Assembly (NCBI GenBank): GCA_963708025.1 | Contig: CAVPSB010000002.1 | Location: 256,001 to 320,000 of the forward strand | From: an uncultured Candidatus Rokubacteria bacterium | Lineage (GTDB): Bacteria > Methylomirabilota > Methylomirabilia > Rokubacteriales > DASRDR01 | Length of the DNA: 64,000 nucleotides | Reading direction: 5' to 3' | Shown here: positions 1 through 64,000 of the stretch, in pieces | Position numbering within the stretch: the stretch's first letter is position 1 | Layout: every line of letters begins with the position of its first letter | Position numbers and translations under genes: made by a program | Notes under the pieces: generated by a model | What the model was told of the DNA's origin: nothing | What the model saw: the letters and a program-made list of their open reading frames with translations, nothing else | Databases searched by the model: none

Positions 1-1102
1 TGTACATCTCGAAGAGCATCTGGTGGTCCCAGTCGCGGAAGTAGCCCTCGCGCGTCCGGAGCACGTCGAACTTCGCCCCCTTCTCCAGATACTCGACGAG
101 CTTGACGGGGTCGGTCGACTTCGTCTCCGTCATCGCCTGGGCGACCACCCGGACGCCGAGATAGTCGCCGACCGCCTGGTTCTCGGGCGGCTTCCCCCAG
201 CGCTTCGTGAAGGCGGCCGTGAACGCCTTCGACTTCGGCGTGTTGAGCGCGTGGTGCCAGACGATTGGCCAGATGCCGCTGAAGCTGTCACGCCCGGCGC
301 CCCAGGCCATGACCGTGTCGAACCCGCCGCCGGCGAGCGGGAACGGCAGGTTGAACTCGTTGTACTGCTTCATGAAGTTGGTCGTCTGGTTGCCGGCCAG
401 GTTGATCACGACGAGATCGGGCCGCGCCTGCCGGATCTTCAGGATGTACGGGCTGAACTCCGTCACGTCGGTCGGCACCAGCTCGTTTCCGATGAAGGTG
501 CCACCATTCTCCCCCAGGTACCGCTGGGTGACGCGCAGGAGGTCGTGCCCGAAGGCGTAGTCGGCGGTCAGGGCCATCCAGCGCTTCCCCGCCACCATCT
601 TGTCACGCACGAGAGCGCGACCCACCGTCTTCACGTACATGGAGTTGGCCGCCTCCACGTGGAACATGAAGCGGTTGCAGGCCTTGCCGCGCAACTCGTC
701 CGAGTTACAGCCAGTCTGGAGGAACAGCATCTTCGCGCGGCCGGCCACCTGGGCGATCGCAAGGCCGGAGGCGGAGCTGATCTCGCCCAGCAGCAGGTTG
801 ACCTTGTCGCGCTCGATCAGCCGTTCGGCCTTGGCCGAGGCGGTGGCCGGGTTGACGCTGTCCTCGGCGATCAGCTCGATCTGACGCCCGAGGATCCCCC
901 CCGAGGCGTTGACCTCCTCGACGGCGAGCGTGACGCCCATCACCGCGTAGTCGCCGATCGGCCCCAGGAAGCCCGTCCGCGGCGCCAGGTGGCCGATCTT
1001 GATGGTGTTGCCTTGCGCCTTCAGGACGGCGGGAGCGCCGAACCCCGCCGCGAGGGCGGTGGCCGCGGCCGTCTTCAGGAAGGATCGACGCCCGATGTCC
1101 AT
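1..1102 (-). CDS. ABC transporter substrate-binding protein (LivJ/LivK-like), Tat signal; runs off window start
   Basis: Manual translation MDIGRRSFLKTAAATALAAGFGAPAVLKAQGNTIKIGHLAPRTGFLGPIGDYAVMG...GGILGRQIELIAED; twin-Arg motif RRSFLK. Confidence 0.9.
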   Translation of the reverse strand, partial: MDIGRRSFLKTAAATALAAGFGAPAVLKAQGNTIKIGHLAPRTGFLGPIGDYAVMGVTLAVEEVNASGGILGRQIELIAEDSVNPATASAKAERLIERDKVNLLLGEISSASGLAIAQVAGRAKMLFLQTGCNSDELRGKACNRFMFHVEAANSMYVKTVGRALVRDKMVAGKRWMALTADYAFGHDLLRVTQRYLGENGGTFIGNELVPTDVTEFSPYILKIRQARPDLVVINLAGNQTTNFMKQYNEFNLPFPLAGGGFDTVMAWGAGRDSFSGIWPIVWHHALNTPKSKAFTAAFTKRWGKPPENQAVGDYLGVRVVAQAMTETKSTDPVKLVEYLEKGAKFDVLRTREGYFRDWDHQMLFEMY

Positions 1103-1499
1103 GATGCTCTCTTCCTTTCCGCGCTAGTGAGCGATCGGGACGCCGCGCGTCCTGCCGCGCACCCGACGCGACCAGGCGCATAGGAACGATTGACGACACC
1201 TCGGGCCAGCGGACCTCCGACCAGGTCCGGCCTCCCTGACGCGGCACCCGGGACGGCCAGCCTCGTGGGGAAGGAAGGCGAGCATCGGGCTCGCGATCGC
1301 CCGCTGACCCCGAGCTATCCTGCGCCGGCGCGGACTCGGGGTCAAGGAGCGGGCGGAGGGGTGCGGCGGCGGGGTCCCGGCACCGACGCTCGACGCCCCC
1401 GGGACGGGCGTAGTATGACTGGAGGAGGGCGAGAGCACGATCCGGCGGGAGGGCTCGCGAGTGATCGAGCGTCCCCGGCGGGGCGCGGAAGGAGACGAG

Positions 1500-1967
1500 A
1501 TGAGCAAGGGCAGGACGAAGCCAGTCCCGGACGGATACCTGTGCGTGACGCCGTACCTCATCGTCGACGGCGCGGCCAAGGCGCTGGACTTCTACCAGCG
1601 CGTGTTCGGCGCCACCGAGCGGATGCGGATGCCGGGTCCCGGCGGAAAGGTGGGCCACGCCGAGATCAGCATCGGCGACTCGGTGATCATGCTGGCCGAC
1701 GAGCACCCGGAGATGGGGGCGCGGGGACCCCGGGCGTTCGGGGGCTCGCCGGTGAGCCTCCACGTCTATGTCCAGGACGTCAACGCCACCGTGAAGACCG
1801 CGGTGGCCGCGGGGGCCAAGGTCATCCGGCCCGTGGAGGACAAGTTCTACGGCGACCGGTCTGGCACCATCGAGGACCCGTTCGGACACCACTGGAACGT
1901 CGCCACCCACACGGAGGACGTGCCGTCCGACGAGATGGTACGCCGGGCCGCCGCCCTGGCCAAGTAG
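1500..1967 (+). CDS. VOC/glyoxalase (PhnB-like) protein
   Basis: VTPYLIVDGAAKALDFY...HAEISIGDSVIMLADE...FYGDRSGTIEDPFGHHW; GGAG RBS. Confidence 0.9.
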   Translation: MSKGRTKPVPDGYLCVTPYLIVDGAAKALDFYQRVFGATERMRMPGPGGKVGHAEISIGDSVIMLADEHPEMGARGPRAFGGSPVSLHVYVQDVNATVKTAVAAGAKVIRPVEDKFYGDRSGTIEDPFGHHWNVATHTEDVPSDEMVRRAAALAK

Positions 1968-2002
1968 CGGGCGGGGCCGATGAGTGTCGCATCGCGTCGT
2001 CG

Positions 2003-2130
2003 TTCGGACGGCCTTCGGCCTTTGGGGTCGTCGCCGATCCTCGGCGTACTCGGAGTACGCCTGCGGTCGGCGACTCCCTGCGTCCATTGGACGGCCTTCG
2101 GCCTGCGGGCGCTGCTCGCTCCTCGGCCCC
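2003..2130. repeat. REP-like palindromic element
   Basis: Two GGACGGCCTTCGGCC hairpins (about 2005 and 2089) around GGCGTACT-CGG-AGTACGCC; same GGCCTTCGGCC core at about 16313, 17516 and reversed at 29233. Confidence 0.7.
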
Positions 2131-2177
2131 GCCCGGGGGACCAGATCGTTCAGGGGGGATTCGATGGGAGGTGAGGC

Positions 2178-2897
2178 ATGTCCCGGTACTTCTGTCACGC
2201 GCATCCCGACGTCTTGACCGTCGAGACGCGGGTCCTCGACGCTCGGGCTGGCGCCGTCGTCCTGGACGAGACCCCGGCCCATCCCGGTGGCGGGGGCCAG
2301 CTCGCCGACCGCGTGCTCCTGCGCTGGAGCGGGGGAGAGGCCCGCGTCACCGGCTTCGAGCTGGCCGGCGGCCGGCTCTGGCACGTGCTGGCCGAGCCGG
2401 TCGAGGTCTCGGGGATCGTCGAGGTGCGCGTGGACCCGACCTTCCGCGCGCTGATGAGCGCGCTCCACACCGACACCCACGTGCTGAACGCCCTCGTCTA
2501 TCAGCAGTTCCAGGGGGCGCTGGTGACCGGCGCCCAGCTGAACGACGACGGGACGGCCCGGATGGACTTCGATCTCCCGGATGCCGACAACGACCGCCTG
2601 CGAGCCCTCGAGCCGGCCGTCAACGACGCGATCCGCCAGGATCTGCCGCTCCGGTTCGGCTACGTGCCGGCCGAGGAGGCCGCGCACGAGCCCGGGCTGC
2701 TCCGCAGCCGGTCGGTGGCGCCGCCGCCCGACGACGAGGGTCTCATCCGGATCGTCGAGATCGTGGGACTCGATCGGCAGGCGTGCGGGGGGACCCACCT
2801 CGCCTCTACCGGACTCTCGCGACCGATCCGGATCCTCAAGGTCAACAACAAGGGCCGCCACAACCGGCGCGTCCGCATCGGCCTAGCCAACGACTGA
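2178..2897 (+). CDS. alaX: Freestanding alanyl-tRNA editing protein (AlaX-M type)
   Basis: PGGGGQLAD, HxxxH (HTDTH) and CGGTH zinc motifs. Confidence 0.9.
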   Translation: MSRYFCHAHPDVLTVETRVLDARAGAVVLDETPAHPGGGGQLADRVLLRWSGGEARVTGFELAGGRLWHVLAEPVEVSGIVEVRVDPTFRALMSALHTDTHVLNALVYQQFQGALVTGAQLNDDGTARMDFDLPDADNDRLRALEPAVNDAIRQDLPLRFGYVPAEEAAHEPGLLRSRSVAPPPDDEGLIRIVEIVGLDRQACGGTHLASTGLSRPIRILKVNNKGRHNRRVRIGLAND

Positions 2898-2947
2898 GCA
2901 TCCCGGGGAGGGAAGGATTGAGATTCTCCGGCTCCGCCCTTCCCCCA

Positions 2948-3039
2948 GTCGCCGTCTATCGCGTCCGGGACGGCCAGGTCACCGAGGCCCGGTGCTACGT
3001 GGACGACACCCGCGACCAGTCAACCAGTTCTGGGCGTAG
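2948..3039 (+). pseudogene. C-terminal fragment of a SnoaL/NTF2-like protein
   Basis: VAVYRVRDGQVTEARCYVDD...(frameshift)VNQFWA*; no start codon or N-terminus. Confidence 0.5.
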
Positions 3040-3179
3040 ACACCCTTCAGGCGGGGTCGGTGACGGCGATAGGACGTTTCAACCTCCCACGCGTTCGGTT
3101 CCCTGTACAATTCGGTGCGAGGGGCTGGGCCACGGCGGGGTGCCCGCTGAGGACACCGGCGCCGAGACAGGAGGCGGTG

Positions 3180-3440
3180 ATGGTGGGATTTCTGGTCGGA
3201 GTGGTGGCAGGGGGGGTGGCCGTGTGGATGTACCGGCACCAGATCCAGGACATGCTGGGTGATCAAAGCTCCGGCGTGCGGACGAAGGCCGCCGACACGC
3301 TCGAGACCTTGCAGCACAAGACCGAGAGTGCCATGGACCGAGCCAAGGGCCGCATCGTGACAGGGCTGCGCGCGGGTCAGGACTACCTCAGGACCGCCGG
3401 ATCGAGGCCGGAGGACGGTCCGCGAGACGCACCACGGTAA
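3180..3440 (+). CDS. Small membrane-anchored hypothetical protein (YtxH-like)
   Basis: MVGFLVGVVAGGVAVWMY transmembrane segment then amphipathic helix; AGGAGG RBS. Confidence 0.65.
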   Translation: MVGFLVGVVAGGVAVWMYRHQIQDMLGDQSSGVRTKAADTLETLQHKTESAMDRAKGRIVTGLRAGQDYLRTAGSRPEDGPRDAPR

Positions 3441-3804
3441 CCGCGGCGCCCGCCGGGCGGACGTCACCCGGGCCCACTACCACGCCTCGAGCAGCGAGCG
3501 CGCGATGACCATTCGCTACTGACGGCGGGATGGTCAGGCCGAGCGCGTTGGCGGCCTTGGAGAGCTGCCGGTCTGAGCAGGCGGGCTGCGTGTAACCATT
3601 CTGACCCCCCGCCTCTCCGGCTTTCTCGCCAGGGACAGGTAGCGTCTCGTACCCGACGCCCTCCCCCACGAGCTTCACGCGCGCCTCCCGTCACCGGTCT
3701 CGGACTTCCGGTTCTTGTCCTCAGCCCCGCGGCGCCGGAGGGTCATCCGCCAGGTTCATCCATTGCGCGGGGGCGCCACCTGGTGCGATGATCCCCTGCC
3801 ACCG

Positions 3805-4090
3805 ATGACACCCGGCGAGACCCTGATCCGGGCCCTGTACGCCGCCCGCGGCCGGCGCGACCTCGACGCCGTCCAATCCGTGCTGACGTGGTCTGGCACG
3901 AAGCCGGCCAGTCCCCGCCCTACACCGGCGAGCTCCGCGGTCGCGAGGCGGTCCTGACCATGATCGCCAGGGCGATGGAGCTGACCGGCGGGACGTTCCG
4001 GCTGGACCTCGACGACGTGCTCGCCAACGACCGCCGCGTTGTCGCCCTCGTCGCGTGGTCGGCGGTCCGGGACGGGACCCGTCCACGATC
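3805..4090 (+). pseudogene. N-terminal part of a SnoaL/NTF2-like protein, frameshifted and truncated
   Basis: MTPGETLIRALYAARGRRDLDAVQSVL (frameshift) VWHEAG...YTGELRGREAVL...TGGTFRLDLDDVLAND. Confidence 0.6.
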
Positions 4091-4843
4091 GTGAGCGACT
4101 TCGACTACGTCGGATCCGAGCTCGAGATCTTCGCGGAAGCCATCCGCTGGAAGCGCTACTTTGCGGACGAGATGCGACCGTACCTGGGATCGAGGGTGCT
4201 GGAAGTGGGCGCCGGCATCGGCGGGACCACCAGGGTCCTGTGCCGAGGGAGCGAGGCGCGATGGCTGTGCGTCGAGCCCGACGCGGCGCTGGCCGAGCAG
4301 GTGCGCGTGCTCGTGAGCCACGGGACGCTGCCCCGGTGCTGCGAGGCCCGGGTCGGCACCCTGGCCGAGCTCCGCGATGAAGGGGCCTTCGACACGGTCC
4401 TGTACGTGGATACGCTGGAGCACATCGCGGACGATCGGGCGGAGCTCCGCCGAGCAGCGGGCCTGCTCGAAGGCGGGGGACACCTCCTGGTCCTGGCCCC
4501 GGCGCATCAGTGGCTGTTCTCGGCCTTCGACCGCAGCATCGGCCATCATCGCCGGTACACCCGACGGAGCCTGGCGGCGATCGGTCCGGGATCGCTGGAG
4601 CTGGTGAAGCTGATCTATCTCGACTCGGTGGGGCTGCTGGCGTCGCTGGCGAACCGCGTCCTGCTGCGCCGCCCGATGCCGACGCCACGGCAGATCGCCG
4701 TGTGGGACCGGGTGATGGTCCCGGCCTCCCGGGCGATCGACCCGGTCCTGGGTCGGGCGGTGGGGAAGTCGGTCCTCGCCGTGTGGAGAAAGCGTTCGGG
4801 CGAGGCGTCCCCGGGGGCCGCCGCCGGCGGCGCGCCGGGCTAG
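4091..4843 (+). CDS. Class I SAM-dependent methyltransferase
   Basis: VLEVGAGIG motif I, FDTVLYVDTLEHI, D..IGHHRRY; GTG start. Confidence 0.85.
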   Translation: MSDFDYVGSELEIFAEAIRWKRYFADEMRPYLGSRVLEVGAGIGGTTRVLCRGSEARWLCVEPDAALAEQVRVLVSHGTLPRCCEARVGTLAELRDEGAFDTVLYVDTLEHIADDRAELRRAAGLLEGGGHLLVLAPAHQWLFSAFDRSIGHHRRYTRRSLAAIGPGSLELVKLIYLDSVGLLASLANRVLLRRPMPTPRQIAVWDRVMVPASRAIDPVLGRAVGKSVLAVWRKRSGEASPGAAAGGAPG

Positions 4844-5484
4844 ACAGGCTCGAGCTCGACCGGATCGCCCAGGGTGACCCGGCCTCCGCGGAGAACGGAG
4901 CAGTCGAGGGCCATGACGCCGCCGAACTCCTTGACGATGCGCCGGAGGACGCGGTGATCCTGCTCCAGCGTGTCCGGGTCGAAGGTCGTCATCACGCAGC
5001 GCGGGCGGACCTGCTCGACTGCCAGCAGGGCCTTGCCCACGCGCAGCCGGTGGCCGGGCCAGGTGCGCTCGGTCAGCCCGTCGACGCCGCCCACGAGGAT
5101 GTTGGGTCGCAGCCGGCGGCGATCGACGCCGAGCGCCTCGACGGCCCCGTCCGTCGCGACCAGCAGGGGAAGGACGTCGAACCGCTCCGGGCCCTCGTGG
5201 CGCCGCAGCCGCGCTCCCGCGCCGGCCACGCGCTGGACCGCCCGGGCCACGTCCGGCGAGTGCCAGGGGTTGCCATCGACGAGGGGCTCGGCCCGCTCGG
5301 CGTCCCAGGTCGCCCGCAGACCGAGCAGCCCCGGCACCGTGCGGGCGGTGAGCGGGCGCCCTCGGGCGTCGGCGACGTGCACCAGACGGTCCCCGACCAT
5401 CCCGTCCTCGCGGATCTCGATGGCCTGGAGCGGCTCCCCCGCCATCGACTTCACCGGATACCTCCAGAGCTCGGCGACCAGCAT
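4840..5484 (-). CDS. MOSC domain protein
   Basis: LWRYPVKSMAGE, RRLRPNILV, RCVMTT. Confidence 0.9.
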   Translation of the reverse strand: MLVAELWRYPVKSMAGEPLQAIEIREDGMVGDRLVHVADARGRPLTARTVPGLLGLRATWDAERAEPLVDGNPWHSPDVARAVQRVAGAGARLRRHEGPERFDVLPLLVATDGAVEALGVDRRRLRPNILVGGVDGLTERTWPGHRLRVGKALLAVEQVRPRCVMTTFDPDTLEQDHRVLRRIVKEFGGVMALDCSVLRGGRVTLGDPVELEPV

Positions 5485-5500
5485 GTCACTCCTCTCCTAT

Positions 5501-5626
5501 CGAGACCTCCCGCCCACCCCCGCAACCCCCCTCCCGTTTGATCGTATCGCCGGGACGGCTCGGGCCTACGGCCCTCGCGACGTCCCGTCCCTCCGGCCGG
5601 CACCGGGGGGGAGGGGGGGCCGGAGC
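5501..5626. repeat. ~125-bp dispersed repeat, inverted copy at about 22331-22454
   Basis: TTGATCGTATCGCCGGGACGGCTCGGGCCTACGGCCCTCGCGACGTCCCGTCCCTCCGGCCGGCACC is shared almost exactly on the opposite strand. Confidence 0.9.
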
Positions 5627-5710
5627 TACCGATTCATTCACGAGCTCTCGGGCGTCGGGCGGCCCGGGGCGGTGGGTGGTCCCACCGCGCCCGGGCCGGC
5701 GTCGCGCGGA

Positions 5711-5890
5711 TCAGCCGCGCGGACGAATGGCCGCGCGGACCTTGGCCGCCGTCGCCTCGTCGACGCGCTCGATGCCGTGAGCCGCGCGGGCGTGCTCGCC
5801 CGCCTGGCGCAGGACCTCCTCGTCGGTCTCGCCGCGGGCCTCCGCCTGGCAGCCGGGGAACAGGTCGCCGCACTTCAGCACCTTCTCCAT
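5711..5890 (-). CDS. DUF1059-type small metal-binding protein (59 aa, absent from ORF track)
   Basis: MEKVLKCGDLFPGCQAEARGETDEEVLRQAGEHARAAHG...; C-x6-C plus HxxxxH; GAGGAG RBS. Confidence 0.85.
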   Translation of the reverse strand: MEKVLKCGDLFPGCQAEARGETDEEVLRQAGEHARAAHGIERVDEATAAKVRAAIRPRG

Positions 5891-5924
5891 GGTGAGTCTC
5901 CTCTCGTCCTGTGCGCCGCCGATG

Positions 5925-6086
5925 TCATTCCGGTCGAGCCATGGCTAGCGCTTGCTCGCGGGAGAGATCCAACTGGTGGACGTCCCGCGCATGCTGCTGG
6001 GCCCGGGCGACCAGGGCGGCCTCGTCATCGGCGCGGATGACGAAGCCGCAGGGGCAATGGATCGCTTTCCGGACCACCTTCTTCAT
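5925..6086 (-). CDS. Second DUF1059-like small protein (53 aa, absent from ORF track)
   Basis: MKKVVRKAIHCPCGFVIRADDEAALVARAQQHARDVHQLDLSREQALAMARPE; CxCG plus HxxxxH. Confidence 0.8.
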   Translation of the reverse strand: MKKVVRKAIHCPCGFVIRADDEAALVARAQQHARDVHQLDLSREQALAMARPE

Positions 6087-6146
6087 GGCTCGTCCCCCTT
6101 GTGCGAGACTCTAGACGGCGCACCTGGGTGCTTGCTTGGAGAAACC

Positions 6147-6926
6147 TTGGCGAAGAGCGTCCCGTTTCCCCTTCGGGTGTACCTCACCGGCCGGGTGGCT
6201 GTCGAGCTGCGCGGCCGGCTGCTCGACGAGCGCCAGCTCCCCGGGCGCCAGGGCCGGCTGGCCCTGGCGTACCTGGTCTTCGAGCGTGCTCGGCCGGTGC
6301 CCCGTGACGAGCTGGCGGACGCGCTCTGGGGTGAGGCGTTGCCGCCGGCCTGGGACTCCGCGCTCAGCGCCCTGGCCAGCAAGCTCCGTGGCCTCCTGGG
6401 ACCCGGCGTCTCGTCGGGCCGCTCGATGCTCGAGACCGGGGCCGGCGCCTATCACCTCCGTCTTCCCGCCGGGGCGTGGGTGGACGTGGAGGCGGCCCGG
6501 GAGAGCCTGGACCAGGCGGAGGGCGCGCTCCGCGCGGGGAGGCCGGGCGCGGCGGGTGGCCACGCGAGCGTTGCCGTGTCCATCGCCCGGCGACCGCTCC
6601 TGGCCGGGCTCGACGCCGACTGGATCCGGGTCCGACGCGAGGCCCTCGGCCACGTGCTCGTGCGCGCGCTCGACTGCCTCGGGGAGGTCGCGCTCGTCAA
6701 CCGCGAGCCCCGCCTGACGGCCCAGCTCGCTGCCGAGATCGTGCGGCTCGAGCCCTACCGCGAGAGCGCCTACCAGCTCCTGATGCGGGCTCACGCCGCC
6801 GCCGGCGATCGGGCCGATGCGCTCCGCGCCTACGAGCAGTGCCGGCGGCTGCTGCTCGCCGAGCTGGGGGTGGGACCCTCGCCGGAGACCGAGGCCGTCT
6901 ACCACGCGCTGGTCGGGCGGGGTTGA
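6147..6926 (+). CDS. SARP-family (wHTH plus BTAD) transcriptional activator; start uncertain
   Basis: RDELADALWGE..P, ALASKLR, EPYRESAYQLLMRAHAAAGDRADALRAYEQCR..L.AELGVGPS.ET. Confidence 0.9.
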   Translation: MAKSVPFPLRVYLTGRVAVELRGRLLDERQLPGRQGRLALAYLVFERARPVPRDELADALWGEALPPAWDSALSALASKLRGLLGPGVSSGRSMLETGAGAYHLRLPAGAWVDVEAARESLDQAEGALRAGRPGAAGGHASVAVSIARRPLLAGLDADWIRVRREALGHVLVRALDCLGEVALVNREPRLTAQLAAEIVRLEPYRESAYQLLMRAHAAAGDRADALRAYEQCRRLLLAELGVGPSPETEAVYHALVGRG

Positions 6927-7001
6927 CGCGCGTAGATCCCCGACTGGGCGGAGGCCTATTTCTCGCTGATCGCTCGGAACGAGCGGGATGAGGAGCACAC
7001 G

Positions 7002-8039
7002 GTGGCTCGCGAGCCCCTGCAGGGAACGATGGAAGTCCGGGACGTCCACCGGTTCGACGTGGCGGCGCTGGAGCGCTACCTGCGCGCCCACGCGCCGGGC
7101 TTCGCGGGGCCGCTGACGGTCCGCCAGTTCCGCGGGGGCCAGTCCAACCCGACCTACTACCTGGACACGCCGGAGCGGGACTACGTCCTCCGGCGCAAGC
7201 CCCCGGGCAAGCTCCTGCCCTCGGCCCACGCGGTGGACCGGGAGTACCGGGTGATCACCGCCCTGGCCGGGACCGACGTCCCGGTGCCGCGCACCCACGC
7301 CCTGTGCGAGGACCCGGAGGTGATCGGCACGATCTTCTACGTCATGGACTGCGTCAGCGGGCGCGTGCTTCCCGACCCGCGCCTGGCCGACGTCGCCCCC
7401 GCCGAGCGCGCCGCGCTCTGCGACGCCCTGAACGACGTCCTGGCGCGCTTGCACCGGGTGGACTGGAAGGCGGTCGGGCTCGCCGACTTCGGCCGGCCGG
7501 GCAACTACATCGCGCGGCAGATCCACCGCTGGACGCAGCAGTACCGCGCCTCCGAGACCGAGACGATCGAGGCGATGGAGCGGCTCATCGCGTGGCTCCC
7601 CGGCCACGTGCCGGCCGAGGAGGACACCACGATCGTGCACGGCGACTTCCGGCTCGGCAACACGGTGGTCCATCCGACCGAGCCGCGCATCCTGGCCGTG
7701 CTGGACTGGGAGCTGGCGACGCTCGGCAATCCCCTCTCGGACCTGGCCTACACCTGCATGGTGGACGGCTTGCTGGGCGCGGCCCCGGCGGCGCCGGGGA
7801 TGCCGTCCGGGCAGGAGTTCGTCGCCGCCTACTGCCGCCGGATCGGCCGTCCGGGGATCGAGCACTGGGACTTCTACGTCGCGTTCGCGATGTTCCGGCT
7901 GGCCGCCATCGTCCAGGGCATCATGGGCCGCGTCCTCGCCGGCACCGCCAGCGACCCCAACGCCCGCGAGCGGGGCGCCCGCGTCCGCCCCCTAGCCGAG
8001 GCCGCCTGGGCTCTGATCGAGCAGCGCCCCGGCGGCTGA
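7002..8039 (+). CDS. Phosphotransferase (APH/ACAD10-11 N-terminal-like)
   Basis: [41 protein letters not shown]. Confidence 0.92.
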   Translation: MAREPLQGTMEVRDVHRFDVAALERYLRAHAPGFAGPLTVRQFRGGQSNPTYYLDTPERDYVLRRKPPGKLLPSAHAVDREYRVITALAGTDVPVPRTHALCEDPEVIGTIFYVMDCVSGRVLPDPRLADVAPAERAALCDALNDVLARLHRVDWKAVGLADFGRPGNYIARQIHRWTQQYRASETETIEAMERLIAWLPGHVPAEEDTTIVHGDFRLGNTVVHPTEPRILAVLDWELATLGNPLSDLAYTCMVDGLLGAAPAAPGMPSGQEFVAAYCRRIGRPGIEHWDFYVAFAMFRLAAIVQGIMGRVLAGTASDPNARERGARVRPLAEAAWALIEQRPGG

Positions 8040-8239
8040 GCCCCCCGCCCGGGCCCGGGCCGCGCCTCACCTCGGGGCAAGTCACCGTGCGGCCTCGTGT
8101 TGCGCGGAGCTCGAGGGGTCGGCTATCCTGACCCTGTCCGAGGGGAGGAGATCGGTCCATGCTCACGCTCTCGCCTTACGGGGGCGAGCGGATTCGGTTA
8201 TCCTGAGCCTGCTGCATCAGTGCGGCCAAGGAGGCGCCG

Positions 8240-8422
8240 ATGTCGAGCGGCAGCACCAAGCAGAAAGTCCTCGAGGCGATAGAGACGTTACCACCAGATG
8301 CCACGCTGGAGGATGCTATCGAGCGCCTGGTTCTCCTGGCGAAGATCGAGCGCGGGTTGGCTGCGCTGGATGCTGGACAGGGCATCGACCACGCCGAGGC
8401 GAAGCGCCGACTTCTCAGGTGA
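8240..8422 (+). CDS. Putative type II antitoxin; cognate toxin truncated
   Basis: 60-aa LPPDATLEDAIERL..LAKIERGL...DAGQGIDH pattern; overlapping GTG ATC CGC ATC ATC start at 8419 that degenerates at once. Confidence 0.6.
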   Translation: MSSGSTKQKVLEAIETLPPDATLEDAIERLVLLAKIERGLAALDAGQGIDHAEAKRRLLR

Positions 8423-8527
8423 TCCGCATCATCGAGCGGCTCGGCCCAGGGCGGCCGGCCGCTCACCATCCACGTTCGACGCACCACGACCAGCCAGGCG
8501 CTGCGGCAACATCCGGTCGGGAGGATT

Positions 8528-8743
8528 ATGATGATTCGCACGGTTGAAGCTGTGGTCGACCCGAGTGGCAATGTTCGCCTCCTGGAGGACGTCCAACTTC
8601 CCGGACCGCGTCGTGCGCTCGTGACCATCCTCGACGATGCGCCGCGGAGCGAGGAGACCGCGCTCCTGAGCGAGGGGGCACTCGCAGATTGGAGCCGGCC
8701 AGAGGAAGACGTGGCGTGGTCACACCTTCAGCCGGCGGGATAG
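8528..8743 (+). CDS. Putative antitoxin upstream of a PemK/MazF toxin
   Basis: VEAVVDPSGNVRLLE...LLSEGALADWSRPEEDVAWSHL; overlaps the mazF-like start. Confidence 0.65.
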   Translation: MMIRTVEAVVDPSGNVRLLEDVQLPGPRRALVTILDDAPRSEETALLSEGALADWSRPEEDVAWSHLQPAG

Positions 8744-8821
8744 TTCTCGTTCCGTTTCCATTCTCGGATCTAGCTCATCGACGCGGTCGTCAGGATTCTG
8801 CGCAGCGCGGGCATCCATTGA
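8716..8821 (+). pseudogene. PemK/MazF toxin with internal deletion
   Basis: N-terminus VTPSAGGIVLVPFPFSDL joined out of frame to C-terminus IDAVVRILRSAGIH*. Confidence 0.7.
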
Positions 8822-8842
8822 AGATGGCGAACCGTAACGGGC

Positions 8843-8879
8843 GTCGAACAACGGCATGCACCCGACGGGCTTCGCCCGC
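8843..8879 (+). mobile_element. Truncated attC-like site (left half)
   Basis: GTCGAAC-AACGG-CATGCACC-CGACGGGCTTCGCCCGC gives R'' plus L'' plus hairpin; right half missing. Confidence 0.55.
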
Positions 8880-8969
8880 TGTCGCTCGAAACCAGAGAAG
8901 TTAGAGCCGCCGACCGTCGGACGCCCGGATGCCTCAGATCGCATTCGTGTTTCGCGGCGCCACGGCCGT

Positions 8970-9071
8970 GTCTGACTTCAGGCTGGACCCGCCGGCCTGG
9001 CAGGTTGCGCATTTCGGCGCTATTATTCGCCTGGCGGCGCGCTGGGCCGCGGGTCAGCCTGCGCGTTGTGC
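8970..9071 (+). mobile_element. Integron attC-like recombination site
   Basis: R'' GTCTGAC (one mismatch), 5-nt spacer, L'' GCTGGACC with extra G pairing L' GGTCAGC, 6-nt spacer, R' GTTGTGC; gene with RBS follows immediately. Confidence 0.65.
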
Positions 9072-9107
9072 GGACACCGTGAAGGCTCAGCTTCAGGAGG
9101 TCCATCA

Positions 9108-9590
9108 GTGACAGCTGGCCGGGAGCCCCATGCGACTCGAGCGGGAAAGAAGAAGCGTGATGCCGAGGCCCCGACGATTCGCGGGGCGTCCAGTCGCCGT
9201 TGTGGGCTGTGTGGCAAGACGCGCAAGCTGACACGAACCGAATGCTGCGGTCGCTGGATCTGCGACGACGAGGACTCGTACGTCCTCTTTTCCTATGCCC
9301 GGAATAGCTGTTTCCGCAACCACCGGCGCTATACACTCTGCGGCTACCATTCCTCAGAAGAACACTCTGGCGACTGGCGCGAATGTCAGCAGTGCCGCAA
9401 GGAGATCCAGGCGGAGATGTACGTCTACTACGGCACCAACGAGTACAACTTCGTCAAGCTGGAGAATCCCCCAAGTTACGAGCCGACGCTCTGCAAAAAG
9501 TGCGGCAAGGCCATTCGCCTCGCCGAGGACGCCTACAGCATGAAGGGCAAGGGCTACTACTGTGCGCGCTGCTCTCCCGTGTTGCGGTGA
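9108..9590 (+). CDS. Cys-rich hypothetical protein (probable Zn-binding cassette gene)
   Basis: CGLC, CCGRWIC, CQQC, CKKC, CARC; lower GC; AGGAGG RBS before GTG. Confidence 0.75.
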
Positions 9591-9599
9591 AGCGGTCGC

Positions 9600-10094
9600 C
9601 CGCGCCTCCGAGACCGAGACGATCGAGGCGATGGAGGGGCTGATCGCCTGGCTCCCCGGCCACGTGCCGGCCGAGGAGGACACCACGATCGTGCACGGCG
9701 ACTTCCGGCTCGGGAACACGGTGGTCCATCCGACCGAGCCGCGCATCCTGGCCGTGCTGGACTGGGAGCTGGCGACGCTCGGCAATCCGCTCTCGGACCT
9801 GGCCTACACCTGCATGGTGACGGCTTGCTGGGCGCGCACCCGGCGACGCCGGGGATGCCGTCCGAGCAGGAGTTCGTCGCCGCCTACTGCAGGCGGACCG
9901 GCCGTCCGGGGATCGAGAACTGGGACTTCTACGTCGCGTTCGCGATGTTCCGGCTGGCCGCCATCGTCCAGGGCATCATGGGCCGCGTGCTCGCCGGCAC
10001 CGCTAACGACCCCAACGCCCGCGAGCGGGGCGCCCGCGTCCGTCCCCTGGCCGAGGCCGCCTGGGCCCTGATCGAGCAGCGCGCCGGCGGCTGA
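9600..10094 (+). pseudogene. Duplicated 3' half of the 7002-8039 phosphotransferase
   Basis: 9600-10121 is a near-identical direct repeat of 7544-8073; no 5' half; frameshift near 9818. Confidence 0.9.
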
Positions 10095-10446
10095 TCCCGC
10101 CCGCCGCCCGCGCCTCACCTCCGACGGGTCAGACGACGGCGATGGAGTTGGCCGCTCACATCTTCGGGGTCGGAGCCTTGACGGAGCCGGACACACCGGC
10201 CGAAGCGCCGCGTCTGGCCGAGAAGCTCACCTGGCACGAGAACGCCCCGTCAATGGACGCAAGGTCGCGAATCGAAAGGACCTGAGGTCGGGTCCAGGGA
10301 ACCGGTGGCACATCGGGACAGGCCGTGTGGGCCTCGCGGCGTTTGGCGTCACACGCAGGTTCTGCGTATCCTGTGGCCGAATTCGAGTTCGACCAACAAA
10401 GCGGGGGCGAGCTCCTCGGCGTAGAATCGTTCCAGAGGGGGATCCG

Positions 10447-10659
10447 ATGGCAAGGGAGTTCAGCGTGATTATCGAGCGGGATGCCGACGGTTACTACGTG
10501 GCTTCCGTCCCCACCCTTCGGGGCTGCCATACGCAGGCCAGGTCTCTCGACGAGCTGATGGCCAGGGTGCGCGAGGCCGTCGAGCTCTGCCTCGAAGTCC
10601 AAGGTGAAAGCGTTGAGCCGCTCGACTTCATCGGCGTCCAGAAGATCACCCTGGCGTGA
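10447..10659 (+). CDS. hicB: HicB family antitoxin
   Basis: FSVIIERDADGYYVASVPTLRGCHTQARSLDELMARVREAVELCL. Confidence 0.9.
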   Translation: MAREFSVIIERDADGYYVASVPTLRGCHTQARSLDELMARVREAVELCLEVQGESVEPLDFIGVQKITLA

Positions 10660-10934
10660 CCCGGCTTCCGCGGATCACCGGGAGAGAAGTCATCTCCGCC
10701 ATGAGGAAGGCTGGGTTCGAGGTCGCGAGAGTCAAGGGCAGCCACCACTTCCTTCGTCACCCCGACGGCCGGGGAACGGTCGTGCCCGTCCATGCCGGTG
10801 AGACTATCGGCCCGGGCCTGCTGGCAGCCACAATGGAGGACGAGCGTGCAGCCAATACCGCACTCGCAGACGACCCAGTACGCTACGTGGACATGGAACG
10901 AGAGTTCCGCACCGACCTGTACCCCGAGCCCTGA
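10656..10934 (+). CDS. hicA: HicA family toxin with atypical, possibly chimeric C-terminus
   Basis: GFEVARVKGSHHFLRHPDGRGTVVPVH..ETIGPGLL; GTGA overlap with hicB. Confidence 0.8.
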   Translation: MTRLPRITGREVISAMRKAGFEVARVKGSHHFLRHPDGRGTVVPVHAGETIGPGLLAATMEDERAANTALADDPVRYVDMEREFRTDLYPEP

Positions 10935-11002
10935 CCTGTTGGTGCGATGACCCTACGGTGGACGGCTGGACTCCCAGCCGAGGCTGAGAAGGAGATTGCT
11001 CC

Positions 11003-11317
11003 GTGACACTCAATGAGTACCAGGAAAAGGCTCTCGCCACGGCCTCGGACGGAGGCTCGGAGCTGATCCAGCGGGTCCTGGGTCTGGCCGGGGAGAGCGG
11101 GGAGATCGCCGACAAGGTCAAGAGATGGTTACGCGATCACAATGGTGACCTGGCCAGGCTGGACAGGCAAATCCTGGCTGCCGAGCTCGGCGACACGCTG
11201 TGGTACGTCGCCGCGCTGGCTGACTTCCTGGGCTATCGCCTGGAAGACGTCGCGCAGGACAACATTGCCCGGCGGGCTGATCGGCAGAAGCGAAAGGCGC
11301 CTGGCGGCGGCGGCTGA
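11003..11317 (+). CDS. MazG-like nucleoside triphosphate pyrophosphohydrolase
   Basis: [33 protein letters not shown]. Confidence 0.85.
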
Positions 11318-11453
11318 GCTCGCCGGGGGCTGAATCGAGCGGGGGAACGCGTGAGGGCCGCCTTGGCTGAGCGGCTCGGGCCAGTCCCGTGGAACGTGCG
11401 TTGCTCCAAGGGCCGGACACCGCGGACGGTCACTGCGTCGAAAAGAGGAGACC

Positions 11454-12368
11454 GTGATGCGGCTCGGATTCGCGCTACCACAATGCGGCACCGCCGCCGG
11501 ACCCGATTCCATCACCGCGGTGGCCCAGCGCGCCGAATCGGTGGGGTTCGACAGCCTCTGGGTATTCGACCGGACACTGTCTCCCGTCAATCCCCGGGCG
11601 CCCTATCCGGCTCTGCCCGTCAAGGCCAGGCGCACGCTGGATCCGCTGGAGACCTTGACCTTTGCCGCCGCGCAGACTCGCCGGGTGGCGCTGGGCACGA
11701 GCGTCCTGAACCTCCCCTGGTACAACCCGGTGCTGCTCGCCCGGCAGCTGACCACCCTCGACGTCCTGTCCGGCGGGCGACTCCGGGTTGGACTCGGGAT
11801 CGGATGGTCGCCCGATGAGTACGAGGCCGCCGGGACCCCATGGCCCGAGCGCGGCAAGCGCGCGGATGAGCTCGTTCGTGCCTTGAAGACGATCTGGACG
11901 GCCGATCCGGTGGAGCTCCAGGGCGAGTACTACCGGATCCCGAGATCCTTCATCGGCCCCAAGCCCGTCCAGAAGCCGTACCCGCCGATCTACATGGCGG
12001 CGTATACACGAGCCGCCATGAGGCGCGTCGCGAAGGAGGCGGATGGCTGGTTTCCGGCCGGGATCCCGCTGGCGCGGGTCGTCCAGATGTTCGCGGGCAT
12101 CCAGGGGATGGCCCGGGAAGCTGGCCGCGATCCCGCGGGGTTGGCCTTGATCGTCAGGGCCAACGTCGAGATCTCCGACACGCCGCTCGGCCAGGACCGC
12201 GCCGACTTCACGGGCACGCTCGATCAGATTGCCCAGGACGTGGCGGCGACGCGCAAGCTCGGTGCGGCCGAGCTCGTGTTGGATGTGCAGTTCTCCCCGG
12301 GCGTCGAGACCGTGCAGGACATCGTCGCCCGGATGGCGCAGCTCTGGGAGATCGCGAGTCGAGGCTAG
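11454..12368 (+). CDS. LLM-class (luciferase-like, probably F420-dependent) oxidoreductase
   Basis: AQRAESVGFDSLWVFDR, LDPLETL, TLDVLSGGRLRVGLGIGW, PKPVQKPYPPI. Confidence 0.9.
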   Translation: MMRLGFALPQCGTAAGPDSITAVAQRAESVGFDSLWVFDRTLSPVNPRAPYPALPVKARRTLDPLETLTFAAAQTRRVALGTSVLNLPWYNPVLLARQLTTLDVLSGGRLRVGLGIGWSPDEYEAAGTPWPERGKRADELVRALKTIWTADPVELQGEYYRIPRSFIGPKPVQKPYPPIYMAAYTRAAMRRVAKEADGWFPAGIPLARVVQMFAGIQGMAREAGRDPAGLALIVRANVEISDTPLGQDRADFTGTLDQIAQDVAATRKLGAAELVLDVQFSPGVETVQDIVARMAQLWEIASRG

Positions 12369-12464
12369 ACGTGTGGCGTCCACGCGTACGCCCGATCGGC
12401 GAGGAGGCGCCGGCCGCCTCGGTCGGCGGCAGCTCCCCGTGCCGGTGGTGAGACCTCAGACGGT

Positions 12465-12626
12465 GTGAAGAAATGCCGGCGGCTCCCAGTCCTTCCGCCC
12501 ACCGGCTTCTCGCAACGCACTGGACCCCCGGCTCGCGGCGGGGTGTTCCACTCCTGGCGCGGGCTTCGCTCGCGCCTCCCTCCGGGGGGAGGTACGGGAG
12601 GGGGGCGCAGCCCCCCTCCCGTTCAT
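12465..12626. repeat. Composite intergenic repeat; related copies at 16248-16417 (inverted) and 29176-29305
   Basis: Shared ATGCC(G/A)GCGGCTCCCA..CC..CCGCCC core plus GC-rich hairpins. Confidence 0.75.
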
Positions 12627-12627
12627 C

Positions 12628-13836
<1,209 letters not shown>

Positions 13837-13906
13837 GCAAGGCCTCCCTGGTCGGCGCCCGAGCCTCCGCTCGTCAGCGCCCCGAATCAACCACGAGTGC
13901 CGGGCT

Positions 13907-14671
13907 TCACGCCAGGTGGCCGCCGTCGAGCACGAGCACCTGCCCGGTGACGTAGCTGGCGGAGTCCGAGCAGAGATAGACCACGGCCCCGGCCATCTCC
14001 TCCGGCTGGGCGGTGCGGCCCATCGGCGTCGTCTTCAGGTACTGCTCCAGGAGCTCCGGCGTGGTCCACAGGACCTCGCTGAAGCGAGTCTCCACCAGCG
14101 CCGGCGCGATGGCGTTCACCCGCACGCCGAAGGGGGCCAGCTCCTTGGCGAGCACGCGGGTGAGCATGATCACCGCGGCCTTCGAGACCGAGTAGGCGCC
14201 GAGGCCGGGGCTGGCCCGGAGGCCGCCGGTCGAGGAGACGTTGACGATCGCCCCCTTGCCGGCGGCCAGCATCTGCTTCGCGGCGCGCTGGGCCGCGAAG
14301 AGGTAACCCTTCACGTTCAGCGCCATGATCTTGTCCCAGGCCTCCTCCTCGATCTCGATGAGGGGACCGAAGACCGGATTGGTGGCCGCGTTGTTGACCA
14401 GGATGTCGAGGCGGCCGAACTCCTTCTGGACGGCCTCGAAGAGCCGGTCGATGTCCGGCCGGCGGCCCATGTGGCCCGGGATCGGCAGGGCCCGGCGCCC
14501 CAGCCCGCTGACCTCGTGGGCGACGGCCTCGAGATCGGGGGCCTTGCGCGCGGTGAGCGCGAGGTTGGCGCCGGCCCGGGCGAGGCCGAGCGCGATGGCG
14601 CGACCGATCCCACGGCTCGCCCCGGTCACGATCGCCACCCGGCCGTCCAGTCCGAACTCGGGCCCGCTCAT
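13907..14671 (-). CDS. Short-chain dehydrogenase/reductase
   Basis: [17 protein letters not shown]. Confidence 0.95.
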
Positions 14672-14864
14672 CTGCTCCCTCCGCCCCCGGCGTCGCCGCC
14701 GCTCGCGCTGGTTGAACTGCCGACCCCGATTGCTACAGGCTAGCACTTTGTGCTGGGTGTATGCTGGCGGGCGGTGACGGCCCCGCGGGCCGGGCCGGCT
14801 CCCGACTTCGAGCCGGCTGGGAGCCGGCCGGCATGATCATCACGAGCACGAGCGTAGAGGAGCC

Positions 14865-16247
14865 ATGAAGCGCAGCGCCCGGGTCCTGATCGTGGACGAC
14901 GAGCCGGAGGTGGTGGCCAACTGGACGCGCGTCCTGGAGCGGGATGCGCATGCCTGCACCACGGCCACCGAGGGTCAGCGCGCGCTCGCGCTCCTCGAGA
15001 CCGAGCGGCCCGACGTGGTCCTGACCGACCTTCAGATGCCGGGTGTTGACGGGCTCACCCTGCTGCGGCGGGCTCTCGAGCTCGATCCCGACGTGGTCGT
15101 CATCGTCATCACGGGCCACGGGACCGTGGAGTCGGCGGTGCAGGCCATGCGGGAAGGCGCCTTCGACTATCTCCTCAAGCCCCTGCCGTCCAACGACACG
15201 CTCCGGCTCGTCGTCGAGCGCGCGGTGGCCCGGCGGCGGCTCGTCGAGGAGAACCGGCGCCTGCGCGAGTCGCTCTCGCCGCAGGTCCGCTTCGACACGC
15301 TGGTCGGCAAGAGCTCGGCCATGCAGAGCGTGCTGGAGCTGGTCCGCAAGGCGGCCCGCTCGGATGCCAACATCCTGATCCAGGGAGAGTCGGGCACCGG
15401 GAAGGAGCTGGTGGCCCGGGCCATCCACGCCAACAGCCCCCGGGCGGCGGAGGTCTTCGTCCCCGTCGACTGCGCCGCCCTCCCGGAGCAGCTCCTGGAG
15501 TCCGAGCTGTTCGGGCACGAGCGGGGCGCCTTCACCGGAGCCGAGCGCACGAAGCCCGGGATGTTCGAGGTGGCCGACCGCGGCACGCTGCTTCTCGACG
15601 AGGTGGGCGAGCTGCCCCTCGGACTCCAGGCCAAGCTGCTCCGCGCGCTCCAGGAGCGCGAGATCCGGCGGGTGGGCGGCACCAAGCTCATCCCGGTCGA
15701 CGTCCGCCTGGTCTCGGCGACGAACCGCGACCTGGGCGAGTCGGTGAGCAAGCGGGAGTTCCGGGAGGACCTCTTCTACCGGGTCAACGTGATCCTCATC
15801 GCGCTGCCGCCCCTCCGTGACCGGACCGGCGACGTGCCGCTCCTCGCTTACCACTTCCTGGGCCGCTACGGCCGGAACCGCGAGCGGCCGCTCGAGGGGC
15901 TCGACGCCGACGCCCTCGCGCTGCTGGAAGCCTACACGTGGCCGGGGAACATCCGCGAGCTGCAGAACGTGATCGAGCGGGCCTGCGCGCTGGCCGACGG
16001 GCCGACGCTCCGCCTGCGCGATCTCCCGGACCACATCCGCGGCCGGGGCCGGCCGGGCCCGGCGGTGCCGGGCAAGCGGCTGCCCCTGCGGCAGGCCCGG
16101 GAGAGGTGGCTCCGGGTCTTCACCCAGGAGTACCTGTTGGATCTCCTGCGGGACCACGGCGGCAACATCTCGCAGGCGGCCAAGACCGCCGGCGTCGACC
16201 GGAAGACGCTGCACCGGCTCCTGTCCCGGTTCGACATCAAGACCTGA
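14865..16247 (+). CDS. Sigma54-dependent response regulator (NtrC/AtoC family enhancer-binding protein)
   Basis: Receiver domain, GESGTGKE, GAFTGA, WPGNIREL, C-terminal Fis-type HTH. Confidence 0.95.
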   Translation: MKRSARVLIVDDEPEVVANWTRVLERDAHACTTATEGQRALALLETERPDVVLTDLQMPGVDGLTLLRRALELDPDVVVIVITGHGTVESAVQAMREGAFDYLLKPLPSNDTLRLVVERAVARRRLVEENRRLRESLSPQVRFDTLVGKSSAMQSVLELVRKAARSDANILIQGESGTGKELVARAIHANSPRAAEVFVPVDCAALPEQLLESELFGHERGAFTGAERTKPGMFEVADRGTLLLDEVGELPLGLQAKLLRALQEREIRRVGGTKLIPVDVRLVSATNRDLGESVSKREFREDLFYRVNVILIALPPLRDRTGDVPLLAYHFLGRYGRNRERPLEGLDADALALLEAYTWPGNIRELQNVIERACALADGPTLRLRDLPDHIRGRGRPGPAVPGKRLPLRQARERWLRVFTQEYLLDLLRDHGGNISQAAKTAGVDRKTLHRLLSRFDIKT

Positions 16248-16484
16248 GAAACCTCGGGGGTGTCGGAACACCCCCCGAGGCTCCCCCCAGCGAAGGCCGC
16301 GACTATTGGACGGCCTTCGGCCTTGGGGCCGCGGCTCGCCCCGGGCGCTCGGCGAGAGCCAGAGGGGGGCGAGATGCCGGCGGGCGGTAGGAATGGGAGC
16401 CGCCGGCATCTCTTCACGGGCCCTGGGAGATCCTCCGGGGCCCGGAAGACCCCCCCGGGGGCCGCGCGGCCGGAGCCGGGGGGG

Positions 16485-16763
16485 TTACGACAAGCCGGCG
16501 GTCGGTTGCAACGGGAGCCGCCGGCGCTGGGTCACCGATCCTGAGAGCGCCCGGTCGTCGCCCGGGGGTGGGCCGCCCTCGCGGGGCAGCGACACCGCGT
16601 CGATCCGCACGCGGCCGGCGCCGGCCAGCAGCGTGATGTAGCCGAGCGCGCAGGCCTCGGACACGCCCAGCGAGTGAGCCAGCTGGCACGCCGAGAGGCT
16701 GCCGTGCGGCTCGAGGCAGGCCGTCACTTCCGCTTCGATCGCGTCCAGCCATCCAGGAATCAT
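16485..16763 (-). CDS. Hypothetical protein (possible winged helix)
   Basis: GGAGG RBS, sigma54 promoter upstream, LSACQLAHSLGVSE helix pattern. Confidence 0.6.
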   Translation of the reverse strand: MIPGWLDAIEAEVTACLEPHGSLSACQLAHSLGVSEACALGYITLLAGAGRVRIDAVSLPREGGPPPGDDRALSGSVTQRRRLPLQPTAGLS

Positions 16764-16810
16764 CTCGATCCTCCCGCGCGGCGCTTCACCGGGCCGCCGG
16801 TCTTCACCGG

Positions 16811-16826
16811 TGCAGCCACGATGCCA
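16811..16826 (-). promoter_or_regulatory. Sigma54 -24/-12 promoter
   Basis: TGGCATCGTGGCTGCA. Confidence 0.65.
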
Positions 16827-16901
16827 GACGAGAGCCGCCGCGGTGCCCGGGGGTCCGTGCTCACGCGGGAGGATCGAGGAGCGACGCGAGCGCGCCGGGG
16901 G

Positions 16902-17309
16902 TCACCGGGCGGGGCCCTCGAGCAGGGTCAGGAGGGCGTCCAGCGCGTCGGCCGTCGTGAAGATCCCGACGATCGCGTCGCCGTCGCGCACCGGGAGGGC
17001 GCCGATCTTGCCCTCGAGGAGGAGGCGGGCGGCGATGGTCACCGGCGTCTCGGGAGCGACCGTGACCGGACCTTCGGTCATGATCTGACTGACCGGGTCC
17101 GTGAGGCGCGCCGGGTGCGCCGGGTCCTCGAGGAGCCGCCGGACATCCCGGTTGGACAGGATGCCGGCCAGGCGGTCGCCGTCCATGACGAGGAGATGGC
17201 GCACGTCCGCGCCTTGCATGAGCCCGAGCGCCTGCCTGATCGGGCAGTCGACGGTCACGCTCAGCGGCTGTCGCGTCATCCAGTGCTCGATGGTTCCGTG
17301 GTCCCGCAT
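16902..17309 (-). CDS. CBS-domain protein
   Basis: VRHLLV...GILSNRD, IGALPV..GIFTTAD. Confidence 0.9.
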   Translation of the reverse strand: MRDHGTIEHWMTRQPLSVTVDCPIRQALGLMQGADVRHLLVMDGDRLAGILSNRDVRRLLEDPAHPARLTDPVSQIMTEGPVTVAPETPVTIAARLLLEGKIGALPVRDGDAIVGIFTTADALDALLTLLEGPAR

Positions 17310-17326
17310 GGCGTGAGGCTGGAGTG

Positions 17327-17342
17327 TGCAACGGTAGTGCCA
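17327..17342 (-). promoter_or_regulatory. Sigma54 -24/-12 promoter
   Basis: TGGCACTACCGTTGCA (consensus match). Confidence 0.85.
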
Positions 17343-17382
17343 CCGGCCGCGCGCCTGTTTCCCGAGAATCGGGCCCCTCCAG

Positions 17383-17421
17383 GTGGGGCGCCATCGCCTC
17401 GCTGGGGCAAGATCGCCTCAC
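17383..17421. promoter_or_regulatory. Tandem palindromic activator sites
   Basis: GTGGGGC-GCCATC-GCCTCGC and CTGGGGC-AAGATC-GCCTCAC. Confidence 0.6.
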
Positions 17422-17666
17422 ACGAGCCGGTCGGATAGCGGCTCCCGGGCCGACCGGGTCGCCGAACTCAGTTCGGTATCTCCCCCCCCCAGCCCCCCCT
17501 CCCCCACCCATTGACGGCCTTCGGCCTTTGGCCGGGGGAGGGGGGAGTCGGACGACCCATTCCTTAACAGGTCTCAGCGCTCCGTCGGCGGCTTCCTGGC
17601 GCCGAGGTGTCGGCCCGGGGGACGAGGAGCGGTCCCATCCGTCGCCGACACCGGTGCGTGGCCTTC

Positions 17667-17682
17667 TGGCGTGCCGCTTGCT
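17667..17682 (+). promoter_or_regulatory. Sigma54 -24/-12 promoter of nifJ
   Basis: TGGCGTGCCGCTTGCT. Confidence 0.7.
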
Positions 17683-17696
17683 GTCCACTGCATTTG

Positions 17697-21283
<3,587 letters not shown>

Positions 21284-21291
<8 letters not shown>

Positions 21292-22285
21292 CCTCTCCAC
21301 GTCGTATCTGGGGCTCGCGCTCAGGAGTCCCGTGGTCGCCTCCGCGTCCCCGCTCTGTGAAGACGTCGACAACATCCGGCGAATGGAGGATGCGGGGGCC
21401 GGCGCGGTCGTTCTCCACTCCTTGTTCGAGGAGCAGATCACGCTGGAGAGCCACCACCTGGACCGGTATCTCTCGCAAGGGGCGGAGAGCTTCGCCGAGT
21501 CGCTGACCTACTTCCCCGACATGACGGCCTACAACCTGGGACCGGACGGGTATCTGGAGCACGTTCGCCGGGCCAAGGCCGCGGTCGGCATCCCGATCAT
21601 CGGGAGCCTCAACGGCGTCTCGACCGGCGGCTGGATCCGCTACGCCCGGAAGATCGAAGAGGCCGGCGCCGACGCGCTGGAGCTGAACGTCTACTACATC
21701 CCCACCGATCCGGAGATGACCGGCGCCGACGTCGAGCGGATGTACGTCGAGCTCGTGCGCGACGTGGCCGCCAGCGTCCGGATCCCGGTGGCGGTCAAGC
21801 TCGGCCACGCCTTCAGCGCGATGGCCAACCTCGCGCGGCAGCTCGAGGAGGCCGGGGCCCGCGGGCTCGTCCTGTTCAATCGCTTCTACCAGCCCGACTT
21901 CGACCTCGAGCAGCTGCAGGTGGTGCCTCGCCTGACCCTGAGCAGCCCGTACGAGCTGCTGTTGCGCGTGCACTGGGTCGCGATCCTCTACGGCCACGTC
22001 CGGGCCGACCTCGCCGTGACCGGAGGCGTGCACACGGCGCAGGACGTGCTGAAGGCCATGATGGCGGGGGCCCGGGTGGCGATGATGACGTCGGCGCTCC
22101 TCAAGCACGGGGTCGACCTCTTGCGGGTGGTGCGGGCGAACCTGGTGGCCTGGATGGAAGCGCACGAGTACGAGTCCATCCGCCAGATGCAGGGGAGCAT
22201 GAGCTACCGGTCGGTGGCCGAGCCGGCCGAGTTCGAGCGGGCCAACTACCTGAAGGTGCTCGGCTCGTACGTGCTCCGCGGCTAG
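21284..22285 (+). CDS. Dihydroorotate dehydrogenase-like protein (PFOR-associated)
   Basis: [44 protein letters not shown]. Confidence 0.9.
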
Positions 22286-22537
22286 CCGTCCGAGCGATCC
22301 GGCCGAATGGAGGGGGTGGGCGGGAGGCGGTCCGGCTCCCCCCTCCCCCGGTGCCGGCCGGAGGGACGGGACGTCGCGAGGGCCGTAGGCCCGAGCCGTC
22401 CCGGCGATACGATCAAGCGGGAGGGGGGTTGGGGGGGTGGGCGGGAGGTCCCGAAGAGGTCCCGAGCTGGGGCGGGCCGGCCCGGCCCACGTCCCCGTCC
22501 GAGCCGGCCACCGGTGGAAGTCGCGCGGCTCGCCGGC

Positions 22538-22553
22538 TGGCACCTCGGATGCA
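22538..22553 (+). promoter_or_regulatory. Sigma54 -24/-12 promoter
   Basis: TGGCACCTCGGATGCA. Confidence 0.7.
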
Positions 22554-22591
22554 TCGTTCGTCGTCAAGATTCTGAACGGGAGGCGAGTCAG

Positions 22592-22972
22592 ATGAATGGG
22601 CTACTGCTCGGCTGGTTCACGGCCTTCCTGATCGGGCTCAGCGTCGTGCTCATGCTGATCATCGCCGTGGTGCTGCTGCCCCGCGCGATGGGGATCCGGA
22701 TGGCGCGCTTTTACTGCCCGTGGAGGCGCCGGGACGTGACGATGCGGTACGTCACCCACGACGGCGAGCACCCGGTCGCGGTGGTGTCGTGCACGGCCTT
22801 CGCGGACCCCAGCGTCGTGACCTGCGGCGCCCCCTGCATCAGCGAGAAAGGCAAGGCCCAGGTGGCCGCTGGTGGGCGGGCGGTCAACAACCTGAGCGGG
22901 CCGCGCGTCGTGACCGGGGCACCCTCTCCGGACGCCTCCTCGGTCGCCCGCACGGCCCCCGCTCCACCGTGA
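22592..22972 (+). CDS. Membrane-anchored hypothetical protein with four Cys
   Basis: N-terminal TM helix, FYCPW...VVSCTAF...TCGAPC; GGGAGG RBS. Confidence 0.7.
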   Translation: MNGLLLGWFTAFLIGLSVVLMLIIAVVLLPRAMGIRMARFYCPWRRRDVTMRYVTHDGEHPVAVVSCTAFADPSVVTCGAPCISEKGKAQVAAGGRAVNNLSGPRVVTGAPSPDASSVARTAPAPP

Positions 22973-22988
22973 ATCGGGAGGGGTGACC

Positions 22989-23432
22989 ATGGCGAGAACG
23001 ATCCTGGTCCCGCTGGATGGATCGGCCGGCAGTGAAGCGGTCCTCGCCGCCGTGGAGCGGATCGCGCGGGCGGAGGGCGCGACGGTGCGGCTGCTCCAGG
23101 TCGCCTCGCCGGTCGAGGCGCTGCTCGTGGACGGGCACGTGGTCCGCTACGCCGATCAGGAGGTCGCGCGGATCCGGCACCAGGCCCAGACGTACCTGAT
23201 GGGCGTAGCGGCGGCGCTGGGTGTCAACGTGGAGGTCCGGGTCCGGTTCGGCGACCCGGTCGAGGAGATCGTCCGCGAGGCCGGGAGCGGCGGGATCGGA
23301 CTGGTCGCGATGGCGACTCGCCGGCGGACCGGCCTGAAGCGCCTGCTCGAGCGCAGCGTCGCCGCCCGCGTCAAGCGGGCGACCCGCATCCCGGTCCTCC
23401 TCATCCGCCACGGCGCACGCCTGGCCGCCTGA
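22989..23432 (+). CDS. Universal stress protein
   Basis: ILVPLDGS, RFGDPVEEIV, SVAARV..ATRIPVLL. Confidence 0.9.
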   Translation: MARTILVPLDGSAGSEAVLAAVERIARAEGATVRLLQVASPVEALLVDGHVVRYADQEVARIRHQAQTYLMGVAAALGVNVEVRVRFGDPVEEIVREAGSGGIGLVAMATRRRTGLKRLLERSVAARVKRATRIPVLLIRHGARLAA

Positions 23433-23575
23433 GAACATCGGGGGGGTCTCAGCCCCCCGGAGGCCTCCCCGCGTCAGAGCCAGGGGTGGGGCATTGGCGC
23501 CCCGCTTGTCCCCGCGGTGCCGCAGCCGAGAGGGGCTCCTGGCCGAAGACACCCACCGTTTCGCGAGGTTCCCCT

Positions 23576-23591
23576 TGGCACTGGCCTTGCT
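23576..23591 (+). promoter_or_regulatory. Sigma54 -24/-12 promoter
   Basis: TGGCACTGGCCTTGCT; palindrome GTGGGGC-ATTGGC-GCCCCGC at 23486-23505. Confidence 0.85.
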
Positions 23592-23649
23592 CCTCCTCCT
23601 CGCGATGGCGGCCCGGGACCACTCCGACGGCATGGGAGGAGGCACGACG

Positions 23650-24522
23650 GTGAATCGAATCCTGGTTCCGCTCGACGGCTCCCGCCTCGCAGAAGCGATC
23701 CTGCCCATGGCCAGGGCGCTGGCCCGCGACTACAAGGCTGATCTCCTGCTGGTACGGGTGCTCCGTCCCCTCGGGTCGGCCGAGGCCGAGGTCGAGGCCC
23801 AGGAAGACGCCGAGGCGTATCTGCGCGCGGTGGCCGGCCGGCTGCACGCGCGCGGCCTGCCGGTCACGTGGAAGGTCTGGTACGACGAGCCGGCGCGGGC
23901 GATCGCGGACGCCGCGCGCTACAACGACGTCGGCCTGATCGTCATGAGCACGCACGGGCGCGGCGGCGTCAACCGCCTGCTCTTCGGCAGCGTCGCCGAG
24001 ACGCTGGTCCGCCAGGCGCCGGTGCCCGTGCTCCTCGTCCGCGGCGAGCTGTCGTGGCAGCCCGGGGACCTGGGGAAGATCCTGGTCCCCCTCGACGGAT
24101 CGGAGCTGTCGGAGGCCGTGCTGCCCATCGTCGAGCGCCTGGCCGGGCCCTTCGACTTCGCCGTCGAGCTGCTGCGCGCCATCGAGCCGATCCCCCCCTA
24201 CGCCGCGGCCGAGCTGACCAGCAGCATCACCGAGGACATCGGGCGGGTCGAGCGGGAGGACGCCGAGACGTACCTCGCGAAGGTCGCGGCGCCGCTGGAG
24301 GCGAAGGGCTGCCGGGTGAAGTCGATGGTGGCACTGGCACCGGCGGTGGACGCGATCCTCCGCGCCGCGCAGGAAGGCCGGGTCGGGCTCATCGCCATGA
24401 CCACGCACGGCCGGAGCGGGATCGGCCGGCTCCTGCTGGGGAGCGTCGCCGAGCGGGTGCTCCGCACCGCACCGGCGCCGGTGCTCCTGTGGAAGGCGCC
24501 GGCGGCGGGCCGACCGGGCTGA
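23650..24522 (+). CDS. Tandem-domain universal stress protein
   Basis: Two ILVPLDGS...THGR.G..RLL.GSVAE repeats; GGAGGA RBS before GTG. Confidence 0.92.
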   Translation: MNRILVPLDGSRLAEAILPMARALARDYKADLLLVRVLRPLGSAEAEVEAQEDAEAYLRAVAGRLHARGLPVTWKVWYDEPARAIADAARYNDVGLIVMSTHGRGGVNRLLFGSVAETLVRQAPVPVLLVRGELSWQPGDLGKILVPLDGSELSEAVLPIVERLAGPFDFAVELLRAIEPIPPYAAAELTSSITEDIGRVEREDAETYLAKVAAPLEAKGCRVKSMVALAPAVDAILRAAQEGRVGLIAMTTHGRSGIGRLLLGSVAERVLRTAPAPVLLWKAPAAGRPG

Positions 24523-24548
24523 GGGAGCGGGACGAAGGAGGAGCGATC

Positions 24549-25850
24549 ATGGGTGAGCCGGGGCTGACCATCATCGACAACCGGACGGGGAAGCGTTACG
24601 AGGTGGCGATCGAGCACGGGGCCATCCGGGCGACCGACCTGCGGCGGATCAAGACGGACCCGGACGACTTCGGGCTCCTCTCGTACGACCCCGCCTTCAT
24701 GAACACGGCCTCGTGCACGAGCACGATCACCTTCATCGATGGGGACCGCGGGATCCTCCGGTACCGCGGGTACCCCATCGAGCAGCTCGCCGAGCAATCG
24801 AGCTATCTCGAGACGGCGTACCTCCTGGTTCACGGCGAGCTGCCGACGGGGGCCGAGCTGGAGGCCTGGCGGTGGGAGATCACCCACCACACCTGGATCC
24901 ACGAGAACCTCAAGAAGTTCCTGGACGGCTTCCACCACGACGCCCACCCGATGGCGATGCTCGTCTCGGCGGTGGCGGCGCTCTCCACGTTCTATCCCGA
25001 GGCCAAGCAGCCCGGCGACGGCCGCCTGCAGATGGTCCGGCTCATCGCCAAGATGCCGACGCTGGCCGCCTTCGCCTACCGGCACAGCCTCGGGATGCCG
25101 TACGCGTACCCCGACAACGACCTCTCGTACGCCGGCAACTTCCTCAACATGCTCTTCAAGGCAACCGAGGTGAAGTACGCGCCGAGCCCGATCCTGGAGC
25201 GCGCGATCGACGTCCTGTTCATCCTCCACGCCGATCACGAGCAGAACTGCTCCACGAACGCCGTTCGGAGCGTCGGGTCCTCCCGCGTCAACCCGTACTG
25301 CGCGGTGGCCGCCGGGGTGGCGGCCCTCTATGGCCCGCTCCACGGCGGGGCGAACGAGGCGGTGCTCCGGATGCTCCAGGAGATCGGGTCGGTGGGCGCG
25401 GTGCCCGCCTTCATCCGGAAGGTCAAGGCGGGCGAGGGGCGGCTGATGGGCTTCGGCCACCGGGTCTACAAGAGCTACGACCCCCGAGCCCGGATCATCA
25501 AGGTCCTGGCCGACCAGGTCTTCGCGGTGACCCAGCCGAACCCCCTCCTGCCGATCGCGCTCGAGCTCGAGCGGATCGCCCTCGAGGACGATTACTTCGT
25601 GAAGCGGCAGCTCTACCCGAACGTCAACTTCTACTCAGGGCTCATCTACCAGGCGATGGGGTTCCCGGTCGACATGTTCCCCGTGCTCTTCGCCATCCCC
25701 CGGACCTCGGGGTGGCTGGCTCAGTGGCTCGAGATGAGCCGAGACCCCGAGCAGAAGATCGCCCGACCCCGTCAGCTCTACCTCGGCACCGCGCTGCGGG
25801 ACTTCGTCCCGCTCGAGAAGCGCGAGCCGGACGAGACGGACCTCCCCTAG
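24549..25850 (+). CDS. gltA: Citrate synthase (type II-like) with catalytic Asp replaced by Asn
   Basis: LHADHEQNCST, GPLHGGANE, LMGFGHRVYK, but YPNVNFYSG. Confidence 0.9.
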   Translation: MGEPGLTIIDNRTGKRYEVAIEHGAIRATDLRRIKTDPDDFGLLSYDPAFMNTASCTSTITFIDGDRGILRYRGYPIEQLAEQSSYLETAYLLVHGELPTGAELEAWRWEITHHTWIHENLKKFLDGFHHDAHPMAMLVSAVAALSTFYPEAKQPGDGRLQMVRLIAKMPTLAAFAYRHSLGMPYAYPDNDLSYAGNFLNMLFKATEVKYAPSPILERAIDVLFILHADHEQNCSTNAVRSVGSSRVNPYCAVAAGVAALYGPLHGGANEAVLRMLQEIGSVGAVPAFIRKVKAGEGRLMGFGHRVYKSYDPRARIIKVLADQVFAVTQPNPLLPIALELERIALEDDYFVKRQLYPNVNFYSGLIYQAMGFPVDMFPVLFAIPRTSGWLAQWLEMSRDPEQKIARPRQLYLGTALRDFVPLEKREPDETDLP

Positions 25851-25865
25851 GCGAGAGGTGGGTGG

Positions 25866-26927
25866 GTGGCCTCCGACTTCGTCTACGATCGGGTGCCGCG
25901 GCGAGTCTACTGGGAGCTGACGCGGGCCTGCGACCTCGCCTGCCGGCACTGCCGGGCCGAGGCGATCGCGAGCCGCGACCCGCGGGAGCTGACGACGGAC
26001 GAGGGCCGGCGCCTCCTCGAGGCGCTCCGCGAGCTCGGCGACCCCGGTCCGGCGGTGGTCCTCACCGGGGGCGATCCGCTCGCGCGGCCGGACTTATGGG
26101 ACCTGCTGGACCACGGCGTCCGGCTCGGCCTCCCGATGGACGTGGCCCCGAGCGGCACTCCCTTGCTGACACCCGAGGTGGTCGGGCGGCTCGCCCGGGC
26201 GGGCGCGCGGGCGATGTCCCTCAGCCTGGACGGCCCGGACGCGGCTCGCCACGACGGCTTCCGCGGCGTGCCGGGCTGCTTCGACCAGACGATGGAGGCG
26301 GCGCGAGCCGCGGTCGCCGCCGGCCTCTCGCTCCAGGTCAACACGCTGGTCACGGCCGGCACGCTGGGCGACCTCCCGGCCGTCTACGAGCGCGTGTGCG
26401 ACCTCGGCGCCGCGCGGTGGAGCCTGTTCTTCCTGATCCAGGTCGGCCGCGGTCGCGGCCTCCAGCAGCTCACGCCGGCCGCCGGCGAGGCCCTGCTGGC
26501 GTGGCTGTGGGCCTGCGCCGGGCCGGGCGGTCCCATCGTCAGCGCCACCGAGGCGCCGCACTACCGCCGGGTGGCGCTCCAGCGCCGCCGGACGGGCGAG
26601 GGTGGAGCGGCTCACCGGGCGCTCCGCCACGGGTTCGGGATCCGCGACGGGAACGGGATCATGTTCGTCTCGAACGTCGGGGACGTCCAGCCCTCGGGCT
26701 TCCTGCCCATCGTCGCCGGCAACGTGCGGCGTGCGCATCCCGGCGTGATCTACCGGGATGCGCCGCTCTTCCGGGCCCTGCGCGCCGCGGCCGGCTTTCA
26801 CGGCCGGTGCGGCCGCTGTGAGTTCCGGGAGGTGTGCGGCGGCTCGCGGGCCCGCGCCTATGCGACGGCCGGCGATCCGCTCGGCGAGGACCCGCTGTGC
26901 GCGTACCAGCCAGCCGGGGGGAGGTAG
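25866..26927 (+). CDS. Radical SAM/SPASM protein (NirJ/Ahb-like heme biosynthesis group)
   Basis: WELTRACDLACRHCRA, GDVQPSGFLP, CGRCEFREVCGGSRARA, DPLC. Confidence 0.85.
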   Translation: MASDFVYDRVPRRVYWELTRACDLACRHCRAEAIASRDPRELTTDEGRRLLEALRELGDPGPAVVLTGGDPLARPDLWDLLDHGVRLGLPMDVAPSGTPLLTPEVVGRLARAGARAMSLSLDGPDAARHDGFRGVPGCFDQTMEAARAAVAAGLSLQVNTLVTAGTLGDLPAVYERVCDLGAARWSLFFLIQVGRGRGLQQLTPAAGEALLAWLWACAGPGGPIVSATEAPHYRRVALQRRRTGEGGAAHRALRHGFGIRDGNGIMFVSNVGDVQPSGFLPIVAGNVRRAHPGVIYRDAPLFRALRAAAGFHGRCGRCEFREVCGGSRARAYATAGDPLGEDPLCAYQPAGGR

Positions 26928-26929
26928 AC

Positions 26930-27559
26930 ATGGACCTCGACGGGCTCCTGAGCGACACCGCGGACGGCGTCTGCGCGGTCGGCCAGGACGGCAAGATCGT
27001 CATGTGGAACCGGGCGGCGGAGAGGATCCTCGGTCACACCGCCCGTGAGGTGCTCGGGCGGCCCTGCTGCGACGTGTTCGCTGGGCGCGACGTCGGCGGC
27101 AACCGGCTCTGCTTCCAGGGCTGTCAGGTCCTCACGCTGGTCCGGCGGGGCGAGCCGGTTCAGCACTTCCAGATGTCGACCCGCACGAAGCAGGGGAAGC
27201 CGGTCTGGCTCGACATCAGCATCCTGGTGGTGCCGGGGAGCCATCGCGACCTGGCGACCACGGTGCACCTCTTCCGCGACGCCACCGTCGTCCACGAGGT
27301 CGAGGCGCTGGTCCGGCAGCGCCTCGCCGAGACCGCCCTCCCTCCCTCGAACGGGGCCGGGAACGGAGGCGGGCTGACGCGGCGCGAGCTCGAGATCCTG
27401 CGGCTGCTCGCCGGGGGCGCCAACACGCGGGCGATGGCCGCGCGGCTCCGCGTGAGCCCGGCGACGATCCGGAACCACGTGCAGAACATCTTCGGCAAGC
27501 TCGAGGTGCACAGCCGGCTCGAGGCCGTCGCCTGGGCCACCCGCCACGGCCTGCTCTGA
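26930..27559 (+). CDS. PAS plus LuxR-HTH transcriptional regulator
   Basis: WNRAAERILG, PCC..F...CFQGC, LTRRELEIL...SPATIRNHVQNIFGKL. Confidence 0.9.
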   Translation: MDLDGLLSDTADGVCAVGQDGKIVMWNRAAERILGHTAREVLGRPCCDVFAGRDVGGNRLCFQGCQVLTLVRRGEPVQHFQMSTRTKQGKPVWLDISILVVPGSHRDLATTVHLFRDATVVHEVEALVRQRLAETALPPSNGAGNGGGLTRRELEILRLLAGGANTRAMAARLRVSPATIRNHVQNIFGKLEVHSRLEAVAWATRHGLL

Positions 27560-27983
27560 AGACCATCGGGAGGTCTCGGAAGACCCCCCGATGCCCCCCC
27601 TTCGGAGGCCGCGGCGAAGCCGCGGCTCGAAGTGGAACGCCACGGCCGCGCGGCCGCAACTGAGAGGGTTGCGTGAAGCCAATGGCGTAGGAACGAGAGC
27701 CGGGGGAGGGGGTGCCCGGCTGGAAAGGGCGTGAGTCAGGGTGGGGATCGTGGAGAGGCTTCAGGCTTCCCGGCGCCCCGGGCGTGCACACCACCTCCGC
27801 GCCTGATCCCCTGCGTTCCGATGTTCCTCTCGCCGGCACCCCCTACTCCCATGAGTACGCCGATCGGCGTCGGCAGGCAATGAGCCGGCGGCACCATTTC
27901 ACCTCCGCCGATCGCACTAATTCGGGACCTCCCGCCCCCCCCCCAACCCCCCTCCCCCACCCACTGGGAGGGGGGCCGGAGGA
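27560..27983. repeat. Cluster of REP-like palindromes and a long imperfect hairpin
   Basis: GGGAGGTCTCGGAAGACCCCCC and CCGCGGCGAAGCCGCGG hairpins; 27921-27983 is an inverted partial copy of the 29291/61981 element. Confidence 0.7.
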
Positions 27984-28006
27984 CTTCGCCTACCAGAGGT
28001 CCTCCG

Positions 28007-28396
28007 CTACTCGGGACCGCGCGGGGTTGCGTGGAAGAGGAGCACGCTCGCGGCCGAGCGGAGGAACACCTGCTCGGCCACGCTGCCCAGGGCCACCCGG
28101 CGGAGGCCACCCTGGCCGGCGGTGGTCACGGCGATCAGGTCCGCGCCGAAGGCGTTGGCCTCCTTCAAGATCTCGGCCACCGGGTCGCCGAAGCGGACGA
28201 CGCTGTCGACGGGGACGCTCTGCAGCCGGGCCTCCAGGGCGTGGAGGTAGCCGCTCTCCTCCGTCGGACCCGGCTCGGGGGCGACGTGGAGGAGGCGTAG
28301 CGAGGCGCCGCTTCCCCGCGCCAGGTCGGCGACGAGCGGCACGATGCGCTCCGCGGCGGGAGATCCGTCGAGCGGGACCAGGATGCGCTTCGCCAT
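28007..28396 (-). CDS. Universal stress protein
   Basis: ILVPLDGS, RFGDPVAEIL, LGSVAEQV. Confidence 0.9.
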   Translation of the reverse strand: MAKRILVPLDGSPAAERIVPLVADLARGSGASLRLLHVAPEPGPTEESGYLHALEARLQSVPVDSVVRFGDPVAEILKEANAFGADLIAVTTAGQGGLRRVALGSVAEQVFLRSAASVLLFHATPRGPE

Positions 28397-28571
28397 CGTC
28401 CATCTCCTTCAACTGGCCCGGGTCCCCGGCTTCGGGACCCCTTCGCGGCCGGTCCCGAGGCGCTTGGCCACGTGGTACTTTCTGGCCAGACCCGCGACCT
28501 GGCCGCGGTCGGGCAGGTCGCCCGGCCGCGGCGGTGGCTTGCCTCGGTCGCGCGTCTTGCGGCCCTCGCGG

Positions 28572-29009
28572 CTACTCGGGCTTGATGGGGATCAGGGTGC
28601 CTTTCGCCGCCGCCCCCTTGGGCAGCTTCACCATCAGGGTGCCGTTCTTGAAGGTGGCCGTCACCTTGCCCGCCTCGACGGGCGCCGGCAGCGGGATGGT
28701 CCGGGCGAAGGCGCCGTAGGTGCGCTCCATCCGGAAAAAGGTCTCCTCCTTCTCCTCCTTCTCGTGCTTCTTCTCGCCCTTGATCGTGAGGGCGTCGCCG
28801 TCCAGGGTCAGCGTGATCTCCTTCGGGTCGATGCCCGGGATCTCAGCCGTCACCATGAAGGCGTCCTTGGTGTCGGCCACGTCCACCTTCGGCATCCAGT
28901 CGCCGAGGGCGGGCCACGCCGGCCAGTCGGTCTCCCAGAACCGATCGAAGAGCCGATCCATCTCCTTCCTCAGCGCGGTCACTCCGGTCCAGGGCGTCAG
29001 CGCTTTCAT
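28572..29009 (-). CDS. Hsp20/alpha-crystallin small heat-shock protein
   Basis: PKVDV, AEIPGI, ERTYGAFARTIPLP, ATFKNGTL; AAGGAGG RBS. Confidence 0.95.
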   Translation of the reverse strand: MKALTPWTGVTALRKEMDRLFDRFWETDWPAWPALGDWMPKVDVADTKDAFMVTAEIPGIDPKEITLTLDGDALTIKGEKKHEKEEKEETFFRMERTYGAFARTIPLPAPVEAGKVTATFKNGTLMVKLPKGAAAKGTLIPIKPE

Positions 29010-29055
29010 GGCATCCTCCTTGGTGGCGCGCCTTGGCGCGCCATCGAGACGAGGT

Positions 29056-29071
29056 AGCAACCCCAGTGCCA
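29056..29071 (-). promoter_or_regulatory. Sigma54 -24/-12 promoter
   Basis: TGGCACTGGGGTTGCT; tandem palindromes at 29122-29161. Confidence 0.85.
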
Positions 29072-29290
29072 CGCGGGCTTCACGCGACGGCGGGTACTTG
29101 CGCTCCGTCGCTCGCCGGCAGGTGGGGCACGGAGTTCCCGGCCGGGGCCTCGCCGCCCCACGTCTCAGAGCCCGTCAAGAATGCCAGCGGCTCCCATTCC
29201 ACCGCCCGTCGGCGTCGCAACCCTCCGTCTCGGGCCGAAGGCCGTCCAACGGCCGCAGCCTCCGAGGGGGGGAAGGGGGGGTCTTCCGAG

Positions 29291-29402
29291 ACCCCCCCGG
29301 AGAATCACAGAGCGCGTGAAGGAATCGGGGCCTCCGGCTCCCCCCTCCCCCCGGTGGGTGGGGGAGGGGGGCTGGGGGGGTGGAGGGAGGTCCCGAAGAT
29401 CT
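29291..29402. repeat. G-rich dispersed element, near-identical to 61981-62093
   Basis: GTGAAGG..ATCGGGGCCTCCGGC.CCCCCTCCCCC GGTGGGTGGGGGAGGGGGGCTGGGGGGTGG.AGGGAGGTCCCGAA.ATCT. Confidence 0.9.
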
Positions 29403-30229
29403 CACTCGAGGAGGCGCACGTCGCCGGCGAGGACCCGGTGGACGACGCCGTGGGCGTCCTCGATCTCGAGGTGTCCGTCGGCGGCGACGCTGCGCGCCCG
29501 GCCCTCCAGGGCGCCGCGGTCGTCCCGGACCTCGACTCGGCGCCCGGTGACGATGTCGAGGTCGCGCCAGGCGCGGAGGATCCGCTCCGGGCCCTGATCA
29601 CGATACATGATCAGCCACTCGTCGAGGTACGAGAGGAAGGCTCCGGTGAAGGCGTTTCGCTCGACCGGCCGTCCGAGCGCCTCCCGGAGCGAGATGGCGT
29701 GCTGGGCCGCCGGGCCGAGGGCTGCCCGGAGCAACTCGCACGCGACGTTGACGTTCACCCCCACGCCGAGGATGACGTGCTCCAGCCGGTCGCCGGCGAT
29801 CGACAGCTCGGTCAGGATTCCCGCCACCTTCCGGTGCTTCACCAGGACGTCATTGGGCCACTTGATCGCCGGGTGGAGGCCCAGCTCCCGGATCGCGTCG
29901 GCCAGCGCCAGGGGGGCCACGAACGAGAACACCGGCGCCGCCGCCGGCGTGATTCCGGGCCGACACAACACCGAGGCGTAGAGGTTCACGCCGGGCGGCG
30001 AGAACCAGGCCTTCCCGGCCCGGCCCCGGCCGGCCGTCTGGCTCTCGGCGAGCACGGTGGTTCCCTCGGCGGCGCCGGCCCGGGCCAGCTCGCGGAGGAT
30101 CTGGTTGGTGGAGGGGACGGCCTCGTAGAGACAGAGCCAGAACCCCTGCCCCACCGTGGGAGCGGACAGGTGCCGGCGGATCTCGTCGACACTCAGCGCG
30201 TTCTCGACCATCGCGACATCAGGGGGCAT
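29402..30229 (-). CDS. birA: Biotin-[acetyl-CoA carboxylase] ligase without HTH
   Basis: STN, AESQTAGRGRAGKAWFSP, IKWPNDV, KVAGIL. Confidence 0.92.
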   Translation of the reverse strand: MPPDVAMVENALSVDEIRRHLSAPTVGQGFWLCLYEAVPSTNQILRELARAGAAEGTTVLAESQTAGRGRAGKAWFSPPGVNLYASVLCRPGITPAAAPVFSFVAPLALADAIRELGLHPAIKWPNDVLVKHRKVAGILTELSIAGDRLEHVILGVGVNVNVACELLRAALGPAAQHAISLREALGRPVERNAFTGAFLSYLDEWLIMYRDQGPERILRAWRDLDIVTGRRVEVRDDRGALEGRARSVAADGHLEIEDAHGVVHRVLAGDVRLLE

Positions 30230-30242
30230 GGGGATGCTCCTC

Positions 30243-31160
30243 TCACTGGCCTTCGGGGCCCACCGTGAGGACCGGGCAGGGGGCGGTCTGCAGGAGGTGA
30301 TGTGCCACCGAGCCGAGCATCCAGCGCACCAGGCCCGACCGCCCCTGCGTGCCGATGACGATCAGGTCGGCGCCGCGCGCCTGGGCCCAGTGCACGACCT
30401 GCTCCTCGACCACGCCGCGACCGATCAGGACCTGGACGCGCTCGCGGGGAAGCCGTCCGGGCTGGTCGCGCTCGGACTGCTGCAGGAACCGCTCGGCCTC
30501 CGACTGCCCCTGCTCGTCGAGCAGCGCGGCCATCCGCCCGATGAGCTCCGGCGAGAGGTGCCGGTCCGGGACGGGCTGCGCGGTGACGTGCAGGAAGTCA
30601 ACCGTCGCTCCGGTCGCCCCGGCGAGGGCCTGGACCCACGGCCACGCCATCTTCGCGGTGGGCGAGAAATCGGTCGAGTAGAGGATCCGTCCCATCCGCG
30701 CCGGCCGGGTGCCGGAGAGCTGCGGCCGCACGGTCACGACCGGCCGGGGCGCGCTGCGGACGATCCGGTCGGCGACGCTGCCGAGAAGGACGCGGCCCAC
30801 GCCGGCCCGGCCGTGGGTGCCGACCACGAGGAGGTCGCTGCCCTCCTCGCGCGCCACGTCGAGGATCCGCAGGGCCGCCGAGCCCTCGACGATCCGGCTC
30901 CGCGCCTTGAGAGGGGGATCGCCGAGCTTCGCGAGCACCGCGTCGAGGCGCGCCTGCGCCTCCTGCTCCGCGCCCTCCACCAGCTCCTGGTACATCTGGG
31001 GCGGGAAGTAGCCCTCCATCGGGACGAACACCGGCGGCACGACGTGGAGGAGTAGCAGCTCGGCGCCGAGCGCCCGGGCGAGGAGCTGAGCCTCCTCCCA
31101 CGCCGGCTCGGATGCCGGCGACAGGTCGGTCGCGCAGAGGATCTTCCGGATCGGGGTCAT
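30243..31160 (-). CDS. Tandem-domain universal stress protein
   Basis: ILCATDLS...GTHGRAG..LLGSVAD and ILYSTDFS...GTQGRSG..MLGSVA. Confidence 0.92.
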   Translation of the reverse strand: MTPIRKILCATDLSPASEPAWEEAQLLARALGAELLLLHVVPPVFVPMEGYFPPQMYQELVEGAEQEAQARLDAVLAKLGDPPLKARSRIVEGSAALRILDVAREEGSDLLVVGTHGRAGVGRVLLGSVADRIVRSAPRPVVTVRPQLSGTRPARMGRILYSTDFSPTAKMAWPWVQALAGATGATVDFLHVTAQPVPDRHLSPELIGRMAALLDEQGQSEAERFLQQSERDQPGRLPRERVQVLIGRGVVEEQVVHWAQARGADLIVIGTQGRSGLVRWMLGSVAHHLLQTAPCPVLTVGPEGQ

Positions 31161-31268
31161 CGCTCGGTCGCCTCCGTCGGGGCCGGGGTCGGTGCCGTCA
31201 TCGACACGCGCTCGTCCATCGCGACTCCTTTCGGCGCGCGTCCGCCGTGGCGCGCGGGAGACCACCAC

Positions 31269-31284
31269 TGCAACGTCAGTGCCG
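31269..31284 (-). promoter_or_regulatory. Sigma54 -24/-12 promoter
   Basis: CGGCACTGACGTTGCA; palindromes at 31328-31378. Confidence 0.75.
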
Positions 31285-31416
31285 GGGCCGGGCACGGCGA
31301 ATTCGCCGTTCCTCCGGGAGGTTTGGGGCCGCACTGGCCTACCCCACGGCGCCTGCGGGTGGGGCAGGGCTGTCCCGGTCGGGCGCGGCCGCCCCAGCCG
31401 CCGGCCAGCCCGATGA

Positions 31417-33372
31417 TCACCTCGGCCGCGCCAGCGCGGGCAGGAGGATCACGAAGGTCGTTCCCGCCCCCGGCGCGCTCACGACCTCCAGGTCCCCGTG
31501 GTGGTCCTTCACGATGCGGTAGCTGATGGCGAGACCGAGCCCGGTGCCGCCGGGCTTCGTCGTGAAGAACGGCAGGAAGATCTGCTCCCGGACCTCGGGC
31601 GGTATGCCGGGGCCGGTATCGGAGACCGTCATGCGCACCCAGCCCGGCCGGTCGCCGGCCAGCCCGGTCTCCACGCGGATCAACCCCTGATTGCCGAGCA
31701 CGTCGCGCGCGTTGTTCAGCAGGTTGAGCAGCACCTGCTCGAGCTCGTTGGCGTCGGCCTCCACCAGCGGGAGCCCGGGCGTGAGCCGTCGCTCGACGAC
31801 GATGCCCGTCTTCGTCGCGTGCTTCTCGAAGAGGAGGAGCGTCTCCTCGGCCACCGCGTTGATGTCCGTGGGCCGCTTGACGGCGGGCCCGCGCCGGGCG
31901 AAGGAGGTCAGGGCCTGGGTGATCCGGCCCACGCGCTGGGCGTTCCGCTGGAGCACGGCCAGATCGTCTCGCACCGGGCCCGGCAGGCCGGACTCCTCGG
32001 CTTCCTCCAGCATCAGCTCGATCCGGGACGTCATGATGCCGATCGGGTTGTTGATCTCGTGGGCCACGCCGGCCGCCAGCGTCCCGATGGCCGCGAGCTT
32101 CTCGGATTCCTGGACGGACTGCTCGAGCTTGACGCGGTCGGTGATGTTCTCGAGATGGAGGACCACGCCCTCGATCCCGCCGCTCGAGCCGCGGATGACG
32201 CTGCCCTTGAGCTCGAGGATCGTCGGCCCCCCGCTCCGAAGGACGTGAGGAAAGCGCGACAGCGCGAAGGCCTCCTCCACGCCCCTGTACAGCCGATCCA
32301 GGTGCGCCTCCACTCCGGCCGGACGGAAGCCCGGGAAGACGTCGAAGAAATGCCGACCGCGGATCTCGTCGAGCGGGACGCCCGAGTGGACGGCGAGGGC
32401 CTGGTTCCACCCCACAATCCGCCGATCGAGGTCCAGGATCGCGATGCCGTCGCGGAGGCTCTCGATGACACTCCGGATGAAGCGCTCCTTCGTCTCCAGG
32501 TTGAGATTCAGGGCCAGGATCTCCCGGCGCTCGCGGGCCAGGAGCGCGGCTTGCTCCCGCAGCTCTCGGGTCCGCGCCTGGACCAGCTCCTCGAGGTGGT
32601 CGCGATGGGTGCGCAGCTCCTCGGCCATCCGCACCCGGTCGGTGACGTCGCGGATCGCGCTGATCACCCAGGGGCCGTCCTCCGTCTCCATCGGGCTCAG
32701 GCTGATCTCCACCCGGAACTCGGCGCCGTCCCGGCGGCGGGCGAACAGCTCGAGACCCTCCCCCATGGGGCGGACTTGGGGCCGGGCGGCGTAGTCGGCG
32801 CGGCGGGCGACGTGTCCCGCGCGAAGCCGCGCCGGGAGGAGGACCTCGATCGACTGCCCGAGGAGATCCTGCCGTGGGTAGCCGAAGAGGCTCTCCGCTC
32901 GCGCGTTGACCAGGACGATCCGGCCGTCGGGGCCGATGATCACGAGCGCGTCGGGGGCCCCTTCGAGGAGGTTTCGGAACTTCGCCTCCGCCCGCTGGCG
33001 CTCGGTGAGATCCCGGATGACCTCGGTGATCAGGAGCCCCTCGCCGGTCGCCAGGGGGCTGATGGTGATCTCGGCCGGGAACTCGCTCCCGTCCTGGCGA
33101 CGCCCGAAGACCACCAGGGCGGCGCCCATCGGCCGGGCGCGGGGCTCGGCGGAGTAGTGGGCGCGGTGGGCGACGTGAGCGGCCCGGTAGCGCTCGGGCA
33201 GGAGGAGCTCCACCGCCTGGCCGAGGAGCTGCCCCGGGGTGTAGCCGAAGAGCCGCTCGGTGGCGGCGTTGATCAGCTCGATCCGGCCGTCGCGGGTGAC
33301 GACGACGGCATCGGGGGCCGCGTCCATCAGGTTGCGGACGACCTCGTCGGTCAGGTGGGAGCGGAACGGCAT
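31417..33372 (-). CDS. Cytoplasmic multi-PAS sensor histidine kinase (NtrB-like)
   Basis: Three PAS domains, H-box AGVAHEINNP, N box, FLPFFTTK, GTGLGL. Confidence 0.95.
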   Translation of the reverse strand: MPFRSHLTDEVVRNLMDAAPDAVVVTRDGRIELINAATERLFGYTPGQLLGQAVELLLPERYRAAHVAHRAHYSAEPRARPMGAALVVFGRRQDGSEFPAEITISPLATGEGLLITEVIRDLTERQRAEAKFRNLLEGAPDALVIIGPDGRIVLVNARAESLFGYPRQDLLGQSIEVLLPARLRAGHVARRADYAARPQVRPMGEGLELFARRRDGAEFRVEISLSPMETEDGPWVISAIRDVTDRVRMAEELRTHRDHLEELVQARTRELREQAALLARERREILALNLNLETKERFIRSVIESLRDGIAILDLDRRIVGWNQALAVHSGVPLDEIRGRHFFDVFPGFRPAGVEAHLDRLYRGVEEAFALSRFPHVLRSGGPTILELKGSVIRGSSGGIEGVVLHLENITDRVKLEQSVQESEKLAAIGTLAAGVAHEINNPIGIMTSRIELMLEEAEESGLPGPVRDDLAVLQRNAQRVGRITQALTSFARRGPAVKRPTDINAVAEETLLLFEKHATKTGIVVERRLTPGLPLVEADANELEQVLLNLLNNARDVLGNQGLIRVETGLAGDRPGWVRMTVSDTGPGIPPEVREQIFLPFFTTKPGGTGLGLAISYRIVKDHHGDLEVVSAPGAGTTFVILLPALARPR

Positions 33373-33437
33373 GCCCCGATTGTACCGGCCGGCCGCCGGG
33401 GACCGGGGGGCGATTTCGCGGGGCCCGTCGGGGGCGA

Positions 33438-34076
33438 TCAGCCACGCCAGGGCTGTCGAACGTCGAAGCCTCGCGCCTGCAGAGCCGCCATCGCCGGCGC
33501 CGGGTCGGTGGTGGTGATCCGGACGGCGACGTCCCGAACGCCCGCGCGGTTGGTCAGCGTCATGATGCTCGCGATGGGGGCGCCGGTCTGCTCGATCGCG
33601 GCCACGATCTCGGCCAGTCCCGAGGGCCGATCGTCGAGCAACAGGTCGAGCCGGGTCAACGGGGTCCCGGCGCCCATGGCCCGGACCAGCAGCTCCAGCA
33701 GGTCGGTCTCGGTGACGATCCCGATCAGCTGCCCGGCGGCGGTCACCGGCAGGGCGCTGATCTTCTCCTGCACCATGAGCCGGGCCGCCTCCTCGATCGG
33801 GAACATCGGCCCGATGGTGATGACGGCTCGAGTCATGATCTCGGCGACGGTGAGCCGGTTCAGCAGGTAGTTCAGCTCGTGTGCCTCGAGGCTCGTCGCG
33901 GGCGAGGCCATCGCCTGCTTGAGGTCGCGGTCGGAGACGATGCCGATCAGGTCACCGTCCCGGACCACCGGCAGGTGGCGCACCCTGCGCTCGGCCGCCA
34001 GCCGCATGGCCTGCGGGAGGGTCGTCTCCGGATCGATCGTGATGAGCTTGGACTGCATGACGTCGCGAACCAGCAT
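33438..34076 (-). CDS. CBS plus ACT domain protein (AcuB-like)
   Basis: VRHLPV, GIVSDRDL, GIVTETD, C-terminal DRPSGLA ACT-like domain. Confidence 0.88.
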   Translation of the reverse strand: MLVRDVMQSKLITIDPETTLPQAMRLAAERRVRHLPVVRDGDLIGIVSDRDLKQAMASPATSLEAHELNYLLNRLTVAEIMTRAVITIGPMFPIEEAARLMVQEKISALPVTAAGQLIGIVTETDLLELLVRAMGAGTPLTRLDLLLDDRPSGLAEIVAAIEQTGAPIASIMTLTNRAGVRDVAVRITTTDPAPAMAALQARGFDVRQPWRG

Positions 34077-34176
34077 GACGACCTCCCGCTCCGTGGGCCC
34101 CCGCTCCGGGGGCCGAAAGCTGGACGACCCCCGGGAATGCGCTCCCGGGGGTCGCCGTGGACCGGCCTGGGCGAGG

Positions 34177-34569
34177 CTACGTGCCGCGCCGCCACGGGCC
34201 GCCGAACGGCATCACGGCGCCGAACGGGTTGATGTGGAGGACCCGCACCTCGTCACCTGGGCCCTTCAGCTCGACGGAGTACATCGTGCCGTGCCGCCCG
34301 GTCCAGGGCAGCACCTTCTCGACGGTGTACCCCTTGAGGTACGTGTCGGCATACTCCTGCGCCAACGCCTTGGCCCTTTCCTCCGTGACCGGCGTCCCGG
34401 TGCCGGTCGCGACCATCCCGGGGCAGCCGCCCCCGCCCATCATGCCGGGGCCCATGCCCATCACGCCCGGGCCCATGCCCATCACGGCAGGGCCCATCCC
34501 CGCCAGCGCGCCACCGGCGAGGCCGGCGAGCACCATCGCAGCCACGACAACGCTGACCAATCGCTTCAT
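34177..34569 (-). CDS. Secreted hypothetical protein with Gly/Met-rich repeat
   Basis: Signal peptide, GMGPAVMGMGPGVMGMGPGMMGGGGCPGM. Confidence 0.75.
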   Translation of the reverse strand: MKRLVSVVVAAMVLAGLAGGALAGMGPAVMGMGPGVMGMGPGMMGGGGCPGMVATGTGTPVTEERAKALAQEYADTYLKGYTVEKVLPWTGRHGTMYSVELKGPGDEVRVLHINPFGAVMPFGGPWRRGT

Positions 34570-34600
34570 CTTGGCTCACCTTCCTCTCCACCCCTCGTAC

Positions 34601-34616
34601 AGCATCCGGGATGCCA
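34601..34616 (-). promoter_or_regulatory. Sigma54 -24/-12 promoter
   Basis: TGGCATCCCGGATGCT. Confidence 0.7.
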
Positions 34617-34688
34617 TCTCGGCAGCGCCGGACCGAGACGCTGGAATCGGGCGTTGCATCGGGGCTCGGCCACCGACGCTTCGACGGG

Positions 34689-34728
34689 GAGGGGCGGTCG
34701 CGCCGCAAGTGGGACAGGAACGCCTCAC
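34689..34728. promoter_or_regulatory. Tandem activator palindromes between divergent sigma54 promoters
   Basis: GAGGGGC-GGTCGC-GCCGCAA and GTGGGAC-AGGAAC-GCCTCAC. Confidence 0.6.
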
Positions 34729-34768
34729 CGACCGGCCGTGTTGCGCTGCGGGGGAAAGACGGCTAGCG

Positions 34769-34784
34769 TGGCATGGTCGCTGCA
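34769..34784 (+). promoter_or_regulatory. Sigma54 -24/-12 promoter
   Basis: TGGCATGGTCGCTGCA. Confidence 0.7.
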
Positions 34785-34898
34785 CCCGGGGAACCAGCCG
34801 GACGCGGGCCGCCTGGCGGTTCGGCCCGAATGTGGCGCTCGGCCAGGGGGCTGGAGCACCGGCCGGTGTACCGACTCTCGCCGGAAAGAGGGGCGCTC

Positions 34899-36113
34899 AT
34901 GAGACTGCATCGACTGGCCGCCTGGGCGTTCGGGCTGGCCCTGGTCGTTCACGCGACGCCGGCCGCCGTGGGCCAGGAGCGACCGCCGCAGCCGTTCGCC
35001 CCCACGTGGGCCAACCTGGCCGGCGCCACCGTCTTCGCCAGCAAGGGGTGCGGGCGGTGCCACGCCATCCGGGGATTCGGGGCGACCGCCGGGCCCGACC
35101 TCAGCCGGATCGAGCAGAAGAGCTTCTTCGACCTGGGCGCCGCGCTCTCGAACCACCTCCGCGGTGTCGCCATCCAGCGCCCCACCTTGACCGCCGAGCA
35201 GGTCACCAGCCTGATCGCGTTCCTGTTCACCCTCCAGTACGCGGACCAGCCGGGCGACCCCCAGGCCGGAGAGCAGCTCTTCACCGCAAAGGGCTGCGTC
35301 CAGTGTCACGAGGTCGGGGGCAAGGGCGGCCGGCTGGGTCCGAGCCTGGACTTCCTCAAGCGCGCCAACTCGCCGGTTCTGATCGCGGCCGCCCTGTGGA
35401 ACCACGGCCCCGAGATGGTGGAGACGCTGAAGGCCGTCGGGATCGAGCGCCCGACCTTCGCCGGCCGGGAGCTGGCCGACATCATCGCCTTCGTCCAGAG
35501 CTCGCCCCGGGAGCCCGGCGCCGAGACGGCCCGGGTCGTGGCTGGAACCCCAGAGCGTGGTGAGAAGCTCGTCGCCGAGAAGCGTTGCCTGGCCTGCCAC
35601 TCCATCGCGGGCAAGGGCGGCAAGGTCGGTCCCGAGCTGGGCCGGCGCCAGCACGTCAGCCTCACGCAGTTCGCGGCGCTGATGTGGAACCACGCCCCGG
35701 GAATGTGGGCCCAGATGGCGGCGCGCGGGGTCCAGGTGCCCCGCATGACCGGTCAGGAGATGGCGGACATCGTGGCCTACCTGTACGCGTCCCATTACTT
35801 CGACCAGCCGGGCGATGCCGGCCGCGGGCAGCAGCTGCTCCAGGTCAAGGGTTGCGCGAGCTGCCACGCGATCCGGGGCACCGGGCCGAAGGTCGGGGCG
35901 GATCTGGCCTCCTATTCCGCGCTCCGCTCCACGGCCGGCCTGGTCGCCGCGCTGTGGAATCACCCGCGGTACCTCGCGGCGCAGCAGCGGGAGGTTCCCT
36001 GGCCGCTGTTGACCGGGCAGGAGCTGTCCGACGTCGCCGCCTACGTGAGCGGACTGCCGAAGGGAGCGACGCCCGGGCCGAAGGGCGCGACTCCCCGGCC
36101 GAAGGGCCCGTAG
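34899..36113 (+). CDS. Periplasmic tetraheme cytochrome c made of four repeated class-I domains
   Basis: Signal peptide; CGRCH, CVQCH, CLACH, CASCH each followed by a (W/S)NH motif. Confidence 0.9.
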   Translation: MRLHRLAAWAFGLALVVHATPAAVGQERPPQPFAPTWANLAGATVFASKGCGRCHAIRGFGATAGPDLSRIEQKSFFDLGAALSNHLRGVAIQRPTLTAEQVTSLIAFLFTLQYADQPGDPQAGEQLFTAKGCVQCHEVGGKGGRLGPSLDFLKRANSPVLIAAALWNHGPEMVETLKAVGIERPTFAGRELADIIAFVQSSPREPGAETARVVAGTPERGEKLVAEKRCLACHSIAGKGGKVGPELGRRQHVSLTQFAALMWNHAPGMWAQMAARGVQVPRMTGQEMADIVAYLYASHYFDQPGDAGRGQQLLQVKGCASCHAIRGTGPKVGADLASYSALRSTAGLVAALWNHPRYLAAQQREVPWPLLTGQELSDVAAYVSGLPKGATPGPKGATPRPKGP

Positions 36114-36236
36114 TCCCGGCGCCGTGCCGGGTGGGGCGCCGCCACCCCACCCGGCTTGGCCGCGTGCCGCCTCGCGCGCGCGCTTCCCGGAGCATTTCCC
36201 CCGTGATTGCTGCCGGTTGCTCCGCTCGGCCACCGG

Positions 36237-36252
36237 TGGCACGACCGTTGCT
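36237..36252 (+). promoter_or_regulatory. Sigma54 -24/-12 promoter of the cytochrome operon
   Basis: TGGCACGACCGTTGCT (consensus); palindrome GTGGGGC-GCCGCC-ACCCCAC at 36131-36150. Confidence 0.88.
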
Positions 36253-36297
36253 GACCTGCACCTCCGACGCTGGATCGACGCCAACGGAGGGGACTTG

Positions 36298-36762
36298 ATG
36301 AGCCGTCAGCGGAACGTGTCGCGCAGTTCGAGGGCCTGGACGTTCTGGTCGCTCGCGGCCCTCACCGCGTTCCTCGCGCTGGGGGCCGGGCTCCTGTGGA
36401 TCCGGACGCCCGAGCCGGCGCCCACCGCCGCCGGGGGCCCGACCGTCTCCGCCGGCGGCCCCGGGAATGCGGTCGCGCGTCGCGAGACGCGACCGACGCT
36501 CGACCCGGCCCGCTTCGTCGGGAAGGCCGCCCGCGCCCACCAGGTGGCGCGGGAGATTCCCGACGTGCTGGACCGGCTCTACTGCTACTGCGAGTGCGAC
36601 CGGAACCTCGGTCACCGGAGCCTGCTCTCCTGCTACACCGACGGCCATGCCGCCACCTGAGGCATCTGCATGGACGAGGCGCTGGATGCGTCTCGCATGG
36701 TGAAGGCGGGGTACCCGGTGGAGCGGATCCGTTCCGAGATCGACCGGACGTACGGCCGATGA
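36298..36762 (+). CDS. CYCXC/PCYCGC-motif selenoprotein (Sec at TGA 36658-36660)
   Basis: LYCYCECD..GHRSLLSCY.DGHAAT-TGA-GICMDEA; frame stays open to TGA 36760-36762, which overlaps the next ATG; hairpin at 36675-36695. Confidence 0.85.
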
Positions 36763-38705
36763 TCGCCCGGGCGCTCGGACTGGCCCTGGCCGTCCTGGTC
36801 CTCCCCGTCGCGGCCGCCGCCCACGGCGACGAGCACCGCGAGGCGACGCCCGCCGGGAGCACGGGGGGCGTGGTGGTCCAGGGCTACCGCATCGAGCTCC
36901 AGAGCCACGGCGGCCTCGCCGCCGGGCAGGCCGCGCACCTGATCGCCCGGATCTCACGCGAGGCGCCGCCCGCTCCGGTGTCCGGCGGGCGCGTGCTCGT
37001 CGGCCTGGCCGCGGCCGGAGCGATTCCGGATCCGGCGCCGGCCCCTGAGGCGACGTGGGCCGGGAGCTACGCCGTCCCGGTGACGCCGAGCCGGCGGGGC
37101 GTCTATCAGGCGCGGGTCGTCGTGGAGGAGCTGGACGGCCGGCACCTGCACCCGCCGATCGTCGTTGACTTCCCGCTGACCGTGGAGCCGGCGCCGGGAC
37201 TCGGCGCCGGCGTCTGGGCGCTGCTGGCGTTCGTCGCCGGCCTCGGGCTCCTCGGCGTGTACGGGGTCGCGCTGCGGGCGAAGCTGGCTCGACCGGGAGC
37301 CGCCCTGAACCTCCTCGAGGTCGGCTGGATTCGCCGGCTCCTGACCGCTCGCGCCCTGCAGCCGGCGCTGCAGGTCCCGTTGCTCGCCCTGATGGGCGTC
37401 GTGGTCTTCGTCGGCCTCACCGACGTCCAGGACGGCGGACGGAACCTGGCGACCAAGCTGACGTGGACCATCTGGTGGGCCGGGATCATCTTCACGTTCT
37501 TCCTGGCCGGGCGGGTCTGGTGTCTCGCCTGCCCGTTCGGCGCCCTCAACGAGTGGACCTCGCGGCTGGTCCGGCCGCTCCGGCGACTGCCGGCCGCGTT
37601 CCGCAACATCTGGTGGGCGACGGCCGCGTTCGTCCTCCTGACCTGGGCCGACGAGCAGCTCGGGGTCGTGCGGTCACCCCAGGTCACGGCCGGGATCGTC
37701 CTCTTCTTCGCCGCGCTCGCCGTCGCAATCGGCCTCTTCTACGAGCGACGGAGCTTCTGCCGGCACCTCTGTCCGATCGGCGGCCTCATCGGCGTCTACT
37801 CGATGACCGCTCCGGTCGAGCTGCGTGCCAGGGACGGCGCGGTGTGCGCGGCGGACCACGACAAGGCCTGCTATCGAGGCGGCGAGACGGCGCGCGGGTG
37901 CCCGATGTTCGAGTTCCCCGGGAGCATGGACCGGAACAACTACTGCACGCTGTGCGCCGAGTGCGTCAGCGGGTGCGCCCGCCACAACCTGGTGCTCCGG
38001 CTGCGCGCCTTCGGCCAGGACCTCTGGGCGACGCGGCGGCGGCTGCTCGACGAGTCGTACCTCGCGGTGGTGCTCGTCGGCCTCACGCTCCTGGTGACCG
38101 CCCAGATGCTCACCGCGTGGCCGGGCTGGATCTCCGCCCTCGCCGGTGGCCTGCCCGGCTGGGTTCGGGCGTCCCTCAAGCCGGTGACGTATCTCGGGCT
38201 GGTCGAGTCCGCCGTCCTCCTCGGGGGGAGCCTGGTCGTCGTCCCGGCGCTGGTGCTGGGGGGCGCCGCCGTCGCCGATCGGCTCGCCGGCGAGCGGCGG
38301 CTCGGCTTGCGGCGGACGTTCGTCGCCTTCGGCTACATGTTCGTCCCGGTCGGCCTCGCCATGCACCTCGCCCACAACCTCGCGCACCTGCTCCTCGAGG
38401 GCGGCGGCATCGTGCCGGTCGTCCAGCGGGTGGTCGCCCGGTACACGCCGTTCTCGCTCGGCGTGCCCGACTGGGATGTCACGCCGCTGGCGCCCGAGCC
38501 GGTGGTCGCCCTGCTCCAGGTGGCCTTCCTGGTCGGCTTCTTCGTCCTCTCGCTCCAGGCGGGGCACCGCCTGTCGCTCCGCCTCTACCCCGACGCGCGG
38601 GTGGCGAGCCGCGCGTGGATCCCGATGGCCGGGTTGGCCCTGCTCTTCACCCTGGCCGGCATCCTCCTGCTGATGCAGCCCATGGGGATGCGTCACGCGA
38701 TGTAG
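36759..38705 (+). CDS. Membrane polyferredoxin (NapH/RdxA/NosR C-terminal-like) with N-terminal periplasmic domain
   Basis: GRVWCLACPFG, RSFCRHLCPIG, CPMF, CTLCAECVSGC; many TM helices. Confidence 0.85.
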   Translation: MIARALGLALAVLVLPVAAAAHGDEHREATPAGSTGGVVVQGYRIELQSHGGLAAGQAAHLIARISREAPPAPVSGGRVLVGLAAAGAIPDPAPAPEATWAGSYAVPVTPSRRGVYQARVVVEELDGRHLHPPIVVDFPLTVEPAPGLGAGVWALLAFVAGLGLLGVYGVALRAKLARPGAALNLLEVGWIRRLLTARALQPALQVPLLALMGVVVFVGLTDVQDGGRNLATKLTWTIWWAGIIFTFFLAGRVWCLACPFGALNEWTSRLVRPLRRLPAAFRNIWWATAAFVLLTWADEQLGVVRSPQVTAGIVLFFAALAVAIGLFYERRSFCRHLCPIGGLIGVYSMTAPVELRARDGAVCAADHDKACYRGGETARGCPMFEFPGSMDRNNYCTLCAECVSGCARHNLVLRLRAFGQDLWATRRRLLDESYLAVVLVGLTLLVTAQMLTAWPGWISALAGGLPGWVRASLKPVTYLGLVESAVLLGGSLVVVPALVLGGAAVADRLAGERRLGLRRTFVAFGYMFVPVGLAMHLAHNLAHLLLEGGGIVPVVQRVVARYTPFSLGVPDWDVTPLAPEPVVALLQVAFLVGFFVLSLQAGHRLSLRLYPDARVASRAWIPMAGLALLFTLAGILLLMQPMGMRHAM

Positions 38706-38732
38706 GCCGGACCGCAGAAAGGGAGACAGTCA

Positions 38733-39765
38733 GTGAAAAGCTGGAAATGGACGATCCCCACCCTGGTGCTCACCGCGGGCATCGGCCTCGGCGTCCTCGT
38801 CGGGCAGCCCGAGGCGCAGCAGAAGAACCTCCTCGTCTCGAAGAAGGTGGCCGCCGGGCCGACCCTCGACGGGACCATGAAGGACGCCTGGAAGGACGCC
38901 GCGCCCCTCACGGTCAAGGCCCTCGGCGGGAAGAACCTGCCCGGCGGCACGACCGAGATCACGATCCGCTCGGTGTACACCGAGGAGACCGTGTACTTCC
39001 TCGTCCAGTACAAGGACCCGACCGAGAGCGTCCAGCGCGAGCCGTGGCAGAAGCAGGCCGACGGCTCCTGGAAGCAGCTGAAGGACCCCGACGACAAGGG
39101 CGGGGACAACAACAAGTACTACGAGGACAAGCTGGCGATCCTCTGGAACATCAGCTCGCCGGCCTTCGAGCAGAAGGGCTGCCTGTCCGCCTGCCACACC
39201 GGCGAGGGCAAGCCGTACGGCAACAAGTACACCGCCGGCGCGGGCGAGCGGCTCGACATGTGGCACTGGAAGGGCGTGCGCACCGGCACCATCGGGCAGG
39301 TCGACGACCAGTACGTGGACAACACGAAGTACGACAAGGACAAGGCGCCCGAGGCCGGCCGCAAGAGCGACCCCAAGCACCGGCGGCGGCTACAAGAACA
39401 ACGTCAGCGACGACAAGAAGGGCCCGAAGTTCGCGCTGAAGCCGGCAACAAGCCGGCGCCGCCCTACTGGATCGTCGACGCCGAGAAGGAGCCGTTCGAC
39501 GACTCGCAAGTACAAGGCGGGCGACGAGGTGCCCGGGCATCGATCGTGGCGCCCTTCACCGGCGACCGCGGCGACATCGCGGCGAAGTCCACCTGGAAGG
39601 ACGGGGTCCGGACGGTCGAGATGGCGCGGAAGCTCGTCACCAACAGCGAGTTCGACGTGCAGTTCAACGACGAAGAAGGAGTACGCCTTCGGCGTCGCGG
39701 TCTTCGACAACGCCCAGGTGCGCCACGCCTACACCCCGGGCGTCCTGAAGATGGTCCTGGAATAG
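38733..39765 (+). CDS. Ethylbenzene-dehydrogenase-gamma-like (DOMON heme) periplasmic protein; several frameshifts after about 39375
   Basis: YFLVQYKDPT, YYEDKLAILW, CLSACH, DMWHWK, WKDG..TVEMARKL, FGVAVFDNAQVRH. Confidence 0.8.
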
Positions 39766-39820
39766 CACGGTCGGGCGCCGGCCCGGGGGAGTTCGCCTCC
39801 GGGCCGGCCGGAGGTCTGGC

Positions 39821-40189
39821 ATGACTCGATGGCTCGGTGTCGCGGCAGTCGTCGCCCTGCTGGTTGGCGGGCTCGTCTCCCAGGAGGTGGTTGCCCAGCC
39901 GAAGGGTGATCCGGCCAAGGGCGAGGCCCTGTACAAGGCCCGGTGCGTCACCTGTCACGGCGCGGCCGGCGCCGGCGACGGCCCGGCCGGGAAGGTGCTC
40001 AAGGACAAGCCCAAGGACTGGACCAAGGGCGAGGGCCTCAAGGATCTCTCGGACCAGCAGCTCTTCGACGCCATCAAGAAGGGCGGCAAGGCGATCGGCA
40101 AGTCGCCGGCGATGATCGCGTTCCCCAGTCTCTCCGACGCCGAGATCCAGAACGTGATCGCCTACGTCAAGACCCTGACCAAGTCGTGA
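39821..40189 (+). CDS. Monoheme cytochrome c
   Basis: Signal peptide, CVTCHG, GKSPAM. Confidence 0.92.
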   Translation: MTRWLGVAAVVALLVGGLVSQEVVAQPKGDPAKGEALYKARCVTCHGAAGAGDGPAGKVLKDKPKDWTKGEGLKDLSDQQLFDAIKKGGKAIGKSPAMIAFPSLSDAEIQNVIAYVKTLTKS

Positions 40190-40199
40190 CGCGACCGGC

Positions 40200-41384
40200 A
40201 TGACCCGGCATCCGGCGACCGCCCTGGTCGCGGCACTCCTGCTGGCGGGGGCGGCGGCCACCGCCGCCGCCCAGCCGCTGTTCGGCCCGGCCCAGGACCC
40301 GGTCGCCGGCTCCCGGGTCTTCGGCGACAAGGGCTGCGTCAAGTGCCACGCGGTGAACGGGGTGGGCGGGAAGGTCGGCCCCGACCTGGGGCGGCCGCCG
40401 CGTCCGCGCTCGTTCTTCGACCTCGCGGCCGGCATGTGGAATCACCTCCCCCGGATGACGGAGCGCATGCGGGCGCTCGGCGTCGCGCGCCCGCGGCTCG
40501 ACCCGCGCGAGGCCGGGGACCTCATCGCCTTCCTCTTCACCCTCGACTACTTCGACCCGCCCGGCAACCCGCAGGTGGGTCGCCGCCTCTTCCAGCAGAA
40601 GAAGTGCGTCGTCTGTCACCAGGTGGGCGACGTCGGCGGCGTGGTCGGGCCGAGCCTCGACCACCTCAAGCAATACGGCTCGCCGATCTTCGTGGCCGCC
40701 GCCATGTGGAACCACGGGCCGGCGATGACGGAGACGATGCGGGCCCGGGGGATCGAGCGGCCCGTCTTCAAGGACGCCGAGCTGATCGACCTGATCGCCT
40801 ACATCAAGTCGGCCTCGCCGCTCCCGGTGGCGGGCCCGCTGTACGTCCTGCCGGGCCGCGCCGCCGAGGGCCACCGGCTCTTCGTCGAGAAGCGCTGCAG
40901 CGACTGCCACGGGGTCGCCGGGAAGGGCGGCGGGGTCGGCCCCGACCTGGCCGAGCGCGGCGTGCACCGGAGCCTGACCCAGTTCGCGGCCGGGATGTGG
41001 GACAAGGCGCCGGCCATGCTGGCCGCGATGACGGCCCGGGGCATCCCGGTGCCGCAGCTCCGGGCCGAGGAGATGGCCGACATCGTCGCCTACCTCTACG
41101 CCGTGCAGTACTTCGCCGTGCCCGGGGACCGGCAGCGGGGGGCGAGGGTGGCGAAGGACAAGGGCTGCCTCGGCTGCCACACCGTGCTGGCCCGGGACGG
41201 GACGGCGCCGGCGGAGCTGAGCCGGGTCGCCGGCCTGGAGTCCCCGGCGGGGGTCATCGGGGCGCTGTGGAACCATTCGTTCCTCGCCGAGCCCGCGGCC
41301 CGCAAGCGTGGCTGGTCCGCGCTCCGTCCCGACGAGATGGCCGACCTGCTGGCCTTTCTGCGGTCGCTCCGGCCTTCGCCATGA
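40200..41384 (+). CDS. Tetraheme repeat-domain cytochrome c (paralog of 34899)
   Basis: CVKCH, CVVCH, CSDCH, CLGCH; MWNH motifs. Confidence 0.9.
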   Translation: MTRHPATALVAALLLAGAAATAAAQPLFGPAQDPVAGSRVFGDKGCVKCHAVNGVGGKVGPDLGRPPRPRSFFDLAAGMWNHLPRMTERMRALGVARPRLDPREAGDLIAFLFTLDYFDPPGNPQVGRRLFQQKKCVVCHQVGDVGGVVGPSLDHLKQYGSPIFVAAAMWNHGPAMTETMRARGIERPVFKDAELIDLIAYIKSASPLPVAGPLYVLPGRAAEGHRLFVEKRCSDCHGVAGKGGGVGPDLAERGVHRSLTQFAAGMWDKAPAMLAAMTARGIPVPQLRAEEMADIVAYLYAVQYFAVPGDRQRGARVAKDKGCLGCHTVLARDGTAPAELSRVAGLESPAGVIGALWNHSFLAEPAARKRGWSALRPDEMADLLAFLRSLRPSP

Positions 41385-42688
41385 GGCGGCCCCGCTGGCT
41401 CGCCGCCCTGAGCGGGCTCCTGTCGGCGCTGGCCCTGTCGGTCGCGGCGCCCGCGGCCGCCGCGCCGCCGGCCGAGACGTGCCCCGCCTGTCACCTGGCG
41501 ATCGGCGACGAGCGGCTGACGGCTCCGGTCAAGGCCTTCGCCGAGGACATCCATGCCGCGAAGGGGTTCGGCTGCGTCGCCTGCCACGGGGGCGACGGCA
41601 AGGACCCGGGCATGGAGGCGATGGATCGGGCGAAGGGGTACATCGGCAAGCCGGATCGCCGGCAGATCGTCCAGGTCTGCGGCCGGTGTCACGCCGATGC
41701 CCGGTTCATGAAGCAATACAACCCGGCGCTCCGCGTGGACCAGGTGGCCGAGTATGCGACCTCCGTCCACGGGCGCCGGCTGCGGGAGCTCGGTGATCCC
41801 AGGGTCGCGGTCTGCACGAGCTGCCACCCGGCCCACTCGATCCGGCCCCCGTCGGACCCGAAGTCGAGCGTTCATCCGGTCCAGGTCGCGGAGACGTGCG
41901 GGCGCTGTCACGCGGACCCGAAGCACATGGCCGGCTACAAGATCCCGACCGACCAGGTCCAGAAGTACAAGGCGAGCGTCCACTGGGCGGCGATGTCGGT
42001 GAAGGGCGACCTCTCGGCGCCGACGTGCAACGACTGTCACGGGAACCACGGGGCGGCGCCCCCGGGGATGTCGTGGGTGGGCAACGTCTGCGGCCAGTGC
42101 CACACCGTGATGGCGGACCTGTACGCCCGGAGCGCCCACGCGACGGTCTTCGCCCAGATGGGGGTCCCCGGCTGCGCGACCTGCCACGAGAACCACGCGA
42201 TCGAGGCGGCCAGCGACGAGCGGCTGGGGACCGGGGACAAGGCGGTCTGCGCCGGCTGTCACACCGCCGAGGACCCCGGCGGGAAGGCGGCGACCGAGAT
42301 GCGCCGGCAGATCGACTCGCTCGCCGGCGAGCACGAGCGGGCCCGCGCGATCCTGGCGAAGGCGGAGCAGTCCGGCATGGAGGTGAGCCAGGCGCAGTTC
42401 GACCTCAACGGCGCCAAGGACGCGCTGGTCAAGGCCCGGGCCGCCGTGCACGCGTTCAGGCCGGAGGCGGTGACGCGGGAGACGGAGCCCGGGCTGGCGA
42501 TCGGCAGCAAGGCGTATGCGCGCGGCGTTCGGGCCCTCGAGGAGCTCGCCTTCCGCCGGAAGGGACTGGCGGTCTCGGTCGTGATCATCCTGGCCCTGAT
42601 CGGGGGCCTCGTGCTGAAGATCCGGCAGCTCGAGCGCGGCCGGCCGGAGCCCGGCTCCGGGGGAGGGGAGCGGCCCGATGTGTTGTGA
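41381..42688 (+). CDS. Nonaheme cytochrome c with C-terminal membrane anchor
   Basis: Nine CxxCH, signal peptide, C-terminal TM LAVSVVIILALIGGLVL. Confidence 0.92.
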   Translation: MRRPRWLAALSGLLSALALSVAAPAAAAPPAETCPACHLAIGDERLTAPVKAFAEDIHAAKGFGCVACHGGDGKDPGMEAMDRAKGYIGKPDRRQIVQVCGRCHADARFMKQYNPALRVDQVAEYATSVHGRRLRELGDPRVAVCTSCHPAHSIRPPSDPKSSVHPVQVAETCGRCHADPKHMAGYKIPTDQVQKYKASVHWAAMSVKGDLSAPTCNDCHGNHGAAPPGMSWVGNVCGQCHTVMADLYARSAHATVFAQMGVPGCATCHENHAIEAASDERLGTGDKAVCAGCHTAEDPGGKAATEMRRQIDSLAGEHERARAILAKAEQSGMEVSQAQFDLNGAKDALVKARAAVHAFRPEAVTRETEPGLAIGSKAYARGVRALEELAFRRKGLAVSVVIILALIGGLVLKIRQLERGRPEPGSGGGERPDVL

Positions 42689-43136
42689 CCCGACGGTCGC
42701 GGTCGAGCCGAGCCGGCGGAGCTTCGTCAACTGGTTCCTCGGCACCAGCGCGGGGGCCTTCCTGCTGGCGGTCGCCTATCCCCTGACCCGGTACCTGGTC
42801 CCGCCCCAGGTCGCGGAGTCCACGGCCGGCAGCGTGACCCTCGCGATCGAGGCCGACCAGGTGAAGCCGAACACCGGGCAGATCTTCAAGTTCGGCAGCC
42901 GGCCGGCCATTCTCGTCCGGACGCCGGCCGGGGAGCTGCGGGCCTTCTCGGCCGTGTGCACGCATCTGAACTGCACCGTCCAGTACCGGCCGGACCTCAG
43001 CCACATCTGGTGCGCCTGCCACAACGGCCACTTCGACCTGAGCGGCCGGAACATCGCGGGCCCGCCCCCGCGACCGCTCGACGCGCTGGTCGTCAACGCG
43101 CGGGGCAAGCAGATCGTGGTGAGCAAGGGCGCCTGA
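42678..43136 (+). CDS. Rieske 2Fe-2S subunit of a bc-type complex
   Basis: Tat motif RRSF, CTHLNC, CACHNG, GPPPRPL. Confidence 0.95.
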
Positions 43137-43141
43137 GCCCC

Positions 43142-44245
43142 ATGAGCGCCGGCGTGGTTGGAGCGAAGCACGGCCGCCTCTGGCGCTGGCTCGACGAGCG
43201 CGTCGGGCTGGCCGAGATGGAGAAGCTCGCCCGGAAGAAGCAGGTCCCGGTTCACCGGCACACCATCTGGTACTACTTCGGCGGGATGACCCTCTTCCTG
43301 TTCCTGGTCCAGGTGACGACCGGCATCCTGCTCCTCCTCTACTACCGGCCCAGCGCCGAGGAGGCATACGAGTCGGTGCAGTTCCTGATGACGGAGGTGC
43401 AGTTCGGCTGGCTCGTCCGGTCCATCCACGCGTGGGCGGCAAACCTCATGGTCCTCACCCTCTTCGTCCATCTCTTCAGCGTGCTGCTGCTGGCCGTGTA
43501 CCGCCGGCCCCGCGAGCTCACGTGGGCCTCGGGCGTCGGCCTGATGGGCCTCGCCCTCGGCTTCGGGTTCACGGGATACCTCCTCCCGTGGAACGAGCTG
43601 TCGTACTTCGCGACCAAGGTGGGCACGGAGATCACGGGCGCCGTCCCCCTGGTGGGGGGGTTCCTCCGACGCCTGCTGCGGGGCGGGGACGAGGTGACCG
43701 GCGCCACCCTGACGCGATTCTACGGGATCCACGTCGCCGTCCTTCCGGCGCTGACCACACTGCTCCTCGGCCTCCACCTCTTCCTGGTCCAGAAGCACGG
43801 GATGAGCGTCCCACCCGGCGTGGCGCGGCGGGGCGGGGCCGGGCGGAGCATGCCGTTCTTCCCCAACTTCCTGCTGCGGGACCTCGTGGGCTGGCTCTCG
43901 GCCCTGGCGGTCCTGGCCGCCCTGGCGGCGTACCTCCCGGCCGAGCTGGGCCGGAAGGCCGATCCGTTCGCCGCGGCCCCGGCGGGCATCAAGCCGGAGT
44001 GGTACTTCATGTTCATGTTCCAGACGCTGAAGTACCTCCCGAGCTACATCCTCGGCGTCGAGGGCGAGATCGTCGGGGTCGTCGGCTTCGGCCTCGGGGG
44101 CCTCTTCCTCCTGCTGGTGCCGTTCCTGGATCGACGGGCCGGGCGCGGCGAGCCCAATCGGCTGTTCATCGCGATCGGCCTCGCGATCATCGCCTACATG
44201 CTCGTGCTGACCTACCTCGGCTACGTGGCGAGCCCGACGAAGTGA
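43142..44245 (+). CDS. Cytochrome b of a bc-type complex (N and C parts fused)
   Basis: [40 protein letters not shown]. Confidence 0.95.
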
Positions 44246-44917
44246 CCACGCGAGGACCGCTCGGCGCGCTCCTGCTGGGCGCGACCCTGGGCGCCGCCGT
44301 GCTCGCCGCCGCCGCCCGGGCCGCCGAGCCGCCGGGGGACGCCGGGCGCGGGGCCGCGGTCTTCACGGCGAAGGGCTGCGGGCGCTGCCATCTCCCGAGC
44401 GACCGGGGGCCGGGATGGGGCCGGCCCTCGGCGAGGTCCGGCGACCCCAGGGGATGCTGGAGCTGACCGGCCGGCTGTGGAATCACGCGCCGGCCATGTT
44501 CGCGGCGTTCGAGACAGCAGGGGCTCCCGTGGCCCGGGATGACGCGCGAGGAGATGGCCGACCTGGCCGCCTACCTCCAGGCCGATCCGACCCGCGATCC
44601 CAGGCCGGATCTCTTCCAGGGCCGCGTCACGCTGGTCCGCAAGGGCTGTCTCAAGTGTCACACCCTCCGGGGGGAGGGCGGCTCGGCGGCGATCGAGCTG
44701 TCGACGTATCATGGGCGCTACGAGTCGCCCGTGACCTGGGCCACGACCGTCTGGAACCACGCCCCCCGCATGGCGGCCGTCGCCTCCCGGCTCGAGCGTG
44801 CTCTATCCGCGCTTCTCCGGAGACGAGATGGCGCACCTCTTCCGCTTCCTGCAGAGCGCCGCCGCCACGGCGGGGGCGGATCGGGGGGGTCTTCCGCGAC
44901 CCCCCCGAGGGATCTAG
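44242..44917 (+). CDS. Diheme repeat-domain cytochrome c (about three frameshifts)
   Basis: KGCGRCH...LWNHAPAM and KGCLKCH...VWNHAPRM spread over successive frames. Confidence 0.75.
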
Positions 44918-44919
44918 AC

Positions 44920-45291
44920 GTGGCAACGGCTCGCCGGGTCCGCCTCGTCCTCGCTGCCGGCCTCGCCCTGGCGTCCGGGGTCGCGGCCGGTGTCCTGGCC
45001 GCCGCCCCGGCGGTGCCGCCGGTGACGATCCCGCCCGACTTCGTGCTCCCCAAGGCCGAGAGCAGCCCGGGCCCGGTTCCCTTCAGTCACGCGAAGCACC
45101 TCCCGAAGGTGGAGAAGTGCACCCGGTGCCACATGCGCGGCTTCAAGCTCGGGCTCGGCCAGTCGGGGCCGATCACGCTGGAGGCGCTGATGCAGGGCAA
45201 GTTCTGCGGAGCCTGCCACGACGGGAAGACGACGATGGCGGGGAGCGTCGTCTTCCCGATCGACGCGTGCGACCGGTGCCATCCCTCGTGA
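44920..45291 (+). CDS. c7-type triheme cytochrome
   Basis: FSHAKH, CTRCH, CGACHDGK, CDRCH; signal peptide; GTG start. Confidence 0.88.
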   Translation: MATARRVRLVLAAGLALASGVAAGVLAAAPAVPPVTIPPDFVLPKAESSPGPVPFSHAKHLPKVEKCTRCHMRGFKLGLGQSGPITLEALMQGKFCGACHDGKTTMAGSVVFPIDACDRCHPS

Positions 45292-45319
45292 GCGCGCCCG
45301 TCGCCCCGGGTGAGCCGGC

Positions 45320-46222
45320 ATGACCGAGCCCGAGGAGGGCCAGGTCCGCCGCCGGCCCCATGCTGACCACCGCCGCCGCCGGCTCGTCCTCGTCGTCCTG
45401 GGCGGGCTCCTCGTCGTGGGAGCCGTCGGGCTGGCCGGACTCTGGCAGGTGAGCGCGAGCCCGCAGTTCTGCAATTCGTGCCACATCATGGAGCCCTACG
45501 TCCAGGCCTGGAAGGTCTCCAAGCACGCCGCCGTCGCCTGCGTCGACTGCCACTATCCCCCCGGCCTCCGGGACACGCTGTGGGTGAAGTACCAGGCGAT
45601 CAGCCAGGTCGCGAAGTGGGCGACCCGGACGTACAGCTCCAAGCCCTTCGCGGAGGTCGAGGACGCGAGCTGCCTCCGCTCGGGCTGCCACGCCCTGGCC
45701 CGGCTCGAGAGCAAGGGCCCCGCCGAGTTCAAGCGCGGCGTGCGGTTCGACCACCGCCCGCATCTGGCCGCGGAGAAGATGGGTCGCGCGCTCCGGTGCA
45801 CGAGCTGCCACTCGCAGATCGTGGTGGAGAAGCACTTCGAGGTGGACCAGCGGAGCTGCTTCCTCTGCCACTTCAAGGGCACGAAGCACGGACGGGAGCT
45901 GACCCCGATCGCCGGCTGCACTGGCTGTCACCAGCCGCCGTCGGGTGACATCCTCGTCGGGTCAATCCGGTTCAACCACCAGGAGGTCGTGGGCCGCGGC
46001 GTCGCCTGCGAGAAGTGCCACCTGCGCGTCGTCGAGGGGGACGGGGAGGCGCCCCGCGAGCGGTGCCTCTCCTGCCACAACCAGCCCGAGAAGCTCCAGC
46101 GCTTCGAGGACCGGGCGCTCGTCCACGCCGTCCACGTCGCGCGCCACACGATCGACTGCAGCCGCTGTCACGGCGAGATCCGGCATCGGCTGCCACCCCC
46201 CATCGGGCTCCCGGCGTCATGA
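45320..46222 (+). CDS. Membrane-anchored NapC/NirT-domain multiheme cytochrome (8 CxxCH plus CX4CH)
   Basis: N-terminal TM, SPQFCNSCHIMEPY..W..SKH..VACVDCH, CLRSGCH. Confidence 0.9.
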   Translation: MTEPEEGQVRRRPHADHRRRRLVLVVLGGLLVVGAVGLAGLWQVSASPQFCNSCHIMEPYVQAWKVSKHAAVACVDCHYPPGLRDTLWVKYQAISQVAKWATRTYSSKPFAEVEDASCLRSGCHALARLESKGPAEFKRGVRFDHRPHLAAEKMGRALRCTSCHSQIVVEKHFEVDQRSCFLCHFKGTKHGRELTPIAGCTGCHQPPSGDILVGSIRFNHQEVVGRGVACEKCHLRVVEGDGEAPRERCLSCHNQPEKLQRFEDRALVHAVHVARHTIDCSRCHGEIRHRLPPPIGLPAS

Positions 46223-47556
46223 GGCCCGCCCCCGCGCTCCTCATCCTGATCCTGCTCGCCGCCGCCAGCTCGATCGGCGCCCAGGGCGTGCGCCCGCCCG
46301 AGCCGCCGGGGGCCCGGACCGGGGCCCCGGCGCCGGCGCCTCCGGCGGCGGTCCACCGCCCCGGCGAGCTCGACTGCCAGAACTGTCATCAGGGCAAGCA
46401 CCAGGGCGTGGTGCGGATGTACCTCGGGATGGGCGGGCGGGGAACGCCCATGATCCCGAGCCACATGGTCCAGGTGCGGGTCGAGTGCGCGGCCTGTCAC
46501 ATCGCGCCGAAGGAAGAGGAGCTCTGGGCCGGCATCGTCGGCCAGACGTTCCGGCCGAGCGAGCAGGCGTGCATCGGCTGCCACGGGGAGAAGTATCGCG
46601 GAATGCTGGGGCGGTGGGCGAGCACGCTGGTCCGGATGCAGGAGCTCCTGGCCCCCAAGCTGGCGGCGGCCCGGGGCGCGGTCGGCGCCGGCGACCCGAA
46701 GGACCCGAAGCGGGTGCGCGCGGGCCGGCTCCTGGACGACGCCGAGTTCAACAGCCGCTTCGTCGCGCTGGCCAGAGGCGTGCACAACGTCTTCTATGCC
46801 GCCGACCTGCTGAAGCTCGCGAACGGCTGGGTCGAGGAAGCGGCCGTGCTGGCGGGCAAGCCGGTCGTCCGGGGCGACGACACGCTCATCCGCGGGGGCT
46901 ACTGCGCCGTCCTCTGCCACGAGCAGGCCGGCGTGAAGCTGAAGGACACGGTCACCTTCGCCGACCGGAAGCTGCCGCACGCCCGGCACACGACGGAGTT
47001 CGGCGCGGTGTGCACGAGCTGTCACTCGGCCGAGGTCCACAAGGCGGTGACCGCCACCCCCGCGGCCTGTACCGCCTGTCACCACGGCCCGCAGAACGAC
47101 CGGTGCGAGGGCTGCCACCGCGCCCAGAGCGCCTTCTACCGGGGCCAGGCGCGCACCGACCACGGGCCCGTCGCGCCGAACCTGATGGCGGAGGCCGTGC
47201 CGTGCACCGGCTGTCACGATCTCGCGCGCAAGCACTCGCGAGCGGCGGTCGGGGAGAGGTGCCGGGCTTGCCACGAGCCGCCCTACCTGGCGCTGCTCGG
47301 CGAGTGGACGGTCGGGTTCGACCGGGACGCCGGGCGGGCGACCGCGGCGCTCCAGCGGGCGGAGGCGGCGCTCGCGAGCGCCCGGAAGGCCGGCCGGCCG
47401 ACCGGCGAGGGGGAGGCGCTCGTGAAGGAGGCCCGGCGGGCGCTGGCCCTCGTCCGCGGCGCCCGGGGCGCCCACAACCCGCTGGCCGCCGACGCGCTGC
47501 TCGAGGGCGCCCGGCAGAAGGCCGAGGCGGCGCTGGCGATGGTGGGACGGAAGTGA
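46219..47556 (+). CDS. Periplasmic multiheme cytochrome (8 CxxCH plus CX3CH)
   Basis: Signal peptide; CQNCH...CAVLCH...CRACH; GVHN and GAHN motifs in helical regions. Confidence 0.9.
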   Translation: MRPAPALLILILLAAASSIGAQGVRPPEPPGARTGAPAPAPPAAVHRPGELDCQNCHQGKHQGVVRMYLGMGGRGTPMIPSHMVQVRVECAACHIAPKEEELWAGIVGQTFRPSEQACIGCHGEKYRGMLGRWASTLVRMQELLAPKLAAARGAVGAGDPKDPKRVRAGRLLDDAEFNSRFVALARGVHNVFYAADLLKLANGWVEEAAVLAGKPVVRGDDTLIRGGYCAVLCHEQAGVKLKDTVTFADRKLPHARHTTEFGAVCTSCHSAEVHKAVTATPAACTACHHGPQNDRCEGCHRAQSAFYRGQARTDHGPVAPNLMAEAVPCTGCHDLARKHSRAAVGERCRACHEPPYLALLGEWTVGFDRDAGRATAALQRAEAALASARKAGRPTGEGEALVKEARRALALVRGARGAHNPLAADALLEGARQKAEAALAMVGRK

Positions 47557-48416
47557 GCCGCCGGCGCCGCGAGGAGCGCGCGCGGCAGGAGGCAGCCCTC
47601 CTCCAGGCGGGGCGCCCGCAGTGGCTGGTCGCCGCGCTGAGCGCGGTCGGGCTGGCGGTCGCCGGGTACCTGGCGGTGACGAAGCTCGCGGGCGGCGGCG
47701 CCCTGTTCTGCCGGGGCGTCGGCGGCTGCGAGGTGGTGCAGCAGAGCCGCTACGCGACCTTCCTGGGGCTGCCCACCGCGGCCTGGGGCGCCTTCGTCTA
47801 CGCGGCCGTCGGGGGCCTGGCCCTCGCCGGCCTCGCCCCCTGGCGCTGGCTCGCGGCCTTCGCGCTGGCGGCGGCGGCCGTCGCCTTCTCCGGCTACCTG
47901 ACCTACCTGGAGCTGTTCGTCATCGGGGCGGTCTGCTGGTACTGCGTGGTGTCGGCGGCGACGGCCACGGCGGTCCTGGGCGTGCTGCTCGGGCGCCGGC
48001 CGCCGAGCGGGCGGCACGGCCCGACCGCGCCGGCCCGGGTCGTGGGGGTGGGAGGGGCGTCGGCGCTGGGCGCCGTGGTGCTCGGCATCGCGGTCTTCGC
48101 CGCGACCGCCCCCGGCGGCGCCCCCGGCTACCAGGAAGCCCTCGCCCGCCACCTCGCCCAGAGCGGCGCGGTCATGTACGGCGCCTTCTGGTGACCCGCC
48201 TGCAAGGAGCAAAAGGCCCGGTTCGGGCCTGCCGCCGACCTCCTCCCCTACGTCGAGTGCGACCCGCGCGGATCCGGGGCGCGGCCCGACCTGTGCCAGC
48301 GCGTCGGCGTCCGCGGCTATCCGACCTGGACGGTCGGCGGGGAGCGCCTCGAAGGCGTCCTGTCCCTCGATCGCCTGGCCGAGCTCTCCCGCTACCAGCC
48401 CCCCGCGGGTCACTGA
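47553..48416 (+). CDS. VKOR-thioredoxin-like fusion selenoprotein (Sec at TGA 48192-48194)
   Basis: VKOR C-x5-C..V..SRYA, CWYC; then MYGAFW-TGA-PACKEQKARFG...YVEC...C...GVRGYPTW; hairpin AGGCCCG-GTT-CGGGCCT at 48214-48230. Confidence 0.9.
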
Positions 48417-48526
48417 CCCCGGGGGGCCGGAAGCTCTTCTTGGTGTAAGCTAGGACGGCAGCGACCGGGAGGATCGGCCTCCCGGCCGCGCGCCGAGCTC
48501 GACGCTTTCGAAGGAGGAGCATCGGG

Positions 48527-48898
48527 ATGACACGAGGAATCCGTGCGGGAGTCGTCGTGGCCGCCGCCGTTGGCGTGGTGTCCCTGACCGTCGGGTTCGC
48601 GGCCGGCCAGGCCAAGGGGGACGCGAAGGCCGGCGAGCCCGTGTACAAGGCGAAGTGCGTCACCTGTCACGGCGCGGCCGGCAACGGCGACACCCCGGCC
48701 GGGAAGGCGCTGAACCCGAAGCCGCGGGACTGGACGAAGGGCGACGGGCTCGACCTCACCGACCAGCAGCTCTTCGACTCGATCAAGAAGGGGGGCGCGG
48801 CGGTCGGGCGGGGGAAGACGATGATCGCCTTCCCGACCCTGTCGGACACCGAGGTCTGGAATCTCGTCGCCTACGTCAAGTCGCTGAAGAAGTCCTGA
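48527..48898 (+). CDS. Monoheme cytochrome c (paralog of 39821)
   Basis: CVTCHG, DWTKG, MIAFP. Confidence 0.92.
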   Translation: MTRGIRAGVVVAAAVGVVSLTVGFAAGQAKGDAKAGEPVYKAKCVTCHGAAGNGDTPAGKALNPKPRDWTKGDGLDLTDQQLFDSIKKGGAAVGRGKTMIAFPTLSDTEVWNLVAYVKSLKKS

Positions 48899-49071
48899 GC
48901 GGAGGCTCGGCGCAGGCCGGCGCGGGCGCGGGGGGGTCAGCGGGCCGAGGCCGCGTTCACCCCCGCGCCCGCCGCGGCGAGCCGGGCCGCCCGCAACCGG
49001 CCCACGAGCCGCCTATCCGGGGTTTCCGGAGACGCGCTCGCAGTCCGACCAGCGGGGGCGTCCGCCCTCGG

Positions 49072-49281
49072 CTACAGCAGTTCCTTGGCGCGGAGGTCCG
49101 CCAGCACCGCACCCGCCAGGAGCGCGAGCGCGACCAGGAAGAGCGCCTGGCCCAGGAACATGAAGATCGTGAAGGCGGTCGGCATGTTCCGCACGAGCAC
49201 GACGAGCGCCATCACGTCGAAGACGGCGGTCAAGAGGATCGCGAGCTGCAGCGCGCGGACGCGGCGTGGCTGTCCGGTCAT
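49072..49281 (-). CDS. Small two-TM membrane protein coupled to the NapC/NirT gene
   Basis: MTGQPRRVRALQLAILL...; ATGA overlap with 49278. Confidence 0.7.
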   Translation of the reverse strand: MTGQPRRVRALQLAILLTAVFDVMALVVLVRNMPTAFTIFMFLGQALFLVALALLAGAVLADLRAKELL

Positions 49282-49982
49282 CGGGAGGCCGCCTGCTTCG
49301 GCTCCGGATGGGCCGGGGCATGACAGCTCAGACAGGGGATCGTGTCGTTCACCATGTTGGGCACCAGCTCTGTTGGGTGTCCCGGCGAGTTGAGGAACTT
49401 CTGCGAGGCCCCGTGGCAGCCCAGGCAGCGCAGGCTCGGGTAGGGGTGCGCGATCTTGATCGGCAGCGTGTACGAGCCGATCAGGGACCGCCACACGTGA
49501 CCGAGGCCCGCCAGCTTCGCACCGAGCGTCCCCGTGAGCCCGTAGTCGGAATGACACGTGTAGCAGTGCTTGTCCTGGATGTACCGGTTCTTGAAGTGCG
49601 TGGCCGCCAGGGTGGCGCTCTGAGGGTTCCGGAGGTCCGCGACGAAGGGGGTCATGACGTGGCAGCCGCCACACGAGTTGACGGTGGACGAGCTCTCCAG
49701 GCCGGAGGCGAACGACAGGAAGGCCACCATCATGGGAACCAGGCCGACGGCCACCAGGAGCCACCCGCGCGCGGTGGGGGTCAGCCCGGACCGGCGCAGG
49801 GTGCGCCAGGCCACCGCGAGCAGCGCCAGGTTGAAGAGTGCGAAGACGATCCCCAGCCCCTGGAGCCACTGGTCGGTCGTCCCGATCCAGCCGCGGGGGA
49901 GGGGAACGGCGTCCTCGGCCGCGACCGCGGCGAGGGGCGCCAGCAGCACTAGGAAGGGGGCGGCCAGGGCGGTCCCGTTCAT
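49278..49982 (-). CDS. Tetraheme NapC/NirT (CymA/NrfH-like) quinol dehydrogenase
   Basis: TM helices then CGGCHVM, CYTCH, CLGCH, CLSCH. Confidence 0.85.
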   Translation of the reverse strand: MNGTALAAPFLVLLAPLAAVAAEDAVPLPRGWIGTTDQWLQGLGIVFALFNLALLAVAWRTLRRSGLTPTARGWLLVAVGLVPMMVAFLSFASGLESSSTVNSCGGCHVMTPFVADLRNPQSATLAATHFKNRYIQDKHCYTCHSDYGLTGTLGAKLAGLGHVWRSLIGSYTLPIKIAHPYPSLRCLGCHGASQKFLNSPGHPTELVPNMVNDTIPCLSCHAPAHPEPKQAASR

Positions 49983-50101
49983 ACGCGCTCCTCCGGAAGT
50001 TCGATCGGTCCCGGGGATTATGGCGGAGCGGCGGCCGGTCTGGCAACTCCCGGCTCCGCGGCTCCCGGGCCTGGGGGTCCCGGGATAGTGCATTTTCCTC
50101 A

Positions 50102-50130
50102 TTGACGCGCCGGGACCCCGGTCCTAGTAT
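50102..50130 (+). promoter_or_regulatory. Sigma70-type promoter for mtrAB
   Basis: TTGACG-N17-TAGTAT. Confidence 0.65.
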
Positions 50131-50184
50131 CGGCACCAATCCAGCGCAGTCGTTCCTCCGACGGAACCAGGGAGGACCCCGAGC

Positions 50185-51141
50185 ATGCGGCGACCAGGCA
50201 GGTCACTTCTCCGGGCCGGCCTTCTCTTCACAGCGGTCTTCCTCGTGGTGGTCGCGCTGGGGTCGTGCGCGCGTACCACGCGTCCCGACCGGGCGGCGCT
50301 CGTGCCGACCGGCCCTCCCGAGGCCTACGTCGGGGCGGAGCTGTGCAAGGCTTGCCACGAGCCGGCGTTCAATCGCTTCGGGCACACCAAGATGGGCCGG
50401 CTCTTCCTGCACCAGCCGCGGAACGACAAGGAGCGCATGGGCTGCGAGAATTGCCACGGCCCCGGCAAGGCCCATGTGGAGGCGGGCGGGACCCAGCCCA
50501 TGCCGGTCGCCTTCACCAAGAAGGGGAAGGAGACCGTCGAGGTCCGCAACGCGGTCTGCCTCCAGTGCCACGAGCGGCTGGCCCGGCTGTTCTGGGACGG
50601 CAGCGCTCACGAGTCGCGCGACCTCGCCTGCACGAACTGCCACCGGGTGATGGAGGACGTCAGCCCGAAGTTCCAGCTCGTCAAGAGCACCGAGCTGGAG
50701 ACGTGCGGGCAGTGCCACCTCGAGAAGCGGGCCGCCCAGATGCGCTCCTCGCACATGCCGCTGCGGGAAGGGAAGATGACCTGCAGCTCGTGCCACAACC
50801 CCCACGGGACGCTCAGCCAGACCCTCCTGAAGGAGAACTCGGTCAACGAGACCTGCTACGTCTGCCACGCCGAGAAGCGGGGCCCGTTCCTGTGGGAGCA
50901 CCCGCCGGTGACGGAGAACTGCGTCAACTGCCACGATCCCCACGGGTCGAACAACGAGAAGATGCTGAAGGTCTCCAAGCCGCGGCTCTGCCAGCAGTGC
51001 CACATCGAGACGCGGCACCCGACGCGCCCCTACGGGACGGACGCGGCGTCCTTCAAGTTCGTCATGGGACGATCGTGCTTGAACTGCCACGCCAACATCC
51101 ACGGCTCCAACCACCCGTCCGGCACGTACTACACCCGATAG
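50185..51141 (+). CDS. mtrA: Decaheme cytochrome c, MtrA/MtoA/PioA/DmsE family
   Basis: Ten CxxCH, CHGPG..H, CHAEKRGPFLWEHPPV.ENC, IHGSNHPSG. Confidence 0.95.
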   Translation: MRRPGRSLLRAGLLFTAVFLVVVALGSCARTTRPDRAALVPTGPPEAYVGAELCKACHEPAFNRFGHTKMGRLFLHQPRNDKERMGCENCHGPGKAHVEAGGTQPMPVAFTKKGKETVEVRNAVCLQCHERLARLFWDGSAHESRDLACTNCHRVMEDVSPKFQLVKSTELETCGQCHLEKRAAQMRSSHMPLREGKMTCSSCHNPHGTLSQTLLKENSVNETCYVCHAEKRGPFLWEHPPVTENCVNCHDPHGSNNEKMLKVSKPRLCQQCHIETRHPTRPYGTDAASFKFVMGRSCLNCHANIHGSNHPSGTYYTR

Positions 51142-51150
51142 GAGGCCGTC

Positions 51151-53380
51151 ATGCGCGCGTCGGGGACGGCACGGCTCATCGTGGCGGCGGCGGGGGCGCT
51201 GGCGCTCTCGGCCATGTCGGATGTCGCGTCGGCGCAGACGTCGATCTTCGGCCTCCAGGTCGACGGGTACGTGGAGCTGGGCGGCCGTGTCTACATCGAC
51301 GAGCCGTCCGACCAGGAGAAGGCGAAGCTGGAGGAGTACCGTGACCTCTCCCAGCAGCCCTTCGGGGCCTTCGGCGTCCGGCTCTTCCGCCCGGACGAGA
51401 GCCTGGCGATCGACCTGGGCGGCTCGAAGATCGGCCAGGACGACCAGGAGTTCTTCCTGGGTGTCGGAAAGCCCGGCCTCTGGCGGTTCGACTTCGACTG
51501 GAACCAGATCCCGCACGTCTACTCGACGAACGCCCGGCTCCTGGCGACCGAGCCGTCGTCCGGCGTCTTCACGCTGCCGACGCCGCGGCCCAACCTGAAC
51601 CTGTACAACGCGGCCCCCCGGCTGGACGAGATCAAGCAGGAGTGGGACGTCGGGACCTTCGGGTTCACGCTGACGCCCGACGCCGGACATCGACATCCTG
51701 GTCGAGTACACGCGGATCAAGAAGGACGGGAACATCCCGTTCGGGATGACGATGGGCAGCCCCGGGAGTAACTTCGTCGAGTTCCTCCAGCCGATCGACC
51801 AGACCATCCACGACGTCCGGGCCAAGGCCTCGTGGGTCGGCGAGGGCTGGCAGGTCCAGGCAGCCTACCAGCTCTCGCTCTTCGAGAACGCCCTCGATTC
51901 CGTGACCTTCGACAATCCCTGCTTCCGCCTGTCGGCGGCGGTGACGGCCGGCGGCTGCGCCGGCGACGGCGCCGGCCCCCAGCGGGGGCAGAGCGCGCAG
52001 CCTCCCGACAACGTCGCCCACACGTTCAGCATCGCCGGCGGCGTCAACCTGCCGATGCGGACCCGGGTGAACGGGAACGTCTCGTACAGCCTTCGCCTCC
52101 AGGACGAAGACTTCCTGCCCCACACGATCAACCCGGCGATCAGGTCACCGCTCCTCGCCCTGCCCAAGCAGAGCCTGGATGGCATGGTGGGCATCTTCCT
52201 CCTGAACCTGAACGCGACGAGCCGGCCGCTGCCGCCGCTCACGCTGACGGGACGCTTCCGCCTGTACGATTTCGACGACATGACCGACGAGATCCTCTTC
52301 CCTGGCCGGGTCGTGGACAACCGCTCCCTGAACACCGACCCGTTCACGGCCGTCCGCTACGACTACACGACGTACGAGGCGGGGCTGGACGGCCGCTGGC
52401 GCTTCAACCCGCAGGTGGCCGGCACCCTTGGTTTCGCCTGGCAACGCTGGGACCGCAACGCGAACCGCGAGGCGCAGCGGAGCGACGAGTACACCGCGAA
52501 GCTGGCGGTTGACACCACGCCGCTCGACTGGCTGCTCGGACGGCTGACCTACCGGCCGTCCTTCCGCCGGATCGGCGATTACAACACCTTCGCCCACCTG
52601 ATCCACGCCGCGACCGAGGAGGACGCCGCGACCGAGGCGCCGGTCAGCCAGTCCGTGCTGCTCCGGAAGTTCGACGAGGCGGACCGCGACCGCCAGCGGG
52701 TCGACCTCCTGCTCCAGTTCACGCCGACCGACGTCATCGCGATCACGCCGACCTTCAGCTACTGGTACGACGACTACTACAACTCGCCGCTCGGGCTCCA
52801 GAGCTCGGAGAACTACTCGGTCGGGATCGACGTGACCTGGAGCCCCTTCCCCTGGCTGGCCCTGACCGCCGGGTACGTCTACGAGCGGCTCGACCAGCAG
52901 CAGCGCTCGCAGAGCCGGGAGGTGGTCGGGGGGGTGACGTTCGAGCCCCCGGACTTCATCTGGAAATCCGACAACGTCGATACGTACAACACCGTGCACG
53001 CGAGCCTGAAGGCCACGCTGATCCCCGAGGTCCTGGACTGGTACCTGTACGTGAACTTCTCGATGGGCGACGGGGAGATCAAGACCTCGAACCCGATCCC
53101 GCCCCGGAGCGGCAACGCGTCCCAGAACTCCAACGCGACCGCCAAGCCGTTCCCCGACCTGGAGAACACCCTCGTCCAGGTGGGGACGACCTTCCGCTAC
53201 CGCTTCGCGAAGGCCTGGAGCTTCGCGCTCAGCTACCTCTTCGAGCAGTTCGACGAGACGAACTTCCGGACCGACGCGCTGAAGCCCTTCCAGACCCAGA
53301 CGTCCTCCATCTACCTCGGCAACGACCTCAAGGACTACACCGCGCACATCATCACGCTGGCGCTGGCGTACCGCTTCTAG
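51151..53380 (+). CDS. mtrB: MtrB/PioB family outer-membrane beta-barrel; frameshift near 51678
   Basis: KLEEYRDL, PIDQT, F.NPC...C, PPDN.AH, LRKFDEADRDR, C-terminal YRF; directly downstream of the decaheme gene. Confidence 0.92.
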
Positions 53381-53470
53381 TAGGGTCGGGCGTCGCCCGG
53401 GACGGGCCGCCCGTCGGATCGGGGCCGGGCTCCCTTGACCGCGGCGAGGGCCGCCGGGTACTGTGTCGGC

Positions 53471-54058
53471 GTGGATCGAGAGGAGGCGCCGATCTCGGTT
53501 CGGTCGCCGGAGGGAGAGGCGCCGGGTGCTCCGGGTCTGGCCACCGCGGACCTCCGCCGCGAGCACCAGGTCCTCCTCCGCGCCCTGGCCGTCCTCGAGC
53601 GGGCCGGCCGGCGGTGGGTGGCCCGGCAGCCCGTGGACGACGCGGTGCTGACGGACCTCGTGGCGCTGCTTCGCCGGTTCGCCGAGCAGTGTCACCACGG
53701 CAAGGAAGAGACTCACCTCTTCCCGTCCATGAGGGCGAAGGGCATCGCGGCCGAAGGGGAGATCGGCCGCCTGCTGGCCGCGCACAGCGAAGAGCACGAC
53801 TACCTGGGCACGCTGTCCGGGTACGCGTCGGGGGCCGAGCGGGCGGCCGCCGCCCTCCTGTACGTCGGGGTCATGCGCAAGCACATCGAGGCGGAGGACC
53901 GGACGATCTTTCCGGTCGCCGACCGGCTGTTCACGCCCGACGAGCAGGCGGCGCTGGCGCGGCGCTACGGCGAGCTGGAGATGAACGGCTTCGGCGGCCA
54001 GTTTCGCGAGAGCGTGCTCGACCAGCTGGACCGCCTCGAGCGCCGGCTCCCGGCCTGA
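53471..54058 (+). CDS. Hemerythrin (HHE) domain protein
   Basis: LRREH, CHHGKEETHLFP, HIEAED..IFP. Confidence 0.85.
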   Translation: MDREEAPISVRSPEGEAPGAPGLATADLRREHQVLLRALAVLERAGRRWVARQPVDDAVLTDLVALLRRFAEQCHHGKEETHLFPSMRAKGIAAEGEIGRLLAAHSEEHDYLGTLSGYASGAERAAAALLYVGVMRKHIEAEDRTIFPVADRLFTPDEQAALARRYGELEMNGFGGQFRESVLDQLDRLERRLPA

Positions 54059-54117
54059 GTCGCGCCTCGCGCCCGTCCGGCCCGGGGTCCCGGTGAGGCG
54101 GCCGCGCCCCAGGCGGG

Positions 54118-54522
54118 TCACGGCCGGGACGGCGACGCCAGCGCGGGCGCGGGGCCTCCGACCAGCCGCCGGACGGCCTCCCGGAGTCGGGCATTGGCGA
54201 ACGGCTTCGGCAGGTACACGCTGGCCCCGGCGGCGTAGGCGTCGGCCTCCGCCGCCGAGCTGTCGTAGGCGGTCATCAGGATCACGGGAATCGCCGGGGT
54301 CATCTCGCGCGCCCGTCGGGTCACGACCAGGCCATCGAGCCGCGGAAGGCGGAGGTCCGTGATGACGAGGTCGGGCCGTCCCCCGCCCGCCGCGAGGATC
54401 GCGACCGCATCCTCCAGGGTCTGCGCCGCCCAACAGGTGTAGCCGTCCGGCGCGAGCATCCGCATGCAGTTCTCCGTCATGTCGGGCTCGTCGTCGACGA
54501 TGAGGATCGTCGCGTCAGCCAT
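54118..54522 (-). CDS. Single-domain response regulator
   Basis: ILIVDDE, ITDLRLP..DG, MTAY, LPKPF. Confidence 0.9.
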   Translation of the reverse strand: MADATILIVDDEPDMTENCMRMLAPDGYTCWAAQTLEDAVAILAAGGGRPDLVITDLRLPRLDGLVVTRRAREMTPAIPVILMTAYDSSAAEADAYAAGASVYLPKPFANARLREAVRRLVGGPAPALASPSRP

Positions 54523-54534
54523 GACCGGCTATCA

Positions 54535-54550
54535 TGCAAGACGCGTGCCC
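54535..54550 (-). promoter_or_regulatory. Sigma54 -24/-12 promoter (weaker)
   Basis: GGGCACGCGTCTTGCA. Confidence 0.6.
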
Positions 54551-54569
54551 CGGGCGGTCCCGGCGCCGG

Positions 54570-54707
54570 TCATGGCCCGGCCGGGCCGGCCCCGGACGGG
54601 AAGCCGAGGATGAAGCGCGTTCCCCGCCCGGCGGCCGACTCCACCGTGACGGTTCCCCCGTGCTCGGCCACGATGCGGTAGGACACCGCGAGACCCAGGC
54701 CGGTCAG
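54570..54707 (-). pseudogene. C-terminal HATPase fragment of a histidine kinase
   Basis: TGLGLAVSYRIVAEHGGTVTVES..GRGTRF with no upstream domains. Confidence 0.75.
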
Positions 54708-54847
54708 CGGATCAGGGTCCAGGAGGAGCCCCTGCGCGGGTACCTGAAGCGCAAGTACGAGTTTCTGCTCTGAAGGGTCCGCGCGCGAGGCCCCCGCCGG
54801 CCCGGTCTCTCGTGAAACCCACCGCCAACCGGGCCGAGAGAAGCAGC

Positions 54848-54876
54848 TTGACACGATCTCTACATAACTGTAGAGT
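54848..54876 (+). promoter_or_regulatory. chr operon sigma70 promoter with palindromic operator
   Basis: TTGACA-N17-TAGAGT overlapped by CTCTACA-TAAC-TGTAGAG (54858-54875). Confidence 0.8.
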
Positions 54877-54886
54877 TCACGACATC

Positions 54887-55849
54887 ATGAAGTCGGCGCC
54901 GGGCTGGATGGAGCTGGTCATCAGCCTCCCGACGGAGAACGCCACCGAGCGCATGCGCGTCTGGCGCACCCTGAAGGCCACGGGCGCGGCGGTGCTGCGC
55001 GACGGGGTCTACGTGCTGCCCGAGCGGCCGGACCTCGACGAGGTCCTCCGGCGGCTCGCCGGGGAGATCGCGCGAGGCGGGCGGCAGCTGCCCACGTGCT
55101 GCGGGTGGAGCCCCGCGGCGAGGACCAGGCCGAGGCGCTGCGCGCGCTGTTCGATCGGACGAAGGACTACGCCGCGCTGGCCGACGAGATCGGCCGGGCC
55201 CGAGCCAGCTTCTCCCGCCGGGAGCCCGGCGCCGTCCGGCGCCAGGGCAAGGCCCTGCGCCGGCAATTCGACGCGATCGCCGCCATCGACTTCTTTCCGG
55301 GTGAGGCGAAGGGGCAGGCCGAGGCCGCGCTGATCGAGGCCGAGGCGGCCGCCATGGAGATCCTGAGCCCGGGCGAGCCCCACGGGCGGAGCGGACCCAT
55401 CCCTCGGCTGGATCCCGCCCACTACCGGGGCCGGGTCTGGGCGACGCGCCAGGCGCCCTGGGTGGACCGTCTCGCCTGCGCCTGGCTGATCAAGCGGCAC
55501 ATCGACCCGGCCGCGTCGTTCGTGTGGCTCGAGCAGCCCCACCGCCCTGCCCAAGAAGGCGGTGGGATTCGATTTCGACGGCGCGCCGTTCACCCACGTC
55601 GAGAGCCGGGTGACCTTCGAGGTGCTCCTGCAGAGCTTCGGGCTGGAGGCGGACGCCGCGCTCCGGAAGCTCGCCGACGTCGTCCACTACCTCGACGTCG
55701 GCGGGATCCCCGTCAGCGATGCCCCCGGGGTGGCGACGATCCTGGCCGGCGCCAAGCAGAAGAGCCGCGACGACGACCAGCTCCTGAAGCACGCGCTCGC
55801 GCTCTTCGACTTCCTCTATGCCGCGTACACCGAGAGCGACGCCGAATGA
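54887..55849 (+). CDS. chrB: Chromate resistance regulator ChrB (two frameshifts)
   Basis: SLPTENATERMRVWRTLK, IDFFPGEA, WATR..PWVDRLACAWLIKR.IDP, GFDFDGA.FTHV. Confidence 0.88.
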
Positions 55850-57010
55850 CGCGCCAGTCCGGATCGCAGACCGGCGGCGGACGAGACGCTGCTCGCGCGG
55901 CCCCGCACCGGCCAGCTCCTCCGCTACTTCCTCTACCTGGGCAGCCTCGGGTTCGGCGGCCCGGTCGCGCTGGTGGGCTACATGCAGCGGGATCTCGTCG
56001 AGCATCGCGGCTGGTTCACCCGGGACGAGTACACGAAGTCCCTCGCCCTCTCCCAGCTGGCGCCGGGCCCCCTGGCGGCTCAGCTCGCGATCTGCCTCGG
56101 CTACGTGCACTCCCGGATCCGCGGCGCGACGCTCGTCGCGCTCGCGTTCGTCCTGCCGTCCTTCGTCATGACCGTGGCCATCGGCTGGCTCTACGTGCGG
56201 TTCGGCGGGCTTCCGTGGATGCAGGCGGCCTTCTACGGGGTGGGGGCGGCGGTCATCGGCATCATCACGCTCGCCGCCTACAGGCTGGCGAAGCTGACGA
56301 TGGCCAGGGACCGCCTGCAGTGGGCGATCTTCGCGCTCATGGCCGTCGTGACCGGCGTGGACCGAGTCGGAGATCGCCTGGCTGTTCCTCCTGTGCGGCG
56401 TGCGTCGCCCTGGTCGCGCAGGCCCCGCCGGCGTTTCTGCGTCGGCCCCGCTCGGCCTGCCTGGCGCTGGCGGTCACGCCCGAGGTCCTGGGACAGATCC
56501 TGTGGTTCTTCACGAAGGCCGGCGCGTTCGTCTTCGGGAGCGGCCTGGCCATCGTGCCGTTCCTCTACGGGGGCGTCGTCCAGGAGTACGGATGGCTCAC
56601 CGACAAGCAGTTCGTGGACGCGGTGGCGGTCGCCATGCTGACGCCGGGGCCGATCGTGATCACGGTCGCCTTCATCGGCTACCTCGTCGCCGAGCTTCCC
56701 GGGCGCGGTGGCCGCGGCCATCGGCGTGTTCCTGCCCGTGTATCTCTTCGTCGTGATCCCCTTTCCCTGGTTCGACCGGTTCAGCGGCAACCCGCAGGTC
56801 AAGGCGTTCGTCGGCGGCGTCACCGCGGCCGCGTCGGGGGCGATCGCCGGGGCCTGCTACGTGCTGGCCCGGCGGGCCATCGTCGACATCCCGACGCTGC
56901 TCATGGCCCTGGTCGCCCTGGCGCTCCTCTGGCGGTTCAAGGTGCCGGAGCCGGTGCTGATCGCCGGCAGCGCGGTGGCGGGGCTGCTCATCGTCTGGGC
57001 TCGGCACTAA
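55846..57010 (+). CDS. chrA: Chromate efflux transporter (several frameshifts)
   Basis: LGFGGPVALVGYMQRDLVE, QLAPGPLAAQL, FVFGSGLAIVPFL, TPGPIVIT. Confidence 0.9.
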
Positions 57011-57036
57011 GAACACGGCGGCGAAAGGACACCATC

Positions 57037-57462
57037 ATGAAATGGGTTACTCGCGAGAAGGCACGCGTCGATCGGATCGCGTGCCCGTGGCTGATCACGC
57101 GATTCATCGACACGGAGCCGGTGTTCCTGTTCGTGCCCGCCGACCAGGTGCTGGAGGTGGCCCGGCGGGAGGCGGCGACGCCGTTCGACGTGCCGGGCGT
57201 CCGCCTCGGACACCACGGGGAGCAGTGCTCGTTCGATGCCTTCCTCGACGAGTACAAGCTCGAGGATCCCGCGCTCCGCGCCCTGGCGCGCATCGTGCGC
57301 GGCGCCGACACCGAGGCCCGGGCCCTGACGCCGGAGTCCTCGGGGCTCTACGCCGCCGCCTCGGGGTTCCGGGAGATCGCCCGGGACGACTTCGACAACA
57401 TGGCCCGGCAGTTCCCGATGTACGACGCCCTGTACGCCTACTGCCGGTCCCGCGGGCGGTAG
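57037..57462 (+). CDS. chrF: ChrF-like short ChrB C-terminal-domain protein
   Basis: MKWVTRE...DRIACPWLI.RFID, H.GEQCSFD, IVRGADT, YDALY. Confidence 0.85.
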   Translation: MKWVTREKARVDRIACPWLITRFIDTEPVFLFVPADQVLEVARREAATPFDVPGVRLGHHGEQCSFDAFLDEYKLEDPALRALARIVRGADTEARALTPESSGLYAAASGFREIARDDFDNMARQFPMYDALYAYCRSRGR

Positions 57463-57484
57463 GCCCCACCGGGAGGGTTCTGCC

Positions 57485-57880
57485 ATGAGCGAGCGCACGA
57501 TCCTGTTCGTCTGTCTGCACGGGGCGGCCAAGAGCGTGGTCGCCGCGACCCACTGCCAGCGGCTGGCGCGCGAAGCCGGTCTCGCGATTCGCGCCACGTT
57601 CGCCGGCACCGAGCCGGATGCCGAGATCGCCCCGGCGGCCGCCGCCGGGCTGCGGGCCGACGGCATCGACGTCGGCGGCCAGCGGCCGCGCCGGGTGACG
57701 CCGGAGGAGATCGCGAAGGCCTGGCGCGTCGTCTCGTTCGGGTGCGATCTGGAGGCGCTGGCGCCGGGCGTCCGCCCGGAGCGGTGGGACGACGTGCCGG
57801 CGGTCAGCGACGGCTACCACGCGGCGCGCGACGCGATCGTCGCGCGGCTCCCGGGACTCCTGGCGATGGGCGCGTCGTGA
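57485..57880 (+). CDS. LMW-PTP/ArsC-fold protein with degenerate P-loop
   Basis: TILFVCLHGAAKS, AGTEP, VVSFGC, WDDVP. Confidence 0.75.
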   Translation: MSERTILFVCLHGAAKSVVAATHCQRLAREAGLAIRATFAGTEPDAEIAPAAAAGLRADGIDVGGQRPRRVTPEEIAKAWRVVSFGCDLEALAPGVRPERWDDVPAVSDGYHAARDAIVARLPGLLAMGAS

Positions 57881-58872
57881 AGCCGGCGCCGACCCTGGTG
57901 CTGACCCGGCGGGACGTGGCCGCCCTGCTCGGGATGGAGGAGTGCATCGCGGCCCTGGAGGAGGCCTTCATCCGGCAAGCCGAGGGGGCCGACCCGCCGC
58001 CGGCCATCCTGAGCCTCCACACCGCGCTGGGAGGTCTCCACGTCAAGGCGGCGGTGTTCAGCGAAGCCCGACCCTACCTCGTCGCGAAGGCCAACGCCAA
58101 CTTCCCGGGCAATCGGAGCCGGCACGGCCTCCCGGCGATCCAGGGCGTCATCCTGCTGGTGGACGGCGAGAATGGTCGGCTCCTCGCGCTGATGGACTCC
58201 AGCGAGGTGACCGTGACGCGGACGGCCGCGACCACGGCGATCGCCGCTCGGCACCTGGCCCGGGCGGCCGCGACGACGCTCACCCTGTGCGGCTGTGGCG
58301 TCCAGGGCGGCGCCCACGTCCGCGCACTGGCCCATGTCCTGCCGCTCCGGGACGTTCGCCTGTTCGACGCCGACGCGGCGCAGGCGGAGCGGCTGGCGGC
58401 CGAGCTCTCCTCGGTCCCCGGGCTCCGGGTCGAGCGGGTCACGGACCTCGCGGCCGCCGTCCGGACGAGCGATGTCTGCGTGACGTGCACGCCGTCCCGG
58501 TCCCCGGTGCTGACCCGCGCGGCGCTGGCCCCGGGCCTTTTCGTGGCCGCCGTCGGGGCCGACAGCGCCTCCAAGCAGGAGCTCGAGCCGGAGATCCTGA
58601 CCGGCGCCAAGCTGGTCGTGGACAGCCTCGAGCAATCGGCGACCATCGGCGAGCTCCACCACGCGCTCGCCCGGGGCCTCCTGGGTCGAGCCGACGTCCA
58701 CGCCGAGCTCCCGGACGTCGTCGCCGGACGGCGGCCCGGCCGGGAGGACGACGCCGAGATCACGGTCTTCGACAGCACCGGCATGGCCACCGAGGATGCC
58801 GCGGCTGCCCTGCTCGTCTACCGGAAGGCCGTCGCGCGAGGGGTCGGCCTCCCGCTCGACCTCGAGGGCTGA
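57877..58872 (+). CDS. Ornithine cyclodeaminase/mu-crystallin family protein
   Basis: RTAATTA, GCGVQG, AVGAD..KQEL, FDSTGMA.ED. Confidence 0.9.
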   Translation: MKPAPTLVLTRRDVAALLGMEECIAALEEAFIRQAEGADPPPAILSLHTALGGLHVKAAVFSEARPYLVAKANANFPGNRSRHGLPAIQGVILLVDGENGRLLALMDSSEVTVTRTAATTAIAARHLARAAATTLTLCGCGVQGGAHVRALAHVLPLRDVRLFDADAAQAERLAAELSSVPGLRVERVTDLAAAVRTSDVCVTCTPSRSPVLTRAALAPGLFVAAVGADSASKQELEPEILTGAKLVVDSLEQSATIGELHHALARGLLGRADVHAELPDVVAGRRPGREDDAEITVFDSTGMATEDAAAALLVYRKAVARGVGLPLDLEG

Positions 58873-58943
58873 CCGGGGGCCATCGAAGCGGACCGGACGG
58901 GCCTGGTGCCGGTGCCCGGCGAGCGGGCCGCGGCCGGCGCGGC

Positions 58944-60533
58944 TCAGGGCGCGAGGGCCCGGCGGACCGCCTCCACCCGGGCCGCCACCGGCCCCGTCGT
59001 GTCCACGGCGAGGTGCTCCGCCCCCGGCAGCTCGGTGACCGGCTCGAACTCCGCGCGCATGCGCGCGAGGAGCGGCTCCGTCGCGTCGGACACCGAGGGC
59101 CCGGCGGCGCGTCGCCGCAGCCGCTCGCGCAGCGTGGCGTCGTCGCAGGTGGTCTCCACGAAGAGGAAGCGGCGGCGGTGCCGCTCGGCCAGCTCCCGGG
59201 CCCGGCGGCGCAGGTCGCGGTCGCGGAAGGTCGCGTCGAGGATCACCCCCCGGCCGGATCCCAGGACGACGTCGGCGCGGCGGAAGAGCTCGTCGAAGGT
59301 GCGACGCGAGAAGTCGGTCGCGTACGCCTCGGCGGGCGCGCGCTCGGTCGGCCCGATCCCGGCCAGCCACTTGCGCGTCCGGTCGGAGGCCACGACCGGC
59401 AGGGCGAGGGCCCGGGCCAGGGCCTCGGCCATCGCCGTCTTGCCCGTCCCGATGACGCCGCCCACCGCGACGACCGGCCCCGGCTCGGCGGAGCTGCGGG
59501 CCCGGCGCTCCGCGAGGGTGAAGAGCTGGCGGGCCTCCCCGGCCTTGCGCGCGGCCTTGTCCCCGGGCGTCGAGGGGTCGGCGGCCAGGAAGGCGGCGAC
59601 CTTGGCCCGCACCCAGGCACGGTACGACACGTAGAAGTCGACGACGTCGTAGAGGTCGTAGTCGTTCGATTCCAGGGCGAAGCGGCCGAGGAAGCTCGCC
59701 GCCAGGTCCGGGCGGGCCCGCGCCTCCAGCTCCATCACGAGGAAGCCGGCATCGGAGGCCACGTCCCCCATCCGGAAGCGCTCGTTGAACTCGATGCAGT
59801 CGAGGATCAGCGGCGCCGGCCCCTCGAAGTAGACGTGCTCCAGGCGGAGGTCGCCGTGACCGTCGCGGACGCGACCCCGGTCGACCCGGGCCTGGAACCG
59901 GTCGGCGTGGCGCCCGAGGAATCCGACCTGCCAGTCGCGGACGGCGTCGAAGGTGGCCGCGGACAGGAACCGCCCCACGAAGGGGCGGACCTGGTCGAAG
60001 TTCTCCCTGACGTTGGCTCCGATCACGGCGACCGCCCCGTAGTGGGGCGTCGCGGGGGACGCGGCGTAGAAGCGGGCCAGCGTGGCCGCGACGAGCCACA
60101 GGTGATCGTGGGTGAGCGCCCCCGACCGGAGAAGCGCGTCGGCGCTGGCGGCGTCGGGAAGCCGGCGCATCTGGACGGCGTAGTCGACGATCGGGCCGTC
60201 GCCGGTGAGCGTCGGCCCGGCGGGTCCGCGGCGGATGGGGACGACGCCGAGGTAGACGTCGGGAGCGAGCCGGCGGTTCAGGCGCACCTCCTCGTCACAG
60301 AAGTGCCGTCGCCGCTCCAGCGTCGTGTAGTCGAGGAAGCCGTAGTCGACGGGCCGCTTCACCTTCCAGACGTCGTGGTCGGTGAGGAAGACCCACGAGA
60401 TGTGGGTCGCCACCAGGTCGACCCGGGTCGGGGTCGGCGGCGGATAGGCGTCGGGACGCAGCAGGGCCTCGACCAGCGGCGGGCTCGGCCCCACCGGCTC
60501 GGACCCGGACGGCGGCACGTCACCCTTTGACAT
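58944..60533 (-). CDS. Bifunctional APH-like kinase/P-loop ATPase (Rv2004c-like)
   Basis: THISWVFL, KVKRPV.YGFLDY, E.RLNRRLAP, HGDLRL, GGVIGTGKT, SDAT. Confidence 0.9.
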   Translation of the reverse strand: MSKGDVPPSGSEPVGPSPPLVEALLRPDAYPPPTPTRVDLVATHISWVFLTDHDVWKVKRPVDYGFLDYTTLERRRHFCDEEVRLNRRLAPDVYLGVVPIRRGPAGPTLTGDGPIVDYAVQMRRLPDAASADALLRSGALTHDHLWLVAATLARFYAASPATPHYGAVAVIGANVRENFDQVRPFVGRFLSAATFDAVRDWQVGFLGRHADRFQARVDRGRVRDGHGDLRLEHVYFEGPAPLILDCIEFNERFRMGDVASDAGFLVMELEARARPDLAASFLGRFALESNDYDLYDVVDFYVSYRAWVRAKVAAFLAADPSTPGDKAARKAGEARQLFTLAERRARSSAEPGPVVAVGGVIGTGKTAMAEALARALALPVVASDRTRKWLAGIGPTERAPAEAYATDFSRRTFDELFRRADVVLGSGRGVILDATFRDRDLRRRARELAERHRRRFLFVETTCDDATLRERLRRRAAGPSVSDATEPLLARMRAEFEPVTELPGAEHLAVDTTGPVAARVEAVRRALAP

Positions 60534-61965
60534 TGCCGATCGGGCTGAGAAAGACCACCTTGCGGGAGACGTCGAGGCGATGGAGCACGTCCACCACCGC
60601 GGCCAGGTCCTTGTAGGCGAAGCCGGCCTCCTCGGCGACCCCGACCGTGGAGGCGGCGCGCACCACGATGCCGCGCTCGGCCATCTCGCGGATCAGCGCA
60701 TCACCGCGCACCTGGCGCCTGGCCTGCGTGCGCGACATCGTGCGGCCGGCCCCGTGGGCCGTCGAGCCGAAGGTCTCGACCATCGCGTGGGCGGTGCCGA
60801 CGAGGAGCGCGGAGCCGGTCTCCATCGAGCCCCCGATGATCACCGGCTGACCCACCGCCCGGTAGGGCGCCGGCACGTCCGGGGCGCCCGGGCCGAAGGC
60901 GCGGGTGGCGCCCTTTCGGTGCACGACCAGCTCGGCCATCTCGCCGTCCACCCGGTGGCGCTCGAGCTTCGCGGTGTTGTGGCACACGTCGTAGACGACC
61001 GACAGCCCGAGGTCGCGGGGGTCGCGGCCGAAGATCCGCCCCATCACCTCGCGCACCCGGTGGGTGATGACCTGCCGGTTGGCGAAGGCGGTGTTGGCGG
61101 CGGCCGTCATGGCGGCGAAGTAGGCCTGGCCCTCGGGGGAGCGGAACGGCGCGCAGGCGAGCTCCCGGTCGTTGACGGTGATGCCGTAGCGCGGCATCGC
61201 CTCGTCGAAGCGCCGCAGGTAGTCGGTGCCGATCTGGTGGCCGAATCCGCGGGAGCCGCAGTGGAGCATGACCACGACCTGGCCCGGCCGGTCCACCCCC
61301 AGCACCGCCGCCACGCCGGGATCGTGGATGTCGGCGGGCCGGACGACCTGGATCTCGAGATAGTGGTTGCCGGAGCCCAGGGTCCCGAGCTGGTTCAGTC
61401 CCCGCTCGGTCGCCCGCTCGCTGACGTGCGCCGGGTCCGCTCCGGCGAGGCAGCCGCCCCCCTCGATCCGCTCGAGGTCTTCCGGCCAGCCGTAACCGCG
61501 GGCGACGCACCAGCCGGCGCCCTGGACCATGACGTCGCGGAACTCGGCCTCGGTGAGACGCACGAGCCCGTGCGCGCCGACGCCGCTCGGCACGGCGGCG
61601 AAGAGACCGTCGACCAGCTCCCGGAGCTTCGGCCGCACCTCGGCCTCGGTAAGGCTCGTCCGGAGGAGGCGCATCCCGCAGTTGATGTCGAAGCCGATGC
61701 CCCCGGGCGAGATCACGCCGTCCTCGGCCCGGAAGGCGGCGACCCCGCCGATCGGGAACCCGTAGCCCCAGTGGCCGTCCGGCATGCAGAGCGCAGCGCG
61801 CACGATGCCGGGCAGGCACGCCACGTTGGTCACCTGCTCGAAGACGCCCGCGTCCATCTGGCCCAGGAGCGTCTCGGAGGCATAGATGCGGGCCGGCACC
61901 CGCATCCCGGGCTTCTCGCTCGTCGGGATCTCCCAGATGCACTCGCCGGCCGGCCGGATCTTCAT
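60520..61965 (-). CDS. rtcB: RtcB RNA ligase
   Basis: MPDGHWGYGFPIGG, GFDINCGMR, GTLGSGNHYLE, HCGSRGFGH, VHRKGATR, HGAGR. Confidence 0.95.
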   Translation of the reverse strand: MKIRPAGECIWEIPTSEKPGMRVPARIYASETLLGQMDAGVFEQVTNVACLPGIVRAALCMPDGHWGYGFPIGGVAAFRAEDGVISPGGIGFDINCGMRLLRTSLTEAEVRPKLRELVDGLFAAVPSGVGAHGLVRLTEAEFRDVMVQGAGWCVARGYGWPEDLERIEGGGCLAGADPAHVSERATERGLNQLGTLGSGNHYLEIQVVRPADIHDPGVAAVLGVDRPGQVVVMLHCGSRGFGHQIGTDYLRRFDEAMPRYGITVNDRELACAPFRSPEGQAYFAAMTAAANTAFANRQVITHRVREVMGRIFGRDPRDLGLSVVYDVCHNTAKLERHRVDGEMAELVVHRKGATRAFGPGAPDVPAPYRAVGQPVIIGGSMETGSALLVGTAHAMVETFGSTAHGAGRTMSRTQARRQVRGDALIREMAERGIVVRAASTVGVAEEAGFAYKDLAAVVDVLHRLDVSRKVVFLSPIGNVKG

Positions 61966-61980
61966 CGGAACCTCCCGCCT

Positions 61981-62093
61981 ACCCCCCCGGAGGATCTCAG
62001 AGCATGTGAAGGGGATCGGGGCCTCCGGCCCCCCCTCCCCCCGGTGGGTGGGGGAGGGGGGCTGGGGGGGTGGGAGGGAGGTCCCGAAAATCT
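61981..62093. repeat. G-rich dispersed element (copy of 29291-29402)
   Basis: Near-identical sequence; abuts the archease stop codon. Confidence 0.9.
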
Positions 62094-62521
62094 CAGATGT
62101 CGATGACGACCTCTGCCCGCCACCCGGCGCCGGCCGGCTCGACGCTGAAGCGGTGGAACGTGACCGCCTTCGCGTCGGCCCGGAGGCCGGTCCGTGAGGG
62201 GTCGATGATATCGCCCCGAACACGCGCCTGCAGACTCGCCGGCCCCGGACCCGTCACGCGCACCCGCGTTTCCGGGTACACCTCGCGGTCACGGTCCTTC
62301 CGGAAGATCAGCTCCGAGAGCCAGTCGTAGAAGAGCAGGTCCACTCGCGGCGCCGTCAGGTCGATCCGCCGCTCGACTGACCGCGGGACGGTCGCCGGGT
62401 CCACCATCAGGTCCACGAGTGCGGCGGCCCCGGTCTCGAAGAGGTCGTCGAGGTCGTCGGCCTCGATCCGCACGGCGCAGTCAGCCAGTGCGATCTCTTC
62501 GAGGAAGACGTAGCGGCCCAT
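62093..62521 (-). CDS. Archease
   Basis: ALAD, LFYDWLSELIF, KAVTFHRF, VIDI; upstream of rtcB. Confidence 0.9.
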   Translation of the reverse strand: MGRYVFLEEIALADCAVRIEADDLDDLFETGAAALVDLMVDPATVPRSVERRIDLTAPRVDLLFYDWLSELIFRKDRDREVYPETRVRVTGPGPASLQARVRGDIIDPSRTGLRADAKAVTFHRFSVEPAGAGWRAEVVIDI

Positions 62522-62617
62522 GCTCACCGCGCCGGGCGACACCGGCGCCACGCTGGAAGACCCGGGCCGGCCGACGCCGCCGCGCCGCTCGGGCGGGCGG
62601 GGGCGCCGCCGGCCCCT

Positions 62618-63064
62618 CTACCACAGGAATGGCTCGACGGCCGCGGCCCGGGCCGGGGACTCGCGAATCACGGCCCGGAGGAGGTCGCGCTCGGTGACGA
62701 TGCCGGTGAGTCGGCCGTTCTCGACGACGGGCACGCTGCCGATCCGCCGCTCGTACATGAGCGCGGCGGCGCGGGCCACGGCGGCGTCGGGCTCGACCGT
62801 GACGACACCGCAGGTCATCACGTCCTGGACCTGCAGGTCGTGGTCTGCCTCGCGCAGGGCGTGGCAGCGGGCGAGCACGGCCTGGCGCAGGTCCCGATCC
62901 GTCACGATGCCGACGAGGCGGCCGTCCGGCTCCACGACGGGCAGGTGGCGGATCTCCCGCGCCCGCATGGCGGTGAGGGCCGCTCCCAAGGGCGCGTCCG
63001 GCGTGATCGTGACGGGGTCGCGGCTCATGAGGTCGCGAACGCGGAGCCGGCTGATCGGGCTCAT
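62618..63064 (-). CDS. CBS-domain protein
   Basis: IRHLPVV..GIVTDRDL, IGSVPVV..GIVTERD. Confidence 0.9.
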   Translation of the reverse strand: MSPISRLRVRDLMSRDPVTITPDAPLGAALTAMRAREIRHLPVVEPDGRLVGIVTDRDLRQAVLARCHALREADHDLQVQDVMTCGVVTVEPDAAVARAAALMYERRIGSVPVVENGRLTGIVTERDLLRAVIRESPARAAAVEPFLW

Positions 63065-63092
63065 GGTGCTATGTCCCTGGCGGTCGGCTCCT

Positions 63093-63650
63093 TCATTGCT
63101 CGAGGCCCCAGCGCTCCGGGCGGGACAGCACGCCTTCCCCGAGCACCCCGATCAAGGTCTTCACCAGGTCGGTCTCGGTGAGGATACCAACGACCCGACC
63201 CCGCTCCACCACCGGCAGCGCGCCCACCTTGTGCGTGTGCATGACGCGCGCCGCCTCGCGCAGGTCCGAATCGGGGCGGACGGTGATGGCGCCCCACGTC
63301 ATGACGTCCTTGATCGTCAAGACGTTCAACGCCCGAGGGGCGTTGCCGAGCTGCGCCTGGAGGTCCGGATCGAGGATCACCTGCCGGAGGTCCCGGTCGG
63401 TCACGATGCCGACCAGCCGGCCGCCGGCCCCGAGCACGGGCAGGTGGCGGACCTTGCGCGCCTTCATGACCTTCCAGCCGGCGCCGATGGTCGCGTCCTG
63501 GCGGATCGTCACCGGCCCCCGGCTCATCAGCTCGCTGACGCGCAGGCGCTCGGGCCACGTCTGGGCTTCGAGCTCGGCGCGCTCCCGCCCCTGGCGCTTG
63601 GGCTGGCGGGTCCGGATGTCGCGGGTGATGGCACGCTTGGGATGTCGCAT
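63093..63650 (-). CDS. CBS-domain protein
   Basis: VRHLPV..GIVTDRDL, VGALPVV..GILTETD. Confidence 0.9.
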   Translation of the reverse strand: MRHPKRAITRDIRTRQPKRQGRERAELEAQTWPERLRVSELMSRGPVTIRQDATIGAGWKVMKARKVRHLPVLGAGGRLVGIVTDRDLRQVILDPDLQAQLGNAPRALNVLTIKDVMTWGAITVRPDSDLREAARVMHTHKVGALPVVERGRVVGILTETDLVKTLIGVLGEGVLSRPERWGLEQ

Positions 63651-63686
63651 CAGGATTCTCTCCGCTTCAGGCGGCCGGGCCGCGCG

Positions 63687-63779
63687 TCAGCGACCGGTGT
63701 AGAGCCAGACGACGAAAGCGGCGACGAGGACGACCACGCCCGCCACGATGACCCACTGGTCCCGAATGGCCTCGACCAT
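63687..63779 (-). CDS. 30-aa single-TM peptide
   Basis: MVEAIRDQWVIVAGVVVLVAAFVVWLYTGR; AGGAGG RBS; first ORF after a sigma54 promoter. Confidence 0.6.
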   Translation of the reverse strand: MVEAIRDQWVIVAGVVVLVAAFVVWLYTGR

Positions 63780-63897
63780 GACGTACCTCCTGCCGGCTGG
63801 CCGCCGGGCGGCGCGTCGGCCGCCACGGCCTCGAACCCGAGGCGCCCGGGGCCGGACGATCGCCCGGACCGGCCGCGTCCGGCCGTTCCAATCTACC

Positions 63898-63913
63898 AGC
63901 AAGCGGTCTGCCA
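63898..63913 (-). promoter_or_regulatory. Sigma54 -24/-12 promoter
   Basis: TGGCAGACCGCTTGCT. Confidence 0.75.
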
Positions 63914-64000
63914 GGTGGGACCTCGGGATTCCAGCCGGTTGGCCAGGGAAGGCCCCGCCGTCGCTGTCCCGGCGACCTCCCCGGCTGGGGCGAGGCCTCC

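What the first reader, a model, noticed from the sequence alone, without database searches (positions are those of the whole stretch)
34899..53380. Membrane-to-outside electron conduit with ~57 hemes, a bc complex and two selenoproteins
Seen in sequence: 12 c-type cytochrome genes with 54 CxxCH plus 3 longer-spaced motifs (manual count), a Rieske/cyt b pair with intact PEWY, a polyferredoxin, a DOMON/EbdC-like heme protein, two NapC/NirT-type proteins and an MtrA/MtrB pair. Most of 36298-48416 is translationally coupled (ATGA/GTGA overlaps) behind one sigma54 promoter. Established: MtrAB/MtoAB/PioAB span the outer membrane, and NapC/CymA and bc complexes connect to the quinone pool. Inference: one locus encodes a full quinone-periplasm-exterior chain, and its main operon begins and ends with UxxC selenoproteins that may control thiol redox state during assembly. 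I do not know this combination from characterised organisms.
Basis: partly seen in the sequence, partly recalled or inferred. Interest (0 to 1): 0.88.

Follow-up and report, generated by a model that had tools for sequence, protein, structure and literature searches.

The report
Multihaem respiratory island with outer-membrane conduit
This stretch holds a real gene island, conserved in related bacteria, that joins a specialised quinol-oxidising membrane complex, many haem proteins, two selenium-containing helper proteins and an outer-membrane electron channel; it probably lets the cell trade electrons with minerals outside it, though nobody has tested that.

Summary
I recount 54 CxxCH plus 3 longer-spaced motifs, against 2 CxxCH in six frames in the rest of the window. 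Family searches confirm a Rieske/cyt b pair, a polyferredoxin, an EB_dh haem protein, two NapC/NirT-type proteins, a DmsE/MtrA decahaem and an MtrB/PioB porin. Both UGA codons are real selenocysteine sites. The TGA is kept in 9 of 9 and 4 of 4 orthologues found, and selA, selB and tRNA-Sec are in the genome.

The sigma-54 site before the main operon recurs in 4 of 4 relatives. Gene order is conserved across Methylomirabilota/Rokubacteria MAGs, and related arrays occur in groundwater Elusimicrobia.

Three caveats apply:
- EB_dh, a dihaem gene and mtrB carry frame breaks in this assembly, probably assembly errors.
- mtrAB is not in the sigma-54 operon here.
- Only about a third of relatives carry mtrAB.

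The combination is not unprecedented. Geobacter's extHIJKLMNOPQS cluster joins a porin, a selenocysteine cytochrome, multihaems and a Rieske/cyt b pair (PMC5877670). The direction of electron flow is unresolved. The Sec form of the VKOR-thioredoxin fusion may be an undescribed selenoprotein family. I rate this a new variant of a known kind, of moderate interest.

The parts
34769..34783 (+). Weaker sigma-54-like site (TGGCAT-N5-CTGC), 116 bases before G1
   Evidence: sequence read
34899..36113 (+). G1: periplasmic tetrahaem cytochrome made of four class-I cytochrome c domains; 48% identical to its paralogue G6
36237..36251 (+). Sigma-54 -24/-12 element TGGCACGACCGTTGC, 47 bases before the G2 start
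   Evidence: equivalent sites before G2 in 4 of 4 relatives; rpoN in genome
36298..36762 (+). G2: membrane-anchored CYCXC-family selenoprotein; UGA at 36658-36660 within T-U-G-I-C
   Evidence: NF041379 131.4 bits, cut-off 90; TGA in 4 of 4 orthologues; conserved hairpin after the UGA
36759..38705 (+). G3: 648-aa membrane polyferredoxin of NapH/MauN type, with an N-terminal periplasmic domain
   Evidence: Fer4_5 46.8 bits; NapH models below cut-off; Atlas clusters named '4Fe-4S binding protein'
38733..39765 (+). G4: anchored EB_dh/DOMON-like haem protein with a conserved CX3CH; five frame breaks at about 39370-39700 in this assembly
   Evidence: EB_dh 129.7 bits; frame alternation against intact relatives; indel differences in related contigs
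39821..40189 (+). G5: monohaem class-I cytochrome c; 68% identical to G14
40200..41384 (+). G6: tetrahaem cytochrome of four class-I domains
41381..42688 (+). G7: nonahaem cytochrome with a C-terminal membrane helix; inferred cytochrome c subunit of the Rieske/cyt b complex
   Evidence: 9 CxxCH; always next to Rieske/cyt b in relatives, in two different orders; Atlas clusters auto-named 'quinol-cytochrome-c reductase cytochrome c subunit', score 0.98 (a lead only)
42678..43136 (+). G8: Rieske 2Fe-2S protein (CTHLNC ... CACHNGH)
43142..44245 (+). G9: cytochrome b (b6 fused to subunit IV) with PEWY
   Evidence: PF00033 179 bits, PF00032 42 bits; ExtP model 214.5 bits, below its cut-off of 290
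44242..44917 (+). Dihaem class-I cytochrome c; three frame breaks in this assembly; a single intact gene of about 205 aa in relatives
   Evidence: a related contig with 2 gaps over 44341-44795
44920..45291 (+). c7-type trihaem cytochrome with an N-terminal anchor
   Evidence: TIGR04257 62.2 bits; separate gene in relatives; start placed
45320..46222 (+). G11: membrane-anchored NrfH-like quinol dehydrogenase module fused to an ActA/c3-like module (8 CxxCH + CX4CH)
   Evidence: PF03264 48.3 bits; PDB NrfH 2J7A_C E 1.2e-9 and ACIII ActA chains
46219..47556 (+). G12: periplasmic cytochrome with 8 CxxCH + CX3CH; always follows G11
   Evidence: no sequence relative in the PDB
47553..48416 (+). G13: VKOR fused to a periplasmic thioredoxin-like domain, with Sec (UGA 48192-48194) in W-U-P-A-C
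   Evidence: aligns over residues 13-282 with Synechococcus VKOR-Trx 3KP9, E 8.8e-46, U on the first Cys of CPHC; TGA in 9 of 9 orthologues; hairpin invariant in 10 of 10
48527..48898 (+). G14: monohaem class-I cytochrome c; not found in most relatives' loci
49278..49982 (-). G15: NapC/NirT-family tetrahaem quinol dehydrogenase, divergent from mtrA; not found in relatives' loci
   Evidence: PF03264 38.5 bits; 4 CxxCH
50017..50130 (.). Divergent sigma-70-like promoter matches between G15 and mtrA
   Evidence: 2 found against 0.5 expected; consensus matches only
50185..51141 (+). G16: MtrA/DmsE-family decahaem cytochrome
   Evidence: TIGR03508 262.9 bits, cut-off 192; 249.5 bits to chain A of 6R2Q; 10 CxxCH
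51151..53380 (+). G17: MtrB/PioB outer-membrane barrel; one frame break at about 51678 in this assembly
   Evidence: TIGR03509 276.9 bits, cut-off 240; single continuous alignment to intact relatives across the break; a related contig one base shorter over 51610-51916
53435..54058 (+). Hemerythrin-domain protein directly after mtrB; membership of the system uncertain
   Evidence: PF01814 59.8 bits; not found in relatives' loci

Best explanation
The locus is a respiratory island of a Methylomirabilota/Rokubacteria-type bacterium. It connects the membrane quinone pool to the cell surface.

Main operon. One sigma-54-driven operon (G2-G13) encodes:
- A second, specialised Rieske/cytochrome b complex. 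Its cytochrome c subunit is a C-terminally anchored nonahaem protein (G7).
- An NrfH-like anchored octahaem (G11) with its periplasmic partner (G12).
- Several class-I and c7-type periplasmic carriers.
- A polyferredoxin/EB_dh/CYCXC trio of unclear role.
- A selenocysteine-containing VKOR-thioredoxin fusion. I take this to be the periplasmic disulphide-forming catalyst that serves this cysteine-rich set of exported proteins.

Conduit. A separately promoted MtrA/MtrB porin-cytochrome pair carries electrons across the outer membrane. A NapC-type tetrahaem and a monohaem carrier sit beside it.

Mechanism I commit to. Under oxygen limitation, quinol is oxidised by the Rieske/cyt b complex and/or by G11. 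Electrons then hop through the periplasmic multihaems to MtrA inside MtrB, and on to extracellular acceptors of fairly high potential such as Mn(IV) or Fe(III) minerals, or humic matter.

Shown: gene content, selenocysteine coding, conserved synteny, the conserved promoter motif. Inferred: subunit assignments, the electron path, its direction, and the role of the selenoproteins.

I give about 0.65 to 'a quinone-to-surface chain in either direction' and 0.4 to the outward version.
For: - Components and motif counts are confirmed.
- G2-G13 is tightly packed and co-directional, with six overlaps.
- The sigma-54 element before G2 recurs in 4 of 4 relatives, and rpoN is present.
- Synteny of G2-G3-G4-G6-G7-Rieske-cyt b-dihaem-c7-G11-G12-(G13) holds in Methylomirabilota loci. 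Cyt b lies upstream of G11 in 11 of 13 loci with at least 6 kb of upstream DNA.
- mtrA-mtrB lies directly after G12/G13 on the same strand in 7 loci: L015, L016, L021, L022, L030, L031, L065.
- Groundwater Elusimicrobia carry MtrA, MtrB (208-351 bits in 3 of 3 tested), a NapC-type 14-haem fusion and Rieske/cyt b in one array.
- The genome has a separate Rieske/cyt b in a caa3 oxidase operon, so this one is an extra branch.
- G11 matches NrfH and ACIII ActA chains.
- G13 is a full-length VKOR-Trx.
- For the outward direction: three quinol-dehydrogenase-type modules are present. Similar sigma-54 sites stand before Usp, CBS and HSP20 genes, next to a pyruvate:ferredoxin oxidoreductase gene. The analogous Geobacter ext cluster sits in a metal reducer (PMC5877670).
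- Weak hint of expression: contigs of one metatranscriptome run, mostly 90-99% alike, lie on 50529-53339. DNA carry-over in that library is not excluded.
Against: - No MtrC/OmcA-type surface decahaem is in the genome; the best TIGR03507 hit is 19 bits. That is the pattern of the electron-uptake systems MtoAB and PioAB.
- Published network analysis places Rokubacteria homologues next to PioA/PioB (PMC10654088).
- Many carriers here are class-I, usually high-potential cytochromes. A Q-cycle complex feeding low-potential multihaems is energetically awkward.
- mtrAB is absent from the downstream flank in 9 of 13 related loci and found in only 67 of 201 genomes of the phylum. The conserved core therefore has a function that does not need it.
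- In this genome mtrAB is not in the sigma-54 operon.
- mtrB, the dihaem gene and the EB_dh gene are frame-broken as assembled.
- There is no covariation in the SECIS-like hairpins, and no experimental data for any member.
Confidence: 0.4

Rival explanations
1. Same hardware, opposite direction: an electron-uptake pathway. Fe(II), reduced minerals or reduced humics are oxidised at MtrAB, which would be MtoAB/PioAB-like. Electrons then pass to the class-I cytochromes. From there they run downhill to the caa3 oxidase or nitrogen-oxide reductases. They also run uphill through the extra Rieske/cyt b complex, working in reverse at the expense of proton-motive force, or through NapC/NrfH-type proteins, to reduce quinone.
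For: - There is no MtrC/OmcA in the genome.
- mtrAB is flanked by a monohaem c and a NapC-type tetrahaem, as in the Sideroxydans mto cluster (the architecture is recalled; the gene content here comes).
- Rokubacteria homologues are reported as first neighbours of PioA/PioB at about 43% identity (PMC10654088).
- Class-I cytochromes are abundant: G1, G5, G6, the dihaem gene, G14.
- Use of a dedicated bc complex for uphill flow is established in Acidithiobacillus ferrooxidans (recalled).
Against: - G14 does not match MtoD among solved structures at E <= 0.01.
- The multihaems G7, G11 and G12 are of c3/c7 type, usually low-potential.
- The sigma-54 neighbourhood of Usp, CBS, HSP20 and PFOR genes looks like a low-oxygen response rather than lithotrophy.
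- I did not test for autotrophy genes.
Confidence: 0.3
2. The conserved core (Rieske/cyt b + G7 + G11-G12 + carriers) is a purely periplasmic respiratory module. It might feed nitrogen-oxide, sulphur or other soluble-substrate reductases, or work as in the anammox-type Rieske/cyt b complexes. On this view mtrAB merely lies next to it in some genomes, without a dedicated functional link.
For: - 9 of 13 related loci with at least 3.5 kb downstream lack mtrA there.
- 134 of 201 genomes of the phylum gave no MtrB match, whereas G11 relatives are widespread.
- G7-like 'quinol-cytochrome-c reductase cytochrome c subunit' clusters are large and spread over many phyla.
- In this window mtrAB has its own promoter-like sites.
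Against: - mtrAB recurs in immediate, same-strand contact with the core in 7 Methylomirabilota loci.
- It is also linked in a different gene order in Elusimicrobia: mtrA is present in 11 of 31 non-Methylomirabilota loci, one of them a weak 26% hit, and MtrB was confirmed in 3 of 3 tested.
- Repeated linkage in two phyla and two arrangements is hard to explain by chance.
Confidence: 0.15
3. The conduit is decaying in this organism. On this view the frame breaks in mtrB, the dihaem gene and the EB_dh gene are real mutations, and the locus no longer works as a chain.
For: - There are nine frame breaks in three genes as assembled.
- MtrB is an intact 730-870-aa frame in nearly all other genomes with a match above the cut-off.
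Against: - The out-of-frame pieces keep 40-70% identity to relatives and keep the third-position GC signal.
- Five alternating shifts within about 330 bases are not how pseudogenes decay.
- Essential genes elsewhere are also split: COX1 on contig 13 and ChrA in the window.
- Related metagenome contigs differ by indels at exactly these places.
- Contamination is estimated at 8.18%, which suggests a mixed-strain consensus.
Confidence: 0.05

Closest known systems
Geobacter sulfurreducens extHIJKLMNOPQS cluster (PMC5877670, passages read)
   Same: One conserved cluster joins an outer-membrane porin, a selenocysteine-containing protein, 10- and 12-haem cytochromes, a Rieske protein, a cytochrome b and a further c-type cytochrome. 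G9 scores 214.5 bits on the ExtP model and G1 60 bits on the ExtS model.
   Different: - All Ext model scores are below their cut-offs.
- The porin here is MtrB/PioB, not ExtI.
- The selenoproteins here are CYCXC and VKOR-Trx, not the cytochrome ExtKL.
- No Ext-family model other than ExtP, ExtQ and ExtS was reported for any protein.
- There is no rhodanese.
MtoAB-MtoD-CymA of Sideroxydans lithotrophicus ES-1 and PioAB(C) of Rhodopseudomonas palustris TIE-1 (architecture recalled; abstracts seen in the listing)
   Same: A decahaem cytochrome plus an MtrB/PioB barrel without a surface MtrC. A monohaem class-I cytochrome and a NapC/NirT tetrahaem lie beside them.
   Different: - G14 does not match MtoD among solved structures.
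- The pair here is linked to a Rieske/cyt b-multihaem operon and to selenoproteins.
- Direction and substrate are untested.
Shewanella MtrCAB (PDB 6R2Q)
   Same: G16 matches chain A of 6R2Q with 249.5 bits, E 4.6e-73. From memory, not from the table, I take that chain to be MtrA; the table gives it another molecule name. G17 passes the MtrB/PioB model.
   Different: - No MtrC/OmcA homologue is in the genome.
- The inner-membrane partners differ: a bc complex and an NrfH-like octahaem, besides a NapC-type protein.
Rieske/cyt b complexes with multihaem c subunits in Planctomycetes (anammox R/b-2, R/b-3) and Deltaproteobacteria (recalled; cyt b clades in PMC5600118, passages read)
   Same: A b6-type cytochrome b and a Rieske protein pair with a multihaem cytochrome in place of c1. 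A Planctomycetia MAG (L057) has Rieske-cyt b-G7-G11-G12 at 58, 56, 42, 51 and 34% identity.
   Different: - No NAD(P)-binding or HAO-like subunit is present here.
- Cyt b is fused to subunit IV and lacks the CxGG cysteine of haem c_n (read).
- It is linked to MtrAB.
Synechococcus VKOR-thioredoxin fusion (PDB 3KP9/4NV5)
   Same: End-to-end alignment at 159.7 bits. The loop cysteine pair, the membrane CxxC and the thioredoxin-like CxxC all align.
   Different: - The first Cys of the thioredoxin-like CxxC is selenocysteine here, and also in 40 full-length matches among 201 genomes of the phylum.
- The gene is embedded in a cytochrome operon.
NrfH quinol dehydrogenase and ActA of alternative complex III
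   Same: The N-terminal third of G11 matches NrfH (2J7A_C, E 1.2e-9). Its C-terminal part matches ActA chains 6LOD_A, 6F0K_A and 8K9E_A.
   Different: - The two modules are fused into one 8-9-haem protein.
- There is no NrfA and there are no ActB-F partners in the locus.
- The NrfH model scores 55.9 bits, below its cut-off of 134.

Membership tests
MtrAB / MtoAB / PioAB porin-cytochrome conduit | Periplasmic decahaem cytochrome of the DmsE/MtrA family | tested here: met
   TIGR03508 262.9 bits, cut-off 192.2; 10 CxxCH; 249.5 bits to 6R2Q chain A
MtrAB / MtoAB / PioAB porin-cytochrome conduit | MtrB/PioB-family outer-membrane barrel encoded next to the decahaem gene | tested here: met
   TIGR03509 276.9 bits, cut-off 240. 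It starts 9 bases after mtrA. However, one frame break at about 51678 interrupts it in this assembly.
MtrAB / MtoAB / PioAB porin-cytochrome conduit | Surface decahaem MtrC/OmcA (this defines MtrCAB, not MtoAB/PioAB) | tested here: not met
   Best TIGR03507 match in the whole genome is 19.1 bits, cut-off 209.
MtrAB / MtoAB / PioAB porin-cytochrome conduit | [quoted passage not shown] | not testable with these tools
   Needs biochemistry or genetics.
Rieske/cytochrome b (bc-type) complex | Rieske protein with CxH and CxxH cluster boxes, and cytochrome b with a Qo-site PEWY | tested here: met
   CTHLNC, CACHNGH and KPEWYF read; PF00355 46.7 bits, PF00033 179.3 bits, PF00032 42.2 bits
Rieske/cytochrome b (bc-type) complex | A dedicated c-type cytochrome subunit | tested here: inconclusive
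   G7 has nine haems and a C-terminal helix. It is adjacent to Rieske/cyt b in relatives, in two gene orders, and its nearest Atlas clusters are auto-named accordingly. No physical evidence exists, and I ran no complex prediction.
CYCXC-family (seleno)protein (NF041379, OS_HP4) | Score above the curated cut-off, with UxxC at the family's Sec position | tested here: met
   131.4 bits, cut-off 90. TGA is kept in 4 of 4 orthologues. The family is listed as a known UxxC selenoprotein in PMC13188914 (passages read).
Bacterial selenoprotein (general criteria), applied to G13 | In-frame UGA with conserved coding sequence downstream, Cys-containing homologues, a hairpin 16-37 nt after the UGA, and Sec machinery in the genome | tested here: met
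   - TGA in 9 of 9 orthologues.
- Cys at this position in 3KP9.
- About 20 matches in the phylum without a stop.
- A hairpin with a GUU loop, invariant in 10 of 10, also at synonymous sites, but without covariation.
- selB 372 bits, selA 598 bits, tRNA-Sec 76 bits.
The spacing rule is recalled from the bSECISearch description.
VKOR-thioredoxin fusion (DsbB/DsbA-like disulphide-forming enzyme) | VKOR domain with a loop Cys pair and a membrane CxxC, a fifth helix, and a periplasmic Trx-like CxxC domain | tested here: met
   PF07884 91.1 bits; full-length alignment to 3KP9 with all three Cys pairs aligned, and U in place of one Cys
Geobacter Ext (ExtHIJKLMNOPQS) system | Equivalog-level matches to the Ext proteins | tested here: not met
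   ExtP 214.5 bits against 290, ExtQ 19.6 against 150, ExtS 60 against 100. No Ext-family model other than these three was reported at E <= 0.01. This is an analogue, not a member.
NapC/NirT/NrfH quinol dehydrogenases | N-terminal helix plus a tetrahaem NapC/NirT domain | tested here: met
   PF03264: G11 48.3 bits and G15 38.5 bits, cut-off 24.1. The equivalog models NrfH, NapC and TorC are all below cut-off, so membership holds at superfamily level only.

The most novel reading that the evidence does not exclude
A supermodule recurs across phyla: Methylomirabilota including Methylomirabilis-labelled MAGs, groundwater Elusimicrobia, and some Planctomycetia. In it a Q-cycle Rieske/cyt b complex with a nonahaem subunit, together with an NrfH-ActA fusion cytochrome, acts as the inner-membrane gate of an MtrAB-type conduit, in place of CymA, CbcL or ImcH. 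That would be an undescribed, energy-conserving or reversible route for extracellular electron exchange. It would be serviced by a periplasmic selenocysteine VKOR-thioredoxin enzyme that is itself a new selenoprotein family.
Probability: 0.3. Interest if true: 0.8.

Novelty: new variant of a known kind. Interest (0 to 1): 0.55.

Why it matters
Methylomirabilota/Rokubacteria are abundant and uncultured in soils, aquifers and wetlands, and the phylum includes nitrite-dependent methane oxidisers. The cluster is conserved. If it really wires a proton-translocating bc-type complex to an outer-membrane conduit, these organisms could respire or oxidise minerals and humic matter. That bears on iron, manganese, carbon and methane budgets. 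It would also add a fourth kind of inner-membrane entry point for extracellular electron transfer, beside CymA, ImcH and CbcL.

The Sec-containing VKOR-thioredoxin fusion occurs in 40 of 201 sampled genomes as full-length matches with one TGA. I did not find it among the selenoprotein families named in the main text of a 2026 review. It would be a rare case of a selenoenzyme in periplasmic disulphide formation.

Against this, every building block and the general idea are known. Geobacter's ext cluster combines a porin, a bc complex and a selenoprotein, and PioAB-like genes have been noted in Rokubacteria. Nothing here is experimentally tested.

Tried and rejected
- Rfam gathering-threshold scan of the whole window: 0 matches. 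ARAGORN: 0 tRNAs.
- Single-sequence folds after both UGAs gave hairpins, but their z-scores (-0.77 and +0.56) are no better than shuffles in this GC-rich DNA.
- Alignment folds showed no compensatory changes, 0 of 9 and 0 of 13 pairs. The SECIS argument therefore rests on invariance at synonymous sites, not on covariation.
- I tested the idea that G14 is MtoD-like. MtoD is not among the 20 PDB matches at E <= 0.01; the best is 6H5L_B. I rejected this as a sequence relationship.
- PDB sequence searches for G7 and G12: no match. For an intact EB_dh orthologue there were only marginal hits, with NXR subunit C 7B04_C at E 0.066.
- Terminator scan: 6 found against 4.9 expected, none informative on the + strand inside the operon.
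- Laying four public runs gave only short contigs from mixed relatives. They cannot show a transcript spanning genes, and uncovered parts mean nothing. The 20 runs holding part of the stretch hold at most 0.30 of its words, and I did not use them to name a habitat.
- Earlier findings of this scan: none by place or by words.
- Literature searches found no paper describing this cluster architecture, nor a Sec-containing VKOR. Subscription journals, supplements and bioRxiv supplements were not seen. The reference behind the '63 selenoprotein' Methylomirabilota MAG was not read and may list the VKOR form.
- I did not run structure prediction, fold search, complex prediction, the two large protein-database searches, or a tree of MtrA/MtrB against named PioAB/MtoAB/MtrAB sequences. 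No reference sequences were available from the tools I used.

Full report
**Gene calling.** The window has about 72% G+C, so raw ORF lists are mostly noise. I set the frames from third-position G+C and from translations. This gives a co-directional array: G1 (34899-36113), then G2 to G13 (36298-48416), then G14. After that come one opposite-strand gene G15, then mtrA (G16), mtrB (G17) and a hemerythrin gene. The coordinates are in the parts list.

**The observation.** The rest of the window, read in all six frames, holds only 2 CxxCH, so the enrichment is not chance. Pfam and NCBIfam confirm each named part. They give Rieske (46.7 bits), cytochrome b (179 bits; KPEWYF read) and a Fer4_5 membrane polyferredoxin (46.8 bits; NapH models below cut-off). 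They also give EB_dh (129.7 bits) and NapC/NirT regions in G11 (48.3 bits) and G15 (38.5 bits). The DmsE-family decahaem scores 262.9 bits against a cut-off of 192, and MtrB/PioB scores 276.9 against 240. G16 also matches chain A of the Shewanella 6R2Q structure at 249.5 bits. From G2 to G13 there are five 4-base overlaps, one 11-base overlap, and gaps of at most 55 bases.

**Promoters.** A perfect sigma-54 element, TGGCAC-N5-TTGC, lies 47 bases before G2. Equivalent elements precede the G2 orthologue in 4 of the 4 relatives whose upstream DNA I hold, and the genome has rpoN at 460 bits. Similar sites stand before G1 and before neighbouring Usp, CBS, HSP20 and unknown genes (with the annotation). 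The 15-base pattern is itself over-represented: 35 matches against 11.1 expected. mtrAB is different. It follows the opposite-strand NapC-type gene, and the spacer between them holds two divergent sigma-70-like matches, against 0.5 expected. In this genome the locus therefore comprises several transcription units, not one.

**Selenoproteins.** G2 passes the curated CYCXC (seleno)protein model at 131.4 bits against a cut-off of 90. That family is already listed as a UxxC selenoprotein (PMC13188914, passages read). G13 aligns from residue 13 to 282 with the solved Synechococcus VKOR-thioredoxin fusion (3KP9, E 8.8e-46). Its UGA falls on the first cysteine of that protein's CPHC.

In relatives' loci, all 9 VKOR-Trx orthologues in which the motif could be found carry TGA there, and so do all 4 CYCXC orthologues. 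A tenth VKOR hit, L009, runs off its contig before the motif. In a sample of 201 genomes of the phylum, I count 40 full-length matches with one TGA inside, about 20 with no stop and 3 with one TAG. I verified the position of the TGA only for the nine loci.

Hairpins follow both UGAs at a spacing that fits the bacterial SECIS model as I recall it. They are nearly invariant across relatives even at synonymous positions, but they show no compensatory changes. selB, selA and tRNA-Sec lie together on contig 32. I found no mention of a Sec-containing VKOR in the main text of the 2026 review or in the listing. No '(seleno)protein' VKOR model appeared. It may therefore be an undescribed selenoprotein family, but I did not read the review's tables beyond the quoted passages, nor its reference on a 63-selenoprotein Methylomirabilota MAG.

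**Frame breaks.** I compared the window with intact orthologues. The EB_dh gene switches between two frames five times within about 39370-39700. The gene after cytochrome b is a dihaem class-I cytochrome of about 205 aa in relatives, followed by a separate c7-type trihaem gene; here it is shifted three times. mtrB has one shift, at about 51678. Each displaced piece remains well conserved.

Related metagenome contigs differ from the window by 1-2-base indels at 39378, 39439/39442, 39507, 39537-39542 and 39671. One contig is a base shorter across 51610-51916. Other genes are split too: ChrA in the window, and COX1 in the genome's caa3 operon. The assembly is estimated at 8.18% contamination. I conclude that these breaks are most likely consensus errors, but this needs reads to settle.

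**Relatives.** A scan of one genome per species with G11 gave 63 loci. Those at 55-73% identity are labelled Methylomirabilota, Rokubacteria or Methylomirabilis, with two odd labels. Those at 48-62% are mostly groundwater Elusimicrobia, plus Riflebacteria, a Planctomycetia MAG and an Acidobacteriota MAG.

tblastn of all window proteins against these loci shows a conserved order in the first group: (G1)-G2-G3-G4-G6-G7-Rieske-cyt b-dihaem-c7-G11-G12-(G13). Cytochrome b lies upstream of G11 in 11 of 13 loci with at least 6 kb of upstream DNA. mtrA-mtrB follows G12 or G13 directly on the same strand in L015, L016, L021, L022, L030, L031 and L065. But among 13 loci with at least 3.5 kb downstream, only 4 have it. 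G5, G14, G15 and the hemerythrin gene are not found in these loci, apart from weak G5/G14 hits in L028. They are therefore additions of this genome.

In the second group, mtrA is in 11 of 31 loci, one of them a weak 26% hit. In L048 one tight array encodes the following, in order:
- MtrA, then MtrB (351 bits)
- a 452-aa protein with one CxxCH and no Pfam match, and a 116-aa monohaem protein that I did not scan
- a 7-haem protein with a cytochrome b561 domain
- a NapC-type 14-haem fusion and a 5-haem protein
- Rieske, cytochrome b6, and subunit IV fused to a dihaem

Across 201 genomes of the phylum, the MtrB/PioB model hits 67, of which 52 are above the cut-off. Nearly all of these are intact frames of 730-870 aa.

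**The rest of the genome.** There is a single MtrB and no MtrC/OmcA-type protein. A second Rieske/cytochrome b sits in an operon with COX2, COX1, COX3 and a dihaem cytochrome. The complex in the window is therefore an additional branch, not the aerobic complex III.

**What the parts most likely do.**
- G7 has nine haems and a C-terminal helix, and it keeps company with Rieske/cyt b in two different gene orders. Its nearest language-model clusters are auto-named cytochrome c subunits of quinol-cytochrome-c reductase (a lead only). I take it as the c1 substitute.
- G11 joins an NrfH-like quinol dehydrogenase module to an ActA-like module. G12 always follows it.
- G13 is a DsbB/DsbA-type fused disulphide catalyst, with Sec as the attacking residue. 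By charge distribution and hydrophobic segments, read by eye, its Trx domain and the Cys/Sec-rich domain of G2 should both face the periplasm.
- The G2-G3-G4 trio is conserved. Its role is unknown. Metal or cofactor handling, or electron delivery from the cytoplasm, is a guess based on its resemblance to NapH/NosR-type proteins.

**Direction.** Sequence cannot fix it.
- For outward flow: there are three quinol-oxidising module types. The sigma-54 neighbourhood has a low-oxygen look, with Usp, CBS, HSP20 and pyruvate:ferredoxin oxidoreductase genes. There is the Geobacter analogy.
- For uptake: MtrC is missing. A NapC-type protein and a monohaem carrier lie beside mtrAB. Class-I cytochromes are abundant. 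Rokubacteria homologues are reported near PioA/PioB (PMC10654088).
- Overall I give 0.65 to a quinone-to-surface chain in either direction. That splits into 0.4 for outward flow and 0.3 for uptake, which I list as separate hypotheses.

**Comparison with what is known.** The closest described system is Geobacter's extHIJKLMNOPQS (PMC5877670). It has the same logic, including a selenoprotein, but the Ext equivalog models are not met here. The review also lists ExtKL and a GSU2204 MtrB/PioB-family protein as selenoproteins, so selenium in such conduits is not new. Multihaem Rieske/cyt b complexes are known from comparative work (PMC5600118; the anammox complexes are recalled). Surveys of quinol oxidases for extracellular electron transfer report one ImcH homologue in Rokubacteria and two CbcL-type homologues in Elusimicrobia (PMC6295460). 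mtrA has been ticked off in some Methylomirabilota MAGs (PMC10386581). The groundwater Elusimicrobia preprint does not mention Mtr or extracellular transfer in its main text.

Two earlier notes of this scan describe the same kind of cluster in two other genomes. They agree with my synteny results, but they are not independent evidence.

**Verdict.** This is a real, conserved cluster that is only partly described in the literature. It is a new variant of the known porin-cytochrome-plus-quinol-oxidase theme. Two points deserve follow-up: the recurrent coupling of a bc-type complex to MtrAB across phyla, and the Sec-VKOR-thioredoxin enzyme. The tallies include one genome flagged as unpublished (G152); no specific claim rests on it.

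Noticed in passing
window 14865-34616: Sigma-54-type -24/-12 sites stand before a CBS gene (17328, minus strand), before a gene at 22592 that is followed by Usp genes (22538, plus strand), at an HSP20 gene (29057, minus strand) and before an unknown 130-aa gene (34602, minus strand). An NtrC-type sigma-54 activator (14865-16247), a pyruvate:ferredoxin oxidoreductase (17697-21506), a citrate synthase and PAS sensor kinases lie nearby. This looks like one sigma-54 stress or low-oxygen regulon surrounding the cytochrome island.
   Followed up: partly
window 55562-57462: A chromate-resistance cluster (ChrB-like and ChrA). ChrA is split into two fragments (55973-56641 and 56708-57010), and one ChrB_C copy is truncated. 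These are further frame breaks of the assembly.
   Followed up: no
L070 (G000 contig 13, 354001-372000): The genome's second Rieske/cyt b complex sits in a caa3-type oxidase operon. COX1 there is split into two frames. A truncated NrfA (cytochrome c552) lies next to an NrfH-like hit.
   Followed up: partly
genomes G192, G050, G097: Three VKOR-thioredoxin homologues of one genus show one TAG inside the match, instead of TGA or no stop. I did not check whether this is a gene boundary, an error or something else.
   Followed up: no
window 48192-48251 and the nine orthologous loci: The stretch GAGCAAAAGGCCCGGTTCGGG after the UGA of the VKOR gene is identical in 9 of the 10 sequences; L008 differs by one base. 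It includes a CAA codon, unusual in genomes with over 90% G+C at third positions. This indicates selection on the RNA itself.
   Followed up: partly
window 50185-50290: The MtrA homologue's signal peptide ends in ...VALGSC, a possible lipoprotein box. If real, this MtrA would be lipid-anchored, unlike Shewanella MtrA (a recalled comparison). I read this by eye.
   Followed up: no
L048 8436-9908: The Elusimicrobia array includes a 7-haem protein fused to a cytochrome b561-type membrane domain. Its architecture is CbcL/MtoC/MtrH-like. It sits between mtrB and the NapC-type 14-haem fusion.
   Followed up: partly

Follow-up and report, generated by a model that had tools for sequence, protein, structure and literature searches.

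The window, that is, the whole 64-kb stretch of DNA that was analysed, carries a gene for an octaheme c-type cytochrome, whose stop codon overlaps the start of a gene for a fusion of VKOR with a thioredoxin (Trx)-like domain (GTGA). The features are as follows:

46015..47556, forward strand: octaheme c-type cytochrome gene, with eight CxxCH motifs and matches to the Pfam cytochrome c7/c3 families
47553..48416, forward strand: VKOR-thioredoxin fusion gene, 287 codons and a stop codon, interrupted by a single UGA
47622..47981, forward strand: VKOR core (residues 24-143), Pfam PF07884
47709-47711 and 47727-47729, forward strand: VKOR loop cysteines C53 and C59, respectively, invariant in alignment A1
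47934-47945, forward strand: VKOR active site C128-W-Y-C131, both cysteines invariant in alignment A1
48030..48104, forward strand: fifth transmembrane helix, modelled by AF2 at residues 160-184, the architecture being the same as in 3kp9
48123..48401, forward strand: thioredoxin-like domain (residues about 191-283), matching PDB 3kp8_A (E 3.8e-24)
48192..48194, forward strand: UGA very probably read as selenocysteine (Sec214), first position of U-P-A-C, from the alignment with Cys209 and the conservation of TGA
48214..48230, forward strand: putative SECIS hairpin AGGCCCG-GTT-CGGGCCT, with the conserved core GGCCCG-GUU-CGGGYC at 48215-48229

The fusion gene starts at GTG 47553, where the database gene call (P0002) also begins, and its layout (VKOR domain, fifth transmembrane helix, Trx-like domain) was read from the open reading frame, Pfam, the AF2 model and the PDB match. 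The match to Pfam VKOR PF07884 covered residues 24-143 (E 8.5e-26; 91.1 bits against a curated cut-off of 27.5). A weak match to Pfam Thioredoxin (E 0.048) was the only other Pfam hit of the protein, the DsbA family PF01323 giving none; in NCBIfam no selenoprotein model matched, and the VKOR models fell below their cut-offs. The hallmarks of VKOR listed in an excerpt of PMC4555120 are a loop Cys pair, a conserved Ser/Thr and a CxxC in the fourth helix. In the sequence alignment, C53, C59, C128 and C131 paired with Cys50, position 56, Cys130 and Cys133 of 3kp9, respectively, and the conserved Ser/Thr is S65 (at least 90% conserved in alignment A1). The Trx-like domain contains U214-P-A-C217 and a second conserved pair, C236/C248; C217, C236 and C248 are invariant in A1, as are the YVECD and PTW residues.

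Over its whole length (query 13-283), the protein matched PDB 3kp9_A with 36% identity (E 7.9e-46). The top Foldseek matches of the AF2 model of the full-length protein (pLDDT 90) were the Synechococcus VKOR structures 4nv5, 4nv6, 4nv2 and 3kp9 (TM 0.62-0.72), and the Trx-like domain gave a TM of 0.89 with 3kp8. The whole-length architecture is that of the Synechococcus VKOR-Trx (3KP9, 4NV2, 4NV5 and 4NV6; Trx domain, 3KP8), with the loop Cys pair, the CxxC of helix 4, the fifth helix and the C-terminal Trx-like redox motif at the same place, and we infer that the fifth helix (160-184) positions the Trx-like domain on the periplasmic side. Unlike in the Synechococcus enzyme, however, the Trx motif has UGA in place of Cys209 at its first redox position (U-P-A-C versus C-P-H-C), and the K-A-R-F-G codons contain a putative SECIS hairpin. 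Moreover, the gene is found here in a multiheme cytochrome cluster of a Methylomirabilota-type bacterium that is not photosynthetic.

The sole interruption of the frame is TGA 48192-48194 (codon 214; context ...YGAFW-U-PAC-KEQKARFG...), beyond which 73 further codons are open until TGA 48414-48416, YVEC and GYPTW included. The earlier note on this DNA had described a VKOR-Trx fusion with W-U-P-A-C at 47553-48416, continuing for 73 codons past TGA 48192 into a Trx-like tail (KEQKARFG, YVEC, GYPTW), and all of these features were found where it placed them. It had also paired the TGA with the first Cys of WCPHC; TGA 48192 did align with this residue (Cys209) in the Synechococcus VKOR-Trx 3KP9, and the alignments with cyanobacterial and other homologues agreed.

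The survey covered 251 genomes of the window's phylum at a threshold of E<=1e-20. VKOR-Trx matches were obtained in 90 of them, and homologues with TGA at this site, by which the earlier note had proposed to check its reading, turned up in 47 genomes (45 near full-length matches and three partial ones). Counted by genome, 45 had a near full-length match with one TGA and two more had partial TGA matches; among the survey rows without an internal TGA, 33 were full-length and four were distant. The TGA stood at the same position, as U-P-A/V-C, in all 46 loci read (at the DNA level; L063 as protein only). In the same column, these 46 TGA-form loci are set against 18 Cys-form loci, with 70 further Cys forms in other phyla; the Cys forms read CPHC, CPAC, CSAC or CPVC. 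The frame beyond the TGA was open for 69-78 codons in 43 of 45 loci (the other two ran into a contig end and an N run, respectively), and the conservation of the post-TGA columns by codon position (0.80/0.84/0.59) was a coding signature. The TGA-form relatives with conserved downstream codons share only 49-70% identity. The terminal stops of the TGA-form genes were TGA (28), TAG (14) and TAA (2). Since TGA terminates 28 of these same 44 genes, it is still a stop in these organisms, and general read-through is unlikely.

These data bear on two readings in which the UGA would not be a sense codon. According to the first, TGC/TGT became TGA in this bin only, through a recent nonsense mutation or through an error of sequencing or assembly. 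Nothing speaks for it except that the genome is a metagenome bin (8.2% contamination), and it is practically impossible in view of the same TGA in the 47 genomes and of contigs from three other metagenome runs, which span the TGA and extend 31 nt or more to either side of it. These contigs showed no change at 48192-48194 or 48214-48229, and nearby synonymous sites differed; the TGC or TGT that the earlier note had allowed for did not appear. An error as the origin of the TGA was rejected on the phylum genomes, the verified loci and these contigs together. The sequencing runs holding the stretch were represented by contigs only, each with under half of the sampled words, and no RNA run was among the runs listed.

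According to the second, UGA is a true stop, the product is a 213-residue five-helix VKOR without Trx, and the 73 codons are either a remnant in decay or translated separately. Stumps of this kind (about 189-218 aa) are indeed what gene callers and public databases list, and VKOR proteins with a fifth helix and without a Trx domain are known in other phyla, according to an excerpt of PMC4555120. However, the codons after the TGA are open and conserved in a coding manner in relatives as divergent as those above, the invariant C217, YVECD and PTW are retained, and the TGA occupies one and the same codon in all 46 loci. In addition, a start codon is absent downstream of TGA 48192 in the reading frame, and splitting the protein at this codon would sever the Trx fold of the AF2 model after strand 1, ahead of the active-site helix, with loss of the first redox residue. 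Termination at this codon is extremely unlikely on these grounds. Judged from these comparisons, UGA 48192 is very probably decoded as selenocysteine, and, if so, the gene that appears truncated in databases would be that of one whole selenium-containing protein.

The hairpin begins 19 nt after TGA 48192. The window contains 18 perfect hairpins with a 7-bp stem and a 3-nt loop, that is, about 0.008 are expected per 30-nt span by chance. Among the TGA forms, the hairpin core was identical in 44 of 45, third codon positions included; the third positions of codons +7 to +11 were 100% invariant, versus 0.33-0.87 in the flanks. The Gly codon in this region was always GGG in the TGA forms, and GGC prevailed in the Cys forms. 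Two variants were seen, a single G-C pair changed to G-U and, in L051, a missing closing pair, and since the hairpin is invariant, it offers no compensatory base changes that would prove the structure. The perfect 7-bp hairpin of the earlier note is present at 48214-48230, but, since position 48230 varies, the outer A-U pair drops out and conservation among relatives is limited to the inner 6 bp (48215-48229). The hairpin was missing from 16 of the 17 Cys forms examined at the DNA level, the exception being L099. The K-A-R-F-G peptide is shared by some Cys forms (P0012, P0016, P0021, P0024 and P0030), so that part of the nucleotide conservation of the hairpin may reflect protein constraint.

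The published model of the bacterial SECIS (bSECIS) has an apical loop of 3-9 nt, a stem of 4-16 bp, a G in the first two loop positions, a distance of 16-37 nt from UGA to the loop and a minimum free energy of -7.5 kcal/mol or lower (PMC13188914, legend of Fig. 2). The present hairpin agrees with it on every count, as the earlier note had expected (loop GUU, with G and then U first; stem, 6-7 bp; UGA-to-loop distance, 26 nt; -15.1 kcal/mol). The folding energy of 48186-48260 (75 nt) was no better than that of shuffled sequences (z = 0.33) and, in DNA of 71% GC, is not evidence by itself. With Rfam, nothing was found at the gathering threshold on the whole window or at E<=10 on 48150-48300. 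The hairpin motif GGCCCGGTTCGGG has three copies in the genome; the VKOR copy is the only one preceded by an in-frame TGA in a recognisable gene.

All four genes of the Sec machinery for which the earlier note had proposed a search are in the genome. The selA gene (TIGR00474; 597.8 bits), the SelB wing domain (76.2 bits) and tRNA-Sec (selC; anticodon tca) are clustered on contig C32, and selD (398 bits), which itself contains one TGA, is on contig C7; both contigs have the same GC content as the window's contig. The SECIS of selD differs in appearance from the hairpin of VKOR-Trx. The selA gene was not found in four of the 47 TGA-form genomes (G229, G163, G032 and G024; 81-95% complete). As a discriminator of Sec-form and Cys-form genomes selA fails, because it occurs in 215 of the 251 genomes of the phylum.

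The machinery and the hairpin also bear on the possibility that UGA is read as Cys or Trp, by near-cognate suppression or through a mischarged tRNA-Sec, and that the hairpin merely slows termination. Some systems insert Cys at Sec codons under selenium shortage, which gives this reading a precedent. However, a Sec/Cys pair at a redox-active position is the classic signature of a selenoprotein, the Sec machinery is complete and the hairpin fits the SelB-type bSECIS model; insertion of an amino acid other than Sec is thus very unlikely.

The reading that we prefer, with a probability of roughly 0.88, is that the gene encodes one 287-residue VKOR-Trx selenoprotein, decoded through SECIS and SelB, which by homology would be a quinone-linked periplasmic thiol oxidase. 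During translation, the hairpin GGCCCG-GUU-CGGGYC would recruit SelB with Sec-tRNA(Sec), and with the loop 26 nt past the UGA, UGA 48192 would be decoded as Sec, completing the Trx-like domain. By homology to the Synechococcus enzyme, the protein would combine the equivalents of DsbB and DsbA in one chain. In an excerpt of PMC3800646, that solved homologue acts as an oxidase, and its electrons pass from Cys209/212 to Cys50/56, then to Cys130/133 and on to quinone. Here, an exposed Sec214, together with Cys217, would accept electrons from substrate cysteines and hand them on, first to C53/C59, the loop pair of VKOR, next to C128/C131 and finally to a membrane quinone, if the direction of electron flow is the same. 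Sec may speed thiol-selenylsulfide exchange, and proteins encoded by the adjacent cluster of multiheme cytochrome and porin-cytochrome genes may be among the substrates. The oxidase function is carried over by analogy from the 36%-identical cyanobacterial enzyme and, as a role for the present protein, is moderately well favoured.

The E. coli DsbB-DsbA system would work in a similar way: according to an excerpt of PMC4555120, electrons go from substrate thiols to a CxxC in a Trx fold, to two Cys pairs and then to quinone, and the Cys pairs sit in a four-helix membrane protein. The E. coli system differs, however, in consisting of two separate proteins and in lacking selenium, and no sequence homology to it was found by any of the searches performed here. 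The bacterial UxxC selenoproteins with a Trx fold are Trx, DsbA-like form 1, DsbG-like and thiol:disulfide interchange protein (PMC13188914, Table 1). Common to these and the present protein are the use of Sec for the first Cys of CxxC in a Trx-like fold, the existence of Sec/Cys homologue pairs and a SECIS just downstream, within the coding region. Those proteins are soluble or lipid-anchored and have a single domain, whereas the present Trx domain forms one chain with a membrane quinone reductase of its own (VKOR).

The Sec VKOR-Trx gene is kept across a bacterial phylum, often beside multiheme cytochrome genes. In nine other TGA-form loci, an octaheme orthologue (59-70% identity) immediately precedes the VKOR-Trx gene on the same strand, and orthologous octaheme and DmsE-like decaheme genes are the conserved neighbours of TGA-form loci. 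Of 30 TGA-form loci, 16 had a multiheme cytochrome gene no more than 1.5 kb away, versus none of 15 Cys-form loci, a difference that is not statistically independent because the loci compared are from related genomes. Of the role that the earlier note had assigned to the protein in a multiheme cytochrome operon, the association with the neighbourhood stands on these counts; the substrate cysteines it had named are a matter of conjecture.

The same neighbourhood lends some weight to a reading that accepts Sec decoding and differs only in direction and role. In this reading, the Sec-Trx takes electrons from a low-potential quinol via VKOR and reduces or reshuffles periplasmic disulfides, for example, keeping the CxxCH cysteines of the neighbouring multiheme apocytochromes in the reduced form needed for heme attachment. 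In addition to the conserved octaheme and decaheme neighbours, and to multiheme genes found beside the TGA form and beside none of the 15 Cys-form loci compared, the redox potential speaks for it: that of a selenylsulfide is lower than that of a disulfide, as would be more fitting for a reductase or isomerase than for a strong oxidant. On the other hand, the solved homologue is an oxidase, the four VKOR cysteines and the layout of the motifs are the same as in that enzyme, and the neighbourhood counts have the dependence noted above. A reductase or isomerase is therefore unlikely, and transfer of electrons towards the quinone is the direction that we favour.

The conserved octaheme/decaheme link points to a testable connection of selenium with electron transfer through cytochromes. 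A more specific possibility, which we regard as rather doubtful, is that the Sec VKOR-Trx is not a general substitute for DsbA/DsbB but a dedicated selenium-dependent partner of the octaheme cytochrome and of a DmsE/MtrB-type porin-cytochrome conduit in Methylomirabilota. A quinone-linked selenol/thiol relay would then mature or gate the machinery of extracellular electron transfer, and lineages that lost the linkage would have replaced Sec with Cys.

VKOR is absent from the table of 119 prokaryotic selenoprotein families in a 2026 review (PMC13188914, Table 1). Among the matches listed, the literature on VKOR with selenocysteine, selenoprotein or SECIS, or on selenoproteins of Methylomirabilota, did not yield a bacterial VKOR selenoprotein; the candidate lists of Deng et al. 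2026 (Cell Rep) and of Haft and Tolstoy 2025 may already include the family. If the present reading is correct, selenium enters the membrane system by which disulfide bonds are formed in proteins, a step without a catalogued selenoprotein in that table. Public databases carry the TGA forms as ~213-aa stumps labelled VKOR family or uncharacterized membrane protein, and a Sec-flagged profile would mend dozens of Methylomirabilota gene models. The closely related Sec and Cys forms, including the Cys form that bears the hairpin (L099), constitute a natural experiment, and such pairs permit a direct test of the benefit of Sec in thiol-disulfide exchange.

The frame of the VKOR-thioredoxin (VKOR-Trx) gene opens with GTG at 47553 (+), a start that overlaps, as GTGA, with the TGA at which the upstream gene ends, and runs to the TGA at 48414-48416, with TGA 48192-48194 as its sole interruption. 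When this TGA was translated as selenocysteine (Sec, U), a product of 287 residues was obtained (...AVMYGAFW-U-PAC-KEQKARFG...YVECD...GYPTW), in which it is residue 214. Downstream of the codon lies the following feature:

48214-48230, +: SECIS-like hairpin AGGCCCG-GTT-CGGGCCT, 19 nt past the TGA, with the loop beginning 26 nt past it

Perfect hairpins of the same size number 18 in the 64-kb window (about 0.008 expected per 30-nt span). Pfam assigned residues 24-143 to a VKOR domain (E = 8.5e-26) and gave a weak thioredoxin match (E = 0.048). The whole chain was matched by the Synechococcus VKOR-thioredoxin-like fusion (PDB 3kp9_A; residues 13-283 against 11-279, E = 7.9e-46), and the isolated Trx-like domain of that enzyme (3kp8) was matched with E = 3.8e-24. 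In the alignment with 3kp9, Cys209 of WCPHC corresponds to U214, loop positions 50 and 56 to C53 and C59, and Cys130 and Cys133 to C128 and C131; in the alignment of homologues (A1), C53, C59, C128, C131, C214 (the Sec position), C217, C236, and C248 are all invariant. The AlphaFold2 model (11-sequence alignment; mean pLDDT 90, pTM 0.81) has five long helices and a Trx-like fold, and in the Foldseek search against the PDB the Synechococcus structures 4nv5, 4nv6, 4nv2, and 3kp9 ranked top (TM 0.62-0.72), followed by 3kp8 (target TM 0.89). The earlier note had thus described the gene, TGA, tail, and hairpin accurately, coordinates included; its VKOR-thioredoxin fusion agrees with the full-length 3kp9_A match, the Foldseek ranking, and the predicted fold, and its placement of the TGA at the first Cys of WCPHC with the pairing of U214 and Cys209.

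With the read-through protein as the query, 251 genomes of the phylum were searched, and matches at E ≤ 1e-20 were obtained in 90. Counted by hand, the near full-length matches with a single in-frame TGA come from 45 genomes, among them the window's own; three partial matches with the TGA add two genomes, an internal TGA is missing from 33 full-length rows, and four distant rows (38-40% identity) are also without it. Unpublished genomes (G038, G094, and G132) also enter the 251-genome tallies, with a single weak partial row, a distant row of the Cys form, and two rows for selA; the Sec-form claims take nothing from them. The DNA of 70 homologous loci was read, and the alignment spans residue 214 in 66. 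The motif is U-P-A-C in 44 rows and U-P-V-C in two (one row being a duplicate locus), and a further locus, L063, is printed as F-T-U-P-V-C, so that TGA stands at the first redox position in all 46 distinct TGA-form loci. The Cys forms carry CPHC (13 rows, one duplicate), CPAC (two rows, and loci L080 and L081), CSAC (one), or CPVC (one). The TGA forms share 49-70% identity with the window's protein, and in 43 of 45 loci the frame continues past the TGA for 69-78 codons, the remaining two meeting a contig end and a run of N. Column conservation downstream of the TGA is 0.80/0.84/0.59 by codon position, the pattern expected of coding sequence. The terminal stops of the TGA-form genes are TGA (28), TAG (14), and TAA (2); since TGA ends these genes 28 times, it is not reassigned genome-wide. 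Judged from these sequence comparisons, the in-frame TGA is a conserved codon and no accident.

The hairpin was compared with the published bacterial SECIS model and lies within all four of its constraints.

Constraints of the bacterial SECIS model (Fig. 2 legend of PMC13188914) and values for the window's hairpin
Apical loop: required 3-9 nt; hairpin 3 nt
Upper stem: required 4-16 bp; hairpin 6-7 bp
UGA to loop: required 16-37 nt; hairpin 26 nt
Minimum free energy: required ≤ -7.5 kcal/mol; hairpin -15.1 kcal/mol

The sequence GGCCCGGTTCGGG is identical in 44 of 45 TGA forms. The sole exception is locus L051 of genome G092, where CAG stands in place of CGG (Arg to Gln); the closing G-C pair alone is lost, and the hairpin would then have a 5-bp stem with a 5-nt loop. 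In the codons AAG GCC CGG TTC GGG, third positions are 100% invariant among the TGA forms (0.33-0.87 in flanking codons), and the single variable stem position pairs as G-C or G-U. The Cys forms mostly have GCG CTS TTC GGC at this site, where the hairpin cannot form; the K-A-R-F-G peptide is also present in some Cys forms of the protein database. No covariation was found in the stem among the TGA forms, because the hairpin sequence never varies; the folding energy of the hairpin region was no better than that of shuffled sequence, and Rfam gave no match to it. For the Gln codon before the hairpin (48210-48212), 84% of TGA forms use CAA, a rare codon, and 16 of 16 Cys forms use CAG, a hint that the A-rich run GCAAAAGG may be part of the signal.

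Sequencing runs were searched for sampled words; no run contained more than 0.34 of the words, and no RNA run was found. When contigs from four DNA runs, each belonging to a different study, were aligned to the window at ≥88% likeness, they had zero changed letters at 48192-48194 and 48214-48229, and varied at 48182, 48185, 48204-48206, 48212, 48230, 48233, and 48236. Three records (record 15 of run X2, record 20 of X3, and record 32 of X4) bridge the TGA and reach at least 31 nt beyond it in either direction.

The window's genome (8.17 Mb, 49 contigs, completeness 99.7%, contamination 8.2%) encodes selA (512 bits with Pfam, 597.8 bits with TIGR00474), a SelB winged-helix domain 2 kb from it, and, also on contig C32, tRNA-Sec (anticodon tca). 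The fourth gene is as follows:

C7:91381-92304 (contig of the same genome): selD, with one in-frame TGA (...GAG-U-ACK...)

Because of this TGA, selD itself is a selenoprotein gene; the hairpin downstream of it is unlike that of VKOR-Trx. A second selD-like match (C23:88505-89419) lies inside an 833-codon open frame and is possibly a fusion. The GC content of the Sec-machinery contigs (0.71-0.72) equals that of the window's contig. In the phylum, selA was found in 215 of 251 genomes, and in 43 of 47 TGA-form genomes; the four that gave no match are G229, G163, G032, and G024 (81-95% complete). As most Cys-form genomes carry it too, selA is a necessary background and no discriminator. On the earlier note's reading of the hairpin as a bacterial SECIS, the agreement with the model and the 44 identical sequences speak in its favor; of the checks it had proposed, the homologues gave 46 loci with the TGA at one site and other loci with Cys there, selA, selB, selC, and selD were all found, and other metagenome contigs kept the TGA unchanged, with no TGC or TGT.

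The protein search with the window's protein returned 316 matches among 8000 scored candidates, which separate by length into stumps (about 189-218 aa, ending in ...YGAFW and covering 61-74% of the query) and full-length Cys forms (261-326 aa). Stumps with a name are annotated either as 'vitamin K epoxide reductase family protein [Methylomirabilota bacterium]' or as 'uncharacterized membrane protein'. In a scan of species-representative genomes, the motif was located in 79 of the best 80 of 599 matched stretches. Nine of the 79 are TGA forms, all nine with the same hairpin (titled Candidatus Rokubacteria, Methylomirabilis, Methylomirabilota, or uncultured bacterium, with one Thermodesulfobacteriota and one Kiloniellaceae), and 70 are Cys forms (Acidobacteriota, Binatia, 'delta proteobacterium', cyanobacteria, Pseudomonas, Chloroflexota, and others), toward which the scan leans because one of its two patterns held the Cys motif. 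In a quick maximum likelihood tree (59 rows; 44 Sec and 15 Cys), the Cys forms appear as several clades nested among the Sec forms, and five Sec/Cys label changes are needed, only one of which is forced by well-supported branches. Among the best 80 stretches, locus L099 (match 1501-2342) is a Cys form (W-C-A-H-C) still bearing the hairpin GGCCCGGTTCGGGTC, a seeming relic of a SECIS, which suggests that Cys replaced Sec in this lineage. The L099 frame is apparently disturbed past YVECDPK.

A Sec-containing VKOR-Trx is not a new principle, because bacterial selenoproteins are most often of the kind in which Sec and Cys are exchanged at the first residue of the CxxC in a Trx fold. A VKOR entry is absent from the whole of Table 1 of a 2026 review (PMC13188914), which covers 119 prokaryotic selenoprotein families and subfamilies, and 'VKOR' and 'vitamin K' have no occurrence in the main texts of that review, of a 2022 review (PMC9312934), or of the deep-Sep paper (PMC12013277); 'Selenocysteine' does not occur in a VKOR phylogeny paper (PMC4555120). 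The 2026 review mentions a Methylomirabilota bin with 63 predicted selenoprotein genes (Deng et al. 2026). Literature searches on VKOR with selenocysteine, selenoprotein, or SECIS, and on Methylomirabilota with selenoprotein, returned nothing relevant, and the family may be listed unnamed in Deng et al. 2026 or Haft and Tolstoy 2025. The Sec-containing VKOR-Trx is a well-supported selenoprotein family for which these sources gave no catalogue entry.

In the Synechococcus enzyme, according to PMC3800646, the Trx-like domain takes up the electrons of the substrate at Cys209-Cys212 and hands them to Cys50/Cys56 of the loop, from which they reach quinone by way of Cys130-Cys133. By homology, Sec214 would be the exposed residue that attacks the substrate, and the VKOR loop would then resolve it. 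By the same analogy, the protein probably acts as an oxidase on its clients (roughly 60%); that it serves them as a reductase or isomerase is, in our estimate, rather unlikely. Because selenolates surpass thiolates both as nucleophiles and as leaving groups, faster exchange would be expected, possibly with a less oxidising couple.

The gene is surrounded by the following features:

40179-41381: c-type cytochrome
42689-44242, +: cytochrome b
44467-45288: multiheme cytochrome
45314-46219: multiheme cytochrome, NapC/NirT-like
46015-47556: octaheme cytochrome, directly upstream of the VKOR-Trx gene
48527-48895: mono-heme cytochrome c
49281-50102, -: NapC/NirT-like cytochrome
50128-51138: DmsE-family decaheme cytochrome (262.6 bits, above cut-off)
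51142-53377, +: MtrB/PioB porin, split over two frames (junction near 51680-51690)

An ORF with at least four CxxCH motifs lies within 1.5 kb of the VKOR-Trx gene in 16 of 30 TGA-form loci versus 0 of 15 Cys-form loci, a contrast to be taken as a lead and not a statistic because the genomes are relatives. In 10 of the 30 TGA-form loci, the window's own counted, the VKOR-Trx gene is immediately preceded on its strand by an octaheme orthologue (59-70% identity), and decaheme orthologues (53-71% identity) adjoin the gene in six loci. Some loci (e.g., L051 and L058) have an octaheme ORF on either side of the VKOR-Trx gene. For the cytochrome b, family matches start only at about residue 163-190, which leaves an unexplained N-terminal extension, and, cytochrome b6 aside, the named relative that scores highest is ExtP of a selenite/tellurite reduction operon (213 bits, below the cut-off of 290). 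In the porin, 51142-51768 corresponds to profile positions 4-129 and 51674-53377, in another frame, to 128-635, for which a frameshift, an assembly error, or recoding are possible causes; the region also has a sub-threshold NCBIfam match to the GSU2204 (seleno)protein family.
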